Positions 1 through 64,000 of a stretch of DNA of 64,000 nt are shown piece after piece. Source of the DNA: an uncultured Candidatus Binatia bacterium (lineage in GTDB: Bacteria; Desulfobacterota; Binatia; Bin18); assembly GCA_965200965.1 (NCBI GenBank), contig OZ241744.1, positions 2,592,001 through 2,656,000 of the forward strand, in the 5' to 3' direction. The translations under genes were made by a program, and so were the position numbers. Numbering within the stretch: position 1 is the first letter of the stretch; every line of letters begins with the position of its first letter. The notes below the pieces were generated by a model that had not been told where the DNA came from, did not search any database, and saw nothing but the letters and a program-made list of their open reading frames with translations.

Positions 1-1141
1 CGAAAAACAGCAGGTCGCCGCTCCGCTGGGCAATGACCAGGACATGTTTGGCCTGTACCGCGAGGGCGGGCTGATTGAAGGCCAAGTGCTCTTTGTGCGG
101 GCCGGCAAGCTGGTCGGCAACCTCGGCTACAGCTTCGCCGACAACGAGTTCCCGGATGAGGAAGTCCTGTCCGAACTGCTGACCCAGTTCTATCAGGGCG
201 GTCGGTTTGTGCCCGATGAGATTGTGTTGCCGCTCCCACTCGAAGACGCCGCCGCGCGGTCTGAACTGCTGGGCGAGCGCAAGGGAAAAAAAGTCACTTT
301 TGTGTGTCCCCGGCGGGGCGCAAAGCTGCGCCTGGTCAGGATGGCGGTTGAGAATGCCCGCCACAGCTTTTTAGAAAAACGCCGGGGTGACGAACAGCGC
401 GAGCGGGCGCTCGAGGGCTTGCGGGTCGGCCTGCGGCTGCGGGCCGCCCCAAAGCGCATTGAGTGCTTTGATATTTCCAATATCCAGGGCAGGCTGGCGG
501 TTGGCTCGCTCGTCGTGTTTGACGAGGGCGAACCGGATAAAAGTCGCTACCGTCGTTTTCGGATTAAAACGGTGGATGGGGCGGATGATTTTGCCATGAT
601 GTACGAGGTCCTGACGCGCCGTTACACGCGCGCCCTGGCCGACGAGGACCTGCCCGACCTGTTGATGGTTGACGGTGGCAAAGGCCAGCTGGGGGTTGCC
701 GTCCAGGTGTTCAAAGAGCTGGCCATCGATCAGGTTGATCTGATCGGTCTGGCCAAGATGCGGACCGAGCGCAACCCGTTTGGCGAGGAGGTGACCCGGT
801 CTGCCGAACGGGTTTTTGTCCCGGGCCGCAAAAACCCGATTCTCCTCAAGCAGAACTCCAGCGCGCTGTTCCTCCTCCAGCGGGTGCGAGACGAGGCCCA
901 CCGCTTTGCTATCAGCTATCACCGTCAGATGCGCGCCAAAGAACGGCTGAGTTCCTCCCTCGATACCATCCCGGGGATTGGTCCCAGCCGCCGCAAGGCC
1001 CTGCTGCGGCATTTTGGCAGCGTAAAGCGGGTCCGGGCGGCCAGCCGTGAGGAACTCGCCGCGGTGCCGGGCATCACGCCGGCCCTTGCCGAAGCCATTG
1101 TGCGTCATCTGGAGACGGCGCAGGGCAGGCCGGCAGAGTGA
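1..1141 (+). CDS. uvrC: Excinuclease ABC subunit C (5' end outside window)
   Basis: RIECFDISN, PDLLMVDGGKGQ and QRVRDEAHRFA motifs; C-terminal HhH (IPGIGP, VPGI). Confidence 0.97.
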   Translation, partial: EKQQVAAPLGNDQDMFGLYREGGLIEGQVLFVRAGKLVGNLGYSFADNEFPDEEVLSELLTQFYQGGRFVPDEIVLPLPLEDAAARSELLGERKGKKVTFVCPRRGAKLRLVRMAVENARHSFLEKRRGDEQRERALEGLRVGLRLRAAPKRIECFDISNIQGRLAVGSLVVFDEGEPDKSRYRRFRIKTVDGADDFAMMYEVLTRRYTRALADEDLPDLLMVDGGKGQLGVAVQVFKELAIDQVDLIGLAKMRTERNPFGEEVTRSAERVFVPGRKNPILLKQNSSALFLLQRVRDEAHRFAISYHRQMRAKERLSSSLDTIPGIGPSRRKALLRHFGSVKRVRAASREELAAVPGITPALAEAIVRHLETAQGRPAE

Positions 1142-1236
1142 GCTGCTGACAGCTTCGTGTCACCAGGAACGGCAAGCCCTTGCAAAGACAAGTCTTACAT
1201 GACAGGATTGGGCATCTTTAACCGGGAGGCATATGT

Positions 1237-2514
1237 ATGGACCGGCTCAAGACTATCAACACGCACGTTACGGCGACGACAGAGACAATTTCGTCGGCCT
1301 ATGTGCCCCCCCTCCAACTCACACAAGGCCAGCCACCACCCATCGCTGCAAATGGAGGCTTATCCTACATGTCGTTCGATCGGGGCGGGGACGCGGGGAC
1401 TGCTGCGGCAATGGAGGCGGCCCTCCGCCTGATTGCTGAGGGGGAGGGGCAGGCGATTATCGACATGCTCGACAAGGCTCCCCCCGGCCCTGTCAAGACC
1501 AAGTGGGGCGTCGGGTTTCGCAGCTACGCAGAATGCCTGGACTATATCCGGGCGAACAACATCACAGCCCCTGAAGGCGGCCTCGCGCTGCCGCTGCGCT
1601 ACACCGTCTATGAGTGGCCGTCCTACTCCATCGTCCCGTCCAACGCACTCTGGCGGGACCCGAGGCGCGAGGCCCAAGCAAAAGCCTTGAGCAGGGAAGA
1701 GCAGGACATTGGGCGGCGATGCCTCTATTTTCCGCAGGTGATGCGCGACGCCCGACGAATGCAGGAGTACTACCCAGGTCTCTCGCCCAACAGCCCTGAA
1801 TGCATGGATAAGCTCGGCGTTTCGCTGGCGCACTGCGAGTCCAAGTGCCAGAACTTCTACGACGCCGCGGAGGTGGAGCGCGTGTTCTACCCTGAGATGG
1901 AGAAGCTCCTCTTGGAGTTTTTCCCAGACGCGACGGACGCGCTTGTGTACAACCACGACGTGTTTGACAAAGACTACAAGGGCGATCGCACGGAGGACCA
2001 GGACAACAAGAACCCGGGTGTGAACGCCAACTACGCCAACATCGTCCACAATGACCTGAACGACAACAGCGGCCGCGTGCGCTGCCGCGAACTGCTCACA
2101 CAGAACCTGCGGAACTTCGGGCGCGAACAGCACTACACCGAGGAGCAGGCCGACGCCAAGATGTCGCGGCGGTTCATGTCGATCAACCTCGCCAAGCCGA
2201 TGGAGACCGTGCGCCAGAACCCCTTTGTGCTCTGCGCCTGGCCCTCTTTTGCCGACCAGCCGTACATCACCAACTACCGTGTCTACGACGACCGCGTCGG
2301 CGAGACCACCCGCTTCACCTACCGTCCCGACCACGAGTGGTACTGGTTTCCCCAGCAGAAGCCCACCGAGGTCTCAATGCTCAAGTGCTACGACTCTGTC
2401 ACGGACGGCTCGGTCTCGCGCTGGTCTTTCCACACTGCCTGCATTGACCCCACCACGCCCGAGGACGCTCCCTGCCGCAAGAACGTCGTGGTCCGCTCCT
2501 TCGTCTTCTTCTGA
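1237..2514 (+). CDS. CmcJ/NvfI (AsaB-like) family oxidoreductase with extra N-terminal region
   Basis: VERVFYPEME, HND, WYWFPQQKPTEVSMLKCYDS, FHTA and terminal R..VVVR resemble this family; GGAGG SD upstream. Confidence 0.65.
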   Translation: MDRLKTINTHVTATTETISSAYVPPLQLTQGQPPPIAANGGLSYMSFDRGGDAGTAAAMEAALRLIAEGEGQAIIDMLDKAPPGPVKTKWGVGFRSYAECLDYIRANNITAPEGGLALPLRYTVYEWPSYSIVPSNALWRDPRREAQAKALSREEQDIGRRCLYFPQVMRDARRMQEYYPGLSPNSPECMDKLGVSLAHCESKCQNFYDAAEVERVFYPEMEKLLLEFFPDATDALVYNHDVFDKDYKGDRTEDQDNKNPGVNANYANIVHNDLNDNSGRVRCRELLTQNLRNFGREQHYTEEQADAKMSRRFMSINLAKPMETVRQNPFVLCAWPSFADQPYITNYRVYDDRVGETTRFTYRPDHEWYWFPQQKPTEVSMLKCYDSVTDGSVSRWSFHTACIDPTTPEDAPCRKNVVVRSFVFF

Positions 2515-2564
2515 GAACACTCGGATTCGCCGTCGGCCGGCACAGACACGGCCAGAGCGGACTG

Positions 2565-5060
2565 GTGACGCTCCGGCCTGTCGCGCAAGCCCTGTCCCGG
2601 CCGCTCAGTTCCTATGTGTTGATTGGCCTGAGCTTGGCCTGTCTGCTGGGTCAGGCGGCCGCCGGCTGGGGCTGGTCGGTGTGGTGGGGAAGCGGACCGG
2701 GCCTGTGCCTCATCGGCCTGGCCTGGGTCTGGGCGGGACGCCGGCTGGCCGGCCTTACCGCCTGTTTCGTCCTGGGCTTTGCCCTTGGTCATCTTTCCCT
2801 GTCGCGGGTCCTTGAACCGGCCCTGCCGCCCGAGCATGTGGGCCGGCTCAGCCTGCCGCAAAAGACTAGAATTGAAGGCTGGCTGTATCGGGAGCCGGAG
2901 CGTCTGCCCCACCGGACCCGGTTATACCTCCAAGTGACGCGACACCAAGTGACGCGACACGACGATGGCGCGGCCGGCTGGCTGCCGGCCACCGGGCAGG
3001 TGCTGATACATGTCCGCTTCGCGTCCCGCGGCTGGCAGTACGGAGATGTTGTCCGCCTGCCGGCGCGACTCCGCAGCCCGCGCAACTTCCGCGCCCCGGG
3101 CAGCTTTGACTATGCCGGTTATCTGGCACGGCGTGACATCTATACCACCGCTTTTCTCTGGAATGATGAGAAGATCGAGAAAATCGACACGCGGCCCGAA
3201 ACCGTCTGCGGCTGGCTGGAGCAGGCCCGGCGGCGGATTGGGACCTTCTTCGATACACGCCTGAACAGCCACAGCGCGACAATCCTGCGAGCGCTCATCA
3301 TCGGGGAGACAAGCGGCATTGACAAGGACCTCCGAAAAACCTTTGCCAGGGCCGGCGTGGCCCATGTCCTGGCGATCTCTGGACTGCACATCGGTCTTGT
3401 TGCCGGGGCCGCCTATGGCGCGTGGTGGTGGCTGCTGGGCCGCAGCCGGCGCATTCTGCTGACCTTCACCATGCCAAAGCTGGCCGCCCTGCTGAGCGTG
3501 CCGGCGGTGCTCTTGTACACCGGTCTGGCCGGTGGACGGATGACAGTCTGTCGGGCGCTTAGCATGGTCCTGGTGTATCTGGCGGCGGTGCTGCTCGGGC
3601 GTTCGCAGGAAGTCTATCGCAGTCTGGCCCTGGCCGCGCTAATCGTCTCGCTAGTCTGGCCGGGAGCTGTCTTTGAGGTGTCGTTCCAGCTGTCGTTTGT
3701 CGCCGTGCTGGCCATTCTTGTCGGTCTGGACTCCTTCCGGGCATGGTGGGAAACGTTCAGCGACCGCCGGATGTTCCAGCTGCGCCCGCAGCGGGGCCGG
3801 GTATTCCGCTGGCTGGCCGCCTGTGGGCTGGTGTCTGGCTGTGCAACTCTCGCGGTTGCCCCAATTACTGCCGTACACTTCAACACTATTGCCATTGCCG
3901 GCCTTGTGACCAATGTTGTCGTTCTCCCGTTGGTCGGTGTGACGGTGGTCTCAGGGCTGGCCGCCGCGGTCCTCGTTGTGGTGCATGAAGGGCTGGCCGG
4001 CCCGCCTGTTTTCATAGCCGGCCTTGCCGTCCAAGTCGTAAGCTGGGTCGTCCACGCGGTCGGCACTTGGCCGTGGTCAGCCTTTGCCGTTGTCACCCCG
4101 AATCTTTTGGAGCTGGTCTTAGCCTATGGGATAGTGGCCTGCCTGTTTTTCGTCTTTCAGCCACCAACGCCCATCCGTTCGGCCCTGCTCCGCTCCGTAC
4201 TGCCCATTTTGTGCGTCGCGCTCCTGGCCGATTGCGCCTACTGGAGCTGGCAGCGTTTCTTTCGTCAGGACCTGCGGGTGACATTTCTTGATGTCGGGCA
4301 GGGCGATGCCGCGGTCGTTGAGTTTCCAGGCTCGCATGTCATGGTCATTGATGGCGGAGGATTTGCCAGCCCGACGTTTGACTCAGGCGAGGCGATTATC
4401 GCCCCGTTTTTATGGAGCCGCAAAATCGGGCGGGTCGATACCCTGGTGCTGAGCCACGCTCAGTTGGACCACTACGGCGGGCTGGCCTTCGTGGCCGAGC
4501 GCTTTGGGCCGCGTGAGTTCTGGTCGAGCGGACAGCCGGCCAAGAGCAAGCGGTTTGCGCGGCTGACGCGGGCGCTTGAGCAGGCTGGGATTGTCACCCG
4601 CAAAATGTGTCGAGACAGCCCGGATATGGTTATCTCTGGGGTACGGATTGCGGTGCTTCACCCGCCGTGTCAGAACACCGGCCTTAATACCAACAACGCC
4701 TCTGTGGTCCTGCGGCTCAGCCACGGAGAGGTGAACTTTCTGCTGACCGGCGATATTGAAGCCACAGGGGAGAAGGTCTTGCTTGAATCGGGCCAGACGC
4801 TCCACAGCGAGATTATCAAAGTCCCCCATCACGGCAGCCGCAGTTCGAGCAGCCCCGCCTTTGTCGCCGCCGTAGCGCCGCGGGCGGCTATCGCCTCCCT
4901 TGGCCTGCACAACCGTTTTGATTTTCCGGCCGACGAGGTCGCCCAACGCTACCACAAGCGGGGAGCGCGGCTGCTGCGGACAGACCGGGACGGGACGGTG
5001 CTTGTCATCAGCGATGGAAAGGGCTACCGGCTCGAAGCGCCGTTTTCCACACGCGACTGA
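2565..5060 (+). CDS. comEC: DNA internalization competence protein ComEC/Rec2
   Basis: HVLAISGLH, SFQLSF, FLDVGQGD, LSHAQLDHYGG and KVPHHGS motifs; many TM segments. Confidence 0.95.
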   Translation: MTLRPVAQALSRPLSSYVLIGLSLACLLGQAAAGWGWSVWWGSGPGLCLIGLAWVWAGRRLAGLTACFVLGFALGHLSLSRVLEPALPPEHVGRLSLPQKTRIEGWLYREPERLPHRTRLYLQVTRHQVTRHDDGAAGWLPATGQVLIHVRFASRGWQYGDVVRLPARLRSPRNFRAPGSFDYAGYLARRDIYTTAFLWNDEKIEKIDTRPETVCGWLEQARRRIGTFFDTRLNSHSATILRALIIGETSGIDKDLRKTFARAGVAHVLAISGLHIGLVAGAAYGAWWWLLGRSRRILLTFTMPKLAALLSVPAVLLYTGLAGGRMTVCRALSMVLVYLAAVLLGRSQEVYRSLALAALIVSLVWPGAVFEVSFQLSFVAVLAILVGLDSFRAWWETFSDRRMFQLRPQRGRVFRWLAACGLVSGCATLAVAPITAVHFNTIAIAGLVTNVVVLPLVGVTVVSGLAAAVLVVVHEGLAGPPVFIAGLAVQVVSWVVHAVGTWPWSAFAVVTPNLLELVLAYGIVACLFFVFQPPTPIRSALLRSVLPILCVALLADCAYWSWQRFFRQDLRVTFLDVGQGDAAVVEFPGSHVMVIDGGGFASPTFDSGEAIIAPFLWSRKIGRVDTLVLSHAQLDHYGGLAFVAERFGPREFWSSGQPAKSKRFARLTRALEQAGIVTRKMCRDSPDMVISGVRIAVLHPPCQNTGLNTNNASVVLRLSHGEVNFLLTGDIEATGEKVLLESGQTLHSEIIKVPHHGSRSSSSPAFVAAVAPRAAIASLGLHNRFDFPADEVAQRYHKRGARLLRTDRDGTVLVISDGKGYRLEAPFSTRD
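2931..2960 (+). repeat. Exact 15-bp in-frame tandem duplication in comEC (QVTRH x2)
   Basis: CAAGTGACGCGACAC twice. Confidence 0.9.
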
Positions 5061-5083
5061 TCTGTGGTGGCGTCGCCCGACTC

Positions 5084-5130
5084 AAAAGGGAATCGTGATA
5101 GAAATTGAAGGGGCATCACGATTCCCTTGT
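5084..5130. repeat. Palindromic element family 2, intergenic copy (may also act as comEC terminator)
   Basis: AAGGGAATCGTGAT...ATCACGATTCCCTT; same GGGAATCGTGA arm as copies at 18437 and 19707. Confidence 0.7.
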
Positions 5131-5192
5131 TCCGGTGGACGCCCGGCGGCGGGTCGTGTAGATTCTGGTCTTTGACACGAAAGGCGGTGCTT

Positions 5193-6041
5193 ATGGCTGG
5201 CAGTTCGTCTGAGACAACAGCGTTTGATCTGCGGGTCTTTTCCTATCTGCCCAACCCCCGGATCTGGAAAGCGACCATTGCCGCCCGGCTGTGCGGTGTC
5301 CGGCTCGACCTCAGAGGGGGCAAACCCCAAGAGCTATCGAACTGGCTGTGGGACTTTGACGCCCAGCCGTTGACCGATGCGGAGCGGAAGGCGTCGCCGG
5401 CGACCGAACGACAGGGGCGGACTGGCTTTTCAGGCCGCCTGCACAAGACCGGGGCATTTCTGGACGCCCATCCGTTCGGTACCGTGCCGGCCGCCTTCAG
5501 CCCGGATGGGACGGTCGGCATCTTTGAATCCAACAGCATCATGCGGGCCGTGGCCCGGCTGGGTCAGGACGCCTGTCCCCTGTACGGCACAGATGCGTAT
5601 GCCGCGGCGCGTATCGACAGCTTTCTTGACGCCAGCCTGGTTTTTGCCCGGGATATGCAGCTGTATCTGCTGGCCCTTGCCGACGGCTCGCTCACGGCCG
5701 AGCTCCAGACCCGCATGAAGGACGCCTTTGGGGTCTATCTGGGCGGCATTGAGCGGGCCTTGGTGCCGAACCGGCATTTCCTGGTCGGCGATGCCATCAC
5801 GCTGGCCGATATCTGTTTTGTGGCCGAACTGACGCTCTTCTCAAACGAGAAGGCACAGGCGAGCCGCCTGGCCGCACAGGGTCTGGAGTGCGTTTTTCAC
5901 GACACAGTCGCGGCGCAATTTCCAAGAGCTTTTGCCCACTATGCCAAGCTGTGTCAGCATCCGGCGTTTCGGCCTGATGTGGCACCCTATGTAGAGAAGC
6001 TCGACCGCGCCATTGCCAGGGACAGACACACTGGACGCTGA
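5193..6041 (+). CDS. Glutathione S-transferase family protein (EF1B-gamma-like GST)
   Basis: HPFGTVPA, IFESNSIMRAV and FLVGDAITLADI GST motifs. Confidence 0.85.
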   Translation: MAGSSSETTAFDLRVFSYLPNPRIWKATIAARLCGVRLDLRGGKPQELSNWLWDFDAQPLTDAERKASPATERQGRTGFSGRLHKTGAFLDAHPFGTVPAAFSPDGTVGIFESNSIMRAVARLGQDACPLYGTDAYAAARIDSFLDASLVFARDMQLYLLALADGSLTAELQTRMKDAFGVYLGGIERALVPNRHFLVGDAITLADICFVAELTLFSNEKAQASRLAAQGLECVFHDTVAAQFPRAFAHYAKLCQHPAFRPDVAPYVEKLDRAIARDRHTGR

Positions 6042-6204
6042 TAGCCTCCTGCTCAGCAGCACGTCATCGTCCACGCCCCGCATTGCTCTCACAACCCGCC
6101 ATAATTGATTGCCCGGTGTCCCTCTGGCACAATGGCTTACCCGGTACGGAGGGATGACTGTCCGGTTGTTCCTCCTTTTCCGTATGGAGCGGAAGGGAGA
6201 CAGG

Positions 6205-7977
6205 GTGGAATCGTTAGGCGACTGGCAGCGGAGTTGCGCGTGTGGAGCCCCTCGGAGCAGTCAGGTGGGGCAAGAGATGGTCCTGATGGGCTGGGTTCAC
6301 TCCCAGCGTGACCACGGTGGCGTCACGTTTATTGACCTGCGTGACCGTTCGGGCTTGGTCCAGATTGTGTGCAATCCCCAGGTCAGCCCCGCGGCCCACA
6401 ACCGGGCCAAAGCCCTGCGGGCCGAGTTTGTGGTGGCCGCCCGGGGCCGGCTGGAGCGGCGTTCGGCGGACACCATCAACTCCAATCTGCCGACCGGCGA
6501 GCTTGAGCTCATCGTTGATGAGCTGCGGATTCTGAACCCCTCCCGGACACCGCCCTTTCCGATTGAGGACGACACCGAGCCGACCGAAAACACCCGTCTG
6601 CGCTACCGCTATCTGGACTTGCGACGGCCCAGGATGTTTGAGAATCTGCGCCTGCGCCACCGCCTGGCCAAAATTGTCCGGGATTATCTGGACGGCGAAG
6701 GCTTCCTGGAGATCGAAACGCCGGTCCTGACCCGCAGCACGCCCGAAGGCGCACGCGACTATCTGGTGCCGAGTCGCGTCAATCCGGGGGCGTTTTTTGC
6801 CCTGCCCCAGTCTCCCCAGCTGTTCAAACAACTGTTGATGGTCAGCAGCGTGGACAAGTATTTTCAGATTGTGCGCTGCTTTCGGGATGAAGACCTGCGG
6901 GCTGACCGCCAGCCGGAGTTTACCCAGATTGATGTGGAGATGTCGTTTGTCCGGCCCGATGACATTTTTGGCCTGATCGAGGGCCTGATGGTCCGGCTGT
7001 GCCACGAAGTGAAGGGTTTTGCGCCCCCTGTCCCCTTCCCGCGCCTGCCGTATGCCGAGGCCATAGCCCGCTACGGCACCGATAAACCGGATATTCGCTT
7101 TGGTCTGGAGTTGCGGGAGCTGACCGACCTGTTCGCAGGCACCGACATCAAGGTTTTCCGCGATGTGATTGCTGGCGGCGGGGTTGTGCGTGGTCTCGTC
7201 GTGCCCAAGGCCGGTATGTCGCGCAAAGAGATTGACGACCTGACCCCGCTGGCAGTCAGTTTTGGAGCAAAGGGCCTGGCCTGGTTTCGGATGACCGCTG
7301 CCGGCTGGCAGTCTCCCCTGGCCAAGTTTGTCAGCGACCGGGACAAAGGGGCGATTGAAGCGGCCCTCGGTCTGCAAGAGGGAGACCTGGTGGTGATGGT
7401 GGCCGATACTGAGCCGGTGGCAGGCGATGTCATGTCCCGGCTGCGGTTGCATCTCGGGGCGGCCCTGGGCCTCATCCCTGAGCAGGACTTCAACTTCCTG
7501 TGGGTGACGGATTTTCCGCTGCTTGAGTATGACGCCGAGGCCGAGCGGTATACCGCCATGCACCATCCGTTCACATCTCCGCATGACGCTGACATCCCCC
7601 TGTTGGAGAGTGCGCCCGGAAAAGTCCGCGCCTTTGCCTACGACCTCGTTCTCAACGGCGTGGAGCTGGGCGGGGGCAGTATCAGAATCCACCGCCAGGA
7701 CATCCAGCAGAAGGTCTTTGCCCTGCTCGGCATCAATGCAGTCGAGGCCCGGCAGAAATTCGGTTTTCTGCTGGAGGCGCTGTCATATGGTGCCCCCCCC
7801 CACGGGGGCATTGCGCTGGGCTTTGACCGCCTGGCCATGCTGTTTGCCGGGGCAGACTCGCTGCGTGAGGTGATTGCCTTCCCCAAGACCGCCAAGGCCG
7901 TGTGTCTGATGACCAACGCCCCCGGCGGAGTGGATGCCAAGCAGCTCCGCGAACTGCGCATCAAAGGAGACGGCTGA
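6205..7977 (+). CDS. aspS: Aspartate--tRNA ligase
   Basis: RDHGG, RYRYLDLRR, PEGARDYLVPSR, FRDEDLRADRQPEFTQ and PPHGGIALGFDR; start may be 6184. Confidence 0.98.
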   Translation: MESLGDWQRSCACGAPRSSQVGQEMVLMGWVHSQRDHGGVTFIDLRDRSGLVQIVCNPQVSPAAHNRAKALRAEFVVAARGRLERRSADTINSNLPTGELELIVDELRILNPSRTPPFPIEDDTEPTENTRLRYRYLDLRRPRMFENLRLRHRLAKIVRDYLDGEGFLEIETPVLTRSTPEGARDYLVPSRVNPGAFFALPQSPQLFKQLLMVSSVDKYFQIVRCFRDEDLRADRQPEFTQIDVEMSFVRPDDIFGLIEGLMVRLCHEVKGFAPPVPFPRLPYAEAIARYGTDKPDIRFGLELRELTDLFAGTDIKVFRDVIAGGGVVRGLVVPKAGMSRKEIDDLTPLAVSFGAKGLAWFRMTAAGWQSPLAKFVSDRDKGAIEAALGLQEGDLVVMVADTEPVAGDVMSRLRLHLGAALGLIPEQDFNFLWVTDFPLLEYDAEAERYTAMHHPFTSPHDADIPLLESAPGKVRAFAYDLVLNGVELGGGSIRIHRQDIQQKVFALLGINAVEARQKFGFLLEALSYGAPPHGGIALGFDRLAMLFAGADSLREVIAFPKTAKAVCLMTNAPGGVDAKQLRELRIKGDG

Positions 7978-8005
7978 CCGCGCGAACCGAGTCGGGAGCG
8001 AACCG

Positions 8006-9448
8006 ATGGGGACGCTCACCCTGAACGATACCATCGTGCTGACTCCGCAGCCTCGTTCACTGTGCCTGTCCGTCCTGCTGTGCGTGTCCCTGACGCTCGT
8101 CTGTCCCGTGTGGGCCGAGACCGGCCCGCCAGCCCCCTGCGCTGGGCTGTCAACCGAGCGCTTTACCCTCAGACCAGACGACCCGCGCTGGCCGGCCTTT
8201 CTGGCCTGGGCCAAAGACCAGGGCCTGTTCACCTCCAGGCTGCTCGCCTGGACCGCTTCGGGCCTCAGCGTCCGCTGGGCCACGGACACCCAATGGGAAA
8301 CACAGGTGACACTGCCGGTGGGCCACGCCCTGGCCCATCTGATCGCCGAACGGCGGTGGCAGGATGGGGATTTCTCAGGGTTTTTTGCCTCGCGGGGCGG
8401 CGTGTACGCGGTGAATCTGGCCGAGCGTCTGGCCCTTGAGGCTGACCCACCCGCGGCTTGGCGGGTGTTTTTCGCCACCCTGCCGGCCAACGCGCCCCTG
8501 TCCGCTCATCTGTCCGCCATTGCCCCAGACGGCCAGTCTGCCGAGGTGAGGTTTGGCTCAGACCGCGCCGCGGTGAACGACGCTGACACTCAGCAAGAGA
8601 CCGCCGTTATCACCTACTCGGCCCAGCGGCTGCTGCTTGACTTGCGCAGCTTTTTGACCGACTGTCGCGTCTCGGCCTTCTTTCAAGCCGCCGACCAGAG
8701 CGCAGAGCAGGTGAGAGGCGAGCCTGGGCCGGTGCCCTCGTCGGATTCCGCCCTCCGGGCTCCAGCGTCCCAAGAGCGGGGCCGGGCGATCTACGAACAG
8801 CAGTGCGCCGGTTGTCATGGGATCGGGGGCGACGGTCAGGGGGTCTTTGCCGCCCGTCTGAGTCCCCGCCCGCGTGATTTCACCCGGGGCCTTTTTCGCT
8901 ACCGTTCCACCCCGACCGGTCAACTCCCCACCGATGCAGACCTGTCCCAGTCGGTGACACACGGCTTGGCCGGCAGCGGAATGCCGGCCTTCGGGGCGTT
9001 TCTCAGCCCTGCGGACATCCGCGATGTGGTAGCCTACCTGAAGCGTTTTTCCCCCCGCTTTACGCGCGAGGCTCCCCCACAGCCCCTTCCCATCTCAGAC
9101 CCGCCGGCGGTGTCTGCCGAGCGTCTGGCACGCGGAGCGCGGCTCTACCGGGACTCGGGCTGCCCAAGCTGCCACGGCCCGGGCGGACGGGGCGACGGCC
9201 GCTCTGGACACGACCTGAAAACCTCCGAAGGTGAGCCGATCGCCCCCCGGGACCTGAGGGATAAATGGCGCTTCCGCGGCGGCTTCAGCCCCCAGGCTGT
9301 CTATCTGCGTCTGGCCGCCGGCATGGATGGTTCGTCAATGGCCTCGTACAGCGACGCCCTGACCGAAGACCAGATGTGGAATCTGGCCTTGTATGTGCTG
9401 GCCCTGTCCCCCCAGGAGAGGCCGCCGGCCGCGGTTCCGACACCATAG
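8006..9448 (+). CDS. Exported diheme c-type cytochrome with uncharacterised N-terminal domain
   Basis: Signal-like N-terminus (..PVWA); CAGCH and CPSCH; PRPRDFT..F.YRSTP; axial Met candidates GMPAF and SSMAS. Confidence 0.85.
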   Translation: MGTLTLNDTIVLTPQPRSLCLSVLLCVSLTLVCPVWAETGPPAPCAGLSTERFTLRPDDPRWPAFLAWAKDQGLFTSRLLAWTASGLSVRWATDTQWETQVTLPVGHALAHLIAERRWQDGDFSGFFASRGGVYAVNLAERLALEADPPAAWRVFFATLPANAPLSAHLSAIAPDGQSAEVRFGSDRAAVNDADTQQETAVITYSAQRLLLDLRSFLTDCRVSAFFQAADQSAEQVRGEPGPVPSSDSALRAPASQERGRAIYEQQCAGCHGIGGDGQGVFAARLSPRPRDFTRGLFRYRSTPTGQLPTDADLSQSVTHGLAGSGMPAFGAFLSPADIRDVVAYLKRFSPRFTREAPPQPLPISDPPAVSAERLARGARLYRDSGCPSCHGPGGRGDGRSGHDLKTSEGEPIAPRDLRDKWRFRGGFSPQAVYLRLAAGMDGSSMASYSDALTEDQMWNLALYVLALSPQERPPAAVPTP

Positions 9449-9463
9449 CCCCCTTGGTCACTG

Positions 9464-9508
9464 CTATCCCCCTCCCCCCTTGAGGGGGAAGGTCAGGGTC
9501 GGGGGTAG
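9464..9508. repeat. C/G-run palindromic intergenic element (CCCCTCCCCCCTTGAGGGGGAAGG...GGGG)
   Basis: Hairpin TCCCCCCT-TG-AGGGGGA flanked by CCCC/GGGG; lies between convergent genes. Confidence 0.5.
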
Positions 9509-9644
9509 CCGCCGGACCGGGGGCAGCGGCTTCAACATCGGTGCAGACACTCATGTGTTGTCGAGCTTGTTAAGGTCGGCAAGCCCACGTTTCGCCTTAG
9601 CTGCGGTGTCTTCGTCACCAGCCTCTCAGGCCAAGGCAAGCGCC

Positions 9645-10253
9645 TTAGCCAAAGGACATCTCCCTTTCCCACTCGATTAGGCTGATCGGTACTTCCCACC
9701 AAACTTGCCAGCTGAGCCTCTCCACAATTCGCATGTGGATGCTGCGCTGATTGATTTGGCGATAGGTGACAGCGCCCTTTGGCGAAACGGACTTCAGCCA
9801 ATTTTCAGGAACGACACGGAGCATCTCGATGGGGAGGTAGCCCACTTTGTAGATGTGCCTCCTCCCCATTTCACCATCGACGCGCTGATACGCGAGCAAA
9901 ATGATGTCCGCGGCGTCGGGCCTGTTCAAGTAGGCTGACATCTCATCCACATCTCCCGAAAATCGGCCCAGCCTGTGACCGGACAGGGAGATTTTGCCTC
10001 TTGGCCTCTCCCTGCCGGATTTCACCTGCAAAGGGATTACATGGCCGTTGTCGCGGATGATGATGTCAGCTTCATCGTCATGGCCTCCTTCCTGCCAATG
10101 CGCCCTGCTGGGCGCTTGTGGATCGGCGTTGATTGATCGGAATAAAAGCTCCTCGGTTTGGATGCCTTCGCATCGGCATCCGCTGAACAGTTGATGGAAA
10201 TCCCCAAGGAGCTTCTCAAACTCCTGCAAAGAGCGGCGGCTCAGCTTCCACAT
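9645..10253 (-). CDS. Putative type II restriction endonuclease (PD-(D/E)XK)
   Basis: EADIII...LQVKSG catalytic-like motif; overlaps the 3' end of the methyltransferase. Confidence 0.65.
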   Translation of the reverse strand: MWKLSRRSLQEFEKLLGDFHQLFSGCRCEGIQTEELLFRSINADPQAPSRAHWQEGGHDDEADIIIRDNGHVIPLQVKSGRERPRGKISLSGHRLGRFSGDVDEMSAYLNRPDAADIILLAYQRVDGEMGRRHIYKVGYLPIEMLRVVPENWLKSVSPKGAVTYRQINQRSIHMRIVERLSWQVWWEVPISLIEWEREMSFG

Positions 10254-11136
10254 TCCATTCCCCTCGTTTCGTCTTGCGCAGCCATGCCTGGGCGAAATCC
10301 ACATAGTGGGGATTGATTTCAACCCCAACGAACGGGATGGCCATGAGCTTTGCTACCACGCATTCCGATCCAGAACCGGAGAATGGAACCAAAAGCCGCC
10401 CGCTGCTGCCGTTGATGCGGGACATCAGCAGCCTTTTGGTAAGGCGCATTGGCTTCTGGGTTGCGTGCTTCCATGTCTCGTGGTCTTGGTGCTGCCTGCT
10501 TTCCTTCGGAGGGAAGGCATCCCCGCAATCCTCGCACCAAAACCATCTCTCCTTGTTCCCCGCGCCGCCGGCCAAGGCGGGAAACTTGAGGATGTCCCTT
10601 GGCAGTGCGCCGTTCCGATGGAGCCTGTAGGTCGTCTCTTTGCCACCGCCAAAGCGGGATTTGGTGCCTGCCCGCTTCTTGCCGTCCGCCTTGAGGACTC
10701 CAGGCGTGTAGGGCTCTCTGAGTTGATCGATCTCCAAGTCCGGCTTCTTGCGCCCATTGCGCCACAGGCACAGGATCGATTCATGGCTGCGCTGCCAAAA
10801 CTTGGAGGCTGCTACGGTCTTGTTCGTGTAGTGCCATGCCAGCCAGCGCTGCCGCTCCAACGGGAACCGGACGGCGATGTGGGCCAGTATCTCCGGGAAG
10901 CCGTAGACATAGGCGATGCCGTTGGGAGTTAAGAGCTCAATGGCCCTGCTCAGCCAGGTCATCGTCCACTCGACGTACTCCGACAGTGGCATGCTGTCCC
11001 TGGTCTCCCCAAAGTCCTTGCCGATGTTGTAAGGCGGATCGGCAATCACCACATCAAACGGCTGGTCAAGTGGCAAGGCGTTCAGCCAATGCACCACGTC
11101 GCCTTGCAGAATTCTCGACCCCTGACTTACCCTCAT
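10216..11136 (-). CDS. Beta-class N6-adenine/N4-cytosine DNA methyltransferase
   Basis: ADPPY motif IV N-terminal; HATQKP and PFSGSGS motif I C-terminal. Confidence 0.93.
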   Translation of the reverse strand: MRVSQGSRILQGDVVHWLNALPLDQPFDVVIADPPYNIGKDFGETRDSMPLSEYVEWTMTWLSRAIELLTPNGIAYVYGFPEILAHIAVRFPLERQRWLAWHYTNKTVAASKFWQRSHESILCLWRNGRKKPDLEIDQLREPYTPGVLKADGKKRAGTKSRFGGGKETTYRLHRNGALPRDILKFPALAGGAGNKERWFWCEDCGDAFPPKESRQHQDHETWKHATQKPMRLTKRLLMSRINGSSGRLLVPFSGSGSECVVAKLMAIPFVGVEINPHYVDFAQAWLRKTKRGEWNVEAEPPLFAGV

Positions 11137-11173
11137 GAGGGGAGACTAACAGAGGAGGGGGCTGGGGTGCTAG

Positions 11174-11224
11174 GAGGACGAAGTGTGTCACCAGATCGCC
11201 AGGAAGGCGGCACGTTTCGTCCTT
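11174..11224. repeat. 51-bp palindromic element family 1, intergenic
   Basis: GAGG ACGAAG TGTGTCA CCAGATCGCCAG GAAGGCGGCACG TTTCGT CCTT. Confidence 0.85.
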
Positions 11225-11292
11225 GGTCTTGGCCTGAACAGAACTGGCAAGAGGTCTGAACCGGGATTCATCTGATTATGAGATTCCCGTGA

Positions 11293-12648
11293 TTACCTGC
11301 CCTGTCCCTGCTCCCCTTTTTCTTGAAGATCAGAGGTCTGTGCTGCTGCGTCACGGACGCGGATTTGGCCCGAGAGGAGCTTGGGCAGCAGGGTATCCCG
11401 GAGGGCGGCGAGGACAGCAGATTCTTGCATATTGACGACAGTCCGCCGATACAGAGGACGGACGGCGGTATCGAAAGCCAGCAGCAGGGGCCGAGGAGGA
11501 ATGAGTACCGGCAGAGGACGAAAGGTCTGTTTGCTAATCTCCGCAAAGGTCGAGCCGCCCGCAATGGCCTTGATGGCCTCCAGATGTTCAGCGCACCAGT
11601 GCAGGACATACCAATGGGAAAGCCGACCGGGACAAATCAGGGCGATGAAGCCTTGGTTGATCGCTGTGGGCACTTCGGTCATCGCCAAGTAGCCAATCGG
11701 AGCCCGAGAGGACAGCAGGACGGTTCCGACAGGGAGCAGCCCCGAGCTGATTTTTTCAAGCCCGGCGTCACTGATTTTGCGGGCGGTGTTCAGCAGGACG
11801 GGTGAGGTCAGCTTGGCGAGGTCCTTGGGTGTGGCCCAGTAATGGCGGGCGTCGTGCCAATAGGCGGGTTCTTTGGTACTTGGGGTTCCTCCCCCGACCG
11901 CCTGAGTCTCTTGACCGATTGTGGACAACTCCCACCCGGCGGGAATCGGCCCCAATGCCGAGTCTACAAAGCGATCGGGGAATAAGGCCGCTAGGGCCGG
12001 CTCCAGCCGGTCCAGATAGGCCCGGGCCACCAGCCATGCACTTCCCCCTGGAGACGCGCGTTGTGTGAGAGCGGCTTTGGCACGCACGGGGTCGAAATGG
12101 ACAAACCACGAGGTGAACAGGGCCCGGGCTATGTCGTCGAGGGTGGCGTTCATGCGCCGGTTCACCTCGATCTTGGCGTCAAGCGTACCGAGGATGTGGG
12201 CGATGGTGCGCTGCTCAGCCAGCGGCGGAACGCGGACCGGAAGGCTATAGAACGCTTCGCGGGTAGTCGAGGGGATCGCCGAGCCGCTGTCGAGGCCATT
12301 GATGTCATGGCTCAGCAATTCGTAGTAGGCCCAGCGAACATCAAATTGTACTCTTTGCTTCAGATAGAAAGCGGTGTCGATGACAAAGAACGGACCTGGG
12401 GTGTACTGAACGCCCAATGTCCCCTTACGTCCAACGATAACGCTGGGCCCAGCGTCCAGCATGTCAGTGTGCCACCCGATTGGGCCATTCGTCCCAAAAA
12501 CTGGATACTGCCCTTCTGCTGACCGATAACCGCGGAGTGCTTTGCCGTACTCAAGCGTTGCCAACTCGCCCCAGATACAGGAATGCCACGACCGGCCCGC
12601 CGTCTGATCTGTGCCTGTCACCACACGCTGCCGCGGCTCGCTCCGCAT
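11293..12648 (-). CDS. hsdS: Type I R-M specificity subunit (no hsdM/hsdR in window)
   Basis: Two TRDs with conserved spacers VPPLAEQRTIAHILGTLD, IPAGWE and LRDTLLPKLLSG. Confidence 0.93.
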   Translation of the reverse strand: MRSEPRQRVVTGTDQTAGRSWHSCIWGELATLEYGKALRGYRSAEGQYPVFGTNGPIGWHTDMLDAGPSVIVGRKGTLGVQYTPGPFFVIDTAFYLKQRVQFDVRWAYYELLSHDINGLDSGSAIPSTTREAFYSLPVRVPPLAEQRTIAHILGTLDAKIEVNRRMNATLDDIARALFTSWFVHFDPVRAKAALTQRASPGGSAWLVARAYLDRLEPALAALFPDRFVDSALGPIPAGWELSTIGQETQAVGGGTPSTKEPAYWHDARHYWATPKDLAKLTSPVLLNTARKISDAGLEKISSGLLPVGTVLLSSRAPIGYLAMTEVPTAINQGFIALICPGRLSHWYVLHWCAEHLEAIKAIAGGSTFAEISKQTFRPLPVLIPPRPLLLAFDTAVRPLYRRTVVNMQESAVLAALRDTLLPKLLSGQIRVRDAAAQTSDLQEKGEQGQGR

Positions 12649-13349
12649 CAGGAGTCCTGCGGGCCGTTTTCCTGGCGGGCCTCTTTGCGGGCCCGGCGAC
12701 CCAGGTAGCCGCCGTGGTGGAACTTGGCGTAGTCGGCCTTGGTGAAGCCCTTGCGGTCCATCAGCACCAGGGCCAGGGCGTCGCCAAGGGCCATCATGGC
12801 CGCGGTGCTTGACGAGGGGGTGAGGCCGAGCGAGCAGGCTTCTTTGACCGCGCCGATACTCAGCACCACATCGCTCTGGCGGGCTATGGGCGAGCGCGGG
12901 TGGCCGGTGATGGCGATCAGCGGCAGACTGTTGAGCGCTTTGGCCCGGCCTAGCATCTCGATGACTTCCCGCGTTTTGCCGCTGTTGGAGAAGATGATCA
13001 TCACGTCGTCGGGGCTGACGAGGCCGAGATCGCCGTGGGCGGCTTCTCCGGGGTGGAGAAAGCAGGCCGGCGTGCCGGTTGATGACAAGGTGGTGGCGGT
13101 TTTCAGGGCGATGATGCCGACCTTGCCCATGCCGGTGGTGATGACCTTGCCCTTGCAGTGCTGCAAAATCTGGACCGCACGCAGGAAATCGGCGGTGAGC
13201 GGAATGGCCCGGATGGCCTCGGCCTCGGCGGTCAGCACGGCCCGGGCCCGGACGAGTTCGGGGGGCAGGTCAAAAGCAGTGAACGTGTCATCAGATCGAC
13301 CGGAAGGCGACACATTCACTCCTCGCGGCTTGTTCTTGCGGGGCGGCAT
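12648..13349 (-). CDS. KpsF/GutQ-family SIS sugar-phosphate isomerase (no CBS domains)
   Basis: TTGMGK, HPGEAAHGDLG, SNSGKT, EAC.LGLTP and FHHGGYLG. Confidence 0.9.
   Translation of the reverse strand: MPPRKNKPRGVNVSPSGRSDDTFTAFDLPPELVRARAVLTAEAEAIRAIPLTADFLRAVQILQHCKGKVITTGMGKVGIIALKTATTLSSTGTPACFLHPGEAAHGDLGLVSPDDVMIIFSNSGKTREVIEMLGRAKALNSLPLIAITGHPRSPIARQSDVVLSIGAVKEACSLGLTPSSSTAAMMALGDALALVLMDRKGFTKADYAKFHHGGYLGRRARKEARQENGPQDS
13274..13324. repeat. 51-bp palindromic element family 1, in frame in the KpsF-like N-terminus
   Basis: Encodes RGVNVSPSGRSDDTFTAF; 41-bp core is the exact reverse complement of 15572-15612. Confidence 0.92.
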
Positions 13350-13351
13350 GG

Positions 13352-15466
13352 TCAGGTGTGGGCCTGTGCCGGCCGGCCGCCTTTGGTGCGCGATTTGCCT
13401 GGCCGTCGGGCGGTCTTTTTGGCCGCCCGACGGCTGGTGGCTGGGGTCGCCTCAGCGGCTCCGGTCGGGGCCGGCAGGCCGAGGCTGTGCTGCTCCAGGG
13501 CATGCAGATGGTTGCGCAACCGGGCGGCTTCTTCAAACTCCAGGGCGGCCGCGGCGTCCTGCATGGCCTGGCGGGTCTGGTCAATCTGTGCGGCCAACTG
13601 CTGGGCATGGTCCTGGCTGTCCTCCGCCACCGCGGGAATGTCTCCATAGTCGGCCTCGTAGACCCTGACCAGGGGCGAGGCCAGCGCTTTCTGAACGCTC
13701 TGCGGGGTGATCTTGTGCCGCGTGTTGTAGGCCGACTGAATCCGCCGCCGGCGCTGGGTCTCGTCAAGCGCCCGGCGCATGGAAACGGTGATCGTATCAG
13801 CATACATCAGGACCTGGCCGTTGACGTTCCGGGCCGCCCGGCCAATGGTCTGGATCAAGGATCGCTCGGAGCGCAGATAGCCCTCTTTGTCGGCGTCAAG
13901 AATCGCCACCAGAGATACCTCGGGGATATCCAGCCCTTCGCGCAGGAGGTTAATGCCGATCAATACGTCAAAGGTGCCGCAGCGCAGGGCGCGCAGGATT
14001 TCGACCCGCTCAATGGTGTCAATATCAGAGTGCAGATAACGGACTTTGACCCCGATGTCCTGGTAATAGTCGCTCAGGTCTTCGGCCAGCCGCTTGGTCA
14101 GGGTGGTGGCCATGACCCGCTCGCCCTGGTCTACCCGCTTGCGGATTTCTTCCAGCAGGTCGTCAACCTGGTTCCTGGCCGGGCGGACAATGACTTCGGG
14201 GTCAAGCAGGCCGGTCGGGCGGATCAATTGCTCGACAATGTGCCGCCGGCTCTTGTCCAGCTCATAGTCGCCGGGCGTGGCCGAGACATAGATGGCTTGG
14301 CCGACCTTGCGCTCAAACTCCTGAAAGCTGAGCGGGCGGTTATCAATAGCCGACGGCAGCCGAAAGCCGTATTCCACCAGGGTGGTCTTACGCGAGCGGT
14401 CGCCGCGGTACATGCCGCCGATCTGCGGAATGGTGACATGGCTCTCGTCAATGAACAGCAGGTAGTCATCAGGAAAATAATCGATCAGGGTGGAGGGCGG
14501 TTCGCCCGGCTGGCGGCCGTCCAGATGCCGGGAGTAGTTCTCAATGCCGGGGCAGAAGCCCATCTCGGCCAGCAGGGCCAAGTCGTAGCGGGTGCGTTGC
14601 TCCAGGCGTTGGGCTTCCAGTAGTCTGTTGTCGGCCCGCAGTTCCTCAAGCCGCTGATCGAGTTCGGCCTGGATCGCCGCGGCCGCGGTCCGGGTCCGGC
14701 TTGCACTGGTGACATAGTGGCTGGCCGGATAGATGGTGACTTTGTCCAGCCGGCGCGTGACCTTGCCGCGCAGCGGGTCAATTTCTGCCACTGACTCAAT
14801 GCTGTCGCCAAAGAACTCGATGCGGACGGCTCTGCTCTCTTCGTAGGCCGGGAAGACCTCAACCACATCGCCGCGCACCCGGAAGGTGCCGCGATGAAAG
14901 TCAAAATCGTTCCGCTGGTACTGGATATCGACCAGCTTGCGCAGTAGGGCATCACGGTCAACCTCGGTGTTTTCCTCGACAAACACGATCAGGTCAAAGT
15001 ACGACTCAGGCGATCCCAGGCCATAGATGCACGACACGCTGGCGACAATGATGGTGTCGCGGCGCTCCAACAGGGCCTTGGTGGCCGAGTGGCGCATTTT
15101 GTCGATCTCTTCGTTGATGGCCGCGTCTTTCTCAATATAGGTATCGCTCTGGGGGACATACGCCTCCGGCTGGTAGTAGTCGTAGTAGCTGACAAAATAG
15201 CGCACCGCGTTGTGGGGGAAGAGTTCGGCAAACTCGCTGTACAACTGGGCCGCCAGCGTCTTGTTGGGGGCGATGATGAGGGCCGGGCGGTTTGACCGGA
15301 CGATGACATGAGCCATTGAGAAGGTCTTGCCCGAGCCGGTCACGCCAAGCAGGACCTGGTGCCGGTGGGCCTGCCTGAGTCCCTCAAGCAGGGCGTCAAT
15401 CGCCTGGGGCTGGTCGCCCTGGGGCTGAAAATCCGAAACGATCTGAAATACGCCGTCCTGTCGCAT
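13352..15466 (-). CDS. uvrB: Excinuclease ABC subunit B
   Basis: [36 protein letters not shown] and C-terminal UVR domain. Confidence 0.99.
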
Positions 15467-15566
15467 GGCTGCGCATCGTAGCAGGAATGCCGCAGAAAGC
15501 AGAGGGTGGCCGGCCCTTGAAGGGGGACATTGCAAAACGGGCGTGCTTATGGCTGACTACGGCAGA

Positions 15567-15617
15567 GAGACGTGAATGTGTCGCCTTCCGGTCGATCTGA
15601 TGACACGTTCACGCCTT
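15567..15617. repeat. 51-bp palindromic element family 1, in the uvrB/cupredoxin divergent intergenic region
   Basis: GAGA CGTGAA TGTGTCGCCTTC CGGTCGATCTGA TGACACG TTCACG CCTT. Confidence 0.92.
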
Positions 15618-15646
15618 GACGAATCGTGCGGGAGGGAGAAGACGTG

Positions 15647-16036
15647 ATGAAACTGATGTATGGGCGGACAGTGCGTCGCGCGTTGGGGCTCAGCCTGCTT
15701 GTGTGGACTCTTGCTCAGCCCGGCGCGGCCCAGGAAGCTGGGGCTGAGCCAAAGACATTCACGGTCGTGAATGTGCTTTTTGAAGGCTCAAAGATGTTTG
15801 TGCCTTCGGTGTTGGCCGTATCCAAGGGGGATCGGGTCTCGGTCACGGTCATCAACAATATCCCCGGCGAGCCTCCCAACCACGGGTTTGCGATTCCGGC
15901 TTTCGGGGTGGAGACGGTGGTCAACCGCGGCGAGAAAAAGACGCTTGAGTTTACCGCGGACAAGGCCGGGATTTTTGATATTCAGTGCCAGTTGCACCCG
16001 GCCCACCTGCACGGGCAGTTGATCGTAGCGGAATAG
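15647..16036 (+). CDS. Exported cupredoxin-domain protein
   Basis: Signal peptide; HGF..., FTADKAG and CQLHPAH copper-ligand pattern. Confidence 0.85.
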   Translation: MKLMYGRTVRRALGLSLLVWTLAQPGAAQEAGAEPKTFTVVNVLFEGSKMFVPSVLAVSKGDRVSVTVINNIPGEPPNHGFAIPAFGVETVVNRGEKKTLEFTADKAGIFDIQCQLHPAHLHGQLIVAE

Positions 16037-16042
16037 GGCCGC

Positions 16043-17038
16043 TTATGTCCGGCCCACTTTCTGCAACAGCGCCTCGACGAGCGCATCCGGCTGTATGCCC
16101 TCGGCTTCGGCCTGAAAGTTGAGCAGACAGCGGTGTCGCAGTGCCGGCAGGGCCACATCGGCGATGTCTTCGTAGCTGACATTCACCCGCCTATCCAACA
16201 ACGCGTTGACTTTCGCCCCCAGGGTCATGGCCTGCGCACCCCGGGGGCTGGGACCAAAGCGCAGATACTGGTTGATCTCGGGCAGGGCCTCTGGATTGCC
16301 CGGGGTGGCCGAGGCAATCAGGCGGGCGATGTAGCGGTTCAGCGGCGGGGCCAGCAGGACTTCCCGGACAAGCCGCTTCAGTTCTTCCACCTTGGCCGCG
16401 GCCTGCTCTTCAGAGTTGAGCAGCGCGTGCGCCTCAGCCCGCTCGTCGGCGGTCGTCCGGTTGAGGATCTCGGTCAGTTCCTCGGTACTGGGCGGGTGAA
16501 TGATGAGCTTGAACAAAAATCGGTCGAGTTGGGCTTCGGGCAGCGGATAGGTGCCCTCAATTTCAATCGGATTCTGGGTCGCCATGACAAAAAAGGGCGG
16601 GGGCAGGCGGTGGGTCTGGCCAAACACCGAGACTTGGTGTTCCTCCATCGCCTCCAGAATGGCCGACTGGGTTTTGGGCGTGGCCCGGTTGACCTCATCG
16701 GCCAGCACAATATGGGTGAAAACCGGACCTGGTTTGAACACAAGTTCGCCGCGGCTCCCGGACAAGATTTCTGTGCCCACAATATCCGACGGCATCAGGT
16801 CGGGGGTAAACTGAATCCGCTTGGCACCTAAGGTCACCGCCTGACTTAGGGATTTCATCAGCAGGGTTTTGCCCAAGCCGGGCGCACTCTCCAGCAGGAC
16901 ATGCCCTCCAGCAAAAAAGGCTGTCAGCACCTTGCTCACAATCTCGCGATTGCCGACAATAACGCGCCCGACCTCCTCCTCCAGCGCGCTGAAGAACTGA
17001 CAAAAGCGCCCGATTCGATCTTCGTCTGCCTGGATCAT
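16043..17038 (-). CDS. MoxR family AAA+ ATPase
   Basis: APGLGKT, RIQFTPDLMPSD, DEVNRATPKTQSA and EGTYPLPEAQLDRF. Confidence 0.95.
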   Translation of the reverse strand: MIQADEDRIGRFCQFFSALEEEVGRVIVGNREIVSKVLTAFFAGGHVLLESAPGLGKTLLMKSLSQAVTLGAKRIQFTPDLMPSDIVGTEILSGSRGELVFKPGPVFTHIVLADEVNRATPKTQSAILEAMEEHQVSVFGQTHRLPPPFFVMATQNPIEIEGTYPLPEAQLDRFLFKLIIHPPSTEELTEILNRTTADERAEAHALLNSEEQAAAKVEELKRLVREVLLAPPLNRYIARLIASATPGNPEALPEINQYLRFGPSPRGAQAMTLGAKVNALLDRRVNVSYEDIADVALPALRHRCLLNFQAEAEGIQPDALVEALLQKVGRT

Positions 17039-18519
17039 TCTGTCCTGGGGTCAGCATCGTCTACCGCATTGAGAAGCGGACGGTACTCCAGGGGGATCGG
17101 CTGGCGTACCCGCGCTGGGCCGCGCTGCCGGTCCGTGAGCGGGGCGTTGCTGTACGGTGTTCTGGGCCGGGCTGGGCTGGTATTGGCCGTGCGTTGCCAG
17201 GTGTCGCTCCGGGCCACCTCTCCGACCGGTACCCGGACTTTGACAAAGCGCGCGTCTCTGGTCAGAAAACCGCCCGGTTTTTCTCCAGCCTGGACACGGG
17301 CTTTTCCTTGGCTTGGGCCTTTGCCGCCGCCCTGCCCTTTGGGGCCGGCCCGGTTGGGGTCGGACTGGGGACCGGGCGTATTTCTGTCCGGTCGGTGTCG
17401 CTCCCCGGGGATATTCGGGTCGTCTCCTTGGGCGCGCTGGGTGGGGGCGTGTCGGGGCGACACACCCCTCGCCCCGTCTGCCTGTTGCTCAGCCGGGGGT
17501 TGCTGTTGGCCGTGCCGCTCTGTCTGCTCAAATTGAATACCGCCACCCTGTTGGGACGGCTTGTGGTTCTGATCGCCCTCTGACGGCCCGGCATCCCGCG
17601 GCTGTTGGCCGGCTTGGGTCCCCTCGGCCGCGGAGGAAGGTGTGTTGAGTCCCTCGGACTGTTTGGCGAGGTCCTGTTTCTGATTGCCGCCCGCCCCGTC
17701 ATTCCGGCCCTCAGCAACAAACAACTTCAGGTCAATTGGCAGCAGTTGCGGTAGCCGGATATCCAGTGTAATACGCTGCTCAGCCTCCTCAATCAGGCGT
17801 TCTTTCTGGCGGCGGCTCAGACCCGGCATCCTGAGTTGCTCAACCAGGGCGACAAGTTCGGTGCCGGCCGCTTGCTCCTGTGGCGTGTTGCCCTGAGCCG
17901 CCAGCTCACGCGTCTTTTTTTCGAGTTCGGCCAGGGACTCGGATGAGGGGTCGAGGCTGGGAGAGAGCCGTGCCGAAATGGGCTGAGGCTGAGGCCGCGG
18001 CCAGAACAGGCCCAGGGCGACGGCCACACACAGGCCGGACACCAGCAGGCCGATTGGCACACGCCTGTCCAGCTGGAAGGGTACCTCCCGTTCTGGAACA
18101 AAAAACGCCGCCCGTCTGGCCGTGTCACGCTGGAGAAAGAGCGCCATGTGGTCTGGAGGCTGAGCGAGGGTTACCAGGGTCAGAAAGCGCTCTTTGCTCA
18201 GCGTTTTTTCGTCCAGCAGCGCGGCCGCGGTCTCGTGGCTCATGTGGACGTGACGCAGGGTCTTCCAGAAGAAGAAAGCCCACCCTCCGAGGGGACCGAG
18301 CAACAGGGTGAGCGGCCAGGACAAGCTCACCAGCGTCAATGAACCGCCCAGCCCAAGTGCCAGCCCCAGGGGCAGAAAAAAGCTCAGGATGTTGAGATAG
18401 CGGTGCCGACGGAGGCGCTGAGCCGTCCTGTTGATAACGCCGGGAATCATGACCTCCTTGTGATCGCTGTTGTCACGATTCCCGGTGTGGGCCGGAGGCG
18501 GGCGGCTGGGGTCTTGCAC
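17035..18519 (-). CDS. Membrane protein with coiled-coil and G/Q/P-rich tail (MoxR-associated hypothetical)
   Basis: 3 TM-like segments, low-complexity tail, IPLEYR C-terminus; overlaps the MoxR start by 4 nt. Confidence 0.75.
   Translation of the reverse strand: MQDPSRPPPAHTGNRDNSDHKEVMIPGVINRTAQRLRRHRYLNILSFFLPLGLALGLGGSLTLVSLSWPLTLLLGPLGGWAFFFWKTLRHVHMSHETAAALLDEKTLSKERFLTLVTLAQPPDHMALFLQRDTARRAAFFVPEREVPFQLDRRVPIGLLVSGLCVAVALGLFWPRPQPQPISARLSPSLDPSSESLAELEKKTRELAAQGNTPQEQAAGTELVALVEQLRMPGLSRRQKERLIEEAEQRITLDIRLPQLLPIDLKLFVAEGRNDGAGGNQKQDLAKQSEGLNTPSSAAEGTQAGQQPRDAGPSEGDQNHKPSQQGGGIQFEQTERHGQQQPPAEQQADGARGVSPRHAPTQRAQGDDPNIPGERHRPDRNTPGPQSDPNRAGPKGQGGGKGPSQGKARVQAGEKPGGFLTRDARFVKVRVPVGEVARSDTWQRTANTSPARPRTPYSNAPLTDRQRGPARVRQPIPLEYRPLLNAVDDADPRTE
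17441..17470. repeat. Short REP-like hairpin inside the low-complexity CDS tail
   Basis: GTGGGGGCGTGTCG-GGG-CGACACACCCCTC. Confidence 0.4.
18437..18488. repeat. ~52-bp palindromic element family 2, in frame near the CDS 5' end
   Basis: ACGCCGGGAATCATGAC...GTCACGATTCCCGGTGT; encodes TGNRDNSDHKEVMIPG; 30 bp identical (inverted) to the 19707 copy. Confidence 0.9.
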
Positions 18520-18528
18520 GGATCTGTC

Positions 18529-19560
18529 CTAAGAGCGGCTGGGGGAGCGGTATCTTTGAAAACGCCGGACAGCCCGATTGTGCTCGGCCAGGCTGGATGA
18601 AAAATGATGGGTGCCATCGCCGCGAGCCACAAAGTACAGGTAGTCGGTGTCTGCCGGGTAGAGGGCAGCCCGCAGGGCAGCCAGGCCGGGGCTGGCGATC
18701 GGGCCGGGCGGCAGGCCCCGGATCACATAGGTGTTATACGGCGTTGGCGTGCGCAGGTGATGACGGGTGAGATTGCCGTCAAAGTTCTCGATGCCATAGA
18801 TAACGGTCGGGTCGCACTGGAGCCGGATGCCCCTGCGGAGCCGATTATGAATCACCGCGGCGATCAGCGGGCGTTCGGCAGCCTGGCCGGTCTCTTTTTC
18901 AATAATTGAGGCCAGCGTCACCACCTCGTGCAGGCTCAGCCCAAGCTCGGCCGCCCGCCGAGCTTGGGCCAAGTCCCAGGCGGCATAAAAACGGGCGATC
19001 ATGCGGCCCAGGATATCCCGGGCCGAGGCGTGGGCCGAGAACTGATAGGTGGCCGGGTAGAGGTAGCCTTCGAGGCTGTTGGCCGGCAGTCCCCAGTCGG
19101 CCAGAAACCCAGGGTCGGCATTCAGACACAGAAAACTCTCCACCGTCCCAAACCCCTGCCGTTCCAGCAACTGCGCGATCTGAGCCAGGTTGAATCCCTC
19201 TGGAATAGTGACGGTCCGGCGCACGAGTTGGCCCCGGTTCAGCCGGTTGAGCAGAGCCAGCGGAGACAGCGACCCGACAAAGACGTATTCGCCGTGCTTG
19301 ATGTGTCTGTCCATGCCGCTCAGGCGGGCCCACAGGCGAAAGACCCAGACCTGACTGAGCAGCCCTTCGGCGTGCAGATGCCGGGCAATTGCTTTCAATG
19401 ACGAGCCGCTTTGGACAAAGAAACGAACCGGCTGGTGCAGCGGTGGCTCCGGTGTGACCAAGGCACGATGGCCAAACCAGGCAACACTCCCACCGAGCAG
19501 GAGCGGCACAAGCAGGATGGCCAGAAACAGGTGGCGCTTTCCCCGCTTGCCTGTCCGCAT
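18529..19560 (-). CDS. mltG: Endolytic transglycosylase MltG
   Basis: TIPEG, LEGYLYPATY, LASIIEKET, LQCDPTVIY and YNTY..GLPPGPI. Confidence 0.96.
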   Translation of the reverse strand: MRTGKRGKRHLFLAILLVPLLLGGSVAWFGHRALVTPEPPLHQPVRFFVQSGSSLKAIARHLHAEGLLSQVWVFRLWARLSGMDRHIKHGEYVFVGSLSPLALLNRLNRGQLVRRTVTIPEGFNLAQIAQLLERQGFGTVESFLCLNADPGFLADWGLPANSLEGYLYPATYQFSAHASARDILGRMIARFYAAWDLAQARRAAELGLSLHEVVTLASIIEKETGQAAERPLIAAVIHNRLRRGIRLQCDPTVIYGIENFDGNLTRHHLRTPTPYNTYVIRGLPPGPIASPGLAALRAALYPADTDYLYFVARGDGTHHFSSSLAEHNRAVRRFQRYRSPSRS

Positions 19561-19681
19561 AGCAAAAGACACTACCATTCCCCGCTCTGCAACACAATCT
19601 CGGCGGCCGCGGTCGTTCTTGACATTCCTGTCTGGGGCTGGCAAGCTTGGCTGTATTCTCCACCGGGGGGCTGAATACGAG

Positions 19682-21178
19682 ATGGGACGGAACACGGGCG
19701 CTTTCCACACCGGGAATCGTGACAACAGCGATCACACCCAACTCAGGATTCCCTGTGTCACCCATACAGCGCAACATGGCTCCATTCAGTTCCTGATTCT
19801 GGCTCCTGTTCTGACCCTTTGCCTTTTAGGGCTTATTGTCCGCAGCGCCAGTTCGGCCGTCGATCATCGGATTGAAAAGCAAAAGATCGCCGAACAACTC
19901 AGGCAGCGTTTGAGCGAGGTCTACAGCGACCCCACTCCGCCGCGGCTGAGCCGCCCCGCTCCGGAGCCGACGGCTGAGCCGCCCGCTGTGGCTGAGCCGG
20001 CCGCTGCTCAAGTGGCAGCTGCAACTGCCGAGCAGCCATCTCAGCCCCAATCCTTCCCGCTCCAGACCACGCACACGGTGCGCAAGAAGGATACCTTTGA
20101 GACCATACTGCGAGGCCAGGGGCTTGGCCGGAGCGCCGCCAGCACCTGGATTACGGCCTGGATTACGGCCGCCGGAAAAGAGAAGCAAGTCCGCAATCTG
20201 CAAATCGATCGGCGCTTCTCTTTTGTTTTTGATGAAGGTCCCGAAGAGCCGCTTCTGACCAGTCTGAGCTATGACCTCAGCGCCCTCTCACGGCTGACTC
20301 TTGAACGAAGGCCAGACGGCAACGTTACCTCCCGCCTCGAAGCGCTGCCGACCAGCCTGGTGTGGCGGGCGGTCTCTGGCCGGATTACCAGTAGTCTGTA
20401 CGAGGCGGCGGTAAACACCGCCGGGGTGCCCGACCGTATTGTTGACGAAATGATTGATCTGGGCTGGGATTTCGATTTCTCTTCCGACCTGAGGGCCGGC
20501 GACACCTTCAAGGTGATCTTTGAAGAATACCAGCGTGACGGCCAGCCGGTTCAATATGGGCGAGTCCTGGCGACTGAAATCGTCAATCAAGGCAAGTCCT
20601 CGACAGTCTTGTCACTTGACCAAACCGAGGGCTTCCTGCGCTATCCGCTGCGTTTCACCCGGATTTCGTCGGTGTTTACCAAGGCCAGGTTTCATCCTGT
20701 TCTCAAACGTCACCGGCCTCATAACGGCGTTGATTTTGCCGCCCCACGCGGTACGCCGGTACGGGCGGTGGCCAATGGGAGGGTCACCTGCGCCGGTTGG
20801 GAGGGCGGGTTTGGTCGGCTTGTCCGCATTGACCATCCTGGGGCGTACTCCACCGAGTACGCCCATCTGCATAGCATTGCCAAAGGGATCAGGGTTGGAG
20901 TGCGGGTCAAGCGTGGTCAAAAAATTGGCAGTGTAGGTTCGACCGGTTTGGCCACTGGACCGCATCTCCACTTCGGGCTGTTCAAGAATGGCAGATATGT
21001 AAATCCGTTGAGCGCAAACCTTCCCAGAGTTCCGAAAACCGATACGCGCAAACCGGACCCGGTCCGGGCCAAGCTGAAAAAAACGCTGACCGAATACCTG
21101 GCTCGGCTGGAGCCTGACCAGGCCTCAACTTTTGCCGCGGTAGAAACGACCAAGCCGCCAAGCCGGCCCCGCTCCTGA
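19682..21178 (+). CDS. M23 family peptidoglycan endopeptidase (MepM-like)
   Basis: HNGVDFAA, YAHL and STGLATGPHLHF; N-terminal TM; start uncertain. Confidence 0.92.
   Translation: MGRNTGAFHTGNRDNSDHTQLRIPCVTHTAQHGSIQFLILAPVLTLCLLGLIVRSASSAVDHRIEKQKIAEQLRQRLSEVYSDPTPPRLSRPAPEPTAEPPAVAEPAAAQVAAATAEQPSQPQSFPLQTTHTVRKKDTFETILRGQGLGRSAASTWITAWITAAGKEKQVRNLQIDRRFSFVFDEGPEEPLLTSLSYDLSALSRLTLERRPDGNVTSRLEALPTSLVWRAVSGRITSSLYEAAVNTAGVPDRIVDEMIDLGWDFDFSSDLRAGDTFKVIFEEYQRDGQPVQYGRVLATEIVNQGKSSTVLSLDQTEGFLRYPLRFTRISSVFTKARFHPVLKRHRPHNGVDFAAPRGTPVRAVANGRVTCAGWEGGFGRLVRIDHPGAYSTEYAHLHSIAKGIRVGVRVKRGQKIGSVGSTGLATGPHLHFGLFKNGRYVNPLSANLPRVPKTDTRKPDPVRAKLKKTLTEYLARLEPDQASTFAAVETTKPPSRPRS
19707..19758. repeat. 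~52-bp palindromic element family 2, in frame with the M23 ORF N-terminus
   Basis: ACACCGGGAATCGTGACAACAGCGATCACACCCAACTCAGGATTCCCTGTGT; encodes TGNRDNSDHTQLRIPC. Confidence 0.9.
20145..20170 (+). repeat. Exact 12-bp in-frame tandem duplication (WITA x2)
   Basis: CCTGGATTACGG twice. Confidence 0.85.
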
Positions 21179-21261
21179 GCCCACACGGCCCGGGCTGCTA
21201 TGGCCTCAGGCTGCATGGCCGGGAGTTGACGCCCTCAAGCCGCTCACATAGGGACACAGCA

Positions 21262-21576
21262 ATGGCATACGCAGTTATTCAAACTGGCGGAAAGCAGTAC
21301 CGGGTCGCGCCCGGCGAACTGCTCAGAATCGAGTCCTTGAAGGGCGAGCCCGGCAGCCAGGTGCAGTTCAGTGAGGTGCTGCTCACTTCAAGCGAGGGAA
21401 CGGTTCAGGTTGGCCGGCCAACCGTCGCCGGGGCCAGCGTGACGGCCCAGATTGTCGAGCACGGCAAAGAACACAAAATCATCGTGTTCAAGAAAAAACG
21501 ACGTAAAGGATACCGGCGCAAACAGGGCCACCGCCAGCCGTTTACCGCGGTGCGCATCCAGAGTATCGGTAGCTGA
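21262..21576 (+). CDS. rplU: 50S ribosomal protein L21
   Basis: [11 protein letters not shown]...[15 protein letters not shown]. Confidence 0.98.
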
Positions 21577-21578
21577 TG

Positions 21579-21613
21579 ACACAGGGAGCCGTGATCTCCT
21601 TGCAGTCGCTGAT
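21579..21613. repeat. Degenerate partial copy of element family 2 between rplU and rpmA
   Basis: ACACAGGGAGCCGTGATCTCCTTGCAGTCGCTG aligns with ACGCCGGGAATCATGACCTCCTTGTGATCGCTG (18437). Confidence 0.55.
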
Positions 21614-21649
21614 ATTCTCACATGTTCTACACAGTCGGGAGGACGAATC

Positions 21650-21928
21650 ATGGCGCATAAAAAAGGACAGGGATCAAGTCGAAATGGACGCGACAGCCCG
21701 GGCCAGAGGCGTGGGGTGAAACTCTTTGGCGGCCAGCGCGCCAGGGCAGGAAATATCATTATTCGTCAACTCGGCACCAGAATTTATCCCGGCTCAAATG
21801 TCGGCATGGGGCGCGACTATACCATCTTTGCCAAAATCGACGGCATTGTCCGTTTCGAACGGATGGGGAAGACACGCAAACGGGTGAGCGTACATCCGGC
21901 CGAGCCTGTCGCTCCCGCCGCCTCATAA
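21650..21928 (+). CDS. rpmA: 50S ribosomal protein L27
   Basis: [16 protein letters not shown]; GGAGG SD. Confidence 0.98.
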
Positions 21929-21962
21929 GCATTGACGCCATCTGTTCTGGAACATCTTTGTG

Positions 21963-21985
21963 AAGCCCCGCACGGGGCTTTTTTT
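21963..21985 (+). terminator. Intrinsic terminator between rpmA and obgE
   Basis: AAGCCCCG-CA-CGGGGCTT followed by T-run. Confidence 0.85.
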
Positions 21986-21990
21986 GTAGT

Positions 21991-23046
21991 ATGCACTTTG
22001 TTGATGAAGTTCGGGTTTTTGTCAAAGCGGGCAACGGCGGCAACGGCTGTATCAGCTTCCTGCGCGAAAAATACCGTCCCCGAGGCGGGCCGAACGGCGG
22101 CAACGGCGGCAACGGCGGGAGTGTGATTTTTCAGGTTGACCCGCAGCTCAGCACCTTGCTTGACCTGCGCTATGCCCAACATATCCGGGCGGCGCACGGT
22201 GAGCACGGACGCGGCAAGGACCAGCACGGGCGTGCGGCACGCGACCGTGTTGTCCGCGTGCCGCCCGGGACCCTCATTCGTGACCTTGACAGCGGAGAAC
22301 TGCTGGCCGACCTGACCCGACCCGGCAGCCAGGTCCTTGTCGCCAGAGGCGGCAACGGCGGCAAGGGAAATGCGTCTTTTACCTCGGCCAGAAACCGCTT
22401 GCCGCGCCAAGCCCAGCCCGGACAGGCCGGAGAAGAGCGCACCCTGCGGCTTGAGTTGCGCGTTCTGGCCGATGTGGGCCTGGTCGGATTTCCGAATGCC
22501 GGGAAATCGACCTTGCTGTCCAGCGTATCTGCCGCCCGGCCCCGGATTGCGGATTTTCCGTTTACCACCCTGACGCCCCACCTCGGTGTCGTCCGCTATG
22601 GAGACGACGGCGCGTTTGTCATGGCTGACATTCCCGGACTGATTGAGGGCGCGCACGAAGGGCATGGGCTTGGCGCGCGGTTTCTGCGTCACCTGTCACG
22701 CGCCTCGGTCCTGGTCTGTCTGCTCGATATTTCTGATCCCCAGCGCGATCCGTGGCACGATTATGGAGTCCTCACGCATGAGCTCCGCAGCTTTGATCCT
22801 GCCCTGCTTGAGCGGCCCCGGTTAGTCGCGATCACTAAGTATGATCTGCCCGCCGCCCAGGAGCGCTTTGCCGAGGTGGCGGCAACATTCGCCAGCCACG
22901 ATATTGGGCTGATGGCGCTGAGCGCTGTCAGCCGCAAGGGCGTGAGCGATCTGGTCTGGAACATCGTTCATGCGCTTGTCGACGCTCGAAAGCGGGCTGA
23001 GGAAGCTGCCGCCCAGCCCGACGATGAGGCTCAGGTATGGGATTAG
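21991..23046 (+). CDS. obgE: GTPase ObgE
   Basis: Gly-rich Obg fold; GFPNAGKS, PFTT and DIPG. Confidence 0.98.
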   Translation: MHFVDEVRVFVKAGNGGNGCISFLREKYRPRGGPNGGNGGNGGSVIFQVDPQLSTLLDLRYAQHIRAAHGEHGRGKDQHGRAARDRVVRVPPGTLIRDLDSGELLADLTRPGSQVLVARGGNGGKGNASFTSARNRLPRQAQPGQAGEERTLRLELRVLADVGLVGFPNAGKSTLLSSVSAARPRIADFPFTTLTPHLGVVRYGDDGAFVMADIPGLIEGAHEGHGLGARFLRHLSRASVLVCLLDISDPQRDPWHDYGVLTHELRSFDPALLERPRLVAITKYDLPAAQERFAEVAATFASHDIGLMALSAVSRKGVSDLVWNIVHALVDARKRAEEAAAQPDDEAQVWD

Positions 23047-24191
23047 CCCAGACCCAACTCCTCCATAAAGCCGATATCCTGCGCCGCGCCCAGCGGGTCG
23101 TCATCAAGGTGGGCAGCAGTATCCTGTCCCGGCAGGATGGGGTGAACATCAACAGCGTCGAGCGTCTGGCACGGGAAATGTCGGCGCTGCGGGTCGGCAG
23201 TCAAGACCGGGACAGAGACATCGTTCTGGTCAGTTCAGGAGCCGTTGCTGCAGGAATGGGTCGCCTCGGTACCCAGTCCGAGCGGTCCCGGACAATTCCC
23301 AGCAAACAGGCCGCCGCGGCGGTCGGTCAGATCGCCCTGATGGCCCTGTATGAGCAGGCTTTTTCCCGCCACGGTGCTCATGTTGGCCAGATTCTGCTGA
23401 CCCATGACGATGTGGCCGACCGCCGCCGCTATCTGAACGCCAAGCACACCATGCGCACCCTGCTGGAGGCCGGCGTCATCCCGATTGTGAATGAGAACGA
23501 CAGTGTGGCCGTTGAGGAGATCGAGTTTGGCGATAACGATCATCTGTCGGCCCTGGTCGCCGTCCTTATCGAGGCCGACCTGCTGGTGATTCTGAGCGAT
23601 GTCAAGGGCTTGTACGAGCGCGACCCCCGGCTGCACGCCGATGCCCGACTGGTGCCCCTGGTGGAGCGGTGTGACACGCCCTATGCGGCCGGCGGTGCCG
23701 GTCCGCTCGGTCGGGGCGGTATGACCTCCAAACTCCAGGCCGCCCATAAGGCGGCCCTGTCCGGTATTCCGACGATTATCGCCGATGGACGCCACGACAA
23801 CAGCCTGCGGGCCGTTTTTGATCCCCATCTCCCGACCGGAACCGTATTTCTGCCGGTCAGCGACCGTATTGCCAACCGCAAGCACTGGATCGCCTATACG
23901 CTGAAACCGGCTGGCAGCTTACAGCTTGACGCCGGTGCCGCCGACGCAGTCCGGCACGCCGGCCGCAGCCTGCTGCCGGCCGGCGTGCGTGAGATACGGG
24001 GAACATTCGAGGTTGGCGAGTGTGTCGCCTGTGTAGACGAAAGCGGCCACGAGTTTGCCCGCGGGCTGGTCAACTACCATTCGACGGCCCTGGAGCGGAT
24101 CAAGGGCCTGAAAACCGGCCAGATTGAGCAGACCTTGGGCTATAAGGTCAGCGATGAGGTCATCCATCGGGACGATTTGGCCCTGTTGTAA
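23037..24191 (+). CDS. proB: Glutamate 5-kinase
   Basis: VIKVGSS, SSGAVAAG, NENDSV, FGDND, GGMTSK; PUA domain. Confidence 0.97.
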   Translation: MGLAQTQLLHKADILRRAQRVVIKVGSSILSRQDGVNINSVERLAREMSALRVGSQDRDRDIVLVSSGAVAAGMGRLGTQSERSRTIPSKQAAAAVGQIALMALYEQAFSRHGAHVGQILLTHDDVADRRRYLNAKHTMRTLLEAGVIPIVNENDSVAVEEIEFGDNDHLSALVAVLIEADLLVILSDVKGLYERDPRLHADARLVPLVERCDTPYAAGGAGPLGRGGMTSKLQAAHKAALSGIPTIIADGRHDNSLRAVFDPHLPTGTVFLPVSDRIANRKHWIAYTLKPAGSLQLDAGAADAVRHAGRSLLPAGVREIRGTFEVGECVACVDESGHEFARGLVNYHSTALERIKGLKTGQIEQTLGYKVSDEVIHRDDLALL

Positions 24192-24230
24192 GACCCATGC
24201 TGACAGAACGATGGGCTGTGGGAGACTGGT

Positions 24231-25487
24231 ATGGACCTTGAACATATGGTGGTCACGCTGTGTCAGGCGGCGAAAAAAGCGGCGCGGGAGTTGGCGACAA
24301 GCTCAACCCAGGCCAAAAACGAGGCGCTGCTCAAGGCCGCCGCGGCCCTGCGGCAGGCCAGCCGAACGCTCCTGGCCGCGAACGCTCAGGATGTTGAGGC
24401 CGGCCGCCAGAGTGGGCTGTCCCCGGCCATGCTTGATCGCCTGAGGCTGACCGAAGAGCGTATTGAGAGCATGGCGAACGGCCTGGAGATTCTGGTTGAT
24501 CTGCCCGACCCGGTGGGCGAGACAGTGGCCGCCTGGCGGCGTCCCAACGGCCTGGAGATCGCTCAGGTCCGTGTGCCGCTCGGCGTAGCAGGGATTATCT
24601 ATGAATCGCGTCCCAATGTAACCGCGGACGCCGCCGGCCTGGGGCTTAAGGCCGGCAATGCGGTCATTCTCAAAGGCGGCTCGGAGGCGTTTCGGACCAA
24701 CGGGGCCATTGTTGATGTGCTGACAACCGCCTGTGTCGAAGCCGGTTTGCCGCCAGCCGCGGCGCAACTCGTTCGTTCGACCGACCGGCAGTCGGTGCGC
24801 GTCCTGCTGCAACAGGACCGTTTTGTGGATGTGATTATCCCGCGTGGCGGGGAAGAACTCATTCAGGCGGTAACGGCGCAGTCCTCCATTCCGGTCATCC
24901 AGCACTTTTCGGGCGTCTGTCATACCTATGTGGATGCCGCGGCCGATTGCGACAAAGCCATGCGGATCGCCCTCAACGCCAAGACCCAACGTCCCTGGGT
25001 GTGTAACGCTATGGAAAATTTGCTGGTCCATAAAGCTGTTGCCCCCCGCTTCCTGCCGCCCTGCGTTGAGGCGCTTCACAAAGCCGGCGTAGAGGTTCGT
25101 GGCTGTGAGCGAAGCAGACGCCTCGTCCCCCACATCAAGGCGGCGACCGAGGCGGACTGGCAGACCGAGTACTTAGACCTGATCCTGTCGGTCAAGGTTG
25201 TTGATTCGGTTGACGAAGCCATTGCCTTTATTAACGATAATGGTTCCGGGCTGGCCGACGCCATTGTCAGCGAGGATTACACCAGCACACGGCGTTTTCT
25301 GCGCGAGATTGACTCGGCAACTGTGTACGCCAACGCCTCGACCCGCTTCACAGACGGCTATGAGTTCGGCTTTGGGGCCGAGGTCGGCATCTCCACCAAC
25401 CGGCTCCATGCCCGCGGCCCGATGGGGCTGCGCGAGCTGACGACGTATAAATATGTGATCCACGGTGACGGTCAGGTCAGAGCGTAG
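24231..25487 (+). CDS. proA: Gamma-glutamyl phosphate reductase
   Basis: IYESRPNVT, IIPRGG, VCNA and NASTRFTDG.EFG.GAE. Confidence 0.97.
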   Translation: MDLEHMVVTLCQAAKKAARELATSSTQAKNEALLKAAAALRQASRTLLAANAQDVEAGRQSGLSPAMLDRLRLTEERIESMANGLEILVDLPDPVGETVAAWRRPNGLEIAQVRVPLGVAGIIYESRPNVTADAAGLGLKAGNAVILKGGSEAFRTNGAIVDVLTTACVEAGLPPAAAQLVRSTDRQSVRVLLQQDRFVDVIIPRGGEELIQAVTAQSSIPVIQHFSGVCHTYVDAAADCDKAMRIALNAKTQRPWVCNAMENLLVHKAVAPRFLPPCVEALHKAGVEVRGCERSRRLVPHIKAATEADWQTEYLDLILSVKVVDSVDEAIAFINDNGSGLADAIVSEDYTSTRRFLREIDSATVYANASTRFTDGYEFGFGAEVGISTNRLHARGPMGLRELTTYKYVIHGDGQVRA

Positions 25488-25494
25488 GCGTGTC

Positions 25495-26133
25495 ATGCGG
25501 GTTGGCATTTTTGGCGGCACATTCAATCCGATCCACCTCGGCCACGTTCGGAGCGCCAACGAGATTCGTCACAGCTGCAACCTGGACCATATCTATTTTG
25601 TCCCCTCGGCCCGTCCCCCGCATAAAGACGCCGGTGAGATGGCGGGCGGGCGGCATCGGCTGCGGATGGTCGAGCTGGCCGTAGCCGATGAGCCGGCCTT
25701 CTCGGCCTCGGCGGTTGAGCTTGAGCGCGCCGGGCCGTCCTACTCGGTCGATACGATCCGGCACTTTCGGGCCGCGCTGCCATCGGCCTCGCTGTCCTTC
25801 ATCCTGGGGCTTGACGCCTTTCTGGCAATTCAGACCTGGAAAGACTATCGGACGCTTCCCTCCCTGTGTCACCTGATTGTCACCTCACGGCCCGGCACAC
25901 CACGCCCGCGCTGCCCGCTTCCCGTTGATTTTCGATCTGTTTTTTGTTATGACCCAGCCCTGAGGATGTATACCCACCCTTCACATTCTACCCTTGTTCT
26001 GTGTGAGATCCGCGGTCTCAATATCTCAGCGTCAGCGATCCGTCGAAACATTCAAAGCGGCGCATCTGTTCGCTCTCTCGTCCATCCGGCGGTGGCTGCC
26101 TATATTGCAGACCACGGTTTGTACCAGAGGTGA
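25495..26133 (+). CDS. nadD: Nicotinate-nucleotide adenylyltransferase
   Basis: GGTFNPIHLGH, PPHK and ISASAIR. Confidence 0.96.
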   Translation: MRVGIFGGTFNPIHLGHVRSANEIRHSCNLDHIYFVPSARPPHKDAGEMAGGRHRLRMVELAVADEPAFSASAVELERAGPSYSVDTIRHFRAALPSASLSFILGLDAFLAIQTWKDYRTLPSLCHLIVTSRPGTPRPRCPLPVDFRSVFCYDPALRMYTHPSHSTLVLCEIRGLNISASAIRRNIQSGASVRSLVHPAVAAYIADHGLYQR

Positions 26134-26185
26134 TTATGATGTGGTGGTATCACGTTCACTTTTACCCGCGGGAGAGGTTGGTATT

Positions 26186-26578
26186 TTGATCGATACAAGC
26201 TGGGAAAAAGCTCTTCAGTGCGCCCAGTCTGCGCTTGACAAAAAAGCCTATGACCTCGTTGCGCTCAAGGTCAGCACCCTTACCCCGGTCGCCGACTATT
26301 TCATTGTGTGTACCGGCCGCTCGGATACCCAGGTGCGCGGCATTTGCGAGGCCGTCCGGGAAGCCTTGTCGGCGCAGGGCATCCACCCCTTGGCGGTAGA
26401 AGGTTTTGTCAACGGCCAGTGGGTGCTGATCGATTTTGGCGATGTGGTGGTCCATATTTTCTATGAGGATGTCCGGGAGTTCTACAATCTGGACGGTCTG
26501 TGGGCCAAGGCGTCACGCTGTGAGTTGCCCGAACCATACTCAAGCCAAGCCCAAGACCTCAAGCTCGCAACGGCCTGA
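26186..26578 (+). CDS. rsfS: Ribosome silencing factor
   Basis: DKKA.D, DYFIVCTG and WVLIDFGDVVVHIF; follows nadD; TTG start inferred. Confidence 0.95.
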   Translation: MIDTSWEKALQCAQSALDKKAYDLVALKVSTLTPVADYFIVCTGRSDTQVRGICEAVREALSAQGIHPLAVEGFVNGQWVLIDFGDVVVHIFYEDVREFYNLDGLWAKASRCELPEPYSSQAQDLKLATA

Positions 26579-26615
26579 GGGCTCGGCTACAGGCGGAGTT
26601 TGACGGGGAGATTCC

Positions 26616-27053
26616 ATGGCTCGCACTTCTACTCTGACCGAAATCCTCTACTATGGGAGCACCCGCCAGGAACAGTACTGGGAAAACGAAGGCCAAACGC
26701 TCCGTATTGCCCGTGATACCTCATCGCCGATGTGGCTGGCCTACCGCAAGCAGAGCGGTGCCTACCAGCCTTTTCCAGCCCGACCGCGCACGGCCGCAAC
26801 ACGAAAACGGAACCGTCATGGACAGGCCGCGGCCCTGCCCCTGGCCGGGCGCAGCGCCGAAGAGGTGGTCGCCCAGCTCAAAAAGTTTCATAAGTTGAGC
26901 CTGTTCCTTGAGCAGCGTTTGCGGAGATGGATGAACAAGAGTTCAGGCGAGCGGGTCCTGGCCTTTCTTGACCCCAACCAGGGCGGCACGCCGGTCATGA
27001 CCGATCCTGGGATTCCGCACTCCCAGCACAGCCACCCGCCCAAAGCGCACTAG
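26616..27053 (+). CDS. Hypothetical protein
   Basis: 145-aa ORF with GGGAG SD that fills the gap in the operon direction. Confidence 0.55.
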   Translation: MARTSTLTEILYYGSTRQEQYWENEGQTLRIARDTSSPMWLAYRKQSGAYQPFPARPRTAATRKRNRHGQAAALPLAGRSAEEVVAQLKKFHKLSLFLEQRLRRWMNKSSGERVLAFLDPNQGGTPVMTDPGIPHSQHSHPPKAH

Positions 27054-27107
27054 GGCTGGTCTGTCCTCCCCATGTACTCCGGCGCATGATGCAGCAGGCG
27101 GTGGCCT

Positions 27108-27824
27108 ATGGATAGAGAGGCGGTTGAGTCCAAGACGCAGCGCTTTCAGCACAAAATAGACCAACTGCGGCCGGCCCTCGACGAGCGCCGACAGGTCTAC
27201 AAGCAGAAAAAAGCCAGGGGTCAAAGGCTCAGGAAACGGATCACGGCGGTGGCGCTCGGCGTGGTCGGGACTGCTCTGCTGGCCCTCTACATCCGGCCCG
27301 CTCATGTCCCCGAGCGCCACGAAACCGCCGCCCCAAAGCTGGTGCCGCCCGCGGTCCAGCAAAAACCGGCCGTCTCCGACCCTCCCGCCCCACCCCCTCA
27401 GCCGGCCTCCCCAACGCCGGAAGCGGCACCTGACCCGGCCCTGACCGTCATAGTTGCCGCGGCCGAGGCGGCTGAAGTTCCCCCGCCGAAGCCGCCGGCC
27501 CAACTGCGGATTGACCGCAGCCTGAGTTGCCGGGCAGTGTGGGAACGAGAATGCAGCCAGCCCCAGGCCAGCTTTGCCCCGCACGAGCGTCCCCATGTCT
27601 GGACGATCGTCCTCGCCCAGTCCACGCCACAGGTCCTGACCCATGTCTGGTACCACGAGGGCCGGAAATACTGCGAAGTGCCGCTCGATATTGAACATCC
27701 CCGCACCCGGACCTGGAGTGCGGTCAGCCTGCGCGGCCCGGTCCACCTTGGTTCCTGGAAGGTCGATATTGTAACCGAAGACGGCACCGTATTAGACTCG
27801 GTGGCGTTCTCTGTCAGCGCGTAA
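27108..27824 (+). CDS. DUF2914-like membrane-anchored protein
   Basis: TM, Pro-rich linker, C-terminal THVWYHEG..RTWS..GSWKVDI. Confidence 0.75.
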   Translation: MDREAVESKTQRFQHKIDQLRPALDERRQVYKQKKARGQRLRKRITAVALGVVGTALLALYIRPAHVPERHETAAPKLVPPAVQQKPAVSDPPAPPPQPASPTPEAAPDPALTVIVAAAEAAEVPPPKPPAQLRIDRSLSCRAVWERECSQPQASFAPHERPHVWTIVLAQSTPQVLTHVWYHEGRKYCEVPLDIEHPRTRTWSAVSLRGPVHLGSWKVDIVTEDGTVLDSVAFSVSA

Positions 27825-27966
27825 TCGTCCACGAGAGAAAGACAGCCACGACCGCCTTTCCCCCCACTCCAACACCCACGCCAGAAACCCGCGGCCAAGG
27901 CTTGCAGGAGGCTTTTCAAACTTGCTACATATCTGCGCAACCGCAGACCAGACAGGGGCGACACCG

Positions 27967-28536
27967 ATGAATACACAACACAGCGAACCATCTCCACAGC
28001 AGAGCAGAGAGATTGCCACCCTCGGCGGCGGCTGCTTCTGGTGTCTCGAAGCGGTCTATGTCGAACTCAAGGGCGTTGAGCAGGTGGTGTCCGGCTACAC
28101 CGGCGGGCAGGTTCCAGACCCGTCGTATGAGGCGGTGTGTGCCGGCACGACCGGCCACGCCGAAGTGGTCCAGGTGACGTATGACCCCGGGGCGATCTCC
28201 TTCCAGGACATCCTCCAGGTCTTCTTCACCATCCACGACCCGACCACCCTGAACCGCCAGGGCGCGGATGTCGGCACCCAGTACCGATCGGCCATCTACT
28301 ACCACACCCCGGCCCAGGCAGAGATTGCCGCCGCGGTCATCCAGGAGCTTGAGACCGCCGGCGTGTGGGACGGCAACATTGTCACCGAAGTCACCCCGGC
28401 CGGTCCCTTCTATCCGGCAGAAGACTACCACCAGGACTTTTTCGCCAACAATCCCTACCAGCCCTACTGTCAGTATGTCGTGGTCCCCAAGGTCACGAAG
28501 CTGCGCAAAGCCTTTGCCGAAAAGCTCAAACGCTAA
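27967..28536 (+). CDS. msrA: Peptide-methionine (S)-S-oxide reductase
   Basis: GGGCFWC, HDPTTLNRQGADVGTQYRS and AEDYHQ. Confidence 0.98.
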   Translation: MNTQHSEPSPQQSREIATLGGGCFWCLEAVYVELKGVEQVVSGYTGGQVPDPSYEAVCAGTTGHAEVVQVTYDPGAISFQDILQVFFTIHDPTTLNRQGADVGTQYRSAIYYHTPAQAEIAAAVIQELETAGVWDGNIVTEVTPAGPFYPAEDYHQDFFANNPYQPYCQYVVVPKVTKLRKAFAEKLKR

Positions 28537-28560
28537 GCCTCCCTCACAGGTGAAGGAGGA

Positions 28561-29817
28561 ATGACGATGGCTGATATGGTGGAGGAGGGACGGGAATATT
28601 GCCGTCTTCGGGGCGAGGGGCATTCAATCGAAGAAATCGCCTCAACGATTGGGAAGAGGGCTCAGTATGTCCGAGACCGGATTGCGGTGTGGAACTCTGG
28701 TGATGACCTCAAGAAAGTAGCAAAGGACATTGACCAAGGGGGGATAGGCAAGAACTTTGCCGCGCGGATCGCACGGCGGACCAAAGACGACCCTGAGAAG
28801 CAAAAGGAGTTGGTCAAGCGAGCGAAGAAGGGGCCTGAAGAGCGGGAAAAGATCAAGAAAGAGCTTAACCAAAACGGCCGGGTCGTGACCCGCTTTCCGC
28901 CCAAAGGAAGGGAACGGGAACTTGTCCCTGACCCTTCTCCTACTCCCGACCTGAACACCCTGGCCGGCGAGCTCCTGTTCGACATTGCCGAGTTGCGTAA
29001 CATTGAGCGGCTGCTTGACGACAAACGCCAAGTCATCTTTCAGGGGCCGCCCGGAACGGGCAAGACCTATGTTGCGCAGCAGCTGGCGGCCTGCCTGGCC
29101 GGCTCTGATGAGCGCGTCCGGCTGGTCCAGTTTCACCCGTCCTACGCCTACGAGGATTTCGTCCAAGGCTTCCGCCCCACGCTGGAGGGCGGGCAGCCCG
29201 GCTTTACGCTCAGAGACGGCCCGCTGCTGGAAACGGCCAAGAGGGCGCGGGAGGAGCCGGACACGCGCCACTTTCTGGTGATTGACGAAATCAACCGTGG
29301 CAATCTCGCCAAGGTGTTCGGTGAGCTCTATTTTCTGCTGGAGTACCGGGACCACAAGATGCGCCTGCTGTACGCCGATCGGCCGTTCTCGCTCCCCGCC
29401 AATCTCTTCATCATCGGCACGATGAACACCGCCGACCGCTCCATTGCGCTGGTAGACCTCGCGCTGCGCCGCCGCTTCCACTTCGTAGAGTTCCACCCCG
29501 ACACGCCGCCGGTCAAGGGGCTGCTGAGGCGTTGGCTGGCAGAGAACAAGCCCGATATGGCGCAGGTGGCCGCCCTTGTTGACCGTGCCAACGAGAAGCT
29601 GGACGACCGGCAGGCGGCCATCGGCCCGAGCTACTTTATGAAGGACGGCCTCAACGAGGAAACGCTGAGCCTGATCTGGCAGCACAACGTGCTCCCCTAC
29701 ATCGAAGAGCATCTGTATGGGGAGCGCGACCGCCTCGGCAAGTTCGCCCTTGATGAACTCCGGCGCGACGTGAGACAAGACCGCGGCGAGCAGGACGCCG
29801 GCGATGCGTCAGATTGA
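28561..29817 (+). CDS. mcrB: McrB-family AAA+ GTPase with ParB-like HTH N-terminus
   Basis: GPPGTGKT, QFHPSYAYEDF, IDEINRGN and MNTADRS signature. Confidence 0.9.
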   Translation: MTMADMVEEGREYCRLRGEGHSIEEIASTIGKRAQYVRDRIAVWNSGDDLKKVAKDIDQGGIGKNFAARIARRTKDDPEKQKELVKRAKKGPEEREKIKKELNQNGRVVTRFPPKGRERELVPDPSPTPDLNTLAGELLFDIAELRNIERLLDDKRQVIFQGPPGTGKTYVAQQLAACLAGSDERVRLVQFHPSYAYEDFVQGFRPTLEGGQPGFTLRDGPLLETAKRAREEPDTRHFLVIDEINRGNLAKVFGELYFLLEYRDHKMRLLYADRPFSLPANLFIIGTMNTADRSIALVDLALRRRFHFVEFHPDTPPVKGLLRRWLAENKPDMAQVAALVDRANEKLDDRQAAIGPSYFMKDGLNEETLSLIWQHNVLPYIEEHLYGERDRLGKFALDELRRDVRQDRGEQDAGDASD

Positions 29818-31039
29818 TCTGTGTGAACACGTCCCAAGCGCCCCCGTCCGGCTTTCTGTCACCGAGCGCGACCGCCTGCGTGAAGTCCTGCCCTCACTCG
29901 CCATTGCGCCGGCGCGTGGCCAAGACGGCGTGTACTGCCTGACCCCCGGTTCCACCATCGGCGCGCTTGAGATTGGCGAGCTGTCGGTATCCATCCGTCC
30001 CAAACTTGACATTGCGCGCGTCCTCTTCCTGGCCTCCTACGCCCTGGGCGCGTTCAGACTGCGGGACAGGGAGCGTTTCGATTTCGAGGACGCGCCGTCG
30101 CTTGTCGAAGCCCTGGCCTTAGCGCTTGTTGCCGCGGCCCGCCGGGCGTTTGCCCACGGCCTGCTCCACGGCTATCGGACCGAAGAAGAGGCCCTGCCCA
30201 CCGTTCGTGGCCGCGTCCGCACCGCCGAGCAGATACGCCGCCGGTTCGGCGTCGCTCCGCCCCTTGAAGTCCGCTACGACGAGTTTACCTGTGACATCAC
30301 GGCCAACCGCCTGGTGAAGGCGGCTGCCGCGCGGCTCGGTCGCAGACGGCTCCGCGGGCCGCGCACCCGCGCCGGCCTCGGCTGGGTCGGCACACGGCTG
30401 GAGAACGTATCGTCCGTCGAGTTCCCGGCGACCAGGGTTCCCGAAGTGGCATTTGACCGGCTGAACGCCCACTACCGCGAGGTCGTGGCCCTGTCGCGGC
30501 TCGTCCTGCGCCAGCACTCCTTTGAAGCCGGTCGCGGCCCCGCCCGGGCCGCCGGCTTTCTGATGGACATGAACACGGTCTTCCAGGGTTTTGTCACCCA
30601 GGCACTCCGGGAGAAACTCGGCCTCTCAGACAGAACATTCCGCACCGACACCGGCCTTCCCCGCCCCAGCCTTGATGAGGCCGGGCTGATTTTGCTCAAG
30701 CCCGACCTGTCGTGGTGGGACGGCCGGCGCTGCGTCTTTGTCGGCGACGCCAAGTACAAGCGCATCAACGAGCGCGTGCCCAACGCCGACCTCTATCAAC
30801 TCCTGGCCTACGCCAGCGCCCTTGAGTTGCCGGGCGGGCTGCTCGTCTATGCCGAGGGCGAGGCCGAGCCGGCGGTCCATCGCGTCCGCCACGCTGGAAA
30901 ACGGCTGGAGATTGCCGCCCTTGACCTGTCCGGAACAACAGATGCATTGCTGGCCGACATTGGCAAGCTGGCGCACAGCGTCCGCGCCTTGCGCCATACA
31001 GTTGGCGGCTTGAGGCCGGGCGGTGTCGCCGTGGCCTGA
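29804..31039 (+). CDS. mcrC: McrC-family restriction nuclease
   Basis: DMNTVFQ, LKPDL..DAKYK and DLYQLLAY; overlaps mcrB. Confidence 0.9.
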   Translation: MRQIDLCEHVPSAPVRLSVTERDRLREVLPSLAIAPARGQDGVYCLTPGSTIGALEIGELSVSIRPKLDIARVLFLASYALGAFRLRDRERFDFEDAPSLVEALALALVAAARRAFAHGLLHGYRTEEEALPTVRGRVRTAEQIRRRFGVAPPLEVRYDEFTCDITANRLVKAAAARLGRRRLRGPRTRAGLGWVGTRLENVSSVEFPATRVPEVAFDRLNAHYREVVALSRLVLRQHSFEAGRGPARAAGFLMDMNTVFQGFVTQALREKLGLSDRTFRTDTGLPRPSLDEAGLILLKPDLSWWDGRRCVFVGDAKYKRINERVPNADLYQLLAYASALELPGGLLVYAEGEAEPAVHRVRHAGKRLEIAALDLSGTTDALLADIGKLAHSVRALRHTVGGLRPGGVAVA

Positions 31040-31092
31040 CTTGTCCTGGCCGGTCCAGGATGCTTTAAGTTTCAGCCACAAGGAGGACAGCC

Positions 31093-31857
31093 ATGCCCAT
31101 GTTTGACGACTACGCCCACGCCTACAAGCACGTTCGCATGGAACGGCGGGACGGCATTTTGCAGATGCAACTCCACACCGACGGTGGCACGCTGCGCTGG
31201 GGAGAGGGGCCGCATTCCGAGTTGGGGCGCTGCTTTTACGATGTCGGCAGTGACCCGGACAACAAGGTCATTATTCTGACCGGGACGGAGGACAAGTTTA
31301 TCGCCCGCTTCGCGCGTGAGGACCAGTGGGAGATCACCCCCCAACGCTGGGACCATATCTACTGGGACGCCAAAAAGCTGCTGATGAACCACCTCGATAT
31401 TGAGGTACCGATGATTGCCGCGGTCAACGGCCCGGCCACCATCCACGCCGAGCTGGGCGTGCTGTGTGATATCGTGCTGGCGACCGAGGACAGCGTCTTC
31501 CAGGACGCGCCCCATTTTCCAAACGGCATCGTGCCAGGCGATGGCGTGCATGTGGTCTGGCCGCTGCTGCTCGGCATCAACCGGGGCCGCTACTTTCTGC
31601 TGACCGGCCAGAAGCTATCGGCTCAGGACGCGCTGAACCTCGGTGTGGTGAACGAGATTGTGCCGCGTGAGCAACTGCTGGCCCGCGCCTGGGAGCTGGC
31701 CGGGCAGATCGCCGACCAACCGCGGCTGACCGTCCGCTACGCCCGGGTTGCCCTCACCCAGCAACTCAAGCGGCTGATGCTTGACCACCTCGGCTACGGC
31801 CTGTCGCTGGAAGGCTTGGGCGCGAACGATTACTGGCCGGGCGGCAAAAAGCGTTAG
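31093..31857 (+). CDS. Enoyl-CoA hydratase/crotonase family (6-oxocamphor hydrolase-like)
   Basis: [13 protein letters not shown] and DAPHF..G.VPGDG. Confidence 0.88.
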
Positions 31858-33062
31858 AGCGGACGGTCGCTGGCTTGGCCCAACAGGTATTTGCCCATCA
31901 GTTCGGCCACCCGGTCGGGGTGGGCGTTGATATGCAGCGGCATGGCCTGAAAGTCACGATAACGGCGCGCAAAGGACCCGCTCTCACGCAGGCCATTGCC
32001 GCCCTGGACCCTGAGCATCAGGCGCATGGCTTCGTCACACAGCCGCAGGGCAACCATGCTGTAGCCCAACTGACGCAGATAATCGGCTTCGGTCGGGCTT
32101 CTCCCGGCTTCAATGCGGGCGTCGGTCTCGGTGCAGCCCGTTTCGACCGCGGCCCGGGCCGCAGCAATTGAGGCCCCGGCCTGACCGATGTTGAGTTGCG
32201 CCGAGGGCCGTTCGGCGACTTTGACGCCAAAGATGGCGACCCGGTCTGCCAGTTCAGCACAGGCTTCCTCCAACGCGGCGCTGGCAAGGCCGACCGCTTG
32301 GGCGGCGAGCCACAGGTCTGACAGGGCAACCCAGTCTTCCCGATAGCGTTGGGCCACAACGGGGGTCTGGGGGTCGCGGAAGGTGTAACGAAAATCGAGC
32401 GGAAAAGGCCGCAGCAGGGAGGCCGGAATCGAGACCGCCTCGTAGTTGATATGGTCGGTGGCCGACGCCCGCAGGCTCATCGAGTTCCAGGTTGGATCAA
32501 TCGACACCCCCGGGGTGTCGGTCCGAACCAGCGTAAAACGCATATCCGGCTTCCCCTTGGGCTGTGTCTCCCTATCGTCCAAAGCAAACACACACGCCGC
32601 CCACTCGCCATAGCGCGAGCCAGAGGCAAAACTTGCCCGGCCGCTCAGAATCACCCGGTCTCCGTCACACCGGCCCCGCACACTCGTTCCCGCTCCAGCC
32701 GGAAAACTGACCCATTCCCGCTTGTCCACAATCTGCCCTAAGAGGGCCGCGGCCTGTGGTCCCATCTGGGCCACAATGAAGTGGAACACGCACAGATGAT
32801 TCCACACACACCAGGCGGTTGAGGCGCAGCGGCCGGCTACTGCCTCAAGCTCCCTGGCAATCTGGCCGATGCTGGCCTCTACCCCACCGATAGTGCGGCT
32901 GGCCGACAGGCGCATGACATCGGTCTGTTTGAGGGCCTGAATAAGGTCCGGGTCAAGGCTGCGGGTGCGGTCGGCCTGGGGAGCTTGCTCGGCAATCCGG
33001 TCCAGCAGCGGCGCGCAAACCAATGGGTGCTCCCGCCCCATAAACTCCTGTACGCTATTCAT
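31854..33062 (-). CDS. Acyl-CoA dehydrogenase-like flavin-dependent monooxygenase (HsaA-like)
   Basis: [20 protein letters not shown] and RRYRD..A..LH. Confidence 0.8.
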
Positions 33063-33080
33063 ACGCAGACTCTCCTTCTC

Positions 33081-34475
33081 CTACCCTTGCCAGTATTGCT
33101 GCACCCAGGCCAGGGCGGCTTCACGGCTCGCCAGCTTGCCTTCGAGCTGCGCGTCTTCAACCGCGGTCAGAATGTCTGTGAAGCGCGGTCCGGGGCGGAG
33201 GCCAAGGGCGATGAGATCACGGCCGGTCAGGAGACGCGGCGGCGCGAGTTGGACCGGCCCGAGGCGTTCTCGCTGCCGGCGGCAGAACTCGTATGGACGC
33301 AGGTCGCCGCTTGAGGCCAGGGCGTCGAGGCGCGCCAACTCCAACAGTTCTTCAATGCCGTCTTCGCGCAGAAACCGTTTGAGCTTGGCCGGACGCATAT
33401 TCGGGGCGCTGAGCAGCCGCAGATGGTTCTTGACCAGATAGGCCACCCGCTGCCACACTGCGCGTGAGCGTTTCAGCCGTTGACAGATGGCCACCGCCTG
33501 CTCTGCCCCCTGCTCACAGTGACCAGAAAACGTGGTGCGCTGTGGCTTGACCATGTCGTGCAGCAGAGCGCCAAGCGCCAAAGTTTCGCTCAGGACGGAA
33601 TGTGTCGCTTTCCCCTCGGTCTGTTGACACGTTTCGTCCTGTGGCCGCCCATCTGCCCATTTGTCCAGTTCGGCCAGCAGCAGCAGGGTATGGGTGAACA
33701 CATCCCCCTGTGGATGAAAATCGGGCGATTGCTCAACGCCGCGCAGCGCTTCGATTTCGGGCAGGATGACGGCCAGCAGGCCGGTCTCGGCCAGCAGTTG
33801 AAAACCGCGCTGGCCCCCGCCCTCGGTGAGAATCTTGACGACCTCGTCACCGATCCGTTCCCAGGCGATAGTGCTGATCCTTGGGGCGAGGGCTTGGAGG
33901 GCGGCGAAGGTCTGGGGGGCGAGGGCAAATCCCAGCCGGGCGGCAAACCGGACGGCGCGGATCAGGCGCAAGTGATCCTCGCGGAAACGGGCCACCGGAT
34001 CGCCAATGGCCCGGATCACCCGCTGGCTCAGGTCGTGTTGGCCGCCAACATAATCAATGACCTGCTCGGTAACGGTATCGTAGAACATGCCGTTGATGGT
34101 GAAATCGCGCCGCCGCGCGTCTTCCCGCGCATCAAGGCCGGAATGTGTCGCCTTCCCCTCGAGATGTTGACACGTTTCATCCTTGCTGAAGCGGACGCCG
34201 GTCGGGTGGCGTCCGTCAAGATAGCGGCCGTCGGCCCGAAAGGTCGCCACCTCTACTTTTGAGACCAGCACGACCCCGAACTGCACCCCAATTGGGACGG
34301 CCTGGGGAAACAGGCTCAGGACTTGGTCGACCCGGGCGCTGGTTGCCACATCAAAATCCTTGGCCTCCAGCCCCAGCAGGCGGTCGCGTACACAGCCCCC
34401 GGCCAGATAGGCGCTGAAACCGTGGGCGTGCAGCGTCTCAATAATCGTTCGAGCATGGCGTTCCTGGGGGCTCAC
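33081..34475 (-). CDS. cca: CCA tRNA nucleotidyltransferase with HD domain (two 17-aa element insertions)
   Basis: GGCVRD, KDFDVAT, EVATFR, RRDFTIN, EDHLRLIRAVRF and LLHD; GTG start inferred. Confidence 0.93.
   Translation of the reverse strand: MSPQERHARTIIETLHAHGFSAYLAGGCVRDRLLGLEAKDFDVATSARVDQVLSLFPQAVPIGVQFGVVLVSKVEVATFRADGRYLDGRHPTGVRFSKDETCQHLEGKATHSGLDAREDARRRDFTINGMFYDTVTEQVIDYVGGQHDLSQRVIRAIGDPVARFREDHLRLIRAVRFAARLGFALAPQTFAALQALAPRISTIAWERIGDEVVKILTEGGGQRGFQLLAETGLLAVILPEIEALRGVEQSPDFHPQGDVFTHTLLLLAELDKWADGRPQDETCQQTEGKATHSVLSETLALGALLHDMVKPQRTTFSGHCEQGAEQAVAICQRLKRSRAVWQRVAYLVKNHLRLLSAPNMRPAKLKRFLREDGIEELLELARLDALASSGDLRPYEFCRRQRERLGPVQLAPPRLLTGRDLIALGLRPGPRFTDILTAVEDAQLEGKLASREAALAWVQQYWQG
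33591..33641. repeat. 51-bp palindromic element family 1, in frame in the cca HD domain
   Basis: CAGG ACGGAA TGTGTCGCTTTC CCCTCGGTCTGT TGACACG TTTCGT CCTG; encodes QDETCQQTEGKATHSVL. Confidence 0.95.
34134..34184. repeat. 51-bp palindromic element family 1, in frame in the cca catalytic head
   Basis: AAGG CCGGAA TGTGTCGCCTTC CCCTCGAGATGT TGACACG TTTCAT CCTT; encodes KDETCQHLEGKATHSGL. Confidence 0.95.
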
Positions 34476-34547
34476 CCGGCTATGGTGACACGGCCAGGAA
34501 GCAGGATCAACTTGTCGGAGACGGTCCGGCTGGTTAGACTGAGGCCC

Positions 34548-36014
34548 ATGAAGCTGACGGCAGAACAGGTGTGCGCCGCCACGCGCGGAACGCTGAGCTC
34601 CGGGCCGGCAGACACGCTGTTTCGTTCGGTGACAATTGACTCCCGCACGGCCAGCCAGGGGGCTTTGTTTGTACCGCTGCCCGGTGCCAGGACCGACGGC
34701 CATGCCTATCTTGGGGCGGCCGTTCGGCGGGGAGCCGCCGGCTTCCTGTACGCCCGCCAGGCCGTGGCCACGCTGCCAACCGGGGCAAGGGCGAAACGTG
34801 CCAACATCCCGGGGGGAAGGCGACACGTTCCGGCCTTGGTGAGCATTGGCGTATCAGACCCCCTGACCGCCCTCCAGGACCTCTCGGCCTGGCACCGCGC
34901 CAGACTGCCGGCCACGGTCGTCGGCATCGCCGGCAGTAACGGCAAGACGACCACCAAAGAATTGCTGGCCCAGGTGTGCGCCGCTCACCGGCCGAGCCTG
35001 GCCACCCCGGGCAACCTGAACAATCAGATCGGCCTGCCGCTCAGCCTGCTGCGGGCCGACGGTGACGAAGACATCCTGATCCTGGAGATGGGTACCAGCG
35101 GCCCCGGTGAGCTGAGCAGGCTCAGCCGCCTGGCCCGTCCGCATATCGGGGTCATCACCTCAATTGCCGAAGAGCATACCGAGATGCTGACCGACCTGTC
35201 CGGTGTGATCGAAGCCGAGACCGAGCTGCTCGCGGCTCTGCCCGGCGATGGGCTGGCAATTGTGCCTGGCGATGATGCCGCCCTGGTGGAGACCGTCCGG
35301 GGCCGGGCCGTGTGTCGGATTGTCACCTTTGGCGAACACGCGAGCAACGCCTTCCGGGCCGCTGACATCCGGGTTTCCCGGCAGGGAACGCAGTTCATGG
35401 CCCAGACCCCGCTTGGGGCCCGTCCGGTCCGCCTGGGTCTGCTGGGCAGTCATTTTGCCCTGGCCGCGCTGGTGGCGATTGCCGTTGCAACTGAGTGCGG
35501 TATTGGCCTGGACGCGGTATGCGAGACCCTGGGCACGGCCCGCGGCGCGCCGCGGCGCATGGCGGTCATTGCCGTGCCCGAGTGCGGCCTGACGATTCTT
35601 GACGACTGCTACAATGCTAATCCCGCCTCCGTGCAACAGGCCCTGCTGACCGCCGGGCAGGTGCGTACCGCGGGCGAGCGGCTGATCGTCGTGCTGGGCG
35701 ATATGCGGGAGTTGGGAGCGATCAGCCTGGTCCGCCACCAGGAAATGGGCGAGCTGGTGGCGCGCCTTGACCCCCACCCGGACCTGCTTGTTACGGTGGG
35801 ACAGGAAGCCCGGGCTATTGCCGACCAGGCCCGGGCCAAAGGGGTAGCGGTCCAGACCTTTGCTGCGGCGGATGAGGCCGCGGCTTTTCTCCACGACACC
35901 CTTCGGCCCTCTGCCGGCCGGCACTTGGTGCTGGTCAAAGGCTCGCGCGGAGTACAGCTTGAACGTGTCAGCCAAGCCCTGACCGGCCCCTGCCCGGATG
36001 AGAGCGAGGCGTGA
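34548..36014 (+). CDS. murF: UDP-MurNAc-tripeptide--D-Ala-D-Ala ligase
   Basis: IDSR, DGH, GSNGKTTTKE, NNQIGLP, DCYNANP, LGDMRELG and KGSRG. Confidence 0.96.
   Translation: MKLTAEQVCAATRGTLSSGPADTLFRSVTIDSRTASQGALFVPLPGARTDGHAYLGAAVRRGAAGFLYARQAVATLPTGARAKRANIPGGRRHVPALVSIGVSDPLTALQDLSAWHRARLPATVVGIAGSNGKTTTKELLAQVCAAHRPSLATPGNLNNQIGLPLSLLRADGDEDILILEMGTSGPGELSRLSRLARPHIGVITSIAEEHTEMLTDLSGVIEAETELLAALPGDGLAIVPGDDAALVETVRGRAVCRIVTFGEHASNAFRAADIRVSRQGTQFMAQTPLGARPVRLGLLGSHFALAALVAIAVATECGIGLDAVCETLGTARGAPRRMAVIAVPECGLTILDDCYNANPASVQQALLTAGQVRTAGERLIVVLGDMRELGAISLVRHQEMGELVARLDPHPDLLVTVGQEARAIADQARAKGVAVQTFAAADEAAAFLHDTLRPSAGRHLVLVKGSRGVQLERVSQALTGPCPDESEA
34787..34837. repeat. 51-bp palindromic element family 1, in frame in murF
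   Basis: AAGG GCGAAA CGTGCCA ACATCCCGGGGG GAAGGCGACACG TTCCGG CCTT; encodes RAKRANIPGGRRHVPAL. Confidence 0.93.
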
Positions 36015-36054
36015 AGACGTTGACGATGGGGCCAAGTCTGCCTAGAGTCTGGTT

Positions 36055-37293
36055 ATGATTTCTGTACACGACGCAGTCACCCGGATTCTTGAGACCGTCA
36101 CCCCGCTGGCCGGGGAGCGGGTCAGCCTGTTCGAGGCCAGCGGGCGGGTCCTGGCCGAAACCATCGCCTCCGAGCGCGCCATCCCGCCTTTTGATAACTC
36201 GGCCATGGACGGCTATGCGGTGCGCTGGCAGGACATCCGTGAGGCCGGCGTTGACCAGCCGGCCGAGCTGCGCGTTTTTGAGGTCATCCAGGCCGGCCTT
36301 GTCCCCAACAAGACGGTGACGCCCGGCACGGCCAGCAAGATCATGACCGGCGCGGTGGTTCCGCCCGGTGCCGACACCGTCATCCGGCTTGAGGATACGC
36401 AGGAGCGTGACGGGCGGGTCCTGATTCAGCGGACAAACGCCGTGGGGGCCAACATCCGGGCCACCGGCGAGGATATCCGCCCGGGCCAGGTGATTTTGGA
36501 AAAAGGGCGGGTGCTGCGGCCGGCCGATATTGGGCTGCTGGCCTCTGTTGGGCGGAGTTTTGCGCTGGTGTGCCAACGCCCCCGGGTCGCTGTTCTCAGC
36601 ACCGGCAATGAGTTGGTTGAGGTCGATGGCACGCTGCGGCCGGGCCAGATTGTCAATTCCAACGCCTATACCCTGGCGGCCGCGGTCCGGGACGCCGGCG
36701 GGGTGCCGGTGCCGCTCGCCATCGCCCGGGACGCGCTCGAGGAGACCCGCGGCGCGCTGCACGAAGCCGTCCGTCACGATGTGGTGCTGTCTACCGGCGG
36801 CGTGTCGGTCGGCGATTTTGACTTTGTCAAAGCAGCGATGGACGAGTTGGGGATGCACCGTCTGTTCTGGCAGGTGGCCCAGCGGCCGGGCAAACCGCTG
36901 ACCTTCGGGCTGCTCAAAGAACGGCCCTGTTTTGGTCTGCCGGGCAACCCGGTTTCGGCCCTGGTGTGTTTTTATCTGTATGTCCGGCCCAGCCTGCGGC
37001 GGATGCTGGGACACACCCGGCTGTTCCCCCCCCTTGTGTCGGCCACCCTGAGTGAAGACATTCCCGTCGCCCCAAACCTGACCGAGTTTGTGCGTTGTCA
37101 GCTCAGCCAACACAAGGGGCACTACACGGCCCGTTCGACCGGCAGCCAAAGCTCGGGGGTGCTGAGTTCCCTGTCGCTTGGCCAGGGGCTCATCATCGGC
37201 CCGCGGGACCAGACCCTGCTCGCCAAGGGCGCGCAGGTCCAAGTGCTCGTGCTTGACGGGGAGATGTTCGCCGGCGAAACCGCGCCATTCTGA
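36055..37293 (+). CDS. moeA: Molybdopterin molybdenumtransferase
   Basis: PPFDNSAMDGYA, IMTGA, STGNEL, TGGVSVGDFD and GLPGNPVS. Confidence 0.97.
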   Translation: MISVHDAVTRILETVTPLAGERVSLFEASGRVLAETIASERAIPPFDNSAMDGYAVRWQDIREAGVDQPAELRVFEVIQAGLVPNKTVTPGTASKIMTGAVVPPGADTVIRLEDTQERDGRVLIQRTNAVGANIRATGEDIRPGQVILEKGRVLRPADIGLLASVGRSFALVCQRPRVAVLSTGNELVEVDGTLRPGQIVNSNAYTLAAAVRDAGGVPVPLAIARDALEETRGALHEAVRHDVVLSTGGVSVGDFDFVKAAMDELGMHRLFWQVAQRPGKPLTFGLLKERPCFGLPGNPVSALVCFYLYVRPSLRRMLGHTRLFPPLVSATLSEDIPVAPNLTEFVRCQLSQHKGHYTARSTGSQSSGVLSSLSLGQGLIIGPRDQTLLAKGAQVQVLVLDGEMFAGETAPF

Positions 37294-37343
37294 CGAAAAT
37301 CAGCATATCGGATGACGTTCCGCTCCTCCGACCTGATTCTTGT
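37294..37343. terminator. Imperfect long hairpin between convergent moeA and island end
   Basis: GAAAATCAG..TCGGA...TCCGA.CTGATTCT. Confidence 0.45.
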
Positions 37344-37352
37344 GCTTGCACC

Positions 37353-38132
37353 TCAGGCAGCCAGGCCGAGCTTCCGTTGCAGATCGTCTTGCGCATCAAG
37401 GGAGGCCACGGCGGTGTCAGCCACATTGGTTAATCGGGCGAGATCGAGCCGGGGGATTTCCTGCTGATCCTCAAACACGATCACCGACTCGAAAGAGAGC
37501 TTGTGCAGCAGGAAATGCGAGAGCATGATTGTTGTCAGCCGCGCTTTATCGCGGTTCGGAACGCCATAGAGAAACACGGGTCGCTCGCGCCTGCCCCAGA
37601 GACGATAATCCACACGGTAGCTGTTCCCATCCGGGATGTCCGGCGGAGCATGGTCCGCTTCAATGTCCTCTGCGTCAATCATGCTGAAAAGCGTGGCCTT
37701 CAGGTCTTCGTAAAACGTCGAAGCGACATGTGCCCGGCTCAGGAAGGTCAAATCGTACACCTTGGTCAAGGCTTGGCCGAACTGAAACACGGCCTCGGCA
37801 AGCTGCTCCGGCGCAACCTCAACAGAAAAGACGCCGGCCCGCTCCCGCATCCCGGCTTCCCGAACCACCTGCTCAAGGAGCGCGTCGCGAGTCCCCTCAA
37901 GGAAGGCGTCCACATCGTGCTCATAGCTGATGTGCATTAAGGTGTGGCCCTGATCGCTCAAGACCACCCCACCGGTCCGGGTCTCGGTCAAGTAGATCGG
38001 GTACTGGTCCCCGTCTGGAAAGGTGAACGGGGTGTCCAGCATGAGCGTGCCGTCATCGCGCTTATGAACAGCGACCTTGGCGCACAGGCGCTCGCACAGC
38101 GTCTTTTCCAGCAGCGGGAAGTCAAGCACCAT
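37353..38132 (-). CDS. DUF1828-like protein (C-terminal restriction-endonuclease-like fold possible)
   Basis: TPFTFPDGD..IYL...LSDQGHTL; TFYEDL; Y.VDY. Confidence 0.7.
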   Translation of the reverse strand: MVLDFPLLEKTLCERLCAKVAVHKRDDGTLMLDTPFTFPDGDQYPIYLTETRTGGVVLSDQGHTLMHISYEHDVDAFLEGTRDALLEQVVREAGMRERAGVFSVEVAPEQLAEAVFQFGQALTKVYDLTFLSRAHVASTFYEDLKATLFSMIDAEDIEADHAPPDIPDGNSYRVDYRLWGRRERPVFLYGVPNRDKARLTTIMLSHFLLHKLSFESVIVFEDQQEIPRLDLARLTNVADTAVASLDAQDDLQRKLGLAA

Positions 38133-38586
38133 AAAACAGGCCCTCTTGTTCATCTGGAACAGCGAGTCCCCGGATACCGCAATCCTGAATCAGACAGGCG
38201 AGCGCACCTTCCAGGGTCCGATACCGGTCCGTTTCCTCGGCTTGGCTGTCCTCCTTCTTGCCGGCGGCAATGGCCTCGGCTGTGGAGCGATGAATGTGGC
38301 AATGGTAGTGAATGCTGCCATGCCGATGGCTTGCGCCGTTGTAGCGGACGAGACTGAGCGGCCTCTCGCCCTTCTGAATCAAGGCGAGGCCACACGAAAA
38401 GTCCTTAGTGTCCTGCGTATTTTGCCGCTGATACACCCGATATCTGGTTCCGTGCTCTGTTTCAGCTTCATAATTTCGTTGCTTGTGGCCGGGTTTGTCA
38501 ACCCAGCGAGCGTTCGGATTTGTGACCCGCTTTGGAGTCGAACGCAGTTCGTTGAGCTCGTCGTCTGAAAAGAGTTGGTCAGTCAC
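38122..38586 (-). CDS. Hypothetical partner of the DUF1828-like gene (His-rich, DUF6978-like)
   Basis: YQRQN, FSCGL and LVRYNG..H.H...HCHIH; overlaps the downstream gene. Confidence 0.65.
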   Translation of the reverse strand: MTDQLFSDDELNELRSTPKRVTNPNARWVDKPGHKQRNYEAETEHGTRYRVYQRQNTQDTKDFSCGLALIQKGERPLSLVRYNGASHRHGSIHYHCHIHRSTAEAIAAGKKEDSQAEETDRYRTLEGALACLIQDCGIRGLAVPDEQEGLFYGA

Positions 38587-38626
38587 GGCCCCGTCTCCAC
38601 GACTTCCAGGTTCTCCATGTGAGGAT

Positions 38627-38667
38627 CAGTCCTGTAGGTCGGCTTAGCCGGCAGGCGTAAGCCGGCG
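38627..38667 (+). repeat. GTAG-type REP-like hairpin, copy 1
   Basis: CAGTCCT GTAG GTCGGCTTAGCC GGCA GGCGTAAGCCGGC; 35/38 identical to the 42483 copy. Confidence 0.88.
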
Positions 38668-38673
38668 GCTCCG

Positions 38674-39627
38674 CTACTCCCTGTGTTCGGCGGATGAGCA
38701 GGGGTTTCGGCAGAGATCGGTTGCCCTGGCCGCGGCCTGGGTCCAGTCCTGCACTTTTCCGAATATGTCTGCATCAACATTGTCGCAGAAATCGACAAGT
38801 CGGCAGCGGTCAAACAGTAAACCGGCGTCAACTGACGCGCTGTGCCAACGATTCCGGGGCAAAGCCTCTGAAACGAAGAACAGCCGCACGGGGGTAAGAA
38901 CGGGGGATGATTGCAACCATTTTTTGCAGAATGAATCGGGCTGAAGCTGAGTCAGCGTGTCCTTGTAGTTGGTCCCTGTCTTACATTGGCCGAAAGCAAT
39001 GAGCTTCCCTGGCAGGCCGTCTGTGAAGGATTTCCACACAACAACATCCAATTTTCCATCTCTCTCGTTCGGCCGGGCCTTGTCTCGGTTCACAAAACCA
39101 TCCCCCTCTTTTATTCGTTTGCAAAGATCGTCAACCTTTCCCTGGAAGTCTCTTCCCTCCGCCGCGGTGCCGAAGACAAGGCTCTCGGCGCGGGCACCAA
39201 GGTACTCCCGGGCAACCTCTGCGGCAAGTTCCTCAAAGAGCAATGTCCCATCAATGCCAGCGTGACGCCGGTTGTCTTTCATGTTCAGCCGGGTTGCCAG
39301 GAGCAGATACCTGTAGATGACGTGCTTGCGGTTGTCCGCCTTTTGGGGGGCGCGAAGCGTATAGCCCTCTTGTGTCATCTTGAAGGGATAGCCCTCCCCG
39401 CAACCTTCCTTGCGCTGCTCAATTTCCCGATACGCCTCTTCAGCACCTCGGTCTGTTTCTTCCTCTTCCGGCACGCCGCGAGAATAGTCGTTTTCATCAA
39501 GCCGGCCGAGAAGCCCGGAGAGGGCAGTCATCGACATGCTGTTGCGCTGCCAGGCAAGCAACTCGGCATAGTCGGCCAGTTCATGTTCGGGCGCGCCAGC
39601 GGACGGTTGTCCGGGCCACTTGAACAT
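38674..39627 (-). CDS. Putative Mrr-like PD-(D/E)XK nuclease
   Basis: LLFEEL...DGKLDVVVW...FGQCKTG (D..QxK); coupled to the ParB-like gene (TAATG). Confidence 0.65.
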   Translation of the reverse strand: MFKWPGQPSAGAPEHELADYAELLAWQRNSMSMTALSGLLGRLDENDYSRGVPEEEETDRGAEEAYREIEQRKEGCGEGYPFKMTQEGYTLRAPQKADNRKHVIYRYLLLATRLNMKDNRRHAGIDGTLLFEELAAEVAREYLGARAESLVFGTAAEGRDFQGKVDDLCKRIKEGDGFVNRDKARPNERDGKLDVVVWKSFTDGLPGKLIAFGQCKTGTNYKDTLTQLQPDSFCKKWLQSSPVLTPVRLFFVSEALPRNRWHSASVDAGLLFDRCRLVDFCDNVDADIFGKVQDWTQAAARATDLCRNPCSSAEHRE

Positions 39628-40733
39628 TACCCGTCCTCCGAGACACGCTTTTTCCTTCTGCGAGGTCTCTGTTTGCGTTCCATCTCCTCGTAGAGGTCAT
39701 TCGCAATATCCGCTACCGTACCGGCAACCCTGAGCAGTCCCTCTGAACCGTCATAGCCGGTGGAAAGCAGACCACGCGCCTGCTCAAGCGATTGCTTTGC
39801 CGCATACAGCGCCTCATTGAAAACGGTAGACGACGGACGGCTCTTCTCGTGGGCGGCTGCAAGGCTGCTGCCTCTGCGCAGGGCGGCAAGCGCCTCGTCA
39901 TTGGCTACGACTGCGTCGAGTTGCCGGAGATGCGGATTCTGTGTCTCAATGACAGGAGGCACCTCCTCCTTCTTGCTGCCGTACATCCAACGGCAAAGCT
40001 CGCGGAGTTCTTCCTTTTTCCCGGCAGGAACCGGCTCTGGGTCCTCTTCAGTCTCCGGCCCTAAGCCAAGAAAGGCGCTGATGCCCTCGTAGCCGATCCC
40101 CGTGTACATATGGGAAAATGAAAAATGGTTTCTCCAGCGGTCTTTGCGGCTGAATACCTTCAGCTGTTCGGCTTGTTCAATGACCATCAAGCCACGGAAC
40201 AGCCTATGGACGGTCCTGTGGGTGTCACCAATCTGTGTTGCGATATCTTCGAGTGCAGCACCGAAATTTCTATGCACATCCGCGATGTATTGGGACTTGG
40301 CGTAGCTGCTCCATTTGGCCGGTCCATTAACATGTTTGAAGCCGAGATAGCGCCAAGTGTCTTCGCGGGTACCTGATATTGTGGGAAGCTCTCTCAGCGC
40401 TTCCCTGACATCTTTCGTGACGGGAGGAACGTCCGCTCTCAAGTCCTTGGCAATGGTGGGTTCGAGGAGAACTTTGACCGCGGCGAGACGACGGTTTCCC
40501 TCAATAACAATGTTTTTCCCCTTCTCCTGCGCCACGATCAGGGGTTCGTGGCGAAAGAATCCGCTGGCTGCGATCGACAGGACCAACTCGTTCACGTCCA
40601 TCGCGTCCCATAGAATCCGTATCACGTCTGCCTCTGTCGAGTTGCTGGTCAGATCAAACTCACGAAGCCGAGGGTTCTTGAGATCGAACACCAGTTCCGA
40701 GACGTTCATGGGGGTGATGTGCTCGGTCTTCAT
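39627..40733 (-). CDS. ParB/Srx N-terminal-domain protein
   Basis: FDLKNPRL, VIEGNRRLAAVK and HVNGPAKW; coupled to the MTase (ATGA). Confidence 0.8.
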   Translation of the reverse strand: MKTEHITPMNVSELVFDLKNPRLREFDLTSNSTEADVIRILWDAMDVNELVLSIAASGFFRHEPLIVAQEKGKNIVIEGNRRLAAVKVLLEPTIAKDLRADVPPVTKDVREALRELPTISGTREDTWRYLGFKHVNGPAKWSSYAKSQYIADVHRNFGAALEDIATQIGDTHRTVHRLFRGLMVIEQAEQLKVFSRKDRWRNHFSFSHMYTGIGYEGISAFLGLGPETEEDPEPVPAGKKEELRELCRWMYGSKKEEVPPVIETQNPHLRQLDAVVANDEALAALRRGSSLAAAHEKSRPSSTVFNEALYAAKQSLEQARGLLSTGYDGSEGLLRVAGTVADIANDLYEEMERKQRPRRRKKRVSEDG

Positions 40734-41605
40734 GGCATCTTCTTCCCTAAGTCGGTGCGGTCTGGCGGGCGGACATGCGGTGGCAGAATCACCAACTCCT
40801 GCGCGCGTTTCTTGTGCTGAAGGCTGTACCGAAGCGCAACATGTGAGAAGTCACAGGTCCGGTACAGGGCACGAATGAACGGGGCATCATCGTAGGACAT
40901 GATCCATTTCAGGCTGACCCGTCGCAGCATGGAGCGCGCAAGCTTTTGATGGTCGTCCCGGTTGGTATAGGAGTTCCGGTACAGGCGATTGCCGCCATTG
41001 GCGTAGTAGGGCGGGTCCAGATAGGCGAAGACCCGCCGGCGCGCCCGGCCACGCGGGAGAGCGTTGACCAGAAATGTGCGGGCGTCCTCGTTCGTGATAT
41101 GAATATGGTCACGTTGCAAGGCGATGGCTCGCACGCGCGCCGCAAGCGTCTCCCGATAAAACCGCGCGTCAAGCCGCCATTTCCCCGCTTGCGCATAGCC
41201 GCCAATCGGAGCGGAGCCGAAGAGGATGCCAGAGCGATTGCAGCGGTTCAGGTAGAACACAGAGAAGCCCACGGCAAAGGGCGTCCTGGCGTCGGCGCGT
41301 GTGCAGATATCCTGTTGCTTCCGCCACTCCGCCATGCTGAGTGGAACAGACAGGATCGCCTCGACGAAGCGTTCCGGCTCACCAAGAACCGCCTGCCAGA
41401 ACGCCGTGATACGCGGGTCTGCGTCGTTCAGACGCAGTCCAGAGACAATCCCCTCCCCCAACAGGCGGAGCGCGGCCCCTGCGCCCCCGGCAAACGGCTC
41501 ATAGTAAACGCAGCCGGACAGGTCGTTTGCCGCAATGACCTGCGCGAGGAACGGAGCCAGCGCGGCTTTGCCGCCTGGGTATCTGAGCGGGCTGGTGAGC
41601 GTCAT
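40730..41605 (-). CDS. Dam-like (D12 class, alpha) DNA adenine methyltransferase
   Basis: SPLRYPGGK, EPFAGGA, YLNR and YLDPPY; AGGAG SD. Confidence 0.95.
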   Translation of the reverse strand: MTLTSPLRYPGGKAALAPFLAQVIAANDLSGCVYYEPFAGGAGAALRLLGEGIVSGLRLNDADPRITAFWQAVLGEPERFVEAILSVPLSMAEWRKQQDICTRADARTPFAVGFSVFYLNRCNRSGILFGSAPIGGYAQAGKWRLDARFYRETLAARVRAIALQRDHIHITNEDARTFLVNALPRGRARRRVFAYLDPPYYANGGNRLYRNSYTNRDDHQKLARSMLRRVSLKWIMSYDDAPFIRALYRTCDFSHVALRYSLQHKKRAQELVILPPHVRPPDRTDLGKKMP

Positions 41606-41674
41606 GCTCCTCCTGTCTTCCTGCGCTGTCCATCACAGTCAGCAGAAAAAAGAACGCCCTCCGTGCAACGGCCC

Positions 41675-41708
41675 GGAGGGCGGATGAGCGAAGCGTCATC
41701 CGCCCTGC
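41675..41708 (+). repeat. GGAG-type REP-like hairpin, related copy
   Basis: GGAG GGCGGATGAGC GAA GCGTCATCCGCC; same architecture as the 38627 and 42483 copies. Confidence 0.8.
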
Positions 41709-41712
41709 TCCC

Positions 41713-41862
41713 TTACTTCTTTCTGCTGCTTGTCATCTTCGGCGGCTTAGGAGGCGGTTTTTCGGGGGACAGCTTGCTCTTCGTCGGTTGATATCCTTCC
41801 CTAAAGTGTCGCCTGGGTTGAGGGGTGTTTTGTCTCTGGTCGGGTTTGTCATGCTTACTCAT
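41713..41862 (-). CDS. 49-aa basic Pro-rich peptide, not in the ORF track
   Basis: MSKHDKPDQRQNTPQPRRHFREGYQPTKSKLSPEKPPPKPPKMTSSRKK; AGGAGG SD; overlaps the stop of the upstream gene. Confidence 0.7.
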   Translation of the reverse strand: MSKHDKPDQRQNTPQPRRHFREGYQPTKSKLSPEKPPPKPPKMTSSRKK

Positions 41863-42466
41863 GTGTTTCCTCCTGAGGGGTATAGGCCCAAAACTCTATC
41901 GTGCTGATCTCTCCAGCGGCGATGAGTACGCCTCTCTCATTGGTCGAAGACCAAGTACCAGTATCGTCAATATCATAGACCCACTGAATATACATATCGC
42001 GCTCGCCAGGAGTGGAAGAGGTGAAAGATTGCGAACCGTAGAATCCGGCGAGACAAGTCCCATCTCTGAGTGTCACACGAACCCATTGTTCTTCCCTACC
42101 GCCGAACTTCCAGTCCCAGGCGGTCGGTGTGGCATGAACAGGGTACAGACCGAACCAATTGAGGAGGCGGCGAACAAGGCCTTTCTGGATGGTGATCCCG
42201 AGGAACAGGCCGAAAACGACAGGGCCGACGAAGACCAGGCCGAACCAAGCCCACATTGATTGCTGTAGCAGTGCGGGATCAACAAAAGGGAGAACCAGAG
42301 CACCATAGACGACAGAAACAGTCAGGTAGGAAAGAAGCGCGGCGGTGTTGCTGTCGGACGGCCTTCTTGTGGTGATGAACTGCGACCTGACAAACAGGGC
42401 AATAAAGCCAGGGACGATGCAGGGCAGAATAAGGTAGAGACTATTGAGGGATAGCAATTTAGGCAC
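41855..42466 (-). CDS. DUF6338-like membrane protein
   Basis: IVPGFI, 3 TMs, PTAWDWKF, WVRVTL.DG and G.LI...EI..IEF. Confidence 0.75.
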   Translation of the reverse strand: MPKLLSLNSLYLILPCIVPGFIALFVRSQFITTRRPSDSNTAALLSYLTVSVVYGALVLPFVDPALLQQSMWAWFGLVFVGPVVFGLFLGITIQKGLVRRLLNWFGLYPVHATPTAWDWKFGGREEQWVRVTLRDGTCLAGFYGSQSFTSSTPGERDMYIQWVYDIDDTGTWSSTNERGVLIAAGEISTIEFWAYTPQEETHE

Positions 42467-42572
42467 GGGTCAATATCCCTTCCAGTCCTGTAGGTCGGCG
42501 TAGCCGCCGGGCGTAAGCCGACACAATGAAAAGACTCCCAGCCTGCTGATAGCTACCGGAGATGCACGGCAT
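42459..42572 (-). pseudogene. Possible truncated gene start (MPCISG...) running into the REP-like hairpin
   Basis: ATG overlaps the 3' end of the upstream ORF; after ~16 codons it enters the hairpin and ends at 37 aa. Confidence 0.4.
42483..42522 (+). repeat. GTAG-type REP-like hairpin, copy 2
   Basis: CAGTCCT GTAG GTCGGCGTAGCC GCCG GGCGTAAGCCGAC. Confidence 0.88.
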
Positions 42573-42825
42573 GAGAGAAATATCCCAGGTCTACCGGCTG
42601 GGTGGTGATTGTCTGGACCGAGAAAAGCCCGTCCTTGTAGAAAGTTCTGCCGGTCAGGACCGCATCCCGGGCGGTGGTGTAGATGCCGATGACCTCTTCA
42701 TGGCGCATGAGGGCGTGCCGATTCTCATATTTTCTCAAGCTCGGCAGGAGGCGTTTGAAGGCGTGATAGTTCTTTTCGATTTCCTCCAGCCGAGCGGCGT
42801 TGTCCGGGACTTCTTTGTTGCCCAT
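42553..42825 (-). CDS. Small hypothetical protein (DUF5678-like)
   Basis: NY.AF..LLP.L....HAL......G.Y....DA...G; CAGGAGG SD. Confidence 0.65.
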   Translation of the reverse strand: MGNKEVPDNAARLEEIEKNYHAFKRLLPSLRKYENRHALMRHEEVIGIYTTARDAVLTGRTFYKDGLFSVQTITTQPVDLGYFSHAVHLR

Positions 42826-42893
42826 TGTGTCCCTCCTGTTCATTCTGTTCGTCTCTCCTCAAAAAATACCCCAATCCGATCGCCGGCGTCAAT

Positions 42894-45800
42894 TCAGAGG
42901 CGGATGTCGGCGTCGGGGTGGCCGGCGGCCAGGGCGTTGAGCCAGGCGAGGCACAGCTCGCGCGAGCGATAGCGGCCCCAGGTGGCGGTTTCCTGGCGTT
43001 CGACGATGGGGAAGGTGGCGTAGATGTAGCGCACATCGTTGCGGTCGGTGAGGCCGTAGAGGTGGAAGAAGACGGCGTCGAGCTTGGCCCGCAGGTGCAG
43101 CCGGCGGTCTTCGTCCCACACGAACGGCGGCTTGACCCGCCCGGCGGCATCGACATGGCCGAGGTCGCGGGCAAACGGGGCCATGTCGTGGGCGGTGTAG
43201 GTCAGCTCCAGCACAGCTTCCCGCACAATCTCGCCGGCCGTCTTGGTACCGAAACGAACGGTGCCGTAGGTTGCGGGTGGCATGACGGGGAGCTGTTCAA
43301 CGATGTAGTAATTTAAACTGGTGCTATGAATTTTCTGACGGGTGATGAAGTCGAAGATCGTCGAGTTGAAGTTTGCTATCAGCAGCCATTCCGTGCGTTC
43401 GGAAGTTTCCGGGTCCGCTATGAGGAGCGGGGCTTTGTTCCCCAAACCGACAAAAGGGACTGCGGCAGCGATCATTGTTCAAGCGTCGCTGGCGCGGGCG
43501 ATATCCCTAAATGTGACTGTCCATCCCGATCGGTCCGGCAACTTCACTTTGTCGGCGAGAACCCAATACTGTGGTATAGGCATGAAATTCGGGTCAGCCT
43601 TCTTATCCGGTGCAATCCCCCCGCTCAGGGCCGGATTGTGAAGGTTTTGCTCGTTTACTTTGACCGACGCGGCTCGGTGGTCAAACTGATGAATCATCCG
43701 ACCGACATACAGCGGCACCCACTCCCCCGACGGGCTACGAAAGCGGTTGCCGCCGACCGGATACGCGCCTTCTTGCTCCTCCAGTTCTTCGAGCGTGCGG
43801 AACAGGTGGGAGTCGTTGGTCATGTCAAACATGCGGGTGTATTTTACCGGCCACGCCTTGAGCTCCCGGCCCGCTGAACGGTCTACCAGGACGGGCAGAC
43901 GGCGGTAGATGGCCGTGGTCAGTTCGGCGTCCCGGCGGGTGCGGAAGATGGGCGCTGTGCCGGTGTTGGGGTTGACGCTGGCGAAGTCCTCCGAAGCCAG
44001 CGGAAAGCGACGGGAGGCGTCGTTCAGTTCTGACACGTCCTGGAGGAAGAACGCGCACTGGGCCGGAGCGTCGGACGGCGAGCGTCCGGTGACAAAGGCG
44101 CAGAACTTGAACCGCGAGTCCACATCCGGGAAGAAGGGCGGCGCGGTGTAGCGCGTGCGGCGGTTCTCAAAATCGTACAGCGTACGCAGCCGGCCTTCGG
44201 TTGCGACTGAACGGAAGAAGGGGGCCGCGGTCTTGTCTGAGGCAATACCGGACGGGACGAGCAGGCCGACGAGGCCGTGTGGCTTGACCAGGGCCAGGGC
44301 GCGTTCGACAAACAGCGCGTACAGGTTCACATCGCCCCTGGACAGCAGGGGGTAGTCGCCGCCGGTCCGGGCCATGCGGGCGGTAGACTCGGCCCGGGCG
44401 TTGGCCCGCTCAAACGCGCCGGCCAGGGGGTCGCCGTCGTCCTGCAAGGCGGCGATCATGCGCTTGCGGTCGTCGGCGCGCTGGGCGTGGGCAATGGCCG
44501 GCCGGCGGGCCGCAAACCATTCGACCTGCTGGAGCTTGATGCGGTCCCAGGGCGGGTTGCCGATCACGGCGTCAAAGCCGCCCTGGCGTTCGGGCCGCTG
44601 CCAGTCTGACCACACCCCGGGAAAGGCGACCTGCCAGTGCAGAAATCCCTCTTCGGCGATGAGGTCCCGCGCGCGTGCCAGGAGGGCGGCAAAGCTGGCG
44701 CTGGCTGGGTGATCGTCCCGCGGCTCGGTGGCTTCAAGGGCGATCTGGATCGGGTCGCCAAGCCGGCCCTCAGTAAAGGCCCGGACCGCGGCCCGCTCGT
44801 CCTTGGCCTTCAGGTTCAGCCAGTCCAGGGCGTGGCTCAGGGACAGAAAGGATGCGAGCGGGGCGGTGCTGGCCTGCATGTCGTCGAAGATGTGGGCGGA
44901 GCGGTGGGCCTCGGCAATCTCGGCGTCGGTCAGGGCCTCAATCTCCTGCATCTGGGCGGCGGCCTGGGTGGCCTCGTGAAGTTTGGGGGTCAGGTACAGG
45001 GCACTCTCGCCGGTCATCACCCGGTCAATGCCCTGGGCCACCCAGCAGCCGAACAGGCTGTTGCCGCAGCGCAGATGATGGTCCAGGAAGCTGAGCGGTG
45101 CGCCGACGGTAAAGGTGTGCAGCCACAGCGACACCTTGGCCAACTCGACCGCCATCGGGTTTTTGTCTACCCCGTAGACGCAACGCTTGAGCACCATGCG
45201 GCGGACAATATGGCGGTCGTCCAGTTGCTCAGGGTCAATGCTCCAGCCGTGTTCCTCGGCGTTGGCGGTGATGCGCTGGCGAATGGCCTCAATGCGGTCG
45301 CCGAGCCGGCCCTCTTCAGACGGATCGTCCTCCTCGTCGGCCATGGCCGCAATCACCCGGTCGGCCAGATAGTCCACGAGGCTGACCAGAAAATGCCCGG
45401 AGCCCATCGCCGGGTCACATACCTTGAGCTCCAACAACTGCTCTGCGCTGCGGCCCCTGACCAGCGGCTCAAGCGTCTGGGTCAGGATCAGGTTGACGAG
45501 CGTATCCGGGGTGTAATAGCTGCCCGAGCCTTTGCGGGCGAACACATTGGGCCGGACGAGAATCTGCCCGCCGTCGCGCACAATCTCGTGCTCAAGCAGC
45601 CGCTCATAGATCGAGCCGAGCTGCTGCACACTCAGGTCACGGTAGTTGATGTAACGCCGGCCTTTCACCTTCCGGTCGAGGGCACGTTCACTCCTTTCAA
45701 ACGACAGGGTGTCAATCACATCGGCCATAAGCTGATCGCCCAGCCGGATACGGGCCAGCAGCGGCGTGTGCTCCCGGTCGAACAGCCCGCCGTTATAGGC

Positions 45801-46865
45801 CGGCAGGCCGATTGAGGCGTCGCCCCGGTCAAGGGCCCGGCACAGGTCGTCAAGGGCTGACCAGTAGCGGGCCGCGCTGGCGGAGAAAGTATCGTCCCGG
45901 TCCTTGCGCCGGCGCACATCTTCGCGCACCCGCTCGCGCAGGCCGTAGTCGTCGTAGCGCGTGTCGCGCACCGGCAGCAGGCTGCGGTCTTCGGCGTACA
46001 GAATGAACAGCAGGCGGTAGAGCAGGGTCAGGGCGGCGTCGCGCACTTCAGACAGGGGCGTGTCTGGCGCGGCGGCGTCGGCAATGGCCCGGGCCAGCTT
46101 GGGAAAAACCTGCTTGAAGACCAGCTCGGACAGGTCGGCGGCCACCCGCTCTTCATAGAACCGTCCCTGGTCAAGCGCGCGCTGGTGCAGGCTGGGCCGG
46201 TCCGCGGTGGCCACAAAAGCGTCCCGCCCGAAGAAGAGGGCAAACAGCTTGAGGCAGTGCCGGTCGGGGCGGAGCGCCGCGGTCAGGTCAAGCTCAAAGA
46301 ACTGCTCGGACACCGACCGCGCGCCGGCATAATACAGCCGCCATTTTGCGCCGTTGGTGAGGATGCCCCAGCGGAGCCGGCCGTCGGTCAGGTCGTCTGC
46401 CCGCCGCAGATAGCGCAGCATCTGGGTTGACGGCGCGGTCCGCTCGCCGGCCCGGTCCGAGCGGCGGTCGAGGGGCCGTTGCCAGCGCTTGGCCTCCAGC
46501 ACCGCCAAGCCGAATTGATAGCGCTGCCATTCCTGGCCGAAGCCGTTGGCCCGGTCCTTGGCCGCGGCGTCGGCGAACAGCAGGCCGTCGGGCACATCGT
46601 CCCGGCCCTGGGCGCTGAGGTTCTGCTGTCGCAGGCTGGCCGTCCAGCCCAGCCGTTCCAGCACCGGCCAGATCAGATCGTCTTCGGTCTGGCTCTCGTT
46701 GGGGCTCTGGCCGGTCGGAAAGCGCTCAACGACCGCCTGCAACTCGCCGGCCAGGGCGTCGAGCCGGGCGTCCTCAAACGCCTGCCAGTCATCGAGCCGG
46801 GCCACCGACCCGGTGAGAAAATCCCAGGCGAACAGGCTCCCCCGAACAATGCCTTCAATACTCAT
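42894..46865 (-). pseudogene. Type IIG (Eco57I-like) fused REase-MTase, split by in-frame TGA at 43479-43481
   Basis: PDGLLF..LEAK nuclease, GSYYTP, DPAMGSGHFL and GNPPW; ORF 42894-43475 continues in the same frame (GCT TGA ACA ATG). Confidence 0.85.
45665..45696. repeat. Partial family 1 element, in frame in the type IIG gene
   Basis: TCACCTTCCGGTCGA-GGGCACGTTCACTCCTT vs TCGCCTTCCGGTCGATCTGATGACACGTTCACGCCTT; encodes RSERALDRKV. Confidence 0.7.
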
Positions 46866-46870
46866 CCGCC

Positions 46871-48061
46871 TCAAGATACCGCCAGGCAGGTTTTTGCCTT
46901 GGGAAAACTCTTGACCGCTTCAAAGAAGGCCGTGTCTGTGATCTCTGTGGCCCACTCAAGCCGGAGACGAATGCGGTATTTTCCTGTCTCGCTTTTCTCG
47001 GCAGCAACAGCGCGCAGGCTAAGGAGCTGATTCACATCCCGGATGAGGGCTTTAGCAGGACTCTTGAGCTGAAAATAGTAACGGTCAACCGCATTGATCA
47101 GTTGGTCAAGCTCTAAGGAATCTCGCTCCAACAGCACTTCAAGAATTTTGAGTTGCCTCTTCGCCAGGACTCGTTTTCTGTCGCTTTCCAGGTGCTTGAA
47201 GAGATCGTGCATGACATTCCGGTACAGGGCTTTGGAGACATTGCGCCTGATTTCCCTGAAAAGTCGCTGGCATTGCCGGGCGATCCCTCTCAGGCCAAAG
47301 CGCAGGAAGGGGGTCAGATCGTGTGCCCTTTCTCTGGCCTCTTTGAGAGTTGCAAGATAGGTGTCTTTCTCGTCGTAGTAATAGTTTGACATGGCTATAA
47401 AAAGCTTGTCACGCCGGCCGGCCCGCTGAAGCATCAACGCCTCAACTGCCCGTGCTGTCCGACCATTTCCGTCAAGGAACGGATGCAGAGCGGCAAAGTG
47501 GTAATGCAGAGCGAGCGCCTGGATAAGAAGATCATACTCTGGAAATTCTTTCTCCACGGCTTTCATAAGACTCGCAAACACTCGCTCACACTCTGCACCT
47601 CCTTCTACTCCCCTATGCCGGAGTCGGCCAAACGTCACATTCTGGTCTTTTCCCCGGAGCACCCCTGGCGGGCAGTGATCATCATCCGCTCCAGTGACGA
47701 TCCGCTCGTGGATAGCCCGGATCAGATTGACGCTGATCGGCCTGTCGTCCGGGAGTGAGGCGATCCACTTATACGTCTTGACCGCAGCATGGGCCTGTCG
47801 CTGAGACCGGGTAAGTAATTGCTCTGGAGTTTCCTGCAATGCCTCTTCCAACTCATCTTCGGTAAAATCGGCCCCCTCAATACGCGAAGTCCCCGCAACT
47901 TCCCGCTTGAGTTGAATCGCCTGAAGTTCCTCCACCCAGCCGCGTTGGAGCGGCATTGTTCGCAGAGAAAGAACGCTGGCCTTGGCGTCTGTCAGAACAT
48001 CTACCAGCGCGCCGGCGTCGTAACACAGCCAGCGCGTCGGCCGCGTGTACAGAATAGCCAT
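46871..48061 (-). CDS. Fic family protein (class II) with probable C-terminal wHTH
   Basis: HPFLDGNGRTAR catalytic motif; TSRIEG inhibitory-helix motif. Confidence 0.93.
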   Translation of the reverse strand: MAILYTRPTRWLCYDAGALVDVLTDAKASVLSLRTMPLQRGWVEELQAIQLKREVAGTSRIEGADFTEDELEEALQETPEQLLTRSQRQAHAAVKTYKWIASLPDDRPISVNLIRAIHERIVTGADDDHCPPGVLRGKDQNVTFGRLRHRGVEGGAECERVFASLMKAVEKEFPEYDLLIQALALHYHFAALHPFLDGNGRTARAVEALMLQRAGRRDKLFIAMSNYYYDEKDTYLATLKEARERAHDLTPFLRFGLRGIARQCQRLFREIRRNVSKALYRNVMHDLFKHLESDRKRVLAKRQLKILEVLLERDSLELDQLINAVDRYYFQLKSPAKALIRDVNQLLSLRAVAAEKSETGKYRIRLRLEWATEITDTAFFEAVKSFPKAKTCLAVS

Positions 48062-48200
48062 TGATTTTCCTTTATTTCTGTCCTGTTTCCTGGCAAAGCA
48101 ATAGAATATACCAGAAAATAAATACTTTCCAGCATTATAGTCTGAGCACGAGTATTTTTTATTTTAGCTCATTTCCTTGATATTTCTCCTTTATTGACAC
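48062..48200 (-). promoter_or_regulatory. AT-rich region upstream of fic; candidate island promoter/boundary
   Basis: Abrupt AT richness; TATAAT on the minus strand at 48134-48139; no clear -35. Confidence 0.4.
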
Positions 48201-48319
48201 TGTGTTCTTGGCGATCACCCTTCATTACGGCCCCGCCATCTCCCCCCTTCCTGGCATCTTGTCATGGTCACTGAGGCACAGGTTGATTCGGCCCCCTGTC
48301 CGGCTGCAAGGGAGCGGTC

Positions 48320-48551
48320 ATGCTGAGGGCAGAGAAGCGCTTGTTTCCGCTGGCTGGGAGACCGCGTTATCCACGCCCAGTATGAGCACTGGGGGCTGGG
48401 CGCGGTTGTCGAAGAGATGACCTCAAGCCTTGCCGGCGGCACCTGTCTGGTGCGCGTCCTGTTTGAAGACGGCCAGCAGCGGACCTTTAGTAACGACCTG
48501 GATAGTGAGCAGTGCTGCTACTGCTTTGGCCTGCGGCGCGAGCATCTTTGA
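48320..48551 (+). pseudogene. Small DUF3553-like (SH3-like) gene with +1 frameshift near 48356-48359
   Basis: MLRAEKRLFPLAG, then next frame DRVIHAQYEHWGLGAVVEE...VRVLFEDG...CCYCFG; GGAG SD; 232 nt = 3n+1. Confidence 0.55.
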
Positions 48552-48572
48552 CGCTGCCCGCCCGGCTCGCGC

Positions 48573-48782
48573 TCAGGACTTGGACGGCTGCGATTCCTGC
48601 GCGTCTAAAGGCTCGCCCTTGGGGCCGGTGGGCCGGATAGTGCACTGCTCCAGCGTCTGGAGGGTATGCGGATTCACCCACGGCAGGCCCATAGCGCAGG
48701 GCTTGGCCATACCCTCTTCTTCGACTTCCTCATAGTGCGGGAAGCCGGCCTTGGCAAAATTGATCATCAGACGTTTTCCCAT
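48573..48782 (-). CDS. Small hypothetical protein
   Basis: MGKRLMINFAKAGFPHYEEVEEEGMAKPC... 69-aa ORF divergent from ileS. Confidence 0.5.
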   Translation of the reverse strand: MGKRLMINFAKAGFPHYEEVEEEGMAKPCAMGLPWVNPHTLQTLEQCTIRPTGPKGEPLDAQESQPSKS

Positions 48783-48865
48783 GCCGCGTGTCCTTTGTGT
48801 GTTTGCCCGCCGTCCGTCCAGTCTATACAATACGGTCAGTCTGGCGAGACAAGGACAACACCACG

Positions 48866-51800
48866 ATGAAACCGGTTGCTGAGAATGTCAAGTTCCCCGA
48901 GGTCGAGCTGGAAGTCCTCCAATTCTGGGACGAGGCCAAGGTTTTTGAAAACACGCTGAAAAAAACCCGGGATCAGCAGCCGTTCATTTTTTATGACGGC
49001 CCGCCGTTTGCCACCGGCCTGCCGCACTATGGCCATCTGCTGGCCGGCACGATCAAAGACATCATTCCCCGCTTCTGGACCATGCGTGGCCGCTATGTGG
49101 ACCGGCGTTTCGGCTGGGACTGTCACGGCCTGCCGGTCGAAATGGAAATTGAGCAAGCCCTGGATTTGCACGGCAAAAGCGAGATTGAGCGCTTTGGGGT
49201 AGCCAGGTTTAACGCCGAGTGCCGCAAAATTGTGCTGCGCTATACCGAAGAGTGGGAAAAGACCGTGCGCCGGACCGGGCGCTGGGTTGATTTTCGGAAC
49301 GACTACCGGACGATGGACCTGTCGTTCATGGAAACGGTATGGTGGGCGCTCCGACAGATGTGGGACAAAGACCTGGTCTACGAGGGCTCGAAGGTCCTGC
49401 CCTTCTCAACCCGGCTGGGAACCGTGCTGTCAAACTTTGAGGCCAACCTGAACTACAAAGATGTCCAGGACCCGACCGTCACCGTCCGTTTTGCCGCGGA
49501 CGACGAAGAAAAGACATCGTTCCTCGCCTGGACCACCACGCCGTGGACCCTGCCCAGCAATCTGGCCCTGGCTGTCGGCCCGGACATTGCGTATGTCAAG
49601 GTCCGAGACCATGAGGACGGCACCCATTACATTCTGGCCGAGGCGCGGCTCGCAACCTATTTCCCCAAGCCCGGGACCTGCACCCTTGTCCAGCGCTATA
49701 CCGGGCGGGACTTGGTCGGCCGGGGCTATCGACCCGTATTCCCGTATTTTGCCGAGCACAAACAGCGCGCCGCCTTCCGTCTGATCGCTGCCGATTATGT
49801 CACCACCGAAGACGGAACCGGCATTGTCCACATTGCCCCGGCTTTTGGCGAGGACGACTTCCTGGCCTGTCAGCAGGCCGGCATTGCGTTGGTCAATCCG
49901 GTTGACGACGAGGGAAAGTTTACCGCCCAAGTCCCTGACTTCGCCGGCCTGCACGTCAAAGAGGCCGACGCCAGGATCATCGCCCATCTCAAACGCGACA
50001 AGCAGCTCGTCCACCAGGGCACAATTTTTCACAGCTACCCCTACTGCTGGCGGAGCGACACCCCGCTCATCTACCGGGCGGTGAATACCTGGTTTGTCCG
50101 GGTAGAAGCCTTCCGCGATCGGCTGGTGGCCAATAATCAGCGCACGACCTGGGTGCCAGAGCACCTGCGCGATGGCCGCTTTGGCAAGTGGCTGGAGAAC
50201 GCCCGCGACTGGGCAATCAGCCGCAACCGCTATTGGGGCACGCCGCTGCCGATCTGGAAGAGCGAGGACGGCAGCGAAGTCGTGTGTATCGGCAGCGTTG
50301 AGGAGTTGGCCCAAAGAGCCGGCGTGCGGGTCACTGACCTGCACCGCGAGTATGTCGATGCTCTGAGCTTTCCGTCCACAACCGGGGGCCTGATGCGCCG
50401 TGTCCCCCAGGTGTTTGACTGCTGGTTCGAAAGCGGCTCCATGCCCTACGCCCAGTTGCACTACCCGTTTGACAATGCCGAGCGTTTTTCGCGCACCTTT
50501 CCCGCCGACTTCATTGCCGAGGGGCTCGATCAGACCCGGGGCTGGTTCTATACCCTGATGGTGGTGGCCTCAGCCCTGTTTGACAAACCAGCCTTCCACA
50601 ACGTTGTCGTCAACGGCCTGGTCCTGGCCGAAGACGGCAAAAAAATGAGCAAACGGCTCAAAAACTATCCCGAACCTGACGAGATCATGGCCCAACACGG
50701 CGCGGACGCCATGCGGCTCTATCTCATCAACTCGCCCCTGGTCCGGGCTGAGGAGCTGCGGTTCAGCGAGCACGGCGTGCGCGATACCGTGCGCCGGCTG
50801 CTGCTGCCGTGGTGGAACGCATATAAGTTTTTTGTCACCTACGCCCTGGTTGACGGCTGGAAGCCCGAGCGCGTCCCGGCTGAAGCGTCCCCGAACATCC
50901 TGGACCGCTGGATCGTGTCCCGGCAGCAAACCCTGATCCGGCGCGTCAACGCCGAGATGGAAGCCTACCGGCTGTATACGGTGGTGCCGGCCCTGCTCGA
51001 CTTTCTGAACGAGCTGACCAACTGGTATGTGCGCCTGGGCCGCCGCCGCTTCTGGGCCGGTACCCCGGCGGACAAAAACTTCGCCTGCCGCAGCCTGCAC
51101 CAGGTCTTAGTAACCTTCTCAAAGCTGATGGCCCCGTTTACGCCGTTTCTGGCCGATGCGGTCTACCGCAACCTGAGCACCCTCCAGCCGGAGCGGGCCG
51201 CGGCCAGCGTCCATCTTGAAGACTTCCCCAGCTATGACCCCGCCGCGGTTGATGCCGGCCTTGAGGACGCGGTGGCCCGGATGCAGCGCGTTATCCTGCT
51301 GGGCCGCAGCCGGCGCAATGAGCGCAAGGTCAAGGTCCGCATCCCCCTCCAAACGCTCACCGTTCTCCATCGCCAGGAGTCCGTGCTGAATGACTTGAAA
51401 CCGCTCGAAGGCTATATCCGTGAAGAACTGAACGTCAAAACCCTTGCCTACAGTACAGCCGAAGACGAAAAAGTAGAGTTGCGCGCCAAACCCAACCCGC
51501 AGTTGCTCGGCCCGCGTTTCGGCAGGGCCTTCGGCCAGGTCCGCGAGCAACTGGCGACCCTCAGCCGGGAGCAGATGTTGCGCCTGGAAGCCGGCCAGTC
51601 CTTGCAGTTCAGCGGCCACGCCTTTCAGCCGGATGAGGTCCACATCCTGCGCCAAGCCAAGGATGGCGTCCCCGATGTCCACTCCGATCGGTTTATCTCT
51701 ATTGAGTTTCCGTGCGAGTTGAACGACGAGCTGCTCAGCGAGGGTCTGGCCCGCGAAGTGGTCCACCTGATTCAACACATGCGCAAAGAGGCCGGCTATC

Positions 51801-51997
51801 AGGTCGAAGACCGTATTGCCGTGACCTACCAGGCTGCTCCGCAACTGGCAAGCGCTATTGGTCGCCACCTGAGCTATATCCAGCAGGAAACCCTGGCTCG
51901 GTCGCTCGCCCGGGCGCAGCCGACCGGCGACCGGGTTGAAAGTGGGGATATCGACGGGGCCGCAATTACGCTTGGAGTCCAGCGCGAAGAGGAGTGA
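48866..51997 (+). CDS. ileS: Isoleucine--tRNA ligase, type 2 (archaeal/eukaryote-like)
   Basis: DGPPFATGLPHYGH, WTTTPWTLP, DWAISRNRYWG and KMSKR; long C-terminus without Zn finger. Confidence 0.97.
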   Translation: MKPVAENVKFPEVELEVLQFWDEAKVFENTLKKTRDQQPFIFYDGPPFATGLPHYGHLLAGTIKDIIPRFWTMRGRYVDRRFGWDCHGLPVEMEIEQALDLHGKSEIERFGVARFNAECRKIVLRYTEEWEKTVRRTGRWVDFRNDYRTMDLSFMETVWWALRQMWDKDLVYEGSKVLPFSTRLGTVLSNFEANLNYKDVQDPTVTVRFAADDEEKTSFLAWTTTPWTLPSNLALAVGPDIAYVKVRDHEDGTHYILAEARLATYFPKPGTCTLVQRYTGRDLVGRGYRPVFPYFAEHKQRAAFRLIAADYVTTEDGTGIVHIAPAFGEDDFLACQQAGIALVNPVDDEGKFTAQVPDFAGLHVKEADARIIAHLKRDKQLVHQGTIFHSYPYCWRSDTPLIYRAVNTWFVRVEAFRDRLVANNQRTTWVPEHLRDGRFGKWLENARDWAISRNRYWGTPLPIWKSEDGSEVVCIGSVEELAQRAGVRVTDLHREYVDALSFPSTTGGLMRRVPQVFDCWFESGSMPYAQLHYPFDNAERFSRTFPADFIAEGLDQTRGWFYTLMVVASALFDKPAFHNVVVNGLVLAEDGKKMSKRLKNYPEPDEIMAQHGADAMRLYLINSPLVRAEELRFSEHGVRDTVRRLLLPWWNAYKFFVTYALVDGWKPERVPAEASPNILDRWIVSRQQTLIRRVNAEMEAYRLYTVVPALLDFLNELTNWYVRLGRRRFWAGTPADKNFACRSLHQVLVTFSKLMAPFTPFLADAVYRNLSTLQPERAAASVHLEDFPSYDPAAVDAGLEDAVARMQRVILLGRSRRNERKVKVRIPLQTLTVLHRQESVLNDLKPLEGYIREELNVKTLAYSTAEDEKVELRAKPNPQLLGPRFGRAFGQVREQLATLSREQMLRLEAGQSLQFSGHAFQPDEVHILRQAKDGVPDVHSDRFISIEFPCELNDELLSEGLAREVVHLIQHMRKEAGYQVEDRIAVTYQAAPQLASAIGRHLSYIQQETLARSLARAQPTGDRVESGDIDGAAITLGVQREEE

Positions 51998-52035
51998 ACA
52001 CGTCATCAGATCGAAAGGTGACATGTTCACTCCTT
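51989..52035. repeat. Family 1 element (47 bp) overlapping the ileS stop codon
   Basis: GAGG AGTGAA CACGTCA TCAGATCG AAAGGTGACATG TTCACT CCTT. Confidence 0.85.
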
Positions 52036-52049
52036 GCGGCCAGCCAGCA

Positions 52050-52565
52050 ATGCCGATGAGTACCAGCTTCCGCTCAGCATCCACTATCGTGGTGGCGATT
52101 GTGGCCCTCGATCAGTTCAGCAAGTATCTGATCGATTCCTCCATGACGCTCTACCAGTCGCGCGAGATTATCAGCGGGGTGCTGGCCCTGACCTATGTGC
52201 GCAATCCCGGCGCAGCCTTTGGCCTGCTGGCCCAGGCCCCGGCTTGGTTTCGTCAGCCCTTCTTCTACCTGACCAGCGGGCTCGCGATTGTCATTCTGGG
52301 GATCTTTCTGCGTCGGCTGGGCGAGCGCGAACGGCTGGCCCGGTTGGCCCTGGTGGCGATCCTGGGCGGGGCGCTCGGCAATCTGATTGACCGCATTCGG
52401 TTTGGCTATGTGATCGATTTTGTCGATATCTCATGGCAGGGCTATCACTGGCCGGCCTTTAATGTAGCCGACTCGTGCATCACGCTGGGCATGATCGGCC
52501 TGCTGTGGTCATCGCTGCGCGGCACGGCCTCACCCCCGCCCGGCCAGGTCGCGGTTTTCTATTGA
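52050..52565 (+). CDS. lspA: Lipoprotein signal peptidase
   Basis: DQFSK, NPGAAFG, GNLIDR, VIDF and FNVADS. Confidence 0.97.
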   Translation: MPMSTSFRSASTIVVAIVALDQFSKYLIDSSMTLYQSREIISGVLALTYVRNPGAAFGLLAQAPAWFRQPFFYLTSGLAIVILGIFLRRLGERERLARLALVAILGGALGNLIDRIRFGYVIDFVDISWQGYHWPAFNVADSCITLGMIGLLWSSLRGTASPPPGQVAVFY

Positions 52566-52612
52566 CGTGTTTCAGACGGCTCAGTAACATAGCCAACACA
52601 AGGAGGTGGCTT

Positions 52613-53005
52613 ATGAGGATGCAAGGAGGCGTTCGCGCCGGACAGGACAGCGCCGTCCCACGCAGGGCAGGCATGGTGCTGCTGGCGGCCGTGGCGCTGC
52701 TGGTCGGCTGCTCCCAGCCCTTGAGCACGCGCGAGAAAAGCACAATCGGCGGCGGCCTGATCGGCGGCGCGGCCGGCTCGCTTATTGGTGCGGCAGTAGG
52801 CAATCCGGGCGCTGGCGCGGCAATTGGCACCGCCCTGGGGGCCGGAACCGGTGCCCTGTACGGCGACAAGGTGCAGGGACAAGAGAGCCTGCAGGCCCAG
52901 CAGCAGCAACAGCTCCAACAGAATGAACTGGAACTCCAACGTCAGCGTCAGGAGTTGGAACGGCTCAGGCAGCAGCAACAGCGCCGCTATGACGATGACT
53001 ACTGA
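52613..53005 (+). CDS. Glycine-zipper lipoprotein
   Basis: LLVGC lipobox, GxxxG repeats, Gln-rich coil; AGGAGG SD. Confidence 0.85.
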   Translation: MRMQGGVRAGQDSAVPRRAGMVLLAAVALLVGCSQPLSTREKSTIGGGLIGGAAGSLIGAAVGNPGAGAAIGTALGAGTGALYGDKVQGQESLQAQQQQQLQQNELELQRQRQELERLRQQQQRRYDDDY

Positions 53006-53795
53006 TTGGGCAGTCTGGCGCGAACTCGACCGGTTGATACGATGTGGACTCGCAGCCGGCAGGCAGCGAGTCCACCCCCGCAAACATCGGCCCGTCTTGC
53101 GGGGGCTGGCCCTTGTCGCCGTGCTGCTGCTGGTCGGCTGCTCCCAGCCCCTCACCACGCGCCAGAAGAGTACCGGAGCCGGTGCCTTGCTGGGCGGTGC
53201 GACCGGGGCCATTATCGGTGCCGCGGTCGGCAAACCGGCCGCGGGCGCGGCGATTGGCACCGCTCTTGGGGCTGGAACCGGCGCGATGGTCGGAGACCGG
53301 ATGCAGCAGCGTGACACCGAGATTGCCCAGCAGCAGGGGCAGATCCAACGCCAGAGCCAGGAGCTGGCCCGCAACCGACAACTCCTGGAAGAACTCAAAC
53401 GCCAGGGGCTTGAGGCTGAAGAGACCTCGCGGGGGGTGGTGGTCAACCTGCCGGATGTGTTGTTCCAGTTCGGCCAAGCCAGCCTGACGCCCCAAGCGCG
53501 TAACCGGGTGGCCGATATTTCGACGATACTGAAAACGCAGGCCCAGGGTCGGCGGGTGTCGGTTGAGGGCCATACCGATTCGGTCGGCAGCGAGGAGACC
53601 AATCAGCGTTTATCCGAGCAGCGCGCCGCCAGCGTGGTCGATGCGCTGACGGTCAACGGTGTGGTCCGCAGCCGGGTCAGCGTCAAGGGCTATGGAGAAC
53701 GCTATCCGGTCGCGCCCAACAGCAACCCGGACGGCAGCGATAACCCGAGCGGACGGGCGAAAAACAGACGGGTTGAGGTCGTGATCGAAAATTAG
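52995..53795 (+). CDS. OmpA-family lipoprotein with glycine zipper
   Basis: LLVGC, VEGHTD, NQRLSEQRA and NRRVEV; start uncertain. Confidence 0.92.
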   Translation: MTTDWAVWRELDRLIRCGLAAGRQRVHPRKHRPVLRGLALVAVLLLVGCSQPLTTRQKSTGAGALLGGATGAIIGAAVGKPAAGAAIGTALGAGTGAMVGDRMQQRDTEIAQQQGQIQRQSQELARNRQLLEELKRQGLEAEETSRGVVVNLPDVLFQFGQASLTPQARNRVADISTILKTQAQGRRVSVEGHTDSVGSEETNQRLSEQRAASVVDALTVNGVVRSRVSVKGYGERYPVAPNSNPDGSDNPSGRAKNRRVEVVIEN

Positions 53796-53799
53796 CCCC

Positions 53800-54057
53800 A
53801 TGACGCCGGAACTGACCGCCATCCTCACTGCCACTGTGGCCCTGGCCGGGCTGATCCTGACCGGCAACCGCTCTCTGGGTCAGCGGATGGACCGGCTGGA
53901 GGCGCGGATGGATCGGATAGAAGGCCGCATGGACCGGATGGATAGCCGCATGGACCGGATAGAGGCGCGGATTGGTGGCGTGGAGCGGGAGCAGGCCCAC
54001 CTGGCCGGGCTGCTTGAGGGGCTGCGGGAGGCGATCAGCGGCCACCGGGCGGCCTGA
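53800..54057 (+). CDS. Small membrane-anchored heptad-repeat coiled-coil protein
   Basis: N-terminal TM; 4 x 21-bp repeat (53887-53970) encoding MDRxxxR. Confidence 0.75.
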   Translation: MTPELTAILTATVALAGLILTGNRSLGQRMDRLEARMDRIEGRMDRMDSRMDRIEARIGGVEREQAHLAGLLEGLREAISGHRAA

Positions 54058-54076
54058 GCACCGGCTCAGCCGCTCT

Positions 54077-55498
54077 TTACATCTGCTCTTCTTCGAGGGC
54101 GGCTTCTGCGTCGGTGGCCTCGTCGTCGGCCGCTTCGGCCGGCGCTTCCCAGAAGTCGGCGGGTGTTTTGTTCAGACGCTCAAAGACATAATCCCGGAGT
54201 TCAAAAACGGTCTGGCCGTCCTCGGCCATAGCAAAGGTCCGGGTCATGTCATCGCCGCCGGTCTGGCCGATCAGCAGGCCGGCCAGCTTTTCTTCAGCTT
54301 GGTCATAGGCCCGGATGGTCAGCAGCGGCTCGCTCAGACCATAGCCGCCTCTGTCGTCGGGATTGTCCGCGGCAATAGTAAATCCCTTCAGTTCGTGCAT
54401 GTCGGTGACAAACTGGGCCAGCGCGTTTTCTTTGAGCGTCCCGGCCTGGGTGGCATCGATCTGCCATTGCTCGTCCTCGGCTTGGGTCAGCAGAAACCCG
54501 TCCCCATCCTGACGTTGGACCTCAAGCCGCACGGCCGCCTCCTTGGTAAACCGCACCACCGTCTTGTCCCGAAAGTCGTTTGTAGTTTTATTGAGATCAC
54601 CAAAGGTCCAGTCGCCGACCAGATACAGGACTGCGGCGTCTTCGCGTTTCACATGGCGCTGTTTGGTACCGTGGGCGGCTGATTTTTCACCGCCGACCAG
54701 CAGGCGCAGCGGGGGTGAGGCTTCCGCCACGGTCAGGCCGACCGACAGCTGCGGCGGGTCAAGGCCGAACTCTTTGAGTTCCGGTCCGGGCTGTTCAATG
54801 AAGTCCTGGGCACGCATCCCGCTCAGGGACGACAAAAAGGTGCTGACGGTGGCCTCGTCCGCCGGCCGGTCCTGGTCAAGCCTCCAACCGTCGGCGGTTT
54901 TGCGCAGGATGACCGCCGGCTCGGCTGCCGCGGGGCGGCGCACTTCAATCCGGCTGACCCGCTCCTTGTCAAAGGCCAGGACCGTCTTGTCACGCAGGTC
55001 TTTGGTCTCTTTGGTCATGCCCAGCCGGAAGGACTGGGGGGTGAGCAGAATGCTGTCTTCCCCCGCCCGCTGAACATAGACCGAATAGCCGACCGGGGTA
55101 TCTTTGCCAATGGTGACAGGGGGCAACTCGCCGTCCCCGAGCCTGAGCTGAACGGTGACCGCGGGGGTGTCAAGGCCGTACAACGCCAAGTCCGGCTGGG
55201 GTTCGTCAAGCGTCCGGGAGACCTCGGCCTCGTCCACCGCTTTGACCAGATTTTCGACCGCCGGGCTGTCGGCCCGGGCCTCGATCGGCTGGGTGATGTG
55301 CCAGCCGTCATCGTCTTTTGCCAGGTGCAGCTCGCGATCGGGATAGACCAGGACTACCTGAGTTACGGCTTCCGGGTCAAACTCAAGCAGGGTCTTGGCG
55401 TCTTCTTCGGCCTGCCGGCGGTCCAGATCGATAAAGTAGATATAGCCGCCGAGTCCGAGCAGGACGGCCAGCAGCAGCAGGGTCGAGCGTGGATTCAT
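54077..55498 (-). CDS. DUF4340-domain protein
   Basis: N-terminal TM; three repeats with YGLD.P / FGLD.P and LRDK. Confidence 0.85.
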   Translation of the reverse strand: MNPRSTLLLLAVLLGLGGYIYFIDLDRRQAEEDAKTLLEFDPEAVTQVVLVYPDRELHLAKDDDGWHITQPIEARADSPAVENLVKAVDEAEVSRTLDEPQPDLALYGLDTPAVTVQLRLGDGELPPVTIGKDTPVGYSVYVQRAGEDSILLTPQSFRLGMTKETKDLRDKTVLAFDKERVSRIEVRRPAAAEPAVILRKTADGWRLDQDRPADEATVSTFLSSLSGMRAQDFIEQPGPELKEFGLDPPQLSVGLTVAEASPPLRLLVGGEKSAAHGTKQRHVKREDAAVLYLVGDWTFGDLNKTTNDFRDKTVVRFTKEAAVRLEVQRQDGDGFLLTQAEDEQWQIDATQAGTLKENALAQFVTDMHELKGFTIAADNPDDRGGYGLSEPLLTIRAYDQAEEKLAGLLIGQTGGDDMTRTFAMAEDGQTVFELRDYVFERLNKTPADFWEAPAEAADDEATDAEAALEEEQM

Positions 55499-57066
55499 CG
55501 GCGACTCCACCACACGGCCAGACCGGCCAGCAGCAGGATCTCGGGCAGAATCAGAACCGACAGATAGAAGATGGCCGTTCCCTGCTCCTGGGTGAACTGG
55601 ACCCGTGAGGCCCGCAGGGTGCGCGGCCGGACCGAGATCAGTTCTTCCTCGCCGCCCAGCCAGCTGACGGTATTCAGGAGCAAATCGCGGTTGAAGTACT
55701 GATGGATGTACTGATTGCTGGCAAAGTCGGCGTTGCCAAACACAGCCAGCCGGGCGCTGCCCTCCTGCTCGGTGTCCATCTCTTTGAGGTTGGCGGTCAG
55801 GGCGACGGCGAGCGAGATGGGGCCGAGGCGGTCCTGCTCGTCAATGGCGGCCGTCTGGTTCTGAAAAATGCCCTCCAGGTCGGTCTCGGCCCAGGAGTTG
55901 GGACCGGTCTGGGCCAGACTGACCGGCGACGGCCCGGCCTGCCCTTCTCCATCAGCCGGAACCGGGGGAGCGATCGGCTCGACCGACCGCGAAATGCCAT
56001 ATGAGGTCAGGGCCGCGCCGCCGCGCCGACCCAGTTCAGCGGTGATGGGGTGCTGGCCATAGCTGGTGACGACCGGGGTGAGGGTGAAGGTCCGTCCGCG
56101 CAAGAGTTCAAGCTGTTCGTCCACAATCACATCGTTGCCGACCTGAACCCTCCAGTTCGCCAGGTAGTCTGACAGCTCTGGGGTAACGCGGGGACTGAGC
56201 AGAAAGAGGGCGTGGCCCTCCTGCTTGAGGTAGCGGTCAATGGCCTGGGTCTCGTGGGGCAGCAGCGAACGCTGGGCACCGGCGACAATGAGCACGCTGG
56301 CGTCGTCCGGCACCGCGGTATCTGGAGACAGGATCAGCGTCCTGACCGTGTAGCCTTCATTTTCCAGGGCGACTTTGAACTGGCCGTAGCCCTGGCCCTG
56401 CTCGTTATCCTCAATGCTGGGCTGGCCGTGACCCTCGACAAAGTAGACGGTTTTGGACTCGGCCTGGGCAACTTTGATGATCCCGTTGGTGATCGCTTCT
56501 TCGGAGATGCTGGTCACGACATTCGACCGCTCGCCATACTGTAAATGAATGGCCGGCAGGCTGGCGATCTGAAAGCGCTCGGCCAGGTCCGGGCGGGCGT
56601 CAGGGTCAACAATGGTGAACATCAGCCGGTCCGAGGCATAGCCATAGCTGGCCAGCAGGTCTTCAAGCTGGGGGTCGTCCCCGGCCTGGACAAAGGCGTT
56701 GATACGCAGCTCCCGCTCCAGGCTCTCTACGACCTGCTGCGACTGGGGAGACAGGCTGTAGACCCCGGCCTCGGTCAGATCAAAGCGATGATAGTAGCGT
56801 GTGCCGAGGTAGTTGAGGGCGATCAGCACGCCAAAAGCGACGAGGGAATACAGGGCCGCGTTGGCCCCATATTTTGTAGACCGCTCGCCCAGAAACGTCC
56901 ACAGGCTGTCTTTGGCCGAGGCAAAGTAGCCGATCAGGGCCAACAGGCCCAGCAGGCCGTGGATAAAGACATAGAGCGAGACAACGCGAGTCAGGTAATA
57001 GGCAATGCCGGCAAAGAGGAGCAGGATGACCCCGGCCACACCATAGAAGCCACCGAGATGCGGCAT
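55495..57066 (-). CDS. GldG-like ABC transporter auxiliary protein
   Basis: RFDLT...YSLS, VYFVEGHG and NRDLLLN.V.WL; C-terminal TM. Confidence 0.85.
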   Translation of the reverse strand: MPHLGGFYGVAGVILLLFAGIAYYLTRVVSLYVFIHGLLGLLALIGYFASAKDSLWTFLGERSTKYGANAALYSLVAFGVLIALNYLGTRYYHRFDLTEAGVYSLSPQSQQVVESLERELRINAFVQAGDDPQLEDLLASYGYASDRLMFTIVDPDARPDLAERFQIASLPAIHLQYGERSNVVTSISEEAITNGIIKVAQAESKTVYFVEGHGQPSIEDNEQGQGYGQFKVALENEGYTVRTLILSPDTAVPDDASVLIVAGAQRSLLPHETQAIDRYLKQEGHALFLLSPRVTPELSDYLANWRVQVGNDVIVDEQLELLRGRTFTLTPVVTSYGQHPITAELGRRGGAALTSYGISRSVEPIAPPVPADGEGQAGPSPVSLAQTGPNSWAETDLEGIFQNQTAAIDEQDRLGPISLAVALTANLKEMDTEQEGSARLAVFGNADFASNQYIHQYFNRDLLLNTVSWLGGEEELISVRPRTLRASRVQFTQEQGTAIFYLSVLILPEILLLAGLAVWWSRR

Positions 57067-57071
57067 GGCAC

Positions 57072-57842
57072 TTACCTCCAGCGCAGCGATTCAACCGACC
57101 GCATGGTCAGGAACAGGGCCAGGCCGATCAGGCTGGCGAAATAGACCAGCGCCCGGGTGTCAATGACGCCCTTGACCAGCTCGGCAAAGTGATCAGTGAT
57201 GGACAGATAGGTGAGGATCGGGCCGAGCACATCGCCGGCGTTCTGGGCCGGCCAGCCAATGATGTACAGCAGCAGCATGACGACGAGGCCGCTGACCGCG
57301 GCGATAATCTGGTTTTCTGTCACCGAGGAGGTGAACAGCCCGACGGCCACAAAAGAGGTCGCCATCAGCAGCAGGCCGAGATAGCCGGTGGCCATGACCC
57401 GGACCTCTGGATTGCCGAACACCATAAGCAGAGCCGGGTAGATGGCGGTCAGGCCGATCAGCAGGCCGATAAACACAAAGGAGGCCAGAAATTTTCCCAG
57501 CACAATTTCCGTGGTGCGCAGCGGCGAGGTCAGCAGCAACTCATAGGTGCCGCCTTTTTTTTCCTCGGCAAAGGTCCGCATGGTAATCATGGGGATCAGG
57601 ATGACCAGGATGATCGACAGGTTGTTCATCAGTGGCGCGATCACAAAGTCGTTGAGGTTGAGTTGCTCGGCCGCTCCGGCCTGAAACTGGGTGTAAAGCG
57701 ACAGCAGGAGGTTGAAGCGTGAGAGCAGATTGAAGAAAAACCAGCCGCCCAGCAACAGAAAGCCGGTCAACACCACATAGGCCACCGGCGAGACAAAGTA
57801 CGAGCGGAGTTCCTTGCCGATAATCGTCCAGATGTTTCTCAT
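57072..57842 (-). CDS. ABC-2 permease (GldF-like)
   Basis: KELRSYF.SP.AY, TMR.FAEEK..GT.ELL.T.P and GKFLA. Confidence 0.9.
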   Translation of the reverse strand: MRNIWTIIGKELRSYFVSPVAYVVLTGFLLLGGWFFFNLLSRFNLLLSLYTQFQAGAAEQLNLNDFVIAPLMNNLSIILVILIPMITMRTFAEEKKGGTYELLLTSPLRTTEIVLGKFLASFVFIGLLIGLTAIYPALLMVFGNPEVRVMATGYLGLLLMATSFVAVGLFTSSVTENQIIAAVSGLVVMLLLYIIGWPAQNAGDVLGPILTYLSITDHFAELVKGVIDTRALVYFASLIGLALFLTMRSVESLRWR

Positions 57843-58603
57843 GCTCCGCTCCCCTCCTCGTCCGTCTCCGCCGGTGTGTCGGATGGGGCCTGGGCGTCTT
57901 CCTGGGCGATGGCCCGCAAGAAGACATCTTCCAGCGATTGCCCCTCCGTCAGATGGGCCAGGGTATCTTCGAGCACGACTTGGCCGGAGCGTATGATGAC
58001 CACTTTTTCGCACACCTGGGCGACCTCGGGCAAAATGTGGGTGGACAGCACAACGGTATGCGATCCGGCCAACTCTCTGATGAGGGAGCGAATCTCGATG
58101 ATCTGCTGCGGGTCAAGCCCCACGGTTGGCTCGTCCAGGACCAGGACCGCAGGATTGTGAATGATCGCCTGGGCCAGCCCGACCCGCTGCCGAAAACCCT
58201 TGGACAGGTGTCCGGTCAGCCGCTTGACGACCTCAGTCAGCCCACAGCGGGTCACGGCTGTGTCGAGGGCGTCGCCAATCTCGGCCTTTCTCAACCCCTT
58301 GATCCGGGCCACAAAGCGCAGATACGCGCCAACGGTCATATCGGTGTACAGGGGCGGGCTTTCCGGCAAGTAGCCGATCCGCTTGCGCACCTCAAAGGAG
58401 TCGGTGAAAATATCGAACCCATCAACTTTGACCGTGCCGCTCGTCGCCGGCATGAAGCCGGTAATAATGCGCATGGTCGTGGTCTTGCCCGAGCCGTTGG
58501 GACCGAGGAAGCCGAGAATCTGACCCGTATCGACCTGAAAAGAGATATTCGAGACCGCGGTCAGTTCCCCGTAGCGTTTTGTCAGATGCTGTACTTCTAT
58601 CAT
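57839..58603 (-). CDS. ABC ATP-binding protein (GldA-like)
   Basis: GPNGSGKTT, LSKGFRQR and LDEPT. Confidence 0.93.
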   Translation of the reverse strand: MIEVQHLTKRYGELTAVSNISFQVDTGQILGFLGPNGSGKTTTMRIITGFMPATSGTVKVDGFDIFTDSFEVRKRIGYLPESPPLYTDMTVGAYLRFVARIKGLRKAEIGDALDTAVTRCGLTEVVKRLTGHLSKGFRQRVGLAQAIIHNPAVLVLDEPTVGLDPQQIIEIRSLIRELAGSHTVVLSTHILPEVAQVCEKVVIIRSGQVVLEDTLAHLTEGQSLEDVFLRAIAQEDAQAPSDTPAETDEEGSGA

Positions 58604-58716
58604 GGCGTAGAACGCATGGGCGGCGTTTGAGATAGGGATTGTCCTGCGACTGTTGGCAGAAAGAAGGTAGTAATGCGCCGACAACTTGTCAAGCTGCCGA
58701 GCGGGGGCGGGTGGTA

Positions 58717-59574
58717 TCACGCCCGCTCTTGAGTGGCCCGGACAAAGGCGGCCAGGCCGTCCTGCCAGGCCGGCAAGACAAAGGCGGGGTCCTGCACGGT
58801 GGTCAAGACCGCATAGCGCGGCCGTGGGGCGGGCCGGGGAAAGGCGCTGGTGGCGACCGGTGTGACCGGGAGCGCCAGACCGAGCAGACGATATAAGGTC
58901 CGGGTCAGCTCAAACCAGCTCGTCCCGCCCGCGCCGGCCATATGGTAGGTGCCGTAGGCCCGGGTGTGGATGAGCCTGGTCAGCGCCGCGGCCAGATGCG
59001 GCGCATAGGTTGGCGAGCCGTACTGATCGCTTACCACCCGCACCTCCGGCCTATCGGGTTTGTCGGCCAGCCCGCGCATTGTGGTGACGAAATTGCGGCC
59101 TGAGGTGTGGTAGAGCCAGGCGGTCCGCACGATATAGTGCTGGCGGGTGAGGCTGCGCACCGCCTCTTCGCCGGCCAGTTTACTCATCCCATACACCGAC
59201 AGCGGGCCGGGCCGGTCAAACTCGTGGTAGGGCCGCTCGGCCCTGCCATCAAAGACATAATCGCTTGAGATGTGCAGCAGGGGGGTGGCACGCTCCGCGC
59301 TGGCCAGGGCCAGGTTGCGCGGACCCAGCGCGTTGACCCGATAGGCCGCCTCGGGCGCGGTCTCGGCCGCATCAACACTGGTGAAGGCCGCGGCGTTAAT
59401 GACGATATGGGGACGAATCCGGCCGACAGCCGTGCGGACCGTGTCGAGTCGGGTGATATCAAGCTCGGATTTGCCGTAGGCGACAACCCGCTCAGCGCCG
59501 CGGCTCAGCGCCGCCTGGAGGGTCTGGCCGAGCTGTCCCCGTGCGCCGGCTATCAGTATGTTCATGTCAGGCAA
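58717..59574 (-). CDS. rfbD: dTDP-4-dehydrorhamnose reductase
   Basis: [20 protein letters not shown] and DQYGSPT. Confidence 0.95.
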
Positions 59575-60439
59575 CCTCGTCCAGCAGCCGCAGGAGATAT
59601 CGGCCGTAGGCGTTGTCCTTCATGTTTTCGGCCCGCCCGGCCACATCCGCGGCGGTGATATAGCCCAGGGTGTAGGCGATCTCTTCTACACATGAGACCA
59701 TGAAGCCTTGGCGCTCTTGCAGGGTGTGGATGAAATTGGCCGCCTGGAGCAGCGATTCGTGGGTGCCCGTATCCAGCCAGGCAACCCCGCGTCCGAGTTT
59801 TTCGACATACAGGCTCCGGTCGTGGAGATAGGCCAGATTGACATCGGTAATTTCGAGTTCTCCACGCGCCGAAGGGGTAAGCTGGGCGGCAATGTCGCTG
59901 ACCCGGTTATCATAAAAATACAGACCGGTCACCGCGTAGTGGGAGGGTGAGGCGGCAGGTTTTTCAGCCAGGCTGATCGCCCGCCCGCCCGGGTCAAACT
60001 CGACCACCCCATAGCGCTCAGGGTCCCGAACTCGATAGGCGAAAACCGTGGCCCCGGCGCTCCGCCTGGCCGCGGTCTGGAGCAGGCCGGTCAGGCCGTG
60101 GCCATAAAAGATATTATCGCCCAGAATCAGGCAGACCGACTCCGAGCCGATAAACTCCCGCCCGATCAGGAAAGCCTGGGCTATGCCTTGCGGCTGGGGC
60201 TGGCCGGCATAGCCGATGCTGAGGCCCAGCCACCGGCCGTCGCCCAGCAGCCGGACAAAGGCGTCCTGGTCATGGGGTGTGGTAATGACCAGGATATCTC
60301 GAATCCCGGCCAGCATCAGCACCGACAGGGGATAATAGATCATGGGCTTGTCATACACCGGCATGAGCTGTTTGCTGACCGCCCGGCTAAGGGGATACAG
60401 ACGTTTACCCGATCCGCCGGCCAGGATGATGCCTTTCAT
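59567..60439 (-). CDS. rfbA: Glucose-1-phosphate thymidylyltransferase
   Basis: [21 protein letters not shown] and RGELEITD. Confidence 0.97.
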
Positions 60440-60463
60440 GCGCCCCTCCTCACAGGCTGCCCG

Positions 60464-61567
60464 TCATCCGTCCTGTCTACGTTTGACCGTGGCCGGGTCA
60501 AGTCCCAAGCGCTGGCCCTGGTCTTTGCCCGCCAGCACAGTCTCACACCACTCCCGATGCGACAGATACCACTCAACCGTGTGTTGCAGGCCGCGCTCAA
60601 AATCATGGCTGGGCCGCCAGCCGAGTTCGGTCCGAATCTTGGTCGCGTCAATGGCGTAGCGGTGGTCATGGCCCGGCCGGTCCGGCACAAAGGTTTTCAG
60701 TGCCGCATAGCTGCTGGCCTGGCCCAGGTGCGGGTTGTGGACGGCCGGAAAAGTGGCCTCAAGACACGCGCACAGCCGGTCAACAATCTCCAGATTGGTG
60801 CGCTCATTGCCGCCACCGATATTATAGCTCTCGCCTATTCTGCCGCGTTGCAGCACCAACAGCAGACCGGCGCAGTGGTCTTCAACATGGAGCCAGTCCC
60901 GGATATTTCCCCCGTCGCCGTAAATCGGCAGCGGCTTGCCCTGGAGGGCGTTCAATACCATGAGCGGAATCAGCTTTTCGGGAAATTGATACGGCCCGTA
61001 GTTGTTGGAGCAGTTGGTGATCAGGGTTGGCAGCGCGTAGGTTGCCCGGTAGGCCCGGACCAGATGATCGGCCCCGGCCTTTGAGGCCGAATAGGGCGAA
61101 GTCGGCGCATAAGGGGTCGTTTCCGAAAACAGGCCGGTCTGGCCCAAGGTCCCGTACACCTCGTCGGTCGAGACATGCACAAAACGGAAGGCCGCCCGTC
61201 GCTCGGCCGACAGCCCCGTCCAGTAGTGACGAGCGGCTTCGAGCAGCGAGAAGGCACCGATAACATTGGTCTCAATAAACGGCCACGGCCCGTCGATCGA
61301 GCGGTCAACGTGGGTTTCGGCAGCAAAATGAAGAATGGCCTGGGGCTGGCTGTTGAGGACAAGGGCGCGCATGGCCGCCCGGTTGGCAATATCGGCCCGA
61401 ATAAACCGAAAGCGCGGCTGGCACTGCACATCTGCCAGGTTGGCCAGGTTGCCGGCATAGCTCAGCTTATCCACAACGACGACCCGGGCCTCGGTGTGGG
61501 TCAAGGCATAGCGGACAAAATTGCTCCCGATAAACCCAGCTCCACCCGTTACCAGGAGAGTATCCAT
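60464..61567 (-). CDS. rfbB: dTDP-glucose 4,6-dehydratase
   Basis: [24 protein letters not shown] and YSASK. Confidence 0.97.
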
Positions 61568-61678
61568 ACGCCTGTCTCCACTCACCACTCATCATCTACC
61601 GCCCCGAAAAATAACAACGATAGGTATGCTATGCTAGCATAGGACGGCCAGCCGGAGGCCTTTGCAGGAGAAAAGCCG

Positions 61679-62689
61679 ATGAGCAGCTGTATTTTAGCCG
61701 GGGATATTGGCGGGACGAAAACCACTCTGGCCCTCTACCGCGCCACGCGCCGGGCTGACGAGGAACAGGGTGGGTCAATGAGCCTGGTTCGTGAGGACTC
61801 TTTTCCCAGTGCTCGCTATCCGGGTCTGGAGGAGGTGATTGACGCCTTCCTTGAGCAGGAAGCTGTCAGCGCCGCGGCGTTTGGGATTGCCGGCCCGGTT
61901 CTGGACGGAAAAGTGATCGCCACAAACTTGGCTTGGCAGGTCGAAGCGAGCCGTCTGACCGCCCACCTCGGTGGTGCTCAGGTCCGGCTGATGAACGACC
62001 TTGAGGCTATGGCGTATGGGGCCCTCTCCCTGGCCCCGGCTGAACTCCAGAGCCTCAACCCGGGCCGTAACCGGCCCGGCCACCGCGCGGTCATTGCCGC
62101 GGGGACGGGATTGGGCCAGGCGTTTCTGTTCTGGGACGGCCAGCGGTATCGTGCCGCAGCGACTGAGGGCGGCCATGTCGATTTTGCCTCCCGCAATGTG
62201 CTTGAAGACCGCTTGTTCGGCTATCTGCGCCGGCGCTACGCGCGGGTCTCCTACGAACGGCTGTTATCCGGGCCGGGTCTGGTCCATATCTGCCGCTTTC
62301 TGGCTGAGGAAGAGGGCCGAGCCCTGACCGCGGGGGTGGAGGAACGGATGCAGACTGAGGAGCCGGCGGCGGTCATCGGCCAGGCTGGGGTGAGCGGTGT
62401 GTGTCCTACCTGTGAGGCCGCGGTTGACATCTTTCTGAGCATCTACGGCGCTCAGGCCGGGAATCTGGCACTGACCGTGATGAGTCTGGGCGGCGTGTAT
62501 ATCGGGGGCGGGATTATCACCAAGCTGTTACCCAGAGTCGGCCACGGCGCGTTTATGCGGGCATTTGTGGACAAGGGACGCTTTGGCCCGCTGATGGAAG
62601 AAGTCCCGGTGTGGATTGTGCTCAACCCCAAGGCTTCTCAAATCGGGGCTGCCCAGGCTGCGTTGCGGCTCATCCGCGGCTCGGCCTGA
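61679..62689 (+). CDS. glk: Glucokinase
   Basis: DIGGT, ND, GTGLG, EGGH and GGVYIGGGI. Confidence 0.95.
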   Translation: MSSCILAGDIGGTKTTLALYRATRRADEEQGGSMSLVREDSFPSARYPGLEEVIDAFLEQEAVSAAAFGIAGPVLDGKVIATNLAWQVEASRLTAHLGGAQVRLMNDLEAMAYGALSLAPAELQSLNPGRNRPGHRAVIAAGTGLGQAFLFWDGQRYRAAATEGGHVDFASRNVLEDRLFGYLRRRYARVSYERLLSGPGLVHICRFLAEEEGRALTAGVEERMQTEEPAAVIGQAGVSGVCPTCEAAVDIFLSIYGAQAGNLALTVMSLGGVYIGGGIITKLLPRVGHGAFMRAFVDKGRFGPLMEEVPVWIVLNPKASQIGAAQAALRLIRGSA

Positions 62690-64000
62690 GCCGGTCCACA
62701 ATCGCGGCAAAAGCCTCGTCGGCGCACTCCTCGACCGGCCGGTCTACGGTCTGAATACGCAGGGCCGGATTGTCCGGGGGTTCATACGGCGAGGAGACGC
62801 CGGTGAACTCGGGGATGTCTCCGGCCCGGGCCCTGCGGTACAAACCTTTCACGTCTCGTTGCTCACACACCTCGAGCGGTGCGTCAACATATACCTCAAA
62901 GAAACGCTCCGGCCCGATCGTCTCCTGTGCCCGGCGGCGGTCGGCGCGAAAGGGAGAAATAACCGGGGCCAGCACAATCAGTCCGGCCTGATTAAACAGG
63001 CTGGCGACCTCTCCAACCCGCCGGATATTCTCGGTCCGCGCGTCGGCTGAAAAGCCCAAGTCCTGGTTGAGGCCAAAACGCAGGCTGTCGCCGTCCAGAC
63101 AGAACACATGGAAGCCGGCCTCGTGCAGACGCTTTTCCAAAGCCTGGGCGATTGAGGACTTGCCCGAACCCGACAGACCGGTCAGCCACACGGTCAGCGC
63201 CCGTTGACCCAGGGCGGTTTCTCGCTCGGCGCGCGATACCAGGCCGGGCTCGGGCCGGATATGGACGGCCGGGCGGCGTTCAGCAACGCTGTCTTGAGGA
63301 ACCCGGTCAATGACCATGCCCGCCCCAACCGTGTTATTGCTCAGGCGGTCAATGATGATGAAGGCACCGGTCGCCCGATTTTTGCGGTAGGGATCAAAGG
63401 CGAGCCGTTTTTCCAGATCAAACACGCAGCGGCCGATTTCGTTCAGCCCCAGCTCGCCGGCCGCCTCGCGGTGCAGGGTATTGATGTTCATACGGTAGCG
63501 GACCGCGCTGACGCGGCCCGGGGTTTTGAGCGTGGCGTGTTTGATCAGGTAGGCTTTGTCCGGCTGCATCGGCTCTTCGGTCATCCACACCACCATCGCC
63601 TCAAACCTGTTTGCCTCCAGCGGGCGGTTGTTGGGGTGGACCAGGATATCCCCCCGGCTGATATCGATTTCGTCCTCCAGGGTCAGGGTCACGGCCAGCG
63701 GTGAGCAGGCTTCGTCAAGTGCTCCGTCAAAGGTGAGAATCGACCTGACCTGGCTCGTTCTCTGGGACGGCAGCACCATGATCTCGTCGCCCGGCCGCAC
63801 AATCCCGCCGGCAATTGTGCCGCAATAGCCGCGGAAGCTCGCATCCGGGCGGTTGACGTACTGAACCGGCAGACGAAAGTCGATCAGATTCAGGTCTGAG
63901 GCAATATGCACATGCTCCAGCAGATACATCAGGGTTGCGCCCTGATACCACGGCATGGCTTCGCTTTGGGCGACGACATTATCGCCCCGCAGGGCGGACA
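62670..64000 (-). CDS. cysNC: Bifunctional sulfate adenylyltransferase subunit 1 / adenylylsulfate kinase (5' end outside window)
   Basis: FRLPVQYVNRP CysN C-terminus fused to GLSGSGKS, LDGD and RDVKGLY APS kinase. Confidence 0.95.
   Translation of the reverse strand, partial: SALRGDNVVAQSEAMPWYQGATLMYLLEHVHIASDLNLIDFRLPVQYVNRPDASFRGYCGTIAGGIVRPGDEIMVLPSQRTSQVRSILTFDGALDEACSPLAVTLTLEDEIDISRGDILVHPNNRPLEANRFEAMVVWMTEEPMQPDKAYLIKHATLKTPGRVSAVRYRMNINTLHREAAGELGLNEIGRCVFDLEKRLAFDPYRKNRATGAFIIIDRLSNNTVGAGMVIDRVPQDSVAERRPAVHIRPEPGLVSRAERETALGQRALTVWLTGLSGSGKSSIAQALEKRLHEAGFHVFCLDGDSLRFGLNQDLGFSADARTENIRRVGEVASLFNQAGLIVLAPVISPFRADRRRAQETIGPERFFEVYVDAPLEVCEQRDVKGLYRRARAGDIPEFTGVSSPYEPPDNPALRIQTVDRPVEECADEAFAAIVDRLRPSRG

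Follow-up and report, generated by a model that had tools for sequence, protein, structure and literature searches.

How a hairpin of only 51 bp comes to lie within the reading frames of core enzymes, twice in the gene of the CCA-adding enzyme, and what moves it from place to place are the questions raised by a 64,000-nucleotide stretch (the window) of the 3.62-Mb genome of an uncultured Binatia bacterium, hereafter G000. The first-pass annotation of the window had named eight related hairpins, six of them exactly 51 bp long, and all eight were recovered, including the six full 51-bp copies. Two are intergenic, one at 11174..11224 (minus strand) between genes for a DNA methylase and for a type I specificity subunit, and one at 15567..15617 (plus strand) between uvrB and a cupredoxin gene, a site that is empty in the sister genome G007. 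A kpsF-like SIS-domain gene (12648..13349, minus strand) carries one insert at 13274..13324 (minus), which follows residue 9 of the KpsF/GutQ-like protein without breaking the frame, and murF (34548..36014, plus strand, TIGR01143 above cut-off) carries one at 34787..34837 (minus), in frame in the N-terminal domain; both sites are empty in G007. Two further copies reside on the plus strand in cca, which encodes a class II tRNA nucleotidyltransferase (33081..34475, minus strand, start according to our hexamer gene caller), namely insert 1 at 34134..34184, at the C-terminal end of the flexible loop preceding motif B (DxxRRD), and insert 2 at 33591..33641, before the residues SETLAL in the HD-domain region. 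Of the five copies that the annotation had placed in frame within coding sequences, four gave clean 17-residue gaps upon alignment (both cca inserts against orthologues, murF and kpsF against G007, the murF insert also being a gap versus 1GG4), while the fifth, a partial copy at 45651..45696 (plus) in a type IIG restriction-modification gene (43479..46865, minus strand), adds a net 7 codons. By itself this partial copy only reaches E=10, yet it is missing from G007. The remaining copy, 47 bp at 51989..52035 (minus), is not merely intergenic: ileS (48866..51997, plus strand) ends within it, takes its stop codon from it and has its last 7 residues turned into 2.

A profile built from the eight window copies (nhmmer) returned 107 matches at E<=0.01 across G000 and none in the reversed genome. 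The 111 matches at E<=0.05 form the working set used here, so the further genomic copies expected of such a family do exist. Ninety-two of them are 51-bp, ungapped, full-length and high-scoring, the remainder being diverged or partial. The element consists of 16-bp arms flanking a 19-nt loop, with arm positions 5-8 variable yet complementary across the 92 copies. In a covariation analysis of 45 copies, 89% of the cells pair, with 96 two-sided changes, a level that none of 500 shuffles attained. Because the reversed genome is free of matches and stem pairing exceeds that of all 500 shuffles, a chance origin of the family is excluded. The terminal bases are asymmetric whatever the direction of the loop (A..C 25, G..T 31, A..T 18 and G..C 4 of 92). 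Copies differ in their state of decay, as copy 34134 folds no better than its shuffles (z about 0) and copy 11174 folds with z=-4.3. Identical copies are absent from G000, nearest neighbours differing at at least 2 positions, wherefore the burst of activity may be over by now. A scan of the window against Rfam at gathering score gave no match, and literature searches, whose coverage excluded subscription journals and supplements, found no published description of the family. The annotation had not recognised this small protein-invading family either, and we found no described MITE or REP family that it matches.

Other repeats were seen alongside. A second hairpin family, a sister to this one with units of 45-53 bp, similar ends and a different core, is represented in the window at 5085-5129 and elsewhere on G000:C1 at 948867, 966482, 1489727, 2441952, 3412319 and 3603791; in G000 the family is intergenic, and versions occur near or in cca of the relatives G003-G006. 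The window further holds a 54-bp inverted repeat pair 1.2 kb apart around a minus-strand ORF (18437-18490 and 19705-19758) as well as a 21-bp tandem coding repeat and a 232-bp duplicated pair (53884-53988 and 52688-53349), and two large arrays of repeats of about 2.4 kb, 85-95% alike, lie at G000:C1:271749-305588 and 1131704-1165221.

Insertion could be followed by comparison with G007, of which 1.2 of 3.6 Mb were used, at 90.5% identity to G000. Among 57 G000 sites with both flanks in G007, an exactly empty site is found at 25 and a span of 51 bp at 5, the others showing small or large local differences; conversely, for at least 5 of the G007 copies the G000 site is exactly empty. Protein alignments of mid-gene sites between both genomes show a gap of exactly 17 residues in 15 of 27 cases, murF and kpsF included. 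The insertion ends are base-precise at the 25 empty sites, and a target duplication of 1-6 bp was found neither in the copy flanks nor at the empty sites, in agreement with the annotation, nor was microhomology seen at the junctions. A target site duplication of 2-6 bp, one of 1 bp and a 2-bp serine-recombinase overlap are each unsupported by these junctions. The target shows a weak, two-sided palindromic preference: at the 25 verified empty sites, C occupies position -4 in 30 of 50 half-sites and position -1 in 28 of 50, against a background of 31%. Contigs of five sequencing runs, one of them with thin cover, from four studies gave no joint skipping the 51 bp among the matches listed.

According to our own hexamer-based gene calls for G000, 42 of the 111 copies lie inside ORFs, another 10 end at most 6 codons from a stop and 14 include the stop itself, while 3 run across a 5' end and 42 are intergenic, whereby gene 3' ends hold 24 copies; genic copies occur in both orientations. 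Pfam matches were obtained for 41 of 55 scanned host proteins, including MurJ, DnaX, Cas3 (three inserts), D-Ala-D-Ala carboxypeptidase, HsdM, a UvrD-like helicase and ThrRS. One copy lies near a CRISPR array, whose repeat is unrelated to the element. The length of 51 bp is divisible by three and a mean of 57% of a copy's six frames are stop-free, which would let many genic insertions survive. With genes defined from G007 and rows of inexact junction left out, there are 17 exactly empty sites that lie over 15 codons away from the C-terminus, and in G000 not one of the 17 inserts there contains a stop, where 10.2 stop-free inserts would be expected (P=7e-5). When rows of uncertain junction with a gap divisible by three are included, 20 of 22 mid-gene sites are open, the 2 exceptions being of uncertain phase. 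Clean insertions within 15 codons of the C-terminus, in contrast, bring a stop in 4 of 4 cases (Fisher P=2e-4). Partial deletions of the element within genes, of 42 bp, 30 bp and 21 bp, keep the frame. Stop avoidance and in-frame deletions together indicate that frame and codons matter, and the difference between stop-free mid-gene sites and stop-bringing C-terminal sites suggests that the inserts are probably translated rather than spliced out, likely as tolerated 17-residue protein loops.

The gene cca is the only PF01743 gene of G000, and 32-38 of the 51 tRNA genes lack a genomic CCA, which is why the doubly inserted CCA enzyme is very likely needed by the cell. Insert 1 is common to G000 and G007, and at the site of insert 2, G007 holds a 30-bp in-frame remnant. 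Comparison with the Bacillus enzyme (1MIV) maps insert 1 just N-terminal of motif B, and the loop required for A-addition is located between BxA and DxxRRD in the account given by PMC2910056; judged by sequence position, insert 1 is in this loop. The relative G003 carries a different, 45-bp hairpin in cca at the same nucleotide as insert 1, so that the A-addition loop appears to have taken up extra residues twice, independently. In an AlphaFold model of the cca product the overall fold is confident (pTM 0.85), and the two inserts come out as loops of low confidence, at residues 101-111 (insert 1) and 280-292 (insert 2). Apart from the inserts, the G000 gene (33081-34475) has a 7-residue in-frame deletion following the HD motif, and a 4-residue deletion common to G000 and G007 is found where the relative G004 has an 18-residue insertion.

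Copies that lie close to each other also resemble each other. Within pairs separated by less than 10 kb, 9-10 of 49 positions are mismatched, and within pairs farther apart about 15, and homologous flanks were not found among the close pairs. For 20 of the 92 copies the nearest relative lies within 20 kb, with 3.2 expected and a maximum of 11 in 2000 shuffles. The closest of the 92 to the murF copy at 34787 is the cca copy at 34134, 650 bp away with 6 of 49 mismatches, and the murF copy is absent from G007 while this cca copy remains in place. The murF copy is thus likely a daughter of the cca copy, and the element likely copies to nearby sites, although gene conversion between neighbours could add to the signal of local similarity. 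G007 has a subfamily of its own, with 5 copies within 7.5 kb, three members of which are nested in another copy's loop, following position 22. These nested elements (L323:2461, 3160 and 7333) share one loop position, and two of them have a private arm change in common with their inner loops opposite.

In 3 of 32 orthologous pairs in relatives, which are not independent of each other, the loop is inverted in place, and it is due to this inversion that the asymmetry of the ends is kept regardless of loop direction. Template switching has been reported to invert loops and to repair stems (PMC8794818), and because it repairs stems, the covariation alone is no proof of selection on the hairpin. The copies are moreover in raw excess within 300 kb of the origin in three genomes (43 of 111, 18 of 36 and 29 of 61). 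Once clusters are merged, this excess is largely gone (12, 8, 9, 5, 5 and 8 per distance bin), and a targeting of the origin, strong in the raw counts, is left weak. In G000 about 220 kb separate the GC-skew minimum from dnaA (C1:2481861 and 2702441).

Beyond the sister genome, 77 of 80 element-like GTDB loci among the matches listed are titled Binatia or Binatota, the other 3 belonging to one genome titled Thermodesulfobacteriota, and element DNA is present in sponge metagenomes. A covariance model matches 14 of 61 genomes: besides G000 itself, it picks up 6 of 7 congeners and, within the same family, 7 of 10 members of a single further genus, and it finds no match in the 31 other genera searched. 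Copies in relatives measure 49-57 bp (46 of 80 at 54 bp, 16 of 80 at 55 bp) and are mostly intergenic; 50 of 80 have a length divisible by three and only 2 of 80 score as in frame in genes, in a scan with a pattern biased towards perfect arms, some of which contain stop codons, and a coding model trained on G000. The 17-codon length that the annotation took for a family trait therefore holds in this lineage and not among the relatives. A length evolved to be a multiple of three finds no support in these counts and is better read, as far as sequences tell, as a lucky enabler than as design. Since relatives' copies are mostly intergenic, it is in this lineage that genes have been heavily colonised.

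The annotation had proposed mobilisation by a transposase acting in trans; none was found in G000, and none linked to the element in relatives. An HUH/RAYT or IS transposase with matching ends was found neither in G000 nor at the loci inspected in relatives. Profile searches of G000 returned no PF01797, PF02371, PF01548, PF00239, PF01609, PF00665, PF13358, PF12762 or PF04480, and of the recombinase and small-nuclease families searched it only has a UvrC-sized GIY-YIG protein and two tyrosine recombinases. Among 122 host and neighbour proteins, from fetched regions covering a subset of the 111 sites, none matches a transposase at E<=1e-8. The Y2_Tnp profile gave no matches, its positive controls being likewise silent. 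Y1/RAYT enzymes, absent from G000, are present in 38 of 61 genomes, and their 30 loci inspected in relatives show no link to the element, the RAYT-like genes there being flanked by GTAG REPs, by other repeats or by none. IS110 (none in G000, present in 2 of 10 genomes) and HNH genes show no link to the element either, and resolvases are missing from G000. DDE_Tnp_1 occurs in 11 of 18 genomes and in neither G000 nor G007, from which rve, DDE_3 and IS1595 are absent as well; arm-like ends were found at none of the 30 DDE_Tnp_1 and 15 IS1595 loci of relatives, the best 15-30 per family. The sole reverse transcriptase of G000 is a split UG13b-like defence enzyme with no element nearby (L464:1048-2421, that is G000:C1:2404925-2406298), interrupted by a stop codon; its G007 counterpart is open with 428 aa.

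Small GIY-YIG and DUF559 genes of relatives were rejected as movers as well, being flanked by repeats of their own. Inverted hairpin repeats surround each of the GIY-YIG genes (L406-L411, L423, L435) in a REP-RAYT-like manner, and in the relative G047 the element sits within a DUF559-associated repeat, where we read it as a passenger; the embedded 54-55-bp elements there lie in repeats on both sides of small DUF559 genes (L453, L456). An autonomous long form did not emerge, since 18 metagenome matches to the left half lack the right arm and 9 viral matches lack full ends, and these are attributed to chance. GTAG-type REP-like repeats are present in the window at 38627-38664 and 42483-42520, with 23 motif matches in a genome that has no RAYT match, and similar repeats flank a RAYT gene in the relative G006 (L182).

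In the account that we favour, and that we hold to be rather probable as a whole, a 51-bp stem-loop would have entered dozens of new sites, leaving no target duplication, after the split from the sister species, its copies likely reaching sites within about 10 kb. The hairpin would likely be handled in single-stranded form by a trans-acting enzyme that has since been lost or escapes recognition, which is favoured by ends that are exact and duplication-free. Insertion would be blunt, at a weak palindromic target with C at -1 and -4 on each side, and the donor would stay in place even within a gene, as the cca/murF pair suggests. The insert would then persist as a near-neutral translated loop, stop-bringing insertions surviving only in the last few codons, and the loop would later likely be inverted between the arms by replication template switching, which may also help to keep the arms complementary. 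Our best guess for the mover, a tentative one, is an HUH-type enzyme of the IS200/IS605 or RAYT-like kind. HUH transposases usually leave a leading- or lagging-strand bias and have a one-sided target of 4-5 nt. The asymmetric ends show no strand bias (24 leading versus 32 lagging) and the target is two-sided, both of which weaken the guess.

The main rival does without a dedicated enzyme and has host replication or repair copy the hairpin nearby, by template switching or break capture. It would explain why G000 and G007 went through independent bursts while both lack every transposase family searched, it agrees with the local spread, and the loop inversions show template switching acting on these very hairpins. 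We nevertheless regard it as unlikely, as base-precise ends at 25 sites, a conserved length and a conserved loop motif suggest recognition by a specific protein, and template switches normally need the microhomology that the junctions do not show. A classical MITE, whose 16-bp arms a DDE transposase would read as terminal inverted repeats, would suit the symmetric target bias expected of a dimeric enzyme and the many DDE transposases of relatives. The missing target duplication, the free variation of arm positions 5-8 and the lack of arm-like ends at the DDE loci inspected make this improbable.

Two further readings concern what the hairpin does rather than how it moves. Hairpins kept by the host for regulation, as terminators, mRNA stabilisers or binding sites near the origin, would account for the copies at gene 3' ends and the raw origin excess, but the sites are lineage-specific and decaying, tolerance accounts for the C-terminal excess and the origin signal is mostly lost on merging clusters, so that we consider such a function quite improbable. 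That the hairpin is cut out of the transcript or skipped by the translating ribosome, leaving the proteins native, might be supposed from its strong fold with exact ends and from the insert in a catalytically important loop of cca; splicing or bypass is contradicted by the stop avoidance at all 17 mid-gene sites and by the frame-keeping deletions, and both orientations occur, which renders it highly improbable.

In-frame palindromes in proteins are a published phenomenon, and the annotation rightly compared the element with the Rickettsia palindromic elements (RPE), which invade proteins in frame and are mostly longer. RPE are likewise described as palindromic, non-autonomous and dispersed in a host-associated bacterium, with no known transposase and about half of the copies inserted in frame in conserved genes, and an RPE-bearing enzyme keeps its activity (PMC2229807, PMC10969869). 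By their description they differ in length (105-146 bp in PMC2229807 versus 51 bp), in their Rickettsia hosts, unrelated to Binatia, and in encoding one conserved peptide, whereas the present element is read in five or six frames into unrelated peptides and shows blunt junctions at its empty sites as well as local spread, inverted loops and nested copies. GTAG and CGTC REPs and REPINs are also short stem-loops, some of them intragenic and some supplying stops (PMC3733652, PMC8049555), with intragenic REPs listed in Additional file 3 of PMC3733652, and the CGTC type is described there as likewise without known transposase. Unlike GTAG REPs and REPINs, our element has no terminal GTAG tag in the column counts of 92 copies and no RAYT link. 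The CGTC type, as described, has terminal CGTC/TGTC, a CCA tail and head-to-head dimers, whereas here single units carry TGTC/CGTC only within the arm; the stem and loop of 16 bp and 19 nt contrast with 8-9 bp and 4-5 nt in REPs (PMC3733652), and 38% of the copies are mid-gene.

MITEs such as Correia, ERIC, RUP and YPAL share terminal inverted repeats, hairpin transcripts and occasional in-frame fusions (table 1 of PMC2229807), but compared with them the element is at most half as large, GC-rich and devoid of TA ends and target duplication, and a partner IS was found at none of the loci inspected. Non-autonomous HUH elements of the IS200/IS605 type resemble it in lacking target duplication and in a subterminal hairpin, and differ from it by its weak two-sided target and the absence of lagging-strand bias. 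Palindromic repeats fused into protein genes are likewise known, in other lineages, from Methanocaldococcus (Suyama 2005) and Wolbachia (WPE), both as cited in PMC2229807 and PMC3733652. New as far as our searches reach are the family itself, its insertion rules, the local spread, the loop inversion and the insertion into the CCA loop.

How RPE-like and CGTC-like palindromes move has been an outstanding question since their description, and the present family offers rules to it: the ends are exact, vacant sites are seen in a sister genome, the target is biased, hops would reach about 10 kb and the donor would be retained, all in a nearly transposase-free genome that narrows the candidates for the mover. 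It is possible, if doubtful, that the family stands for a new class of minimal replicator, a 51-nt hairpin making short hops in cis, with blunt and base-exact junctions, through an enzyme outside the known transposase families or through host proteins alone, whose length, divisible by three in one lineage, would have opened about 40 proteins to it, the loop for A-addition in the single CCA enzyme among them. The family also amounts to a natural insertion-scanning experiment on about 40 proteins, among them CCA, MurF, MurJ, DnaX, DacB and, three times, Cas3.

What the first reader, a model, noticed from the sequence alone, without database searches (positions are those of the whole stretch)
13274..34837. 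Element copies show stem covariation and local, inverted pairing
Seen: arms co-vary between copies (CAGG/CCTG vs AAGG/CCTT; AGTGAA/TTCACT vs CGTGAA/TTCACG vs ACGGAA/TTTCGT). Neighbouring copies are the most alike. 13279-13319 and 15572-15612 are a perfect 41-bp inverted pair bracketing uvrB. The 33591/34134/34787 trio shares a CCCYCG..TGT loop, with 34134/34787 inverted around the cca-murF divergent promoter. Family 2 copies are inverted around mltG. Inference: the hairpin is maintained, and spread is by local hopping or gene conversion; inverted pairs might also allow inversions.
Basis: partly seen in the sequence, partly recalled or inferred. Interest (0 to 1): 0.7.

Follow-up and report, generated by a model that had tools for sequence, protein, structure and literature searches.

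The report
Gene-invading hairpin with topoisomerase signature
A 51-base DNA hairpin sits at 94 places in this bacterium's chromosome, often in frame inside genes and without a scar, likely spreads by short hops, and its ends and landing sites match the cutting rule of the cell's own topoisomerase I, which may be the enzyme that moves it.

Summary
The copies are real: 94 ungapped 51-bp (17-codon) hairpins genome-wide. The scan found this family before, here and as a 54-bp form in other Binatia.

Supported: stem covariation (at least 30 double changes on a tree against 0-2 in slid controls) and neighbour similarity (11.1 against 16.2 mismatches within 10 kb).

Not supported: inverted pairing (33 inverted, 31 direct) and covariation of the terminal pair. 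The 'promoter-flanking' copies lie inside cca and murF; the 13274 copy lies inside a kdsD-like gene. No inversion was seen.

Not in the earlier notes shown: a target rule. C sits four bases 5' of the junction on one strand at 87 of 94 sites (52% by chance) and at 25 of 25 clean empty sites. The element's own 3' ends carry that C at 228 of 242 ends. This is the published topoisomerase I (TopA) cleavage rule. Y1, IS110, serine recombinase and topo IB were not found in this genome. Best guess (0.4): host TopA moves the hairpin. Untested; an undetected transposase is the main rival.

The parts
11174..11224 (-). 51-bp hairpin copy, intergenic, next to a type I restriction S-subunit gene
   Evidence: C at -4 on one side
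13274..13324 (-). 51-bp copy in frame in the N-terminal tail of the kdsD/KpsF-like SIS-domain ORF (12648-13349)
   Evidence: site empty in G007
15567..15617 (+). 51-bp copy in the divergent gap between uvrB and a cupredoxin gene; 41 bp identical to the 13274 copy
   Evidence: site empty in G007
33591..33641 (+). 51-bp copy in frame in cca (17 extra residues before SETLALG)
   Evidence: G007 keeps a 30-bp relic, other genus members lack it
34134..34184 (+). 51-bp copy in frame in cca, 17 residues just before the RRDFT motif
   Evidence: shared with G007; G003 has a different 45-bp hairpin at the same junction
34787..34837 (-). 51-bp copy in frame in murF; likely daughter of the 34134 lineage (same left arm and GATGTT loop end)
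   Evidence: blunt empty site in G007
51989..52035 (-). 47-bp internally shortened copy that supplies the stop codon of the 1069-aa ORF 48788-51997
   Evidence: site empty in G007
18437..18490 (-). family-2 hairpin (GGGAATCGTGA arms), older, shared with G007; likely in frame near the start of ORF 17035-18519
19705..19758 (+). family-2 hairpin, inverted to the 18437 copy, shared with G007; likely in frame near the start of an M23 peptidase gene
5084..5130 (.). family-2-type hairpin, absent at the G007 site
33081..34475 (-). cca host gene (tRNA nucleotidyltransferase), two in-frame copies, dN/dS 0.28 against G007
34548..36014 (+). murF host gene, one in-frame copy, dN/dS 0.22 against G007

Best explanation
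This is a 51-bp palindromic element that inserts bluntly, without a target duplication, at sites with a C four bases 5' of the junction on one strand, likely hops over a few kilobases, and is likely moved by the host's own topoisomerase I (TopA) rather than by a dedicated transposase. SHOWN: precise 51-bp presence/absence, tolerance of in-frame insertion, local clustering of related copies, stem covariation, the C(-4) rule in targets, and the same near-invariant C(-4) at both of the element's 3' ends. INFERRED: in transiently unwound DNA one strand folds and brings its two feet together. TopA would cut after the flank's CNNN and after the element's TCCTT-like end, and reseal the donor strand. 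It would then join the carried strand into a nearby CNNN site; replication would copy it into the other strand and raise copy number. Only copies that still fold would move, which would select for compensated stems. A length of 17 codons lets insertions in genes survive. The 'mobile, scarless, locally spreading hairpin' part has confidence about 0.9; the score below is for the whole statement including TopA.
For: Precise insertion: 26 of 58 G000 copies with an aligned G007 flank gave a net 51 (the rest are shared, degenerate or blurred by flanking indels). The 25 of 85 alignments that passed a cleanliness filter show blunt junctions and no consistent duplication. Target rule: 87 of 94 sites against 52% background (P about 1e-17). 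It holds at 43 of 45 intragenic sites against 23.1 expected from phase-matched positions, at 23 of 27 G007 copies and at 25 of 25 empty sites. It also holds for 14 of 14 off-length family members, picked by eye from 33 loose hairpins of which 24 obey. In the 54-bp relatives it is 64 of 89, and 30 of 35 with perfect stems. The two sides are anti-correlated (Fisher P 1.6e-5), as expected if one strand suffices. T is enriched at -5 (58 of 137 against 27). Element 3' ends have C at -4 in 228 of 242, T at -5 in 173 and T at -2 in 216. Pair 4-48 never changes on both sides while pairs 3 and 5 do. Published rule: bacterial topoisomerase I cuts four bases 3' of a C; the E. coli motif is TCNTTA/T (bioRxiv 2021.10.26.465782; PMC3467081). 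G000 has one type IA topoisomerase, which keeps R169, R173 and Y177. Not found in G000 (99.3% complete, one contig): Y1/RAYT, IS110 (96), serine resolvase (97), topo IB (93). Only two tyrosine recombinases are present (86). G.T and A.C mismatches are balanced (75:64), which points to DNA rather than one RNA strand.
Against: No experiment, and a single-base rule is weak identification. TopA needs single-stranded DNA, yet the element's terminal C is paired in the folded stem, so the foot would have to fray. Targets also show a mirrored preference on the other side (C/A at +5 and +6, P 5e-6 and 5e-4) that the E. coli motif does not predict and that suggests a symmetric two-strand step. The E. coli motif is AT-rich and cuts a TA step; these targets are not. 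Predicted inheritance of strand polarity between related copies was not seen (1:2, 10:11 and 26:20). There is no G.T bias on the C-strand inside the stem (64:60); at the terminal pair it is 30:16, P 0.054. No bias by replichore, gene strand or divergent gap. TopA is universal, so it cannot explain why only two genera carry the element. The window copies are present in the related strains laid, so movement may be old and a transposase could have been lost since. In the 54-bp set only 17 of 32 one-mismatch copies obey the rule, and copies inside another REP-like repeat do not (left out of that count).
Confidence: 0.4

Rival explanations
1. It is a REPIN/TIR-dimer-like non-autonomous element moved in trans by a dedicated transposase (HUH/Y1 such as a TIRYT, or an unrecognised family) that has been lost from this genome or escapes the profiles used.
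For: Same anatomy as REPINs: a hairpin with compensatory changes and scarless excision (PMC3116915 passages). The inner arm ends resemble the TIRYT motif GGGGWSAS with 1-2 mismatches (motif from PMC3733652; comparison by eye). HUH enzymes have the same 5'-phosphotyrosine polarity. The mirrored +5/+6 target preference suits a dimer. The patchy presence across genomes suits a mobile helper.
Against: No Y1 match at E<=0.001 in G000, G003, G005 or G007, which all carry the element. In 10 high-copy genomes the Y1 loci had no element arm within about 1.5 kb. No GTAG-type foot. No base-pair 'guide' covariation between element and target. Known RAYT cleavage is at CT/CA dinucleotides. No orphan arm pair enclosing a gene was seen in G000.
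Confidence: 0.33
2. No strand-transfer enzyme is involved: the hairpin is copied locally by template switching at replication forks or during gap repair, and arms are homogenised by arm-to-arm correction and gene conversion.
For: The similarity range is under about 10 kb. Copies are enriched near the GC-skew minimum (50 of 94 within 500 kb against 26 expected). Several stem positions change together in single lineages. The G000 copy at 34134 differs from its G007 orthologue in one arm, toward its neighbour.
Against: Template switching normally needs microhomology (established knowledge), and junction homology was not above chance. It does not predict a C(-4) rule or exact 51-bp blunt ends. It may still explain the covariation under any model.
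Confidence: 0.15
3. One reading: copies are kept as inverted pairs that act as recombination sites for inversions of the genes between them.
For: One 41-bp perfect inverted pair brackets uvrB, and several close pairs are inverted.
Against: Close pairs are 31 direct and 33 inverted. Copies lie inside kdsD, cca and murF, so inversion would break them. uvrB is collinear in G007 and in strain contigs spanning both junctions. No serine resolvase was found.
Confidence: 0.04
4. The hairpins are maintained as functional RNA structures (terminators, RNase or protein sites).
For: Stable fold of about -29 kcal/mol as RNA; many copies sit at gene ends.
Against: G.T and A.C mismatches are balanced, orientation is random, sites turn over between close relatives, and there is no Rfam match in the window. 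Individual copies may still have side effects.
Confidence: 0.05

Closest known systems
Rickettsia palindromic elements (RPE; PMC10969869 and PMC3733652, passages)
   Same: Palindromic, non-autonomous, often in frame inside unrelated housekeeping genes; helper enzyme not established.
   Different: RPEs are about 150 bp and end in CGTC. This element is 51 bp, symmetric, is read in several frames on both strands and has a C(-4) target rule.
REPINs with RAYT transposases (PMC3116915, PMC8266576, passages)
   Same: Single-strand hairpin with compensatory changes; scarless presence/absence.
   Different: No GTAG foot, no internal REP palindromes, no RAYT found in the genome, about half the copies intragenic, symmetric ends, clustering of related copies.
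TIRYT/TIRtron TIR repeats, TnpA(Y1) subclass 2.1 (PMC3733652, PMC6006769, passages)
   Same: Short terminal-inverted-repeat dimers; the inner arm loosely resembles GGGGWSAS.
   Different: No Y1 gene flanked by these arms was found in the loci examined.
54-bp Binatia hairpin family
   Same: Same arm type and ends, scarless, length a multiple of 3, same flank profile; one 54-type copy survives in G000.
   Different: The 54-bp form has fixed arms and a variable loop. The 51-bp form of G000 and G007 has a conserved loop and drifting, covarying arms.
Bacterial topoisomerase I cleavage sites (bioRxiv 2021.10.26.465782; PMC3467081)
   Same: C four bases 5' of the cut and T at -5; the element's ends fit TCNTT followed by A at the 5' junction.
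   Different: Not described as a mobiliser in the papers seen. The targets here are GC-rich and have a mirrored downstream preference.

Membership tests
REP/REPIN-RAYT | GTAG/GGAG-type tetranucleotide foot 5' of the stem | tested here: not met
   Flank logos show no fixed foot
REP/REPIN-RAYT | Cognate RAYT gene flanked by the repeat | tested here: not met
   No PF01797 or custom Y1 HMM hit in G000; Y1 loci of 10 high-copy relatives lack arms
REP/REPIN-RAYT | Hairpin with compensatory changes and scarless presence/absence | tested here: met
RPE-like coding palindromes | In-frame insertion in unrelated genes that stay under purifying selection | tested here: met
   45 of 94 inside crude gene calls; 21 host genes median dN/dS 0.28 against 0.20 for 808 others
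RPE-like coding palindromes | RPE length (about 150 bp) and terminal CGTC tag | tested here: not met
   51 bp, ends RAGG...CCTY
MITE of a DDE transposase | Target-site duplication | tested here: not met
   25 clean empty sites show no consistent duplication
TIRYT/TIRtron repeats | Y1 gene flanked by these TIRs with GGGGWSAS | tested here: inconclusive
   Loose motif likeness only; no flanked gene in the loci read; whole genomes of high-copy relatives were not scanned for orphan arms
IS91/ISCR (Y2) | CTTG/GTTC target and a Y2 transposase | tested here: not met
   1 of 94 sites has such a target; the PF04986 search was negative but its control did not ring
Type IB topoisomerase substrate | Topo IB gene present (the CCCTT-type site is recalled) | tested here: not met
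   0 of 55 family genomes; control rang
Type IA topoisomerase I substrate | C at -4 of every junction that must be cut | tested here: met
   87 of 94 targets; 228 of 242 element ends
Type IA topoisomerase I substrate | Host TopA with R169/R173/Y177 | tested here: met
Type IA topoisomerase I substrate | Actual cleavage and strand transfer by TopA | not testable with these tools
   needs biochemistry or genetics
Structured RNA family | Rfam match or one-strand G.U bias | tested here: not met

The most novel reading that the evidence does not exclude
A selfish element with no transposase at all: a 17- or 18-codon hairpin whose ends mimic the host topoisomerase I cleavage motif, so that an essential housekeeping enzyme cuts it out without a scar and pastes it nearby, seeding peptide inserts in essential proteins. 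This could also explain other transposase-less coding palindromes.
Probability: 0.33. Interest if true: 0.9.

Novelty: new variant of a known kind. Interest (0 to 1): 0.6.

Why it matters
How small coding palindromes such as RPEs move has been open since they were described, because no helper enzyme is established. Here the junctions give a simple rule that matches a known enzyme and can be tested in a laboratory strain with existing topA mutants; R169A switches the preferred base from C to A. If true, topoisomerase I would be shown to act as an unwitting transposase, and a minimal scarless 51-bp insertion system would be defined. If false, this remains a clean natural survey of where CCA-adding enzyme, MurF and other proteins tolerate 17 extra residues. 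The family itself has been reported repeatedly by this scan, so its existence alone is of modest interest.

Tried and rejected
Target-site duplications of 1-2 bp and coupling-sequence models: not consistent across 25 clean sites.

Guide-type pairing between element and target: no position clearly above permutation; the lowest P was 0.03, at one of 20 tests.

Candidate enzymes: Y1/RAYT/TIRYT; Y2 (84, control silent, so uninformative); reverse transcriptase (85: one interrupted RT in G000, none in G005 or G061, which carry the element); IS110 (96); serine resolvase (97); topo IB (93). DDE transposase families were not searched. A self-BLAST showed no obvious dispersed IS in the part of the output seen (cut). 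Pfam on 103 host and neighbouring ORFs (97 picked from 147 candidates, plus 6 window ORFs) gave no transposase.

Strand-polarity inheritance, G.T bias, and replichore, gene-strand and divergent-gap biases were all null. The EM orientation was dropped as over-fitted. The G003 45-bp cca insert had no second copy at 3 mismatches in 41 genomes.

No RNA holder was listed among public runs. Laid contigs showed no 51-bp skip or inversion among the joints listed, but 73 joints were not shown, contigs drop rare variants, and in two runs they break at the 41-bp repeat.

The paper on cyanobacterial small dispersed repeats was not held, so that comparison was not made. Searches listed no paper proposing topoisomerase I as mobiliser of such repeats; the library lacks most subscription journals. 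No structure or complex prediction was run.
Full report
WHAT IS THERE. The window lies at C1:2592001-2656000 of a one-contig 3.62-Mb genome. An earlier scan note calls it Binatia, and the related element is found in records titled Binatia. An iterated ungapped profile finds 94 copies of a 51-bp element (threshold 20; best score in a shuffled genome 0.2): a 16-bp stem and a 19-nt loop. A covariance model adds shortened and 52-54-bp members and finds seven copies in the window. There is no Rfam match.

The 41-bp inverted identity is exact and is the longest such run in the family, with 39- and 38-bp runs between distant copies. Covariation is real at inner pairs and survives a tree-aware count: at least 30 double changes against 0-2 in slid controls (the tree was built from the same 51 columns). 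Copies cluster: 33 gaps under 5 kb against 11.3 under uniform placement and 16.0 after jitter. Copies within 10 kb are more alike in the loop and in both arms, with no gradient beyond. Orientation of neighbours is random, 31 direct and 33 inverted.

33591 and 34134 lie in frame in cca, 34787 in murF and 13274 in a kdsD-like gene. An alignment of cca across relatives shows exact 17-residue inserts. G007 shares site 1 and keeps a 30-bp relic at site 2. G003 has a different 45-bp hairpin at site 1. Site 1 lies just before the RRDFT motif, where E. coli poly(A) polymerase is also longer than the Bacillus-type CCA enzyme. With a home-made gene caller, 45 of 94 copies are wholly inside genes, against 86% coding DNA. 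The frame that contains stops is used once. Twenty-one host genes with G007 orthologues remain under purifying selection, somewhat relaxed (median dN/dS 0.28 against 0.20 for 808 others).

MOBILITY. I fetched 1.6 of 3.6 Mb of the closest relative, G007 (about 90% identical). Of 58 G000 copies with aligned flanks, 26 gave a net 51. Of 85 alignments in both directions, 25 passed a cleanliness filter and show blunt junctions with no consistent duplication. Of 27 G007 copies I judged 6 to be shared. Of the other 21, 14 map within 3 kb of a G000 copy but at a different site (2.9 expected; 9 of 14 neighbourhoods against 2.5). About half of those are also among the closest in sequence. This fits local hopping with loss of the ancestral site; regional hot spots cannot be excluded. 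In contigs of related strains the cca and murF copies are present in three runs. One run spans both uvrB junctions collinearly.

WIDER FAMILY. The model hits 48-101 places in G001, G003, G005, G006 and G024. These are a 54-bp form with fixed arms (mode 54, then 55). The arm motif matched in 31 of 55 family genomes, at high copy only in two genera. The scan had noted both forms before. Family 2 in the window is an older relative with different arms, shared with G007.

TARGET RULE. On one strand or the other, a C lies four bases 5' of the junction at 87 of 94 sites (background 52%). It holds at 43 of 45 intragenic sites against 23.1 phase-matched, at 23 of 27 G007 sites and at 25 of 25 empty sites (these are correlated with the filled flanks). 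In the 54-bp form it holds at 64 of 89 non-redundant sites, and at 30 of 35 with perfect stems; copies inside one REP-like composite were left out and do not obey it. The two sides are anti-correlated. T is enriched at -5. The element's own 3' ends are most often TCCTT or TCCTC, with C at -4 in 228 of 242, and that pair never covaries. There is also a mirrored C/A preference at +5 and +6.

MECHANISM. Bacterial topoisomerase I cuts single-stranded DNA four bases 3' of a C, and the E. coli motif is TCNTTA/T (bioRxiv 2021.10.26.465782, passages). R169, R173 and Y177 read that C, and R169A switches it to A (PMC3467081, abstract and passages). G000's only type IA enzyme keeps these residues. Y1, IS110, serine resolvase and topo IB were not found in G000. 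Ten high-copy relatives have Y1 genes, but none had an element arm nearby. I therefore favour TopA-mediated scarless hopping of one folded strand (0.4). Against it: the paired terminal C, the mirrored +5/+6 preference, failed polarity and wobble predictions, and the patchy distribution. A lost or unrecognised transposase is nearly as likely (0.33); enzyme-free template switching gets 0.15. That TopA can transfer a strand between different sites in vivo is inferred and was not found in the papers read.

COMPARISON. It behaves like RPEs (PMC10969869, PMC3733652; passages) and REPINs (PMC3116915, PMC8266576; passages) but fails their defining sequence features. It has only a loose likeness to TIRYT repeats (PMC6006769, passages). 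No supplements were read; the TIR lists in PMC3733652 and PMC6006769 might bear on the TIRYT comparison. Searches listed no paper proposing topoisomerase I as mobiliser; the library is partial. The vaccinia-type CCCTT site and the role of microhomology in template switching are recalled, not from calls.

VERDICT. A real element and a new variant of a known kind. Covariation and local spread are confirmed; inverted pairing and inversion are rejected. The added value is the junction rule and a directly testable host-enzyme hypothesis. Interest 0.6.

Noticed in passing
window 38627-38664 and 42483-42520: GTAG-type REP-like repeats; 35 loose matches genome-wide. G000 has no RAYT hit, while G001, G006 and G024 carry a 171-aa RAYT-like protein.
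   Followed up: partly
window about 45655-45697: Truncated element remnant inside the 1131-aa ORF 43479-46874 (restriction-modification-like by eye).
   Followed up: no
G000 C1:271700-305600 and 1131700-1165200: Two tandem arrays of about 2.45-kb genes, 90-95% identical to one another, roughly 13 copies each. Not annotated.
   Followed up: no
L242, L247, L257, L258 and about 25 more loci: In other Binatia the 54-bp hairpin sits at one fixed junction inside another REP-like repeat, in both loop orientations and with many loop types; L258 shows an empty repeat beside a filled one.
   Followed up: partly
G000 C1:2840128-2842941 (L151): A cas3 gene carries three in-frame copies of the element, each in a different frame.
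   Followed up: no
L015 and L014 (cca of G021 and G004): Other 16-22-residue inserts at different cca positions, perhaps from unrelated small elements.
   Followed up: no
G000 C1:3254063 and G007 C1:1664771: Elements 3 bp apart and in opposite orientation at the same locus, next to what looks like the start of a tRNA gene: probably independent insertions.
   Followed up: no
L392 (G000 C1:2405378): Reverse-transcriptase gene with an internal TAG in G000; no stop inside the G007 match.
   Followed up: partly
window 9645-12648 and 37353-48061: Methyltransferase, type I S-subunit and large restriction-modification-like ORFs form defence-like blocks.
   Followed up: no
genome-wide: A further hairpin subfamily with GTGAACGATGA arms and similar ends, at least 5 copies.
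   Followed up: partly

What the first reader, a model, noticed from the sequence alone, without database searches (positions are those of the whole stretch)
18437..19758. Second ~52-bp palindromic family (GGGAATCGTGA arms), also in frame in N-termini
Seen: copies at 18437-18488 and 19707-19758 share 30 identical bp and both encode HTGNRDNSDH...IP near the 5' ends of two unrelated genes. Related copies lie at 5084-5130 and 21579-21613 (partial, between rplU and rpmA). Size and stem-loop layout match family 1 but the sequence differs. The 18437 copy also carries AAGGAGG-TC-ATG, which could donate a start. Inference: at least two parallel element families share a mechanism.
Basis: partly seen in the sequence, partly recalled or inferred. 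Interest (0 to 1): 0.72.

Follow-up and report, generated by a model that had tools for sequence, protein, structure and literature searches.

The report
Hairpin mini-element read inside bacterial genes
A 53-base hairpin-shaped piece of DNA, likely selfish, has inserted at many sites in one genus of uncultured Binatia bacteria; two copies here lie in the reading frame just after the start of two unrelated genes and are likely translated, much like the known palindromic elements of Rickettsia, and no enzyme that could move it was found.

Summary
Confirmed. The two copies share 30 bp (32 with flank). They belong to family F2: 10 copies in this genome, 8 within 34 kb, and about 55-75 model matches (both strands counted) in four congeners. 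Orthologous sites in relatives are empty and start codons are conserved upstream, so both copies lie in frame in N-terminal tails. Two more sit in frame in AddA/AddB-like genes. The AAGGAGG-TC-ATG start-donor idea is unsupported. F2 is a sister of family 1 (95 copies) and of a third family (44 copies), not an unrelated parallel family. Its unit is a 53-bp palindrome plus a 1-bp target duplication (31 of 50 sites, 12.9 expected), giving 54 bp = 18 codons; family 1 inserts 51 bp bluntly. No transposase was found in seven Pfam searches. It works like Rickettsia palindromic elements (RPEs) but is not a member. This scan already reported 51/54-bp Binatia elements on other DNA, including family 1 in this genome. 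Beyond the summaries I saw, this adds the family relationships, the junction anatomy and the local cluster.

The parts
18437..18488 (-). F2 copy A, in frame at about codons 11-27 of the 494-aa gene
   Evidence: filled in G007, absent at this site in G001 and G003-G006; G002 has a different insert
19707..19758 (+). F2 copy B, in frame at about codons 9-26 of the M23 peptidase gene
   Evidence: filled in G007, absent in G001-G006
5082..5135 (+). F2 copy C, intergenic between comEC and the next gene; 54-bp difference against the empty site in G007
21579..21633 (-). F2 copy D, decayed, between rplU and rpmA
   Evidence: filled in G007, absent in G001-G006 and G014
17035..18519 (-). 494-aa gene with no Pfam or NCBIfam family (hydrophobic segments near the N-terminus by eye), between mltG and a MoxR-type ATPase; GTG start at 18519 aligns with the ATG of orthologues
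19682..21178 (+). M23 peptidase gene (MepM/ShyA-like); ATG at 19682 is conserved and is the only in-frame ATG, GTG or TTG in the first 50 codons
18448..18459 (-). AAGGAGG-TC-ATG inside copy A; specific to this lineage, judged incidental
6026..6079 (+). copy of sister family F3
13275..13323 (+). one of seven family-1 copies in the window (others start at 11175, 15568, 33592, 34135, 34788, 51990)

Best explanation
F2 is a 53-bp palindromic insertion element with no coding capacity for its own movement, likely copied into new sites by a nuclease or transposase acting in trans, and its two N-terminal copies here are in frame and likely translated as tolerated, functionless extensions. Shown: inverted arms with conserved AAAGG/CCTTT ends and compensatory changes; filled and empty sites; a duplicated flanking base at most sites (53+1 = 54 bp, 18 codons); open frames on both strands; kinship with families 1 and 3; local clustering. 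Inferred: a dimeric enzyme recognises the two symmetric arms, cuts a loosely palindromic target with a 0-1 nt stagger and joins the hairpin, often near the donor. The enzyme was probably carried by a transient mobile element now lost from this genome. Selection then removes frameshifting insertions, so units that add 51 or 54 bp accumulate in genes, mostly in tails and loops. F2 had its burst after the split from G004 and before the split from G007 and is now decaying here, while family 1 has spread more recently.
For: Empty orthologous sites in G004 at 7 of 7 cluster sites where it aligned; 7 of 8 cluster copies shared with G007. Filled-minus-empty difference is 54 bp in 7 of 11 comparisons I judged clean by eye (others 51, 52, 53, 68; unclear alignments dropped). 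Among 50 distinct F2 sites, the bases next to the 51-bp core pair in 39 (25.5 expected) and the next bases out are identical in 31 (12.9 expected; z 6.1). Positions 4, 5, 10 and 11 of the arms are invariant in 33 of 33 cores, while position 6 flips G-C/C-G in 18 versus 11. Covariation exceeds 500 of 500 shuffles on a 17-sequence alignment. Symmetric flank bias: C at -4 in 41 and G at +4 in 47 of 71 family-1 copies, also seen outside genes. Kinship score F2 vs F3 9.4 and F2 vs F1 4.2, against shuffles of about -1.6 (sd 0.6-0.8). Eight of 10 copies lie in 34 kb (0 of 200,000 uniform draws); the most similar family-1 copy lies within 50 kb in 15 of 84 cases versus 3.7 expected. The AddB-like insert is 54 bp in G007 and trimmed in frame to 42 bp here.
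Against: No candidate enzyme. No Y1_Tnp, Transposase_20, Resolvase, DDE_Tnp_1, rve, DDE_3, DDE_Tnp_IS1595 or DUF559 match in this 99.3% complete genome, although family 1 has spread recently (16 of 20 alignable sites empty in G007). No long element bounded by these arms in this genome. No DDE, IS110 or serine-transposase gene next to 8 lone arms in G005/G006 (40 of 76 candidate ORFs scanned). A 53-bp unit is very short for a classical two-ended transpososome (general knowledge). Junctions differ between families and are imprecise; F3 shows no clean duplication. F3 shows no local-copy signal (1 of 43). Translation is untested. The 50-site set was picked with an arm pattern, which inflates arm conservation though not the flank signal.
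Confidence: 0.6

Rival explanations
1. No dedicated enzyme: the hairpins are copied by template switching at replication forks or during break repair by host proteins, which would explain local spread, self-correcting arms and ragged junctions.
For: No transposase found. Local clustering. Copies A and B are identical over 32 nt here but differ at 8 of 32 in G007, while the rest differs at 8 of 22, suggesting recent gene conversion. F2/F3 chimera at genome 2,476,223-2,476,270.
Against: Fixed unit length, invariant arm positions and a symmetric target bias. A 1-bp duplication at most F2 sites. Nine exact 51-bp family-1 insertions, several without microhomology. No strand bias by replichore: 51 of 95 and 3 of 10.
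Confidence: 0.22
2. A REP/REPIN-like element moved as single-stranded DNA by an HUH (RAYT or IS200-like) transposase.
For: Hairpin with structural covariation. Y1_Tnp genes occur in 3 of 7 congeners.
Against: No Y1_Tnp here or in G003, G004, G005 or G007. No F1 or F2 match within about 1.5 kb of 30 Y1_Tnp loci; the G006 gene is flanked by GTAG-type repeats instead. No GTAG/CGTC tag, no fixed tetranucleotide target, no replichore bias.
Confidence: 0.1
3. Copying through an RNA intermediate and reverse transcription.
For: One reverse transcriptase locus exists, intact in G007. By my reading, 9 of 10 F2 copies have the purine-rich loop on the sense strand.
Against: That RT is broken by a stop here and is closest to antiviral Drt2 (below cut-off). 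Family-1 copies between co-directional genes are 7 sense versus 15 antisense (counted). The excess inside genes matches the number of open frames.
Confidence: 0.04
4. The copies are selected regulatory parts (terminators, mRNA stabilisers, protein-binding sites or donated starts).
For: Strong hairpins near gene boundaries; the SD-ATG in copy A.
Against: Sites are lineage-specific and empty in close relatives; copies decay; some lie deep inside coding domains; the SD-ATG is absent in G007. No Rfam match in window 1-36000.
Confidence: 0.04

Closest known systems
Rickettsia palindromic elements (RPEs; Ogata et al. 2000, 2002; seen only through passages of PMC2229807, PMC10969869, PMC3733652 and PMC3184786)
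   Same: Short palindromic repeats in several families, found between genes and fused in frame inside unrelated, conserved protein genes.
   Different: RPEs are 105-146 bp (PMC2229807) and are said to end in CGTC (PMC3733652). These are 51-53 bp single hairpins without that tag, in a different phylum. Here filled/empty pairs give the junctions, which PMC2229807 lists as '?' for RPEs.
Bacterial MITEs (Correia, RUP, Nezha; passages of PMC3184786, PMC2229807, PMC3733652)
   Same: Terminal inverted repeats, no transposase gene, empty and filled sites, a short target duplication in F2.
   Different: Smaller than the 70-300 bp range; no TA target; no partner IS with the same ends found; arms tolerate compensatory change.
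REPs/REPINs with RAYT (passages of PMC3116915 and PMC3733652)
   Same: Hairpin-forming, clustered, lineage-specific families.
   Different: No GTAG/CGTC tag, no doublet-plus-spacer layout, no RAYT beside them, often intragenic. A separate GTAG-type family of about 16 copies exists in this genome.
Cyanobacterial small dispersed repeats (Elhai et al. 2008; paper not held, title and one sentence seen in PMC2884548, rest recalled) and yeast mitochondrial GC42 (passages of PMC4478555)
   Same: Very small mobile repeats with no known dedicated transposase; GC42 is a 42-nt palindrome with a putative 2-nt target duplication.
   Different: Different sizes and hosts; no sequence comparison was made.

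Membership tests
Rickettsia palindromic elements | palindromic repeat forming a stem-loop | tested here: met
Rickettsia palindromic elements | in-frame insertion in unrelated conserved protein genes | tested here: met
Rickettsia palindromic elements | length about 105-146 bp | tested here: not met
   51-53 bp versus PMC2229807
Rickettsia palindromic elements | sequence homology to RPE families | not tested
   no RPE sequences were fetched; extended F2 hairpins were almost all in Binatia records
Rickettsia palindromic elements | insert is translated and the protein stays active | not testable with these tools
   inferred from conserved upstream starts only
MITE | terminal inverted repeats around a non-coding core | tested here: met
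MITE | target-site duplication | tested here: inconclusive
   1 bp in 31 of 50 F2 sites; weak in F1 (29 of 82, 20 expected); not clean in F3
MITE | autonomous IS sharing the ends | tested here: not met
   whole genomes of relatives were not scanned for all transposase families
REP/REPIN | GTAG or CGTC terminal tag | tested here: not met
   consensus
REP/REPIN | associated RAYT gene flanked by the repeat | tested here: not met
IS200/IS605-type single-strand element | orientation bias by replichore and fixed tetra/pentanucleotide target (features recalled) | tested here: not met
Integron attC site | RYYYAAC/GTTRRRY core ends and cassette array (features recalled) | tested here: not met
   consensus lacks them; only two tyrosine recombinases, of XerC/D size
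Rfam RNA families | match to a covariance model | tested here: not met
   0 matches at E<=1 in window 1-36000

The most novel reading that the evidence does not exclude
A genus-wide superfamily of 51-53-bp hairpin elements whose unit plus junction length has been tuned by selection to whole codons (51+0, 53+1), spreading by short-range hops with an enzyme that is not any known transposase, possibly a host replication or repair protein. This would be a transposase-free route to protein-lengthening insertions and a tractable model for how RPE-type elements move.
Probability: 0.2. Interest if true: 0.75.

Novelty: new variant of a known kind. Interest (0 to 1): 0.42.

Why it matters
In-frame palindromic insertions have been known since the Rickettsia work, but to my knowledge how they move is still open. 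This genus offers several related families with dated bursts, exact filled/empty junctions and a genome in which seven transposase families were not found. That gives concrete constraints: unit length, a 1-bp duplication, a symmetric target bias and local hopping. It also matters for annotation: such inserts lengthen N-termini and can create false start sites. The two N-terminal copies themselves look neutral.

Tried and rejected
Enzyme search in this genome. No match for PF01797, PF00239, PF04480, PF02371, PF01609, PF00665, PF13358 or PF12762. PF00589 gave two proteins of XerC/D size, PF01541 one (UvrC by size and recalled sequence), PF00078 one broken RT. Other transposase families (IS66, IS256, IS91, IS1380 and others) were not searched. 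Dispersed repeats of 300 bp or more fell into 20 regions, none with an obvious transposase ORF by eye. Lone arms did not pair around a gene in this genome. Eight lone-arm loci in G005/G006 gave metabolic and other host genes; the only transposase in that scan was the 176-aa Y1 protein about 5 kb from an F2 copy in G006. Viral contigs: 0 matches to one F2 and one F1 pattern. Metagenome contigs: 0 matches to the F2 pattern.

A 3-bp duplication model for F2 was considered after and dropped: in the cleaned set only the middle base holds (full 3-bp match 5 of 50). Replichore bias: none. My automatic in-frame classifier was conservative (5 in frame, 5 with a stop in the flank, 40 not internal) and missed cases seen by eye, so I give no in-frame fraction. 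No RNA holder was listed. Strain-level differences inside copies A and B remain unread.

Papers: passages only of PMC3184786, PMC3733652, PMC3116915, PMC4478555, PMC2229807, PMC2884548 and PMC10969869. Ogata 2002 and Elhai 2008 are not held. No paper on these Binatia elements turned up in the listings; subscription journals and supplements were not seen.

Full report
Observation. They share 30 identical bases from their first position, or 32 with flank. Both are hairpins with 14-17-bp arms. The related copies at 5082-5135 and 21579-21633 are real; the latter is full length but decayed. Four public runs from three studies cover all four copies, and no listed joint skips them. Two of these runs are labelled sponge metagenome, from one study. 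Relatives carrying the same repeat are titled Candidatus Binatia/Binatota.

The family. An iterated profile finds 10 F2 copies in the 3.62-Mb genome; the best hit on the reversed genome has E 1.3. Eight copies lie between 2,580,000 and 2,613,600, which 0 of 200,000 uniform draws reproduce. A covariance model gives 56-75 matches in G001, G003, G005 and G006, 16-17 in G007 and here, 1 in G004 and 0 in G002. These counts include both strands, and only 150 candidates were scored per genome. A strict pattern matched 4 of 6 congeners and 0 of 294 other genomes of the class; it also missed this genome's decayed copies. So F2 is restricted to the genus among those searched.

It is an insertion element. 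Aligning orthologous regions shows the site empty in G004 at 7 of 7 cluster sites that aligned. G007, about 90% identical, shares 7 of the 8 copies and is empty at copy C by exactly 54 bp. That last case could also be a later loss. The burst therefore falls between the two splits (inference). Family 1 is younger. Of 21 copies in the 394 kb of G007 that I fetched, 20 aligned: 16 are empty (9 by exactly 51 bp), 2 are shared and 2 are unclear.

In frame in the N-termini. For the 494-aa gene, the ATG of G001 and G003-G006 aligns with a GTG at 18519 here and in G007, ten codons upstream of the element. For the M23 peptidase gene, the ATG at 19682 is matched in all seven congeners. It is the only in-frame ATG, GTG or TTG in the first 50 codons, which include the start of the hydrophobic segment. 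Both inserts thus fall in short N-terminal tails before hydrophobic segments, where extra residues are plausibly harmless (inference). The SD-ATG in copy A has 2-nt spacing, and G007 has neither the SD nor the ATG there. I take it as a chance product of decay.

Other in-frame copies. Just outside the window, F2 copies sit in frame in an AddA-like helicase and inside the PD-(D/E)XK domain of the AddB-like gene, a few residues after the DYK motif. That insert is 54 bp in G007 and trimmed in frame to 42 bp here. Relatives carry further in-frame copies, one in a gene I recall as uvrB. Three of the six frames are nearly always open (stops in 2 of 33 cores each) and a fourth often is (8 of 33).

Anatomy. 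I collected 119 pattern matches from this genome and from the fetched parts of relatives, and collapsed them to 50 distinct sites by flank similarity; non-Binatia loci were set aside by title and a pairing filter. Thirty-three have a 51-bp core: 15-bp arms ending AAAGG/CCTTT and a variable purine-rich 21-nt loop. The bases next to the core pair with each other in 39 of 50 (25.5 expected). The next bases out are identical in 31 of 50 (12.9 expected; z 6.1). That reads as a 53-bp palindrome plus a 1-bp target duplication, 54 bp in all. It matches the 54-bp filled-minus-empty difference in 7 of 11 clean comparisons (others 51, 52, 53, 68). Copies A and B are a variant with a loop 3 nt shorter and shared outer bases, consistent with one being copied from the other. 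They are identical over 32 nt here but differ at 8 of 32 in G007. Two of four runs assemble straight through both copies, which implies no shared 31-mer there. Recent gene conversion is therefore likely.

Relation to family 1. Family 1 has 95 copies and a third family, F3, has 44; the three sets do not overlap. F2 cores align to F3 (mean best score 9.4) and to F1 (4.2), against about -1.6 for shuffles that keep the base pairs. The F1 signal is strand-specific (reverse complement -2.2). An F2/F3 chimera exists. So they are one superfamily, or at least share an end motif. Junctions differ: family 1 is mostly blunt, with a weak 1-bp signal outside genes (20 of 49 versus 12.1 expected), and F3 gives no clean pattern. 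All three show a loose symmetric flank bias, with C to the left and G or A to the right at about four bases.

Mechanism. Fixed length, invariant symmetric arm positions, a symmetric target bias and a 0-1 bp duplication point to a dimeric enzyme acting in trans (inference). Local spread is shown for F2 and for family 1 (15 of 84 nearest-sequence neighbours within 50 kb versus 3.7 expected; 52 of 95 with a neighbour within 3 kb versus 13.6), but not for F3. Against this, no candidate enzyme was found: seven transposase or recombinase families and DUF559 are absent here, the only RT is broken, and no longer element carries these ends. An HUH route is disfavoured by the lack of replichore bias and of a neighbouring Y1 gene. 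Copying by host replication or repair proteins remains the main rival.

Comparison and novelty. It works like the Rickettsia palindromic elements, which reviews describe as 105-146-bp palindromes fused in frame in conserved genes (passages of PMC2229807 and PMC10969869). It fails the size and tag tests, and homology was not tested, so I do not file it as an RPE. It is also not a REP/REPIN, and it is not a classical MITE with a known partner IS. No paper on these Binatia elements appeared in eight searches of the held library. Earlier agents of this scan reported family 1 in this genome and 51/54-bp elements in other Binatia genomes; I saw only their summaries.

Verdict. Real and mobile, and a variant of a known kind. 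The added value is the family relationships, the 53+1 junction, the dated local cluster and the missing enzyme. Interest 0.42.

Noticed in passing
genome 2,476,223-2,476,270 (outside the window): Chimeric hairpin with one F2-type arm and one F3-type arm.
   Followed up: no
L038 near 12,850 (genome 2,584,853), start of the AddA-like gene: G000/G007 carry an F2 copy and G005/G006 an F3 copy at nearly the same junction, suggesting independent insertions at one tolerant spot; G002 has a different insert at the copy-A site.
   Followed up: no
L038 near 8,020 (genome 2,580,020): Gene starting MIVGIDIGG (pantothenate-kinase-like by recall) carries a 51-bp in-frame F2 copy; its frame is 163 aa here but 315 aa in G007, so it may be frameshifted further downstream.
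   Followed up: partly
L300:1048-2421 (genome about 2,405 kb): Reverse transcriptase closest to antiviral Drt2 (below cut-off), split by a TAG here, 428 aa open in G007.
   Followed up: partly
window 38627-38664 and 42483-42520: A separate GTAG-type REP family, about 16 copies genome-wide, with no Y1/RAYT gene left in this genome.
   Followed up: partly
G007:C1:879,500-883,500: Family-1 copies in frame in genes I recall as pth (one copy) and ispE (two copies).
   Followed up: no
genome 1,689 kb, 2,820 kb and 3,366 kb: Three CRISPR-like arrays of 128, 224 and 85 exact repeats.
   Followed up: no
genome 272-306 kb and 1,132-1,165 kb: Two 33-kb tandem arrays of closely related genes, the first three about 820-830 aa.
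   Followed up: no
genome 130,843, 2,416,700 and 2,728,206: A dispersed three-copy repeat of 400-680 bp, mostly without a called gene.
   Followed up: no
window about 11,300-12,230: Region that breaks up and varies among the four runs and is partly repeated at genome 1,270 kb; the gene looks like a type I restriction specificity subunit by recall.
   Followed up: no
G005:C4 and G006:C8 fetched regions: A further related family (arms with GAAACGTGT/GAAACGTAT), with two 54-bp filled/empty pairs that look like 52 bp plus a 2-bp duplication.
   Followed up: partly
whole genome: Family-1 copies are enriched near the inferred origin at about 2.48 Mb: 54 of 95 within 600 kb versus 33% expected.
   Followed up: partly

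What the first reader, a model, noticed from the sequence alone, without database searches (positions are those of the whole stretch)
33591..34184. CCA-adding enzyme carries two element insertions, one beside the RRD motif
Seen: one insert lies between the loop following EVATFR (DGRYLDGRHP..VRFS) and ED..RRDFTIN; the other is within the HD domain just before LLHD. Both are read in the same phase (DETCQxxEGKATHSxL). Known: in class II nucleotidyltransferases this flexible-loop region is needed for terminal A addition, and its deletion yields CC-adding enzymes. Inference: the insert could change CCA/CC/A specificity or simply be tolerated. Segments around VVLVSKVEV and VKPQRTTF also look shortened.
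Basis: partly seen in the sequence, partly recalled or inferred. Interest (0 to 1): 0.72.

Follow-up and report, generated by a model that had tools for sequence, protein, structure and literature searches.

The report
Selfish hairpins translated inside CCA enzyme
Two copies of a 51-base hairpin repeat that is scattered through this bacterium's genome sit in frame inside its only detected tRNA CCA-adding enzyme gene, each adding 17 residues predicted to be floppy loops that the enzyme likely tolerates without changing its job.

Summary
Both inserts are copies of one 51-bp palindromic element: 89 copies in the genome, 43 inside predicted genes, clean 51-bp gains without target duplication at orthologous empty sites. 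This scan had already found the element elsewhere in this genome (e1-7191693) and palindromic inserts in other genomes' cca genes.

Insert 1 lies between the BxA motif and RRD but after an intact flexible loop; 94 of 97 parsed homologues keep this spacing at 24-25 residues. It is shared with sister species G007. G003, on another branch, has a different 45-bp hairpin at the same base junction, most likely an independent hit. Insert 2 lies in a naturally length-variable HD-domain loop.

A change of specificity is unlikely: this is the only class II nucleotidyltransferase found, no class I enzyme was found, 38 of 51 tRNA calls lack an encoded CCA, all motifs are intact, the head is under purifying selection (dN/dS 0.25) while insert 1 drifts (0.86), and AlphaFold keeps the fold with both inserts at low confidence. 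Best reading: tolerated, Rickettsia-RPE-like insertions. The mobilising enzyme was not found; activity is untested.

The parts
33081..34478 (-). cca gene: class II tRNA nucleotidyltransferase with HD domain, 465 aa; GTG start at 34478 inferred from homologue alignment
34134..34184 (-). Insert 1: 51-bp palindromic element, aa 99-115, between the post-loop beta-strand and the helix leading to RRD
   Evidence: pLDDT <50 at aa 99-113
33591..33641 (-). Insert 2: 51-bp palindromic element, aa 280-296, in the variable loop before LLHD; G007 keeps an internally deleted 30-bp remnant
   Evidence: pLDDT <50 at aa 280-293
34185..34238 (-). BxA motif (R81-A82-D83), flexible loop and following strand (aa 81-98), intact
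34104..34112 (-). Motif B RRD (aa 123-125), intact
34254..34259 (-). Site of a 12-bp (4-aa) deletion in the turn before EVATFR, shared with G007
33539..33542 (-). Junction of a 21-bp (7-aa) deletion in the HD domain between two CAG repeats; not in G007; present in strain contigs X3, X7, X12
34787..34837 (+). Third copy of the element, in frame in the divergent murF-like gene (34548-36014); closest relative of insert 1 (45/51); empty site in G007

Best explanation
Both inserts are in-frame copies of a genome-wide 51-bp hairpin repeat, and the enzyme likely still adds the full CCA end, carrying them as predicted disordered surface loops. Shown: the element is a 16-bp covarying stem around a conserved 19-nt head; it is 17 codons long, so it keeps the frame; it occupies clean 51-bp gaps at orthologous empty sites without target duplication; the host gene keeps every catalytic motif and its flexible loop, and no other tRNA nucleotidyltransferase was found. 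Inferred: the element is a non-autonomous mobile element spread by an unidentified enzyme acting in trans, with local copying (the three copies at cca-murF are each other's closest or near-closest relatives). Selection removes harmful insertions, so survivors sit at permissive turns; the turn before the RRD helix was probably hit twice independently in this genus.
For: Copy number and control. Stem covariation: 88.4% of cells paired, 0/500 shuffles as high, slid controls 41-52%. 43 of 89 copies inside 36 predicted genes, all 43 of length 0 mod 3; 12 more supply a gene's stop codon (my own gene calls). Hosts include thrS, dnaX, murJ, murF and cas3. 8 of 12 copies whose flanks mapped in fetched relative DNA show a 0-bp empty site. 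One class II gene, no class I gene; the same in G007 and G003. 13 of 51 ARAGORN calls end in CCA. Motifs A-E, BxA and HD residues present. dN/dS against G007: head/neck 0.25, loop 0 non-synonymous, insert 1 0.86. AlphaFold with 28 sequences: mean pLDDT 88.8, inserts <50; Foldseek best hits are CCA-adding enzymes (6QY6, 1MIV). Precedent: an RPE-carrying guanylate kinase is translated and active, with altered substrate affinity (PMC2229807, passages).
Against: No activity or expression data; no RNA holder was listed. Site 1 is length-invariant in 94 of 97 parsed homologues, so it is not a naturally plastic loop, and loop swaps in this interval can abolish A-addition (PMC2910056, passages). The enzyme also has two deletions, one unique (HD spacing 5 against 11-17 in 92 others), which could mean relaxed function of the HD domain. 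Low pLDDT in the inserts may reflect missing alignment coverage rather than disorder. No mobilising enzyme was found, so 'mobile element' rests on empty sites.
Confidence: 0.85

Rival explanations
1. Insert 1 measurably alters the enzyme (slower or less faithful A-addition, or extra A-tailing) by tugging on the loop-to-motif-B lever, and the lineage lives with or uses the change.
For: It sits within the BxA-to-RRD interval that controls the CTP-to-ATP switch (PMC2910056, PMC7014341, passages). The spacing is otherwise 24-25 residues. E. coli poly(A) polymerase has a longer segment here (35 residues by my count in the alignment). The site was probably occupied twice.
Against: Insert 1 drifts near neutrally (6 non-synonymous, 2 synonymous against G007; 2 of 3 strain SNPs in it are non-synonymous). 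G003's insert has a different sequence and length. The region that carries the PAP signature reads PIGVQFGVVLV, unlike E. coli PAP's LVGRRFRLAHV (signature recalled). Full CCA addition must persist because no partner enzyme was found.
Confidence: 0.1
2. The enzyme has become a CC-adding or dead enzyme and something else completes the tRNA ends.
For: Two insertions and two deletions in one gene; NCBIfam CCA cut-offs are not reached.
Against: No second class II or class I enzyme in a single-contig, 99.3% complete genome. The loop is not deleted. Purifying selection. The insert-free orthologue also misses the NCBIfam cut-offs. The frame is intact in strains from three studies.
Confidence: 0.03
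3. The hairpins are removed before or after translation (intron- or intein-like), so the mature enzyme is normal.
For: Strong hairpin with a conserved head; length always keeps the frame inside genes.
Against: No Rfam match. Copies occur in both orientations and five frames, and 12 supply stop codons, which fits selection on the translated product. The stem of insert 1 has decayed (folding z -0.74).
Confidence: 0.02

Closest known systems
Rickettsia palindromic elements (RPEs; seen via PMC10969869, PMC2229807 and PMC1779305 passages; the primary paper PMC186582 was not held)
   Same: Dispersed palindromic repeat, lineage-restricted, often in frame inside conserved genes, apparently tolerated, mobilising enzyme unclear.
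   Different: 51 bp rather than about 100-150 bp; host is probably a Binatia-class bacterium (best named hit, 61%); stem covaries between copies while the head is conserved. Sequence homology to RPEs was not tested.
Intragenic GTAG/CGTC REPs and RAYT transposases (PMC3733652, passages and supplement 3 search)
   Same: Short palindromes, some in frame, some inserted twice in one ORF, some supplying stop codons.
   Different: No GTAG or CGTC tag. The genome's real GTAG REPs are a separate family, 0 of 20 inside genes, and the RAYT genes of relatives are flanked by those REPs, not by this element. No cca or nucleotidyltransferase row was found in that supplement.
Bacterial MITEs (Correia, RUP, ERIC; PMC2229807 passages)
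   Same: Terminal inverted repeats, no coding capacity for a transposase.
   Different: No target-site duplication, half the usual size, arms vary in blocks between copies, no parent IS found.
Class II CCA-adding enzymes, e.g. G. stearothermophilus 1MIV and P. halocryophilus 6QY6
   Same: Fold, motifs A-E, BxA and flexible loop.
   Different: 17 extra residues where 1MIV has the short turn at about residues 101-104, plus an HD domain with a second insert.

Membership tests
Class II CCA-adding enzyme | Core motifs A-E including EDxxR template | tested here: met
   GGCVRD..DFD at 27, RRD at 123, motif C at 142, EDHLR at 167, ERI..E at 207
Class II CCA-adding enzyme | [quoted passage not shown] | tested here: met
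   definition from PMC2910056 and PMC7014341 passages
Class II CCA-adding enzyme | Class II nucleotidyltransferase fold | tested here: met
   AlphaFold pLDDT 88.8; Foldseek E 6.5e-20 to 6QY6
Class II CCA-adding enzyme | Curated NCBIfam cut-off | tested here: inconclusive
   best PRK13299 216.6 bits against 290; the insert-free orthologue also misses it, 242
Class II CCA-adding enzyme | Adds C, C and A to tRNA | not testable with these tools
   inferred from sole copy and tRNA genes lacking CCA
Bacterial CC-adding enzyme | Flexible loop deleted | tested here: not met
Bacterial CC-adding enzyme | Separate A-adding partner in the genome | tested here: not met
RPE-like intragenic palindromic repeat | Dispersed palindrome with many in-frame copies in unrelated conserved genes | tested here: met
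RPE (Rickettsia families proper) | Length about 100-150 bp | tested here: not met
   85 of 89 copies are 51 bp
RPE (Rickettsia families proper) | Sequence homology to RPE families | not tested
   no RPE sequences were compared
MITE | Terminal inverted repeats | tested here: met
   16-bp arms
MITE | Target-site duplication | tested here: not met
   0-bp empty sites at 8 of 12 mapped copies; 2-4-mer duplication in at most 7 of 57
MITE | Cognate autonomous IS with the same ends | tested here: inconclusive
   no lone arm flanking a gene with four 15-nt patterns; DDE families were not searched
REP/RAYT | GTAG or CGTC tag, mostly extragenic | tested here: not met
REP/RAYT | RAYT gene flanked by the repeat | tested here: not met
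   no PF01797 in G000; RAYTs in G001, G006, G024 are flanked by GTAG REPs

The most novel reading that the evidence does not exclude
The turn between the flexible loop and motif B is a recurrent landing pad for selfish hairpins, and the 15-17 residues they add retune the CTP-to-ATP switch, giving these sponge-associated bacteria a CCA-adding enzyme with altered A-adding kinetics or a second tailing activity in a genome with no detected poly(A) polymerase.
Probability: 0.08. Interest if true: 0.75.

Novelty: new member of a known kind. Interest (0 to 1): 0.38.

Why it matters
It gives a natural set for testing how much the switch region of a CCA-adding enzyme tolerates: orthologues with no insert (G005), a 17-residue insert (G000, G007) and a different 15-residue insert (G003) at one junction that is otherwise length-invariant. 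It also adds a very short, duplication-free palindromic element to the list of repeats that invade proteins, and its mobilising enzyme is an open question. It does not show a new enzyme activity.

Tried and rejected
Rfam at E<=1 over 33000-35500: one chance-level hit (E 0.97), nothing on the element. A resemblance of the element's head to SRP RNA or a hammerhead core came from memory and had no Rfam support; dropped.

RAYT as mobiliser: rejected. Reverse transcriptase: G000 has one weak RVT_1 match with a stop inside and no element near it. Lone arms marking a parent IS: one hit, itself a sister-type hairpin; only the first 80 of 702 long self-repeat rows were printed and no DDE family was searched, so an IS parent is not excluded.

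Assigning G003's 45-bp insert to a family: neither the family-1 nor a family-2 profile hit it at E<=1. Single-sequence AlphaFold was useless (pLDDT 44). No RNA holder was listed, which says nothing on expression.

Literature: 'Binatia'+'repeat'+'palindrom' gave 1 unrelated listing; 'Rickettsia palindromic element'+'pcnB' gave 0, so my recollection that an RPE lies in the Rickettsia conorii pcnB/cca gene is unverified. Searches listed no description of this element. Supplements of the Rickettsia primary papers, which I could not see, may list such a case.

Full report
Observation. The finding lies in a minus-strand gene, window 33081-34478, 465 aa from a GTG start inferred by alignment, with PolyA_pol, PolyA_pol_RNAbd, HD and tRNA_NucTran2_2 matches. 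The best named relative is a Candidatus Binatia genome at 61%, so the host is probably of that class (inference). Aligning orthologues from 30 loci shows two extra segments: insert 1 at window 34134-34184 (aa 99-115) and insert 2 at 33591-33641 (aa 280-296). Contigs from runs X3, X7 and X12, three studies, cover both inserts without indels in the gene; X11 gave only fragments.

The element. Both inserts match a dispersed repeat. An iterated profile finds 89 non-overlapping copies at E<=0.1 and none in the reversed genome at that threshold; 85 of 89 are 51 bp. An alignment of 54 copies (those in the regions I fetched, E<1e-5) gives a 16-bp stem and a conserved 19-nt head. For that structure 88.4% of cells pair, 81 cells change on both sides, 0 of 500 shuffles reach this, and slid controls pair 41-52%; the copies are related, so this is not a probability. 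Covariation could come from selection on a hairpin or from arm-to-arm correction; I cannot separate these. Rfam has no match. A covariance model finds it in 6 of 7 congeners, 2 of 3 genomes of genus g8 and 0 of the other 30 relatives; in a class-wide draw, 11 of 151 genomes, all in those two genera. In G001, G003, G005, G006 and G024 the hits are a sister type with fixed arms and a variable head.

Where it lands. With my own self-trained gene calls (no standard caller was available), 43 of 89 copies lie inside 36 genes, 12 supply a stop codon, 1 overlaps a start and 33 are intergenic; all 43 internal copies keep the frame, using five of six frames. Of 28 host proteins scanned, 26 have Pfam matches, among them ThrRS, DnaX, MurJ and Cas3 with three copies. 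Of 12 copies whose flanks mapped in fetched relative DNA, 8 show a 0-bp empty site, including cca site 1, murF and two in thrS; 2 mapped imprecisely, 1 is shared with G007, and cca site 2 shows a net 48 bp against congeners. There is no target duplication, only a weak symmetric preference for C at -4 and G at +4 (34 and 33 of 57, p about 1e-5 each, picked out of 20 positions). Copies cluster (53 of 89 within 3 kb of another; simulations mean 12, maximum 33), and insert 1's nearest relatives are the murF copy (45/51) and insert 2 (43/51), which suggests local copying.

Site 1. Hoffmeier et al. define the loop region as BxA to DxxRRD and show that swaps there can abolish A-addition (PMC2910056, passages); loop deletion marks bacterial CC-adding enzymes (PMC7014341, passages). 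Insert 1 is inside that interval but after the loop and its strand, aligned to about residues 101-104 of 1MIV, whereas the disordered loop centre is residues 82-93 in the Planococcus enzyme (PMC8563995, passages; numbering only roughly comparable). Among 110 loci, 97 parsed and 13 were dropped by the pattern; 94 of the 97 have 24-25 residues from FR to RRD, the exceptions being G000, G007 (41) and G003 (39). All 28 g8 genomes have the standard head-domain span. G003's insert is a different 45-bp hairpin, also beginning AAGG and ending near CCTT, at the same base junction. The cca tree on 411 gap-free codons puts G003 with the insert-free G001, G005 and G006 (100%) and rejects a G000+G007+G003 clade (AU p 5e-5). 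Two gains are simpler than one gain with two precise losses and replacement of the sequence, but local recombination is not excluded, and neither profile placed the G003 insert.

Site 2. The loop before LLHD is plastic: unrelated homologues carry 37-43 residues where most have 19-20 (4 rows were mis-anchored by the pattern and ignored). G007 has an internally deleted remnant, so both insertions predate the G000-G007 split, while the murF copy is later.

Is the enzyme still a CCA adder? G000 is one contig, 99.3% complete, with one PF01743 match, one PF12627 match and no class I PF09249 match; G007 and G003 likewise. Only 13 of 51 ARAGORN calls end in CCA, and several short ones are probably stem plus discriminator, so C, C and A must be added by an enzyme. 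All motifs are present. Against G007, dN/dS is 0.25 in head/neck, 0.28 in HD, 0.46 in the tail, with no amino-acid change in aa 81-98, but 0.86 in insert 1 (17 codons, small numbers). Listed strain differences are 16 synonymous and 12 non-synonymous outside the inserts, 1 and 3 inside (the table omitted 2 rows). AlphaFold with 28 sequences gives pLDDT 88.8, pTM 0.86, below 50 only at 85-87, 99-113 and 280-293, and Foldseek returns CCA-adding enzymes first. Against this: no activity or expression data, an otherwise invariant site 1, and a unique 7-residue HD deletion.

Mobiliser. G000 has no Y1 transposase match. Three element-rich relatives have a RAYT, but it is flanked by GTAG REPs, a separate family that in G000 is 0 of 20 inside genes. 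No parent IS was seen (limited). The mechanism of spread is therefore inferred, not shown; my best guess is a hairpin-recognising nuclease or recombinase acting in trans, without staggered cuts.

Comparison and verdict. It works like Rickettsia palindromic elements, one of which leaves guanylate kinase active (PMC2229807, PMC10969869, passages), and like intragenic REPs, which also hit some ORFs twice (PMC3733652, passages); it is not a member of either by length or tag. My literature searches listed no description of this element. The scan had already reported it in this genome, and palindromic inserts in cca genes of five other genomes (the latter unchecked). New here are the double hit in one essential enzyme and the probable independent reuse of one junction next to motif B. 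Novelty: new member of a known kind; interest 0.38.

Noticed in passing
window 11174-11224 (+), 13274-13324 (+), 15567-15617 (-), about 51989-52035 (+): Four more copies of the 51-bp element in the window; the last is shortened (47 bp) and supplies a gene's stop codon.
   Followed up: partly
genome-wide, 57 copies with intact ends: The first and last bases of the element are mostly mismatched (G..T 21, A..C 17, A..T 12, G..C 3). G..T and A..C are reverse complements, as if the head can lie either way round relative to polar ends. Unexplained; may bear on the mechanism.
   Followed up: partly
G000:C1, e.g. 948866-948920, 1938681-1938733, 3412322-3412367; many in G003 and G005: A second hairpin family with ACGATGA...TCATCGT arms, about 36 copies in G000, 8 inside predicted genes.
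   Followed up: partly
window 38627-38664 and 42483-42520; L163-L165: Classic GTAG REPs without a RAYT match in G000; RAYT genes flanked by such REPs occur in G001, G006 and G024.
   Followed up: yes
L012 (G004 cca gene): A 54-bp (18-aa) in-frame insertion in the turn before EVATFR, the same turn that is 4 aa shorter in G000 and G007; no match in G000.
   Followed up: partly
G000:C1:2840128-2842857 and 1914262-1916115: cas3 carries three copies of the element; thrS carries one in its anticodon-binding domain and one that supplies its stop codon.
   Followed up: partly
G000:C1:271700-305600 and 1131700-1165200 (L168): Two long tandem arrays of about 2.4-2.5-kb units, about 90% identical, each with an ORF of about 830-850 aa.
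   Followed up: no
window 18437-18490 and 19705-19758: A pair of 54-bp inverted repeats 1.2 kb apart, unrelated to the 51-bp element.
   Followed up: no
window 53884-53988: A 21-bp tandem repeat run, probably a heptad coiled-coil stretch.
   Followed up: no

Follow-up and report, generated by a model that had tools for sequence, protein, structure and literature searches.

A REP-punctuated defence-gene slot that probably grows by recombination at a Type IIG restriction gene in a Candidatus Binatia bacterium

Genes of the moeA–ileS slot

The window is a 64,000-nucleotide stretch from the genome of an uncultured Candidatus Binatia bacterium (hereafter G000) and holds a variable gene slot between two conserved borders. 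The left border is moeA (36055..37293, plus strand), which carries Pfam MoeA domains and has an orthologue of 80–90% identity in 7/7 congeners; the right border is an ileS-like gene (48788..51997, plus strand), named from its translation and aligned in G002 and G004–G007. The initial annotation had described the moeA-proximal part as an array of defence-type modules on one strand, variable between relatives. All module genes in 37353–42843 do lie on the minus strand, and the slot was confirmed to vary across relatives as a hotspot for defence genes.

Next to moeA lies a gene for a DUF1828 protein (37353..38153, minus strand; Pfam, with a PADLOC PDC-M24B match), which occupies another array rank in G006 and persists as a 3′ remnant in G007. 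It is followed by a gene for a His-rich protein (38122..38586, minus strand) with no Pfam match, whose Atlas similarity (0.91–0.94) to clusters with 12–25% DUF6978 is a lead only, of low recognition value. The next block encodes a putative nuclease (38674..39627), a ParB-like protein (39627..40733) and a D12-class adenine methyltransferase (40730..41605), all on the minus strand. The methyltransferase matched PF02086 and, over its full length, PD-Lambda-5_B (E = 4e-95), and the ParB-like protein matched PD-Lambda-5_A over residues 9–167 (E = 1e-18); together with PDC-M24B, these matches support the defence-type label. The names DUF1828, D12 Dam-like methyltransferase and DUF6338 were upheld by Pfam, but for ParB the match (TIGR00180, E = 7e-6) was weak and confined to the N-terminus. 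The name nuclease has leads only, namely Atlas scores of 0.80–0.82 to REase clusters; the protein had no Pfam, PADLOC or NCBIfam match, and its structure model was too poor to use (pLDDT 34).

A 49-aa GYQP peptide gene (41713..41862, minus strand; from its translation) and a gene for a DUF6338 membrane protein (41855..42466, minus strand; PF19865, E = 2e-35) come next, followed by a 96-aa ORF (42553..42843, minus strand) that profile searches placed in no known family and that is common to G007. The name DUF5678-like, proposed for this end of the array, found no Pfam match even at an E of 5. The peptide gene is present in two copies in both G006 and G007. In G000, a 3′-end remnant of it (38670..38727, minus strand) makes up the final codons of the nuclease-like ORF: the local alignment with the end of the G007 peptide gene scored 57, and the best of 1000 shuffles scored 36. 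Judging from this alignment, the remnant is likely the distal joint of the Dam–ParB–nuclease block.

As a whole, the array forms the tail that lies downstream of a Type IIG restriction–modification (R-M) gene (42894..46874, minus strand; Pfam, PADLOC and translation), a feature missing from the initial annotation. This gene is split by a TGA at 43479–43481, and a Fic-family gene (46871..48061, minus strand; Pfam, PADLOC) adjoins it.

Hairpins of the array

The REPs claimed at three sites are real and lie on the plus strand: long-loop arms at 38634..38666 (motif scan and folding) and 42490..42522, and a short-loop arm at 41675..41704 with a foot-like end at both sides. As described initially, 38627–38664 and 42483–42520 are identical at 35 of 38 positions, the CAGTCCT flank included. 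The hairpin placed at 37294 also exists, but it too is a REP, the fourth of this family in the array: a degenerate short-loop arm with 4 mismatches at 37307..37336 (motif scan and folding). All four folded as hairpins, with z from −2.1 to −3.6. Because the fourth copy lies on the minus strand, the claimed co-orientation holds for three of the four and not for the set. Where orthologous sites were compared, the array REP sites are inverted doublets in G007 and G006, including the G007 counterpart of 37307..37336; the array REPs are remnants of symmetrical doublets, without polarity.

Genome-wide, the REP motif matched 42 times at ≤3 mismatches, against 1, 0 and 0 matches in three shuffles, and 36/37 sites in G000 were extragenic, lying at gene boundaries as judged from a crude gene call. 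Exact copies numbered 112 in G006 and 75 in G005, where most stand in inverted doublets (REPINs); G000 has several doublets as well. The array copies have the imperfect hairpin and 5′ GTAG-type foot of REP/REPIN-RAYT systems. Each of the four hairpins is a worn copy of a small mobile repeat of known type, the RAYT-REPIN family, which is spread across the genome. The CT said to precede the foot was present in 2/4 array copies but is not the rule (6/42 in the genome, 1/54 in G006), and it was dropped as a conserved feature. As a sign of local copying the CAGTCCT flank proved weak, since many long-loop arms in G006 and G000 are preceded by similar AG(C/T)C ends. We also rejected a CRISPR-like reading of a 37-bp duplication in runs X3 and X6 (42520–42556; 35 nt between copies), as this sequence occurs only once in the genome and in every locus compared.

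The REPs had been assigned to the RAYT type, and a RAYT flanked by the same REP was indeed found in G006 and G001, at 187–190 bits to NF047646 (cut-off 80). G000, a 99%-complete genome, yielded no RAYT by PF01797, and tblastn with the G006 RAYT gave a best E of 0.5. A REP cluster at 2.994 Mb was considered as the lost RAYT locus and discarded: the sequence matched there belongs to a Type ISP/IIG paralogue, and synteny puts the corresponding site near 2.447 Mb. The reported lack of integron parts was borne out, with 0 RYYYAAC..GTTRRRY core pairs in 37200–43000 (both strands, spacing 25–130) and no integron integrase in the genome, whose only two tyrosine recombinases reached 78 bits at best against a cut-off of 265.

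REPs and gene turnover across the genome

REPs are unevenly scattered in G000, as anticipated: 10/22 REP clusters lie ≤3 kb from a methyltransferase match, where 2.7 were expected (0/2000 simulations). This enrichment at R-M loci offers a quantitative clue to the role that REPINs play for their host. Relative to G007, 8/19 REP sites lie ≤60 bp from the edge of a ≥300-bp indel (null 14%), with a P of about 0.003 that is overstated, as clustered REP sites are not independent and one counted site (1.917 Mb) is a plain REPIN insertion. One possibility is that the REPs are the main but passive joints, their 35–65 bp direct copies serving as short homology for recombination that removes or inserts the intervening DNA, with no need for a RAYT. 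The edge enrichment would fit this, as would the 35/38 nt common to 38627 and 42483, a REP–module–REP arrangement opposed to a single collapsed REP at 3.002–3.005 Mb, and the REPINs of the G006 slot, a private variant with 2/4 exact G006 copies and the only G005 copy at this locus. However, only 14/229 gene-scale indels between G000 and G007 have a REP near an edge, the duplicated unit usually reaches into the peptide or IIG gene, and a REP-to-REP joint was absent among the joints listed for 6 runs, a check on contigs, to which rare circles are invisible. We therefore consider passive REP joints unlikely to be the main explanation. Of 22 variable methyltransferase loci, 17 are free of REPs in the surrounding 5 kb, and of 52 local direct repeats in the genome 8 touch a REP and 3 have one at both copies. 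Other R-M loci have the same kind of duplicated 3′ or 5′ ends.

The initial annotation had favoured an active role, in which a RAYT cuts at the REP feet and moves whole modules; the array would then be a fossil or an import from RAYT-bearing relatives. The cognate RAYTs of G006 and G001 are in keeping with this. At two REPs the sequence of G007 departs from that of G000 just beyond the foot, at a distance of 4 nt (38630 and 42486); at a third, the G007 alignment starts within the repeat, at 41697. Joints 1–4 nt beyond the foot are present at several other sites. An AIPR gene specific to G007, accompanied by a REPIN, begins 1 nt from the REP foot, a polarised insertion, and in the accessible part of PMC3479197 the E. 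coli TnpA-REP cleaves at a CT at a distance and performs strand transfer in vitro. Yet G000 is without a RAYT although change at the strain level continues, the array lacks polarity and a conserved CT, and plain REPIN insertion or excision also leaves foot-proximal joints; one of the counted indel-edge sites (1.917 Mb) is such an insertion, with a 10-bp duplication. The REPINs of RAYT-bearing G006 lie mostly between ordinary genes: 0/60 ORFs beside 32 REP sites encode a DNA methyltransferase, and most of the 35 named ones are metabolic or envelope genes. Three other REP-edge inserts were compared with outgroups, and the sites differed in all of them or were not syntenic. Module movement by RAYT thus appears very unlikely, and our literature search found no paper linking RAYT to cassette capture.

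A combined scheme is speculative and, in our estimate, rather improbable: RAYT nicking at a REP foot could supply the second, non-homologous joint for DNA anchored by homology at the restriction gene, so that REPIN-RAYT would steer defence genes into R-M hotspots. If so, the REP-punctuated arrays of the genus would be its record, and the long-sought host benefit of REPINs would be supplied.

Breakpoints of the slot and its likely mode of growth

Modules had been expected to break at the REPs, but most breakpoints resolved in relatives and strains were located within a gene (IIG, peptide, Dam or DUF1828), with 24 to >700 nt separating them from a REP. An integron-like array would gain and lose modules exactly at co-oriented sites; here, one of four REPs is inverted and most breakpoints are intragenic. 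The 14-kb slot of G002 (approximate length), which includes dnd genes, has no REP. With no RAYT in G000, no REP polarity, mostly intragenic breakpoints and REP-free turnover in G002, the proposed REP-delimited, integron-like capture route was not supported.

What recurs instead is the 3′ end of the IIG gene. Orphan copies of it lie downstream of the anchor gene in G006, G007 and runs X7 and X11; locus comparison found none in G000 itself. In G007, both the IIG 3′ end (330 bp, 96%) and the peptide gene are duplicated; in G006, the IIG 3′ end (151 bp, 85%) and the REPIN plus peptide (260 bp, 87%) each occur in two copies. In X11, the piece 42907–43143 reached a depth of 94, compared with 52–59 in the sequence flanking it. 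X11 and X7 each had a contig that ran from a 42907 copy via 1.3–1.6 kb of other DNA into 41796 and 41173. Strain breakpoints fell within the peptide gene at 41796 and 41841; these joints are contig-based, and some (41173) may instead mark the borders of diverged alleles. The IIG variable region 43305–43747 was swapped between strains. The sole joint readable on both parents, between the orphan IIG end and the peptide gene in G007, shares 3 nt and has no REP.

These observations suggest, with a probability of roughly 60%, that homology-anchored recombination stacks incoming alleles in the slot, with REPINs carried along and at times acting as joints. An incoming allele, which may arrive by transformation, would recombine by homology at the Type IIG gene or at the small repeated peptide gene, which from its duplications and strain breakpoints is likely a second recombination anchor; its far end would be joined through short microhomology, and each arrival would shift the older block downstream. 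The event may be homology-facilitated illegitimate recombination (HFIR) or single-crossover integration, and REPINs would be passengers that come in or are retained behind the 3′ ends of genes, giving the joint only occasionally. The anchor gene with downstream orphan 3′ ends, the 3-nt microhomology at one joint and the nuclease-like ORF ending in a peptide remnant argue for this, as do the duplicated ends at other R-M loci, the REP-free methyltransferase loci and the REP-free slot of G002. The genome contains comEC and dprA, both widespread genes. Precedents are found in the accessible parts of PMC5361080, PMC3240628 and PMC2853133, and HFIR is described as rare in experiments in the part of the literature available. 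Counting against stacking are the REP excess at methyltransferase loci and indel edges, the foot-proximal G007 joints, the AIPR–REPIN insertion, the REP–module–REP locus and the lack of an orphan IIG end in G000.

The orphan ends might also stem from local tandem duplication followed by allelic replacement and deletion, the REPINs being later insertions into new intergenic space or retained transcript-end hairpins. The orphan end of G007, 96% identical to its neighbour, is closer to it (318/330) than to G000 (309/330), a pattern that local duplication may also explain. The REP at 42490 lies in a piece of about 60 bp (42486–42545) missing from G007 with both neighbouring genes intact, tandem paralogue arrays with REPs occur at other genome loci, and REPIN numbers follow available space, according to the accessible part of 10.1101/2021.07.10.451892. 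On the other side, the orphan end of G006 matches its own neighbour and G000 equally well (108/128 in both comparisons), which is what allele displacement predicts, and each genome and strain compared has different DNA between the two IIG ends, so that incoming DNA is needed. Local duplication is accordingly a doubtful account of the slot. Since the hairpins are a known mobile repeat and the slot likely grows by recombination at the restriction gene, it is probably no new integron-like capture machine.

The locus resembles REPIN-RAYT systems (Bertels and Rainey 2011, PMC3116915; PMC3479197; PMC6006769) in its GTAG-footed imperfect hairpins, inverted doublets, extragenic position, a single-copy RAYT flanked by REPs (here in congeners) and singlets as decayed remnants; it differs in that the RAYT is lost, the surviving copies are concentrated at R-M loci, doublets have two arm types and the CT beside the foot is not conserved. 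With integrons and CALINs it shares a one-strand array, defence-type modules of one to three genes and border hairpins, but attC cores and IntI are absent, hairpin orientation is mixed and joints are often intragenic. PD-lambda-5 (10.1101/2022.05.12.491691) is approached by the full-length PD-Lambda-5_B match of the methyltransferase and the N-terminal PD-Lambda-5_A match of the next gene; here, the latter covers residues 9–167 only, a third gene follows and no prophage context was seen. In the accessible part of Furuta et al. 2010 (PMC2853133), long direct repeats likewise surround R-M-linked inserts without a mobile element and the C-terminal variable region of a IIG gene is swapped, whereas here the R-M gene's own 3′ end is duplicated and the inserts lie downstream of it. 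A literature search, mostly at the level of titles, returned no description of orphan Type IIG 3′ ends in this role; such ends could mark sites for finding new defence modules. The Vibrio T6SS effector–immunity arrays and Rhs C-terminal displacement, as presented in the accessible part of PMC5361080, share a conserved anchor gene, orphan old 3′ ends, downstream movement of older genes and an integron-like look without an integrase. There, the cargo is cognate immunity genes; here, it is unrelated defence-type modules, a Type IIG R-M gene together with a 49-aa peptide gene provides the anchor, and REPINs are interspersed. The integron-like layout could thus be explained without new machinery, defence genes appearing to stack behind a restriction gene by displacement of the Rhs/T6SS type.

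The array and its repeats

The 3.62 Mb genome that includes the window (G000) consists of a single contig. Between moeA (36055–37293, plus strand), the array's border on that side, and the Type IIG restriction-modification gene (IIG; 42894–46874, minus strand), every ORF lies on the minus strand, as the initial annotation described. Pfam backed its DUF1828, D12 methyltransferase and DUF6338 labels, but left those of the nuclease and DUF5678 unconfirmed. Under PADLOC, PD-Lambda-5_B matches the array's methyltransferase (MTase; E 4e-95), PD-Lambda-5_A part of the ParB-like gene, and PDC-M24B the DUF1828 gene. The DUF6338 stop falls inside a 49-aa peptide gene (41713–41862) whose product is Lys/Pro-rich and carries a GYQP motif; the congener genome G006 keeps this gene without DUF6338. 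IIG is interrupted by an in-frame TGA (43479–43481) and forms an unbroken ORF in G006 (1362 aa) and in a second congener, G007 (1319 aa). The window also contains comEC (Competence domain) and a further N6/N4 methyltransferase (3294–4160 and 10288–11055).

Three plus-strand REP-like hairpins were confirmed at 38634, 41675 and 42490, two of them identical at 35/38 nt. The fourth hairpin exists, but belongs to the same REP family on the minus strand (37307–37336) and is not co-oriented with the others; all four fold as hairpins. A two-arm pattern found 42 copies in G000 with at most 3 mismatches; three block shuffles gave 1, 0 and 0. Exact matches were most numerous in G006 (112) and G005 (75), mainly as inverted doublets (REPINs), with five in G007, four in G002 and one in G004. 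A cognate transposase (RAYT), suggested as a search target, was found as a 171-aa protein flanked by this same REP in G006 and G001 (NF047646 at 187–190 bits), but none was found in the G000 genome. Because the repeats are multicopy, form doublets in relatives and flank a RAYT in G006 and G001, the array repeats are REPINs, new representatives of a family already known. Most of those in G000 have decayed to singlets, a form that Bertels and Rainey regard as defunct remnants (PMC3116915). Sites with a singlet in G000 hold a doublet or the opposite arm in G006 and G007; to judge from these sequences, orientation therefore probably tells which arm survived, with no attC-like polarity. The CT proposed as a cleavage site directly precedes the REP 5' end (foot) in 6/42 copies in G000 and 1/54 in G006; since CT may be distant from the REP for Escherichia coli TnpA-REP (PMC3479197), this adjacency carries little weight either way. 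Many REPINs at six G006 sites (L156, L157, L161, L162, L169 and L170) lie within a ~125–130-bp element with CTAGAGC-like inverted ends, which resembles a REPIN-carrying MITE and has a flanking duplication of ~26 bp at one copy.

As anticipated, the attC core pair is absent from the array region (37200–43000), and G000 lacks IntI, having just two tyrosine recombinases, both far under the integron cut-off.

REPs and sites of gene gain and loss

The proposal that module breakpoints coincide with REPs held in part. The sequence parts from that of G007 at 38630 and 42486, each 4 nt beyond the foot, and at 41697, inside the REP, but gene-scale breaks in conspecific strains lie 24, 92, 137, 385 and 502 nt from the closest REP; the event at 42486–42545 between G000 and G007 is gene-free. 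Strains were compared as contigs from six of 18 listed runs (X1, X3, X6, X7, X11 and X12); several runs with this DNA are labelled sponge metagenome. In X11, depth reaches 94 over 42907–43143 versus 52–59 alongside, and one contig passes from a copy of 42907 through ~1.56 kb of other DNA to 41796, while a second departs at 42546. X7 similarly passes from a copy of 42907 through ~1.28 kb to 41173 and also departs at 41841, and X12 departs at 41844 and 42546. X3 and X6 retain the entire array, with a 37-bp duplication at 42520–42556 and a swapped IIG region (43305–43747). The predicted excision joints between REPs did not appear among the matches listed for the six runs, whose contigs lose rare forms and whose novel parts are unread.

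A further comparison set G000 against contig C1 of G007, which at 1.94 Mb makes up 53% of the G007 genome. Of 19 REP sites, eight were no more than 60 bp from the edge of an indel of at least 300 bp, versus 14% of random intergenic sites (P ~0.003, overstated through clustering and one miscounted site). REPs are not evenly scattered: 10/22 clusters lie within 3 kb of an MTase hit, with 2.7 expected from 47 such hits. An AIPR gene with a degenerate REPIN, present in G007 and missing in G000 and G002–G006, starts 1 nt from a foot, and one locus shows REP-module-REP versus a single collapsed REP. A second short repeat family (L061:6646–6690), with many copies in G002, G003 and G005, lies close to the opposite end of this G007 insert.

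In the same comparison, a REP lies close to an edge of only 14/229 gene-scale indels. Among 52 short local direct repeats in G000, eight touch a REP and three do so at both copies. Of 26 MTase hits examined, 22 have an indel no more than 5 kb away, and 17 of these are without a REP. In RAYT-bearing G006, 60 of the 62 ORFs beside 32 REP sites, in 20 stretches chosen non-randomly for REP content among listed sites, were scanned at E 1e-15; the 35 named were mostly metabolic or envelope genes, with one Uma2 and no DNA methyltransferase. One REP-dense G006 stretch holds plain REPIN insertions between core genes.

Elsewhere in G000 (3.6 Mb, ~47 N6/N4 methyltransferase-domain hits), many near-identical 100–400-bp direct repeats surround 1–4-kb inserts without REP or transposase. 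Contig C1 of G000 also carries a CRISPR-like array retained in G007, with a REP ~1 kb downstream (3365834–3372600), more than ten tandem paralogues of ~800 aa with mosaic similarity (271000–305000), and clustered giant repeat proteins of up to 2996 aa with blocks in common (2850000–2870000).

The moeA–ileS slot and duplicated gene ends

The stretch from moeA to the ileS-like gene (48788–51997, plus strand) was spanned in 5/7 congeners. The G004 slot holds a single dnd-associated MTase gene and that of G002 ~14 kb with dndB, dndC- and dndD-like, HNH and helicase genes, both without REP; G005 has a piece of IIG from within the gene plus one REP, and G006 and G007 have full IIG genes and other modules. 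As the slot is filled with or without REPs, it is an ordinary defence hotspot. Three segments starting with GTTTCAATCC at CRISPR-like spacing in the G007 slot (L021, oriented 3590–3715) are probably a decayed mini-array remnant.

G007 carries two copies of the IIG 3' end (330 bp, 96%) and two of the GYQP peptide gene; where the peptide copy meets the orphan IIG end, the junction has 3 shared nt and lacks a REP. G006 likewise has two IIG 3' ends (151 bp, 85%) and a doubled REPIN-peptide unit (260 bp, 87%). Orphan identities in G006 are as displacement predicts, and those in G007 are compatible with more than one origin. No orphan IIG end was found in G000, where the nuclease-like ORF terminates in a peptide-3'-end remnant (score 57 versus a best of 36 in 1000 shuffles); the Dam-ParB-nuclease block therefore probably has its far joint at least 44 nt from the REP.

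A second likely IIG locus (G000:C1:1744000–1755000; G007:C1:200000–211000) has REPINs, tandem paralogues that are putatively FRG/TPR-like from their sequence and, in G007, a 146-bp orphan 3' end. At a Type III locus (G000:C1:3178000–3187000; G007:C1:1400500–1409500), the 3' part of mod is doubled in G007 (1.4 kb, 96.6%), with a REP behind each copy.

A proposed route and its relatives

The features initially described are thus real, but their interpretation is supported in part only, and not as a REP-delimited capture route. The genomes display a duplicated anchor, a single joint with microhomology, exchange of the IIG variable region and loss of RAYT. We propose that incoming DNA would pair with the conserved IIG or peptide gene, and that its far end would be joined via microhomology, or a recircularised fragment would integrate by single crossover. 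Either route would leave an orphan 3' end and shift older modules toward moeA, and double crossovers and deletions may later tidy the array. REPINs would ride in as passengers behind gene ends, at times supplying a joint, which fits the REP enrichment at restriction-modification loci of a RAYT-less genome. Both comEC and dprA were found in G000.

Our literature search found no paper uniting four of the subjects REP, RAYT, defense island, horizontal gene transfer and recombination hotspot. Single crossovers yielding 109–950-bp duplications and HFIR with 3–10-bp microhomology have been described (PMC3240628), as have long duplications accompanying restriction-modification inserts, and swaps of IIG TRDs (PMC2853133); we also weighed PMC5581495, PMC6006769, 10.1101/2021.07.10.451892 and 10.1101/2022.05.12.491691. 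We found no printed description of the variant proposed here, in which modules stack at an IIG anchor and orphan ends remain. The route set out above follows the model put forward to explain Vibrio T6SS and Rhs arrays (PMC5361080), which the slot resembles in the orphan 3' ends of the anchor in relatives and in the proposed displacement of older modules.
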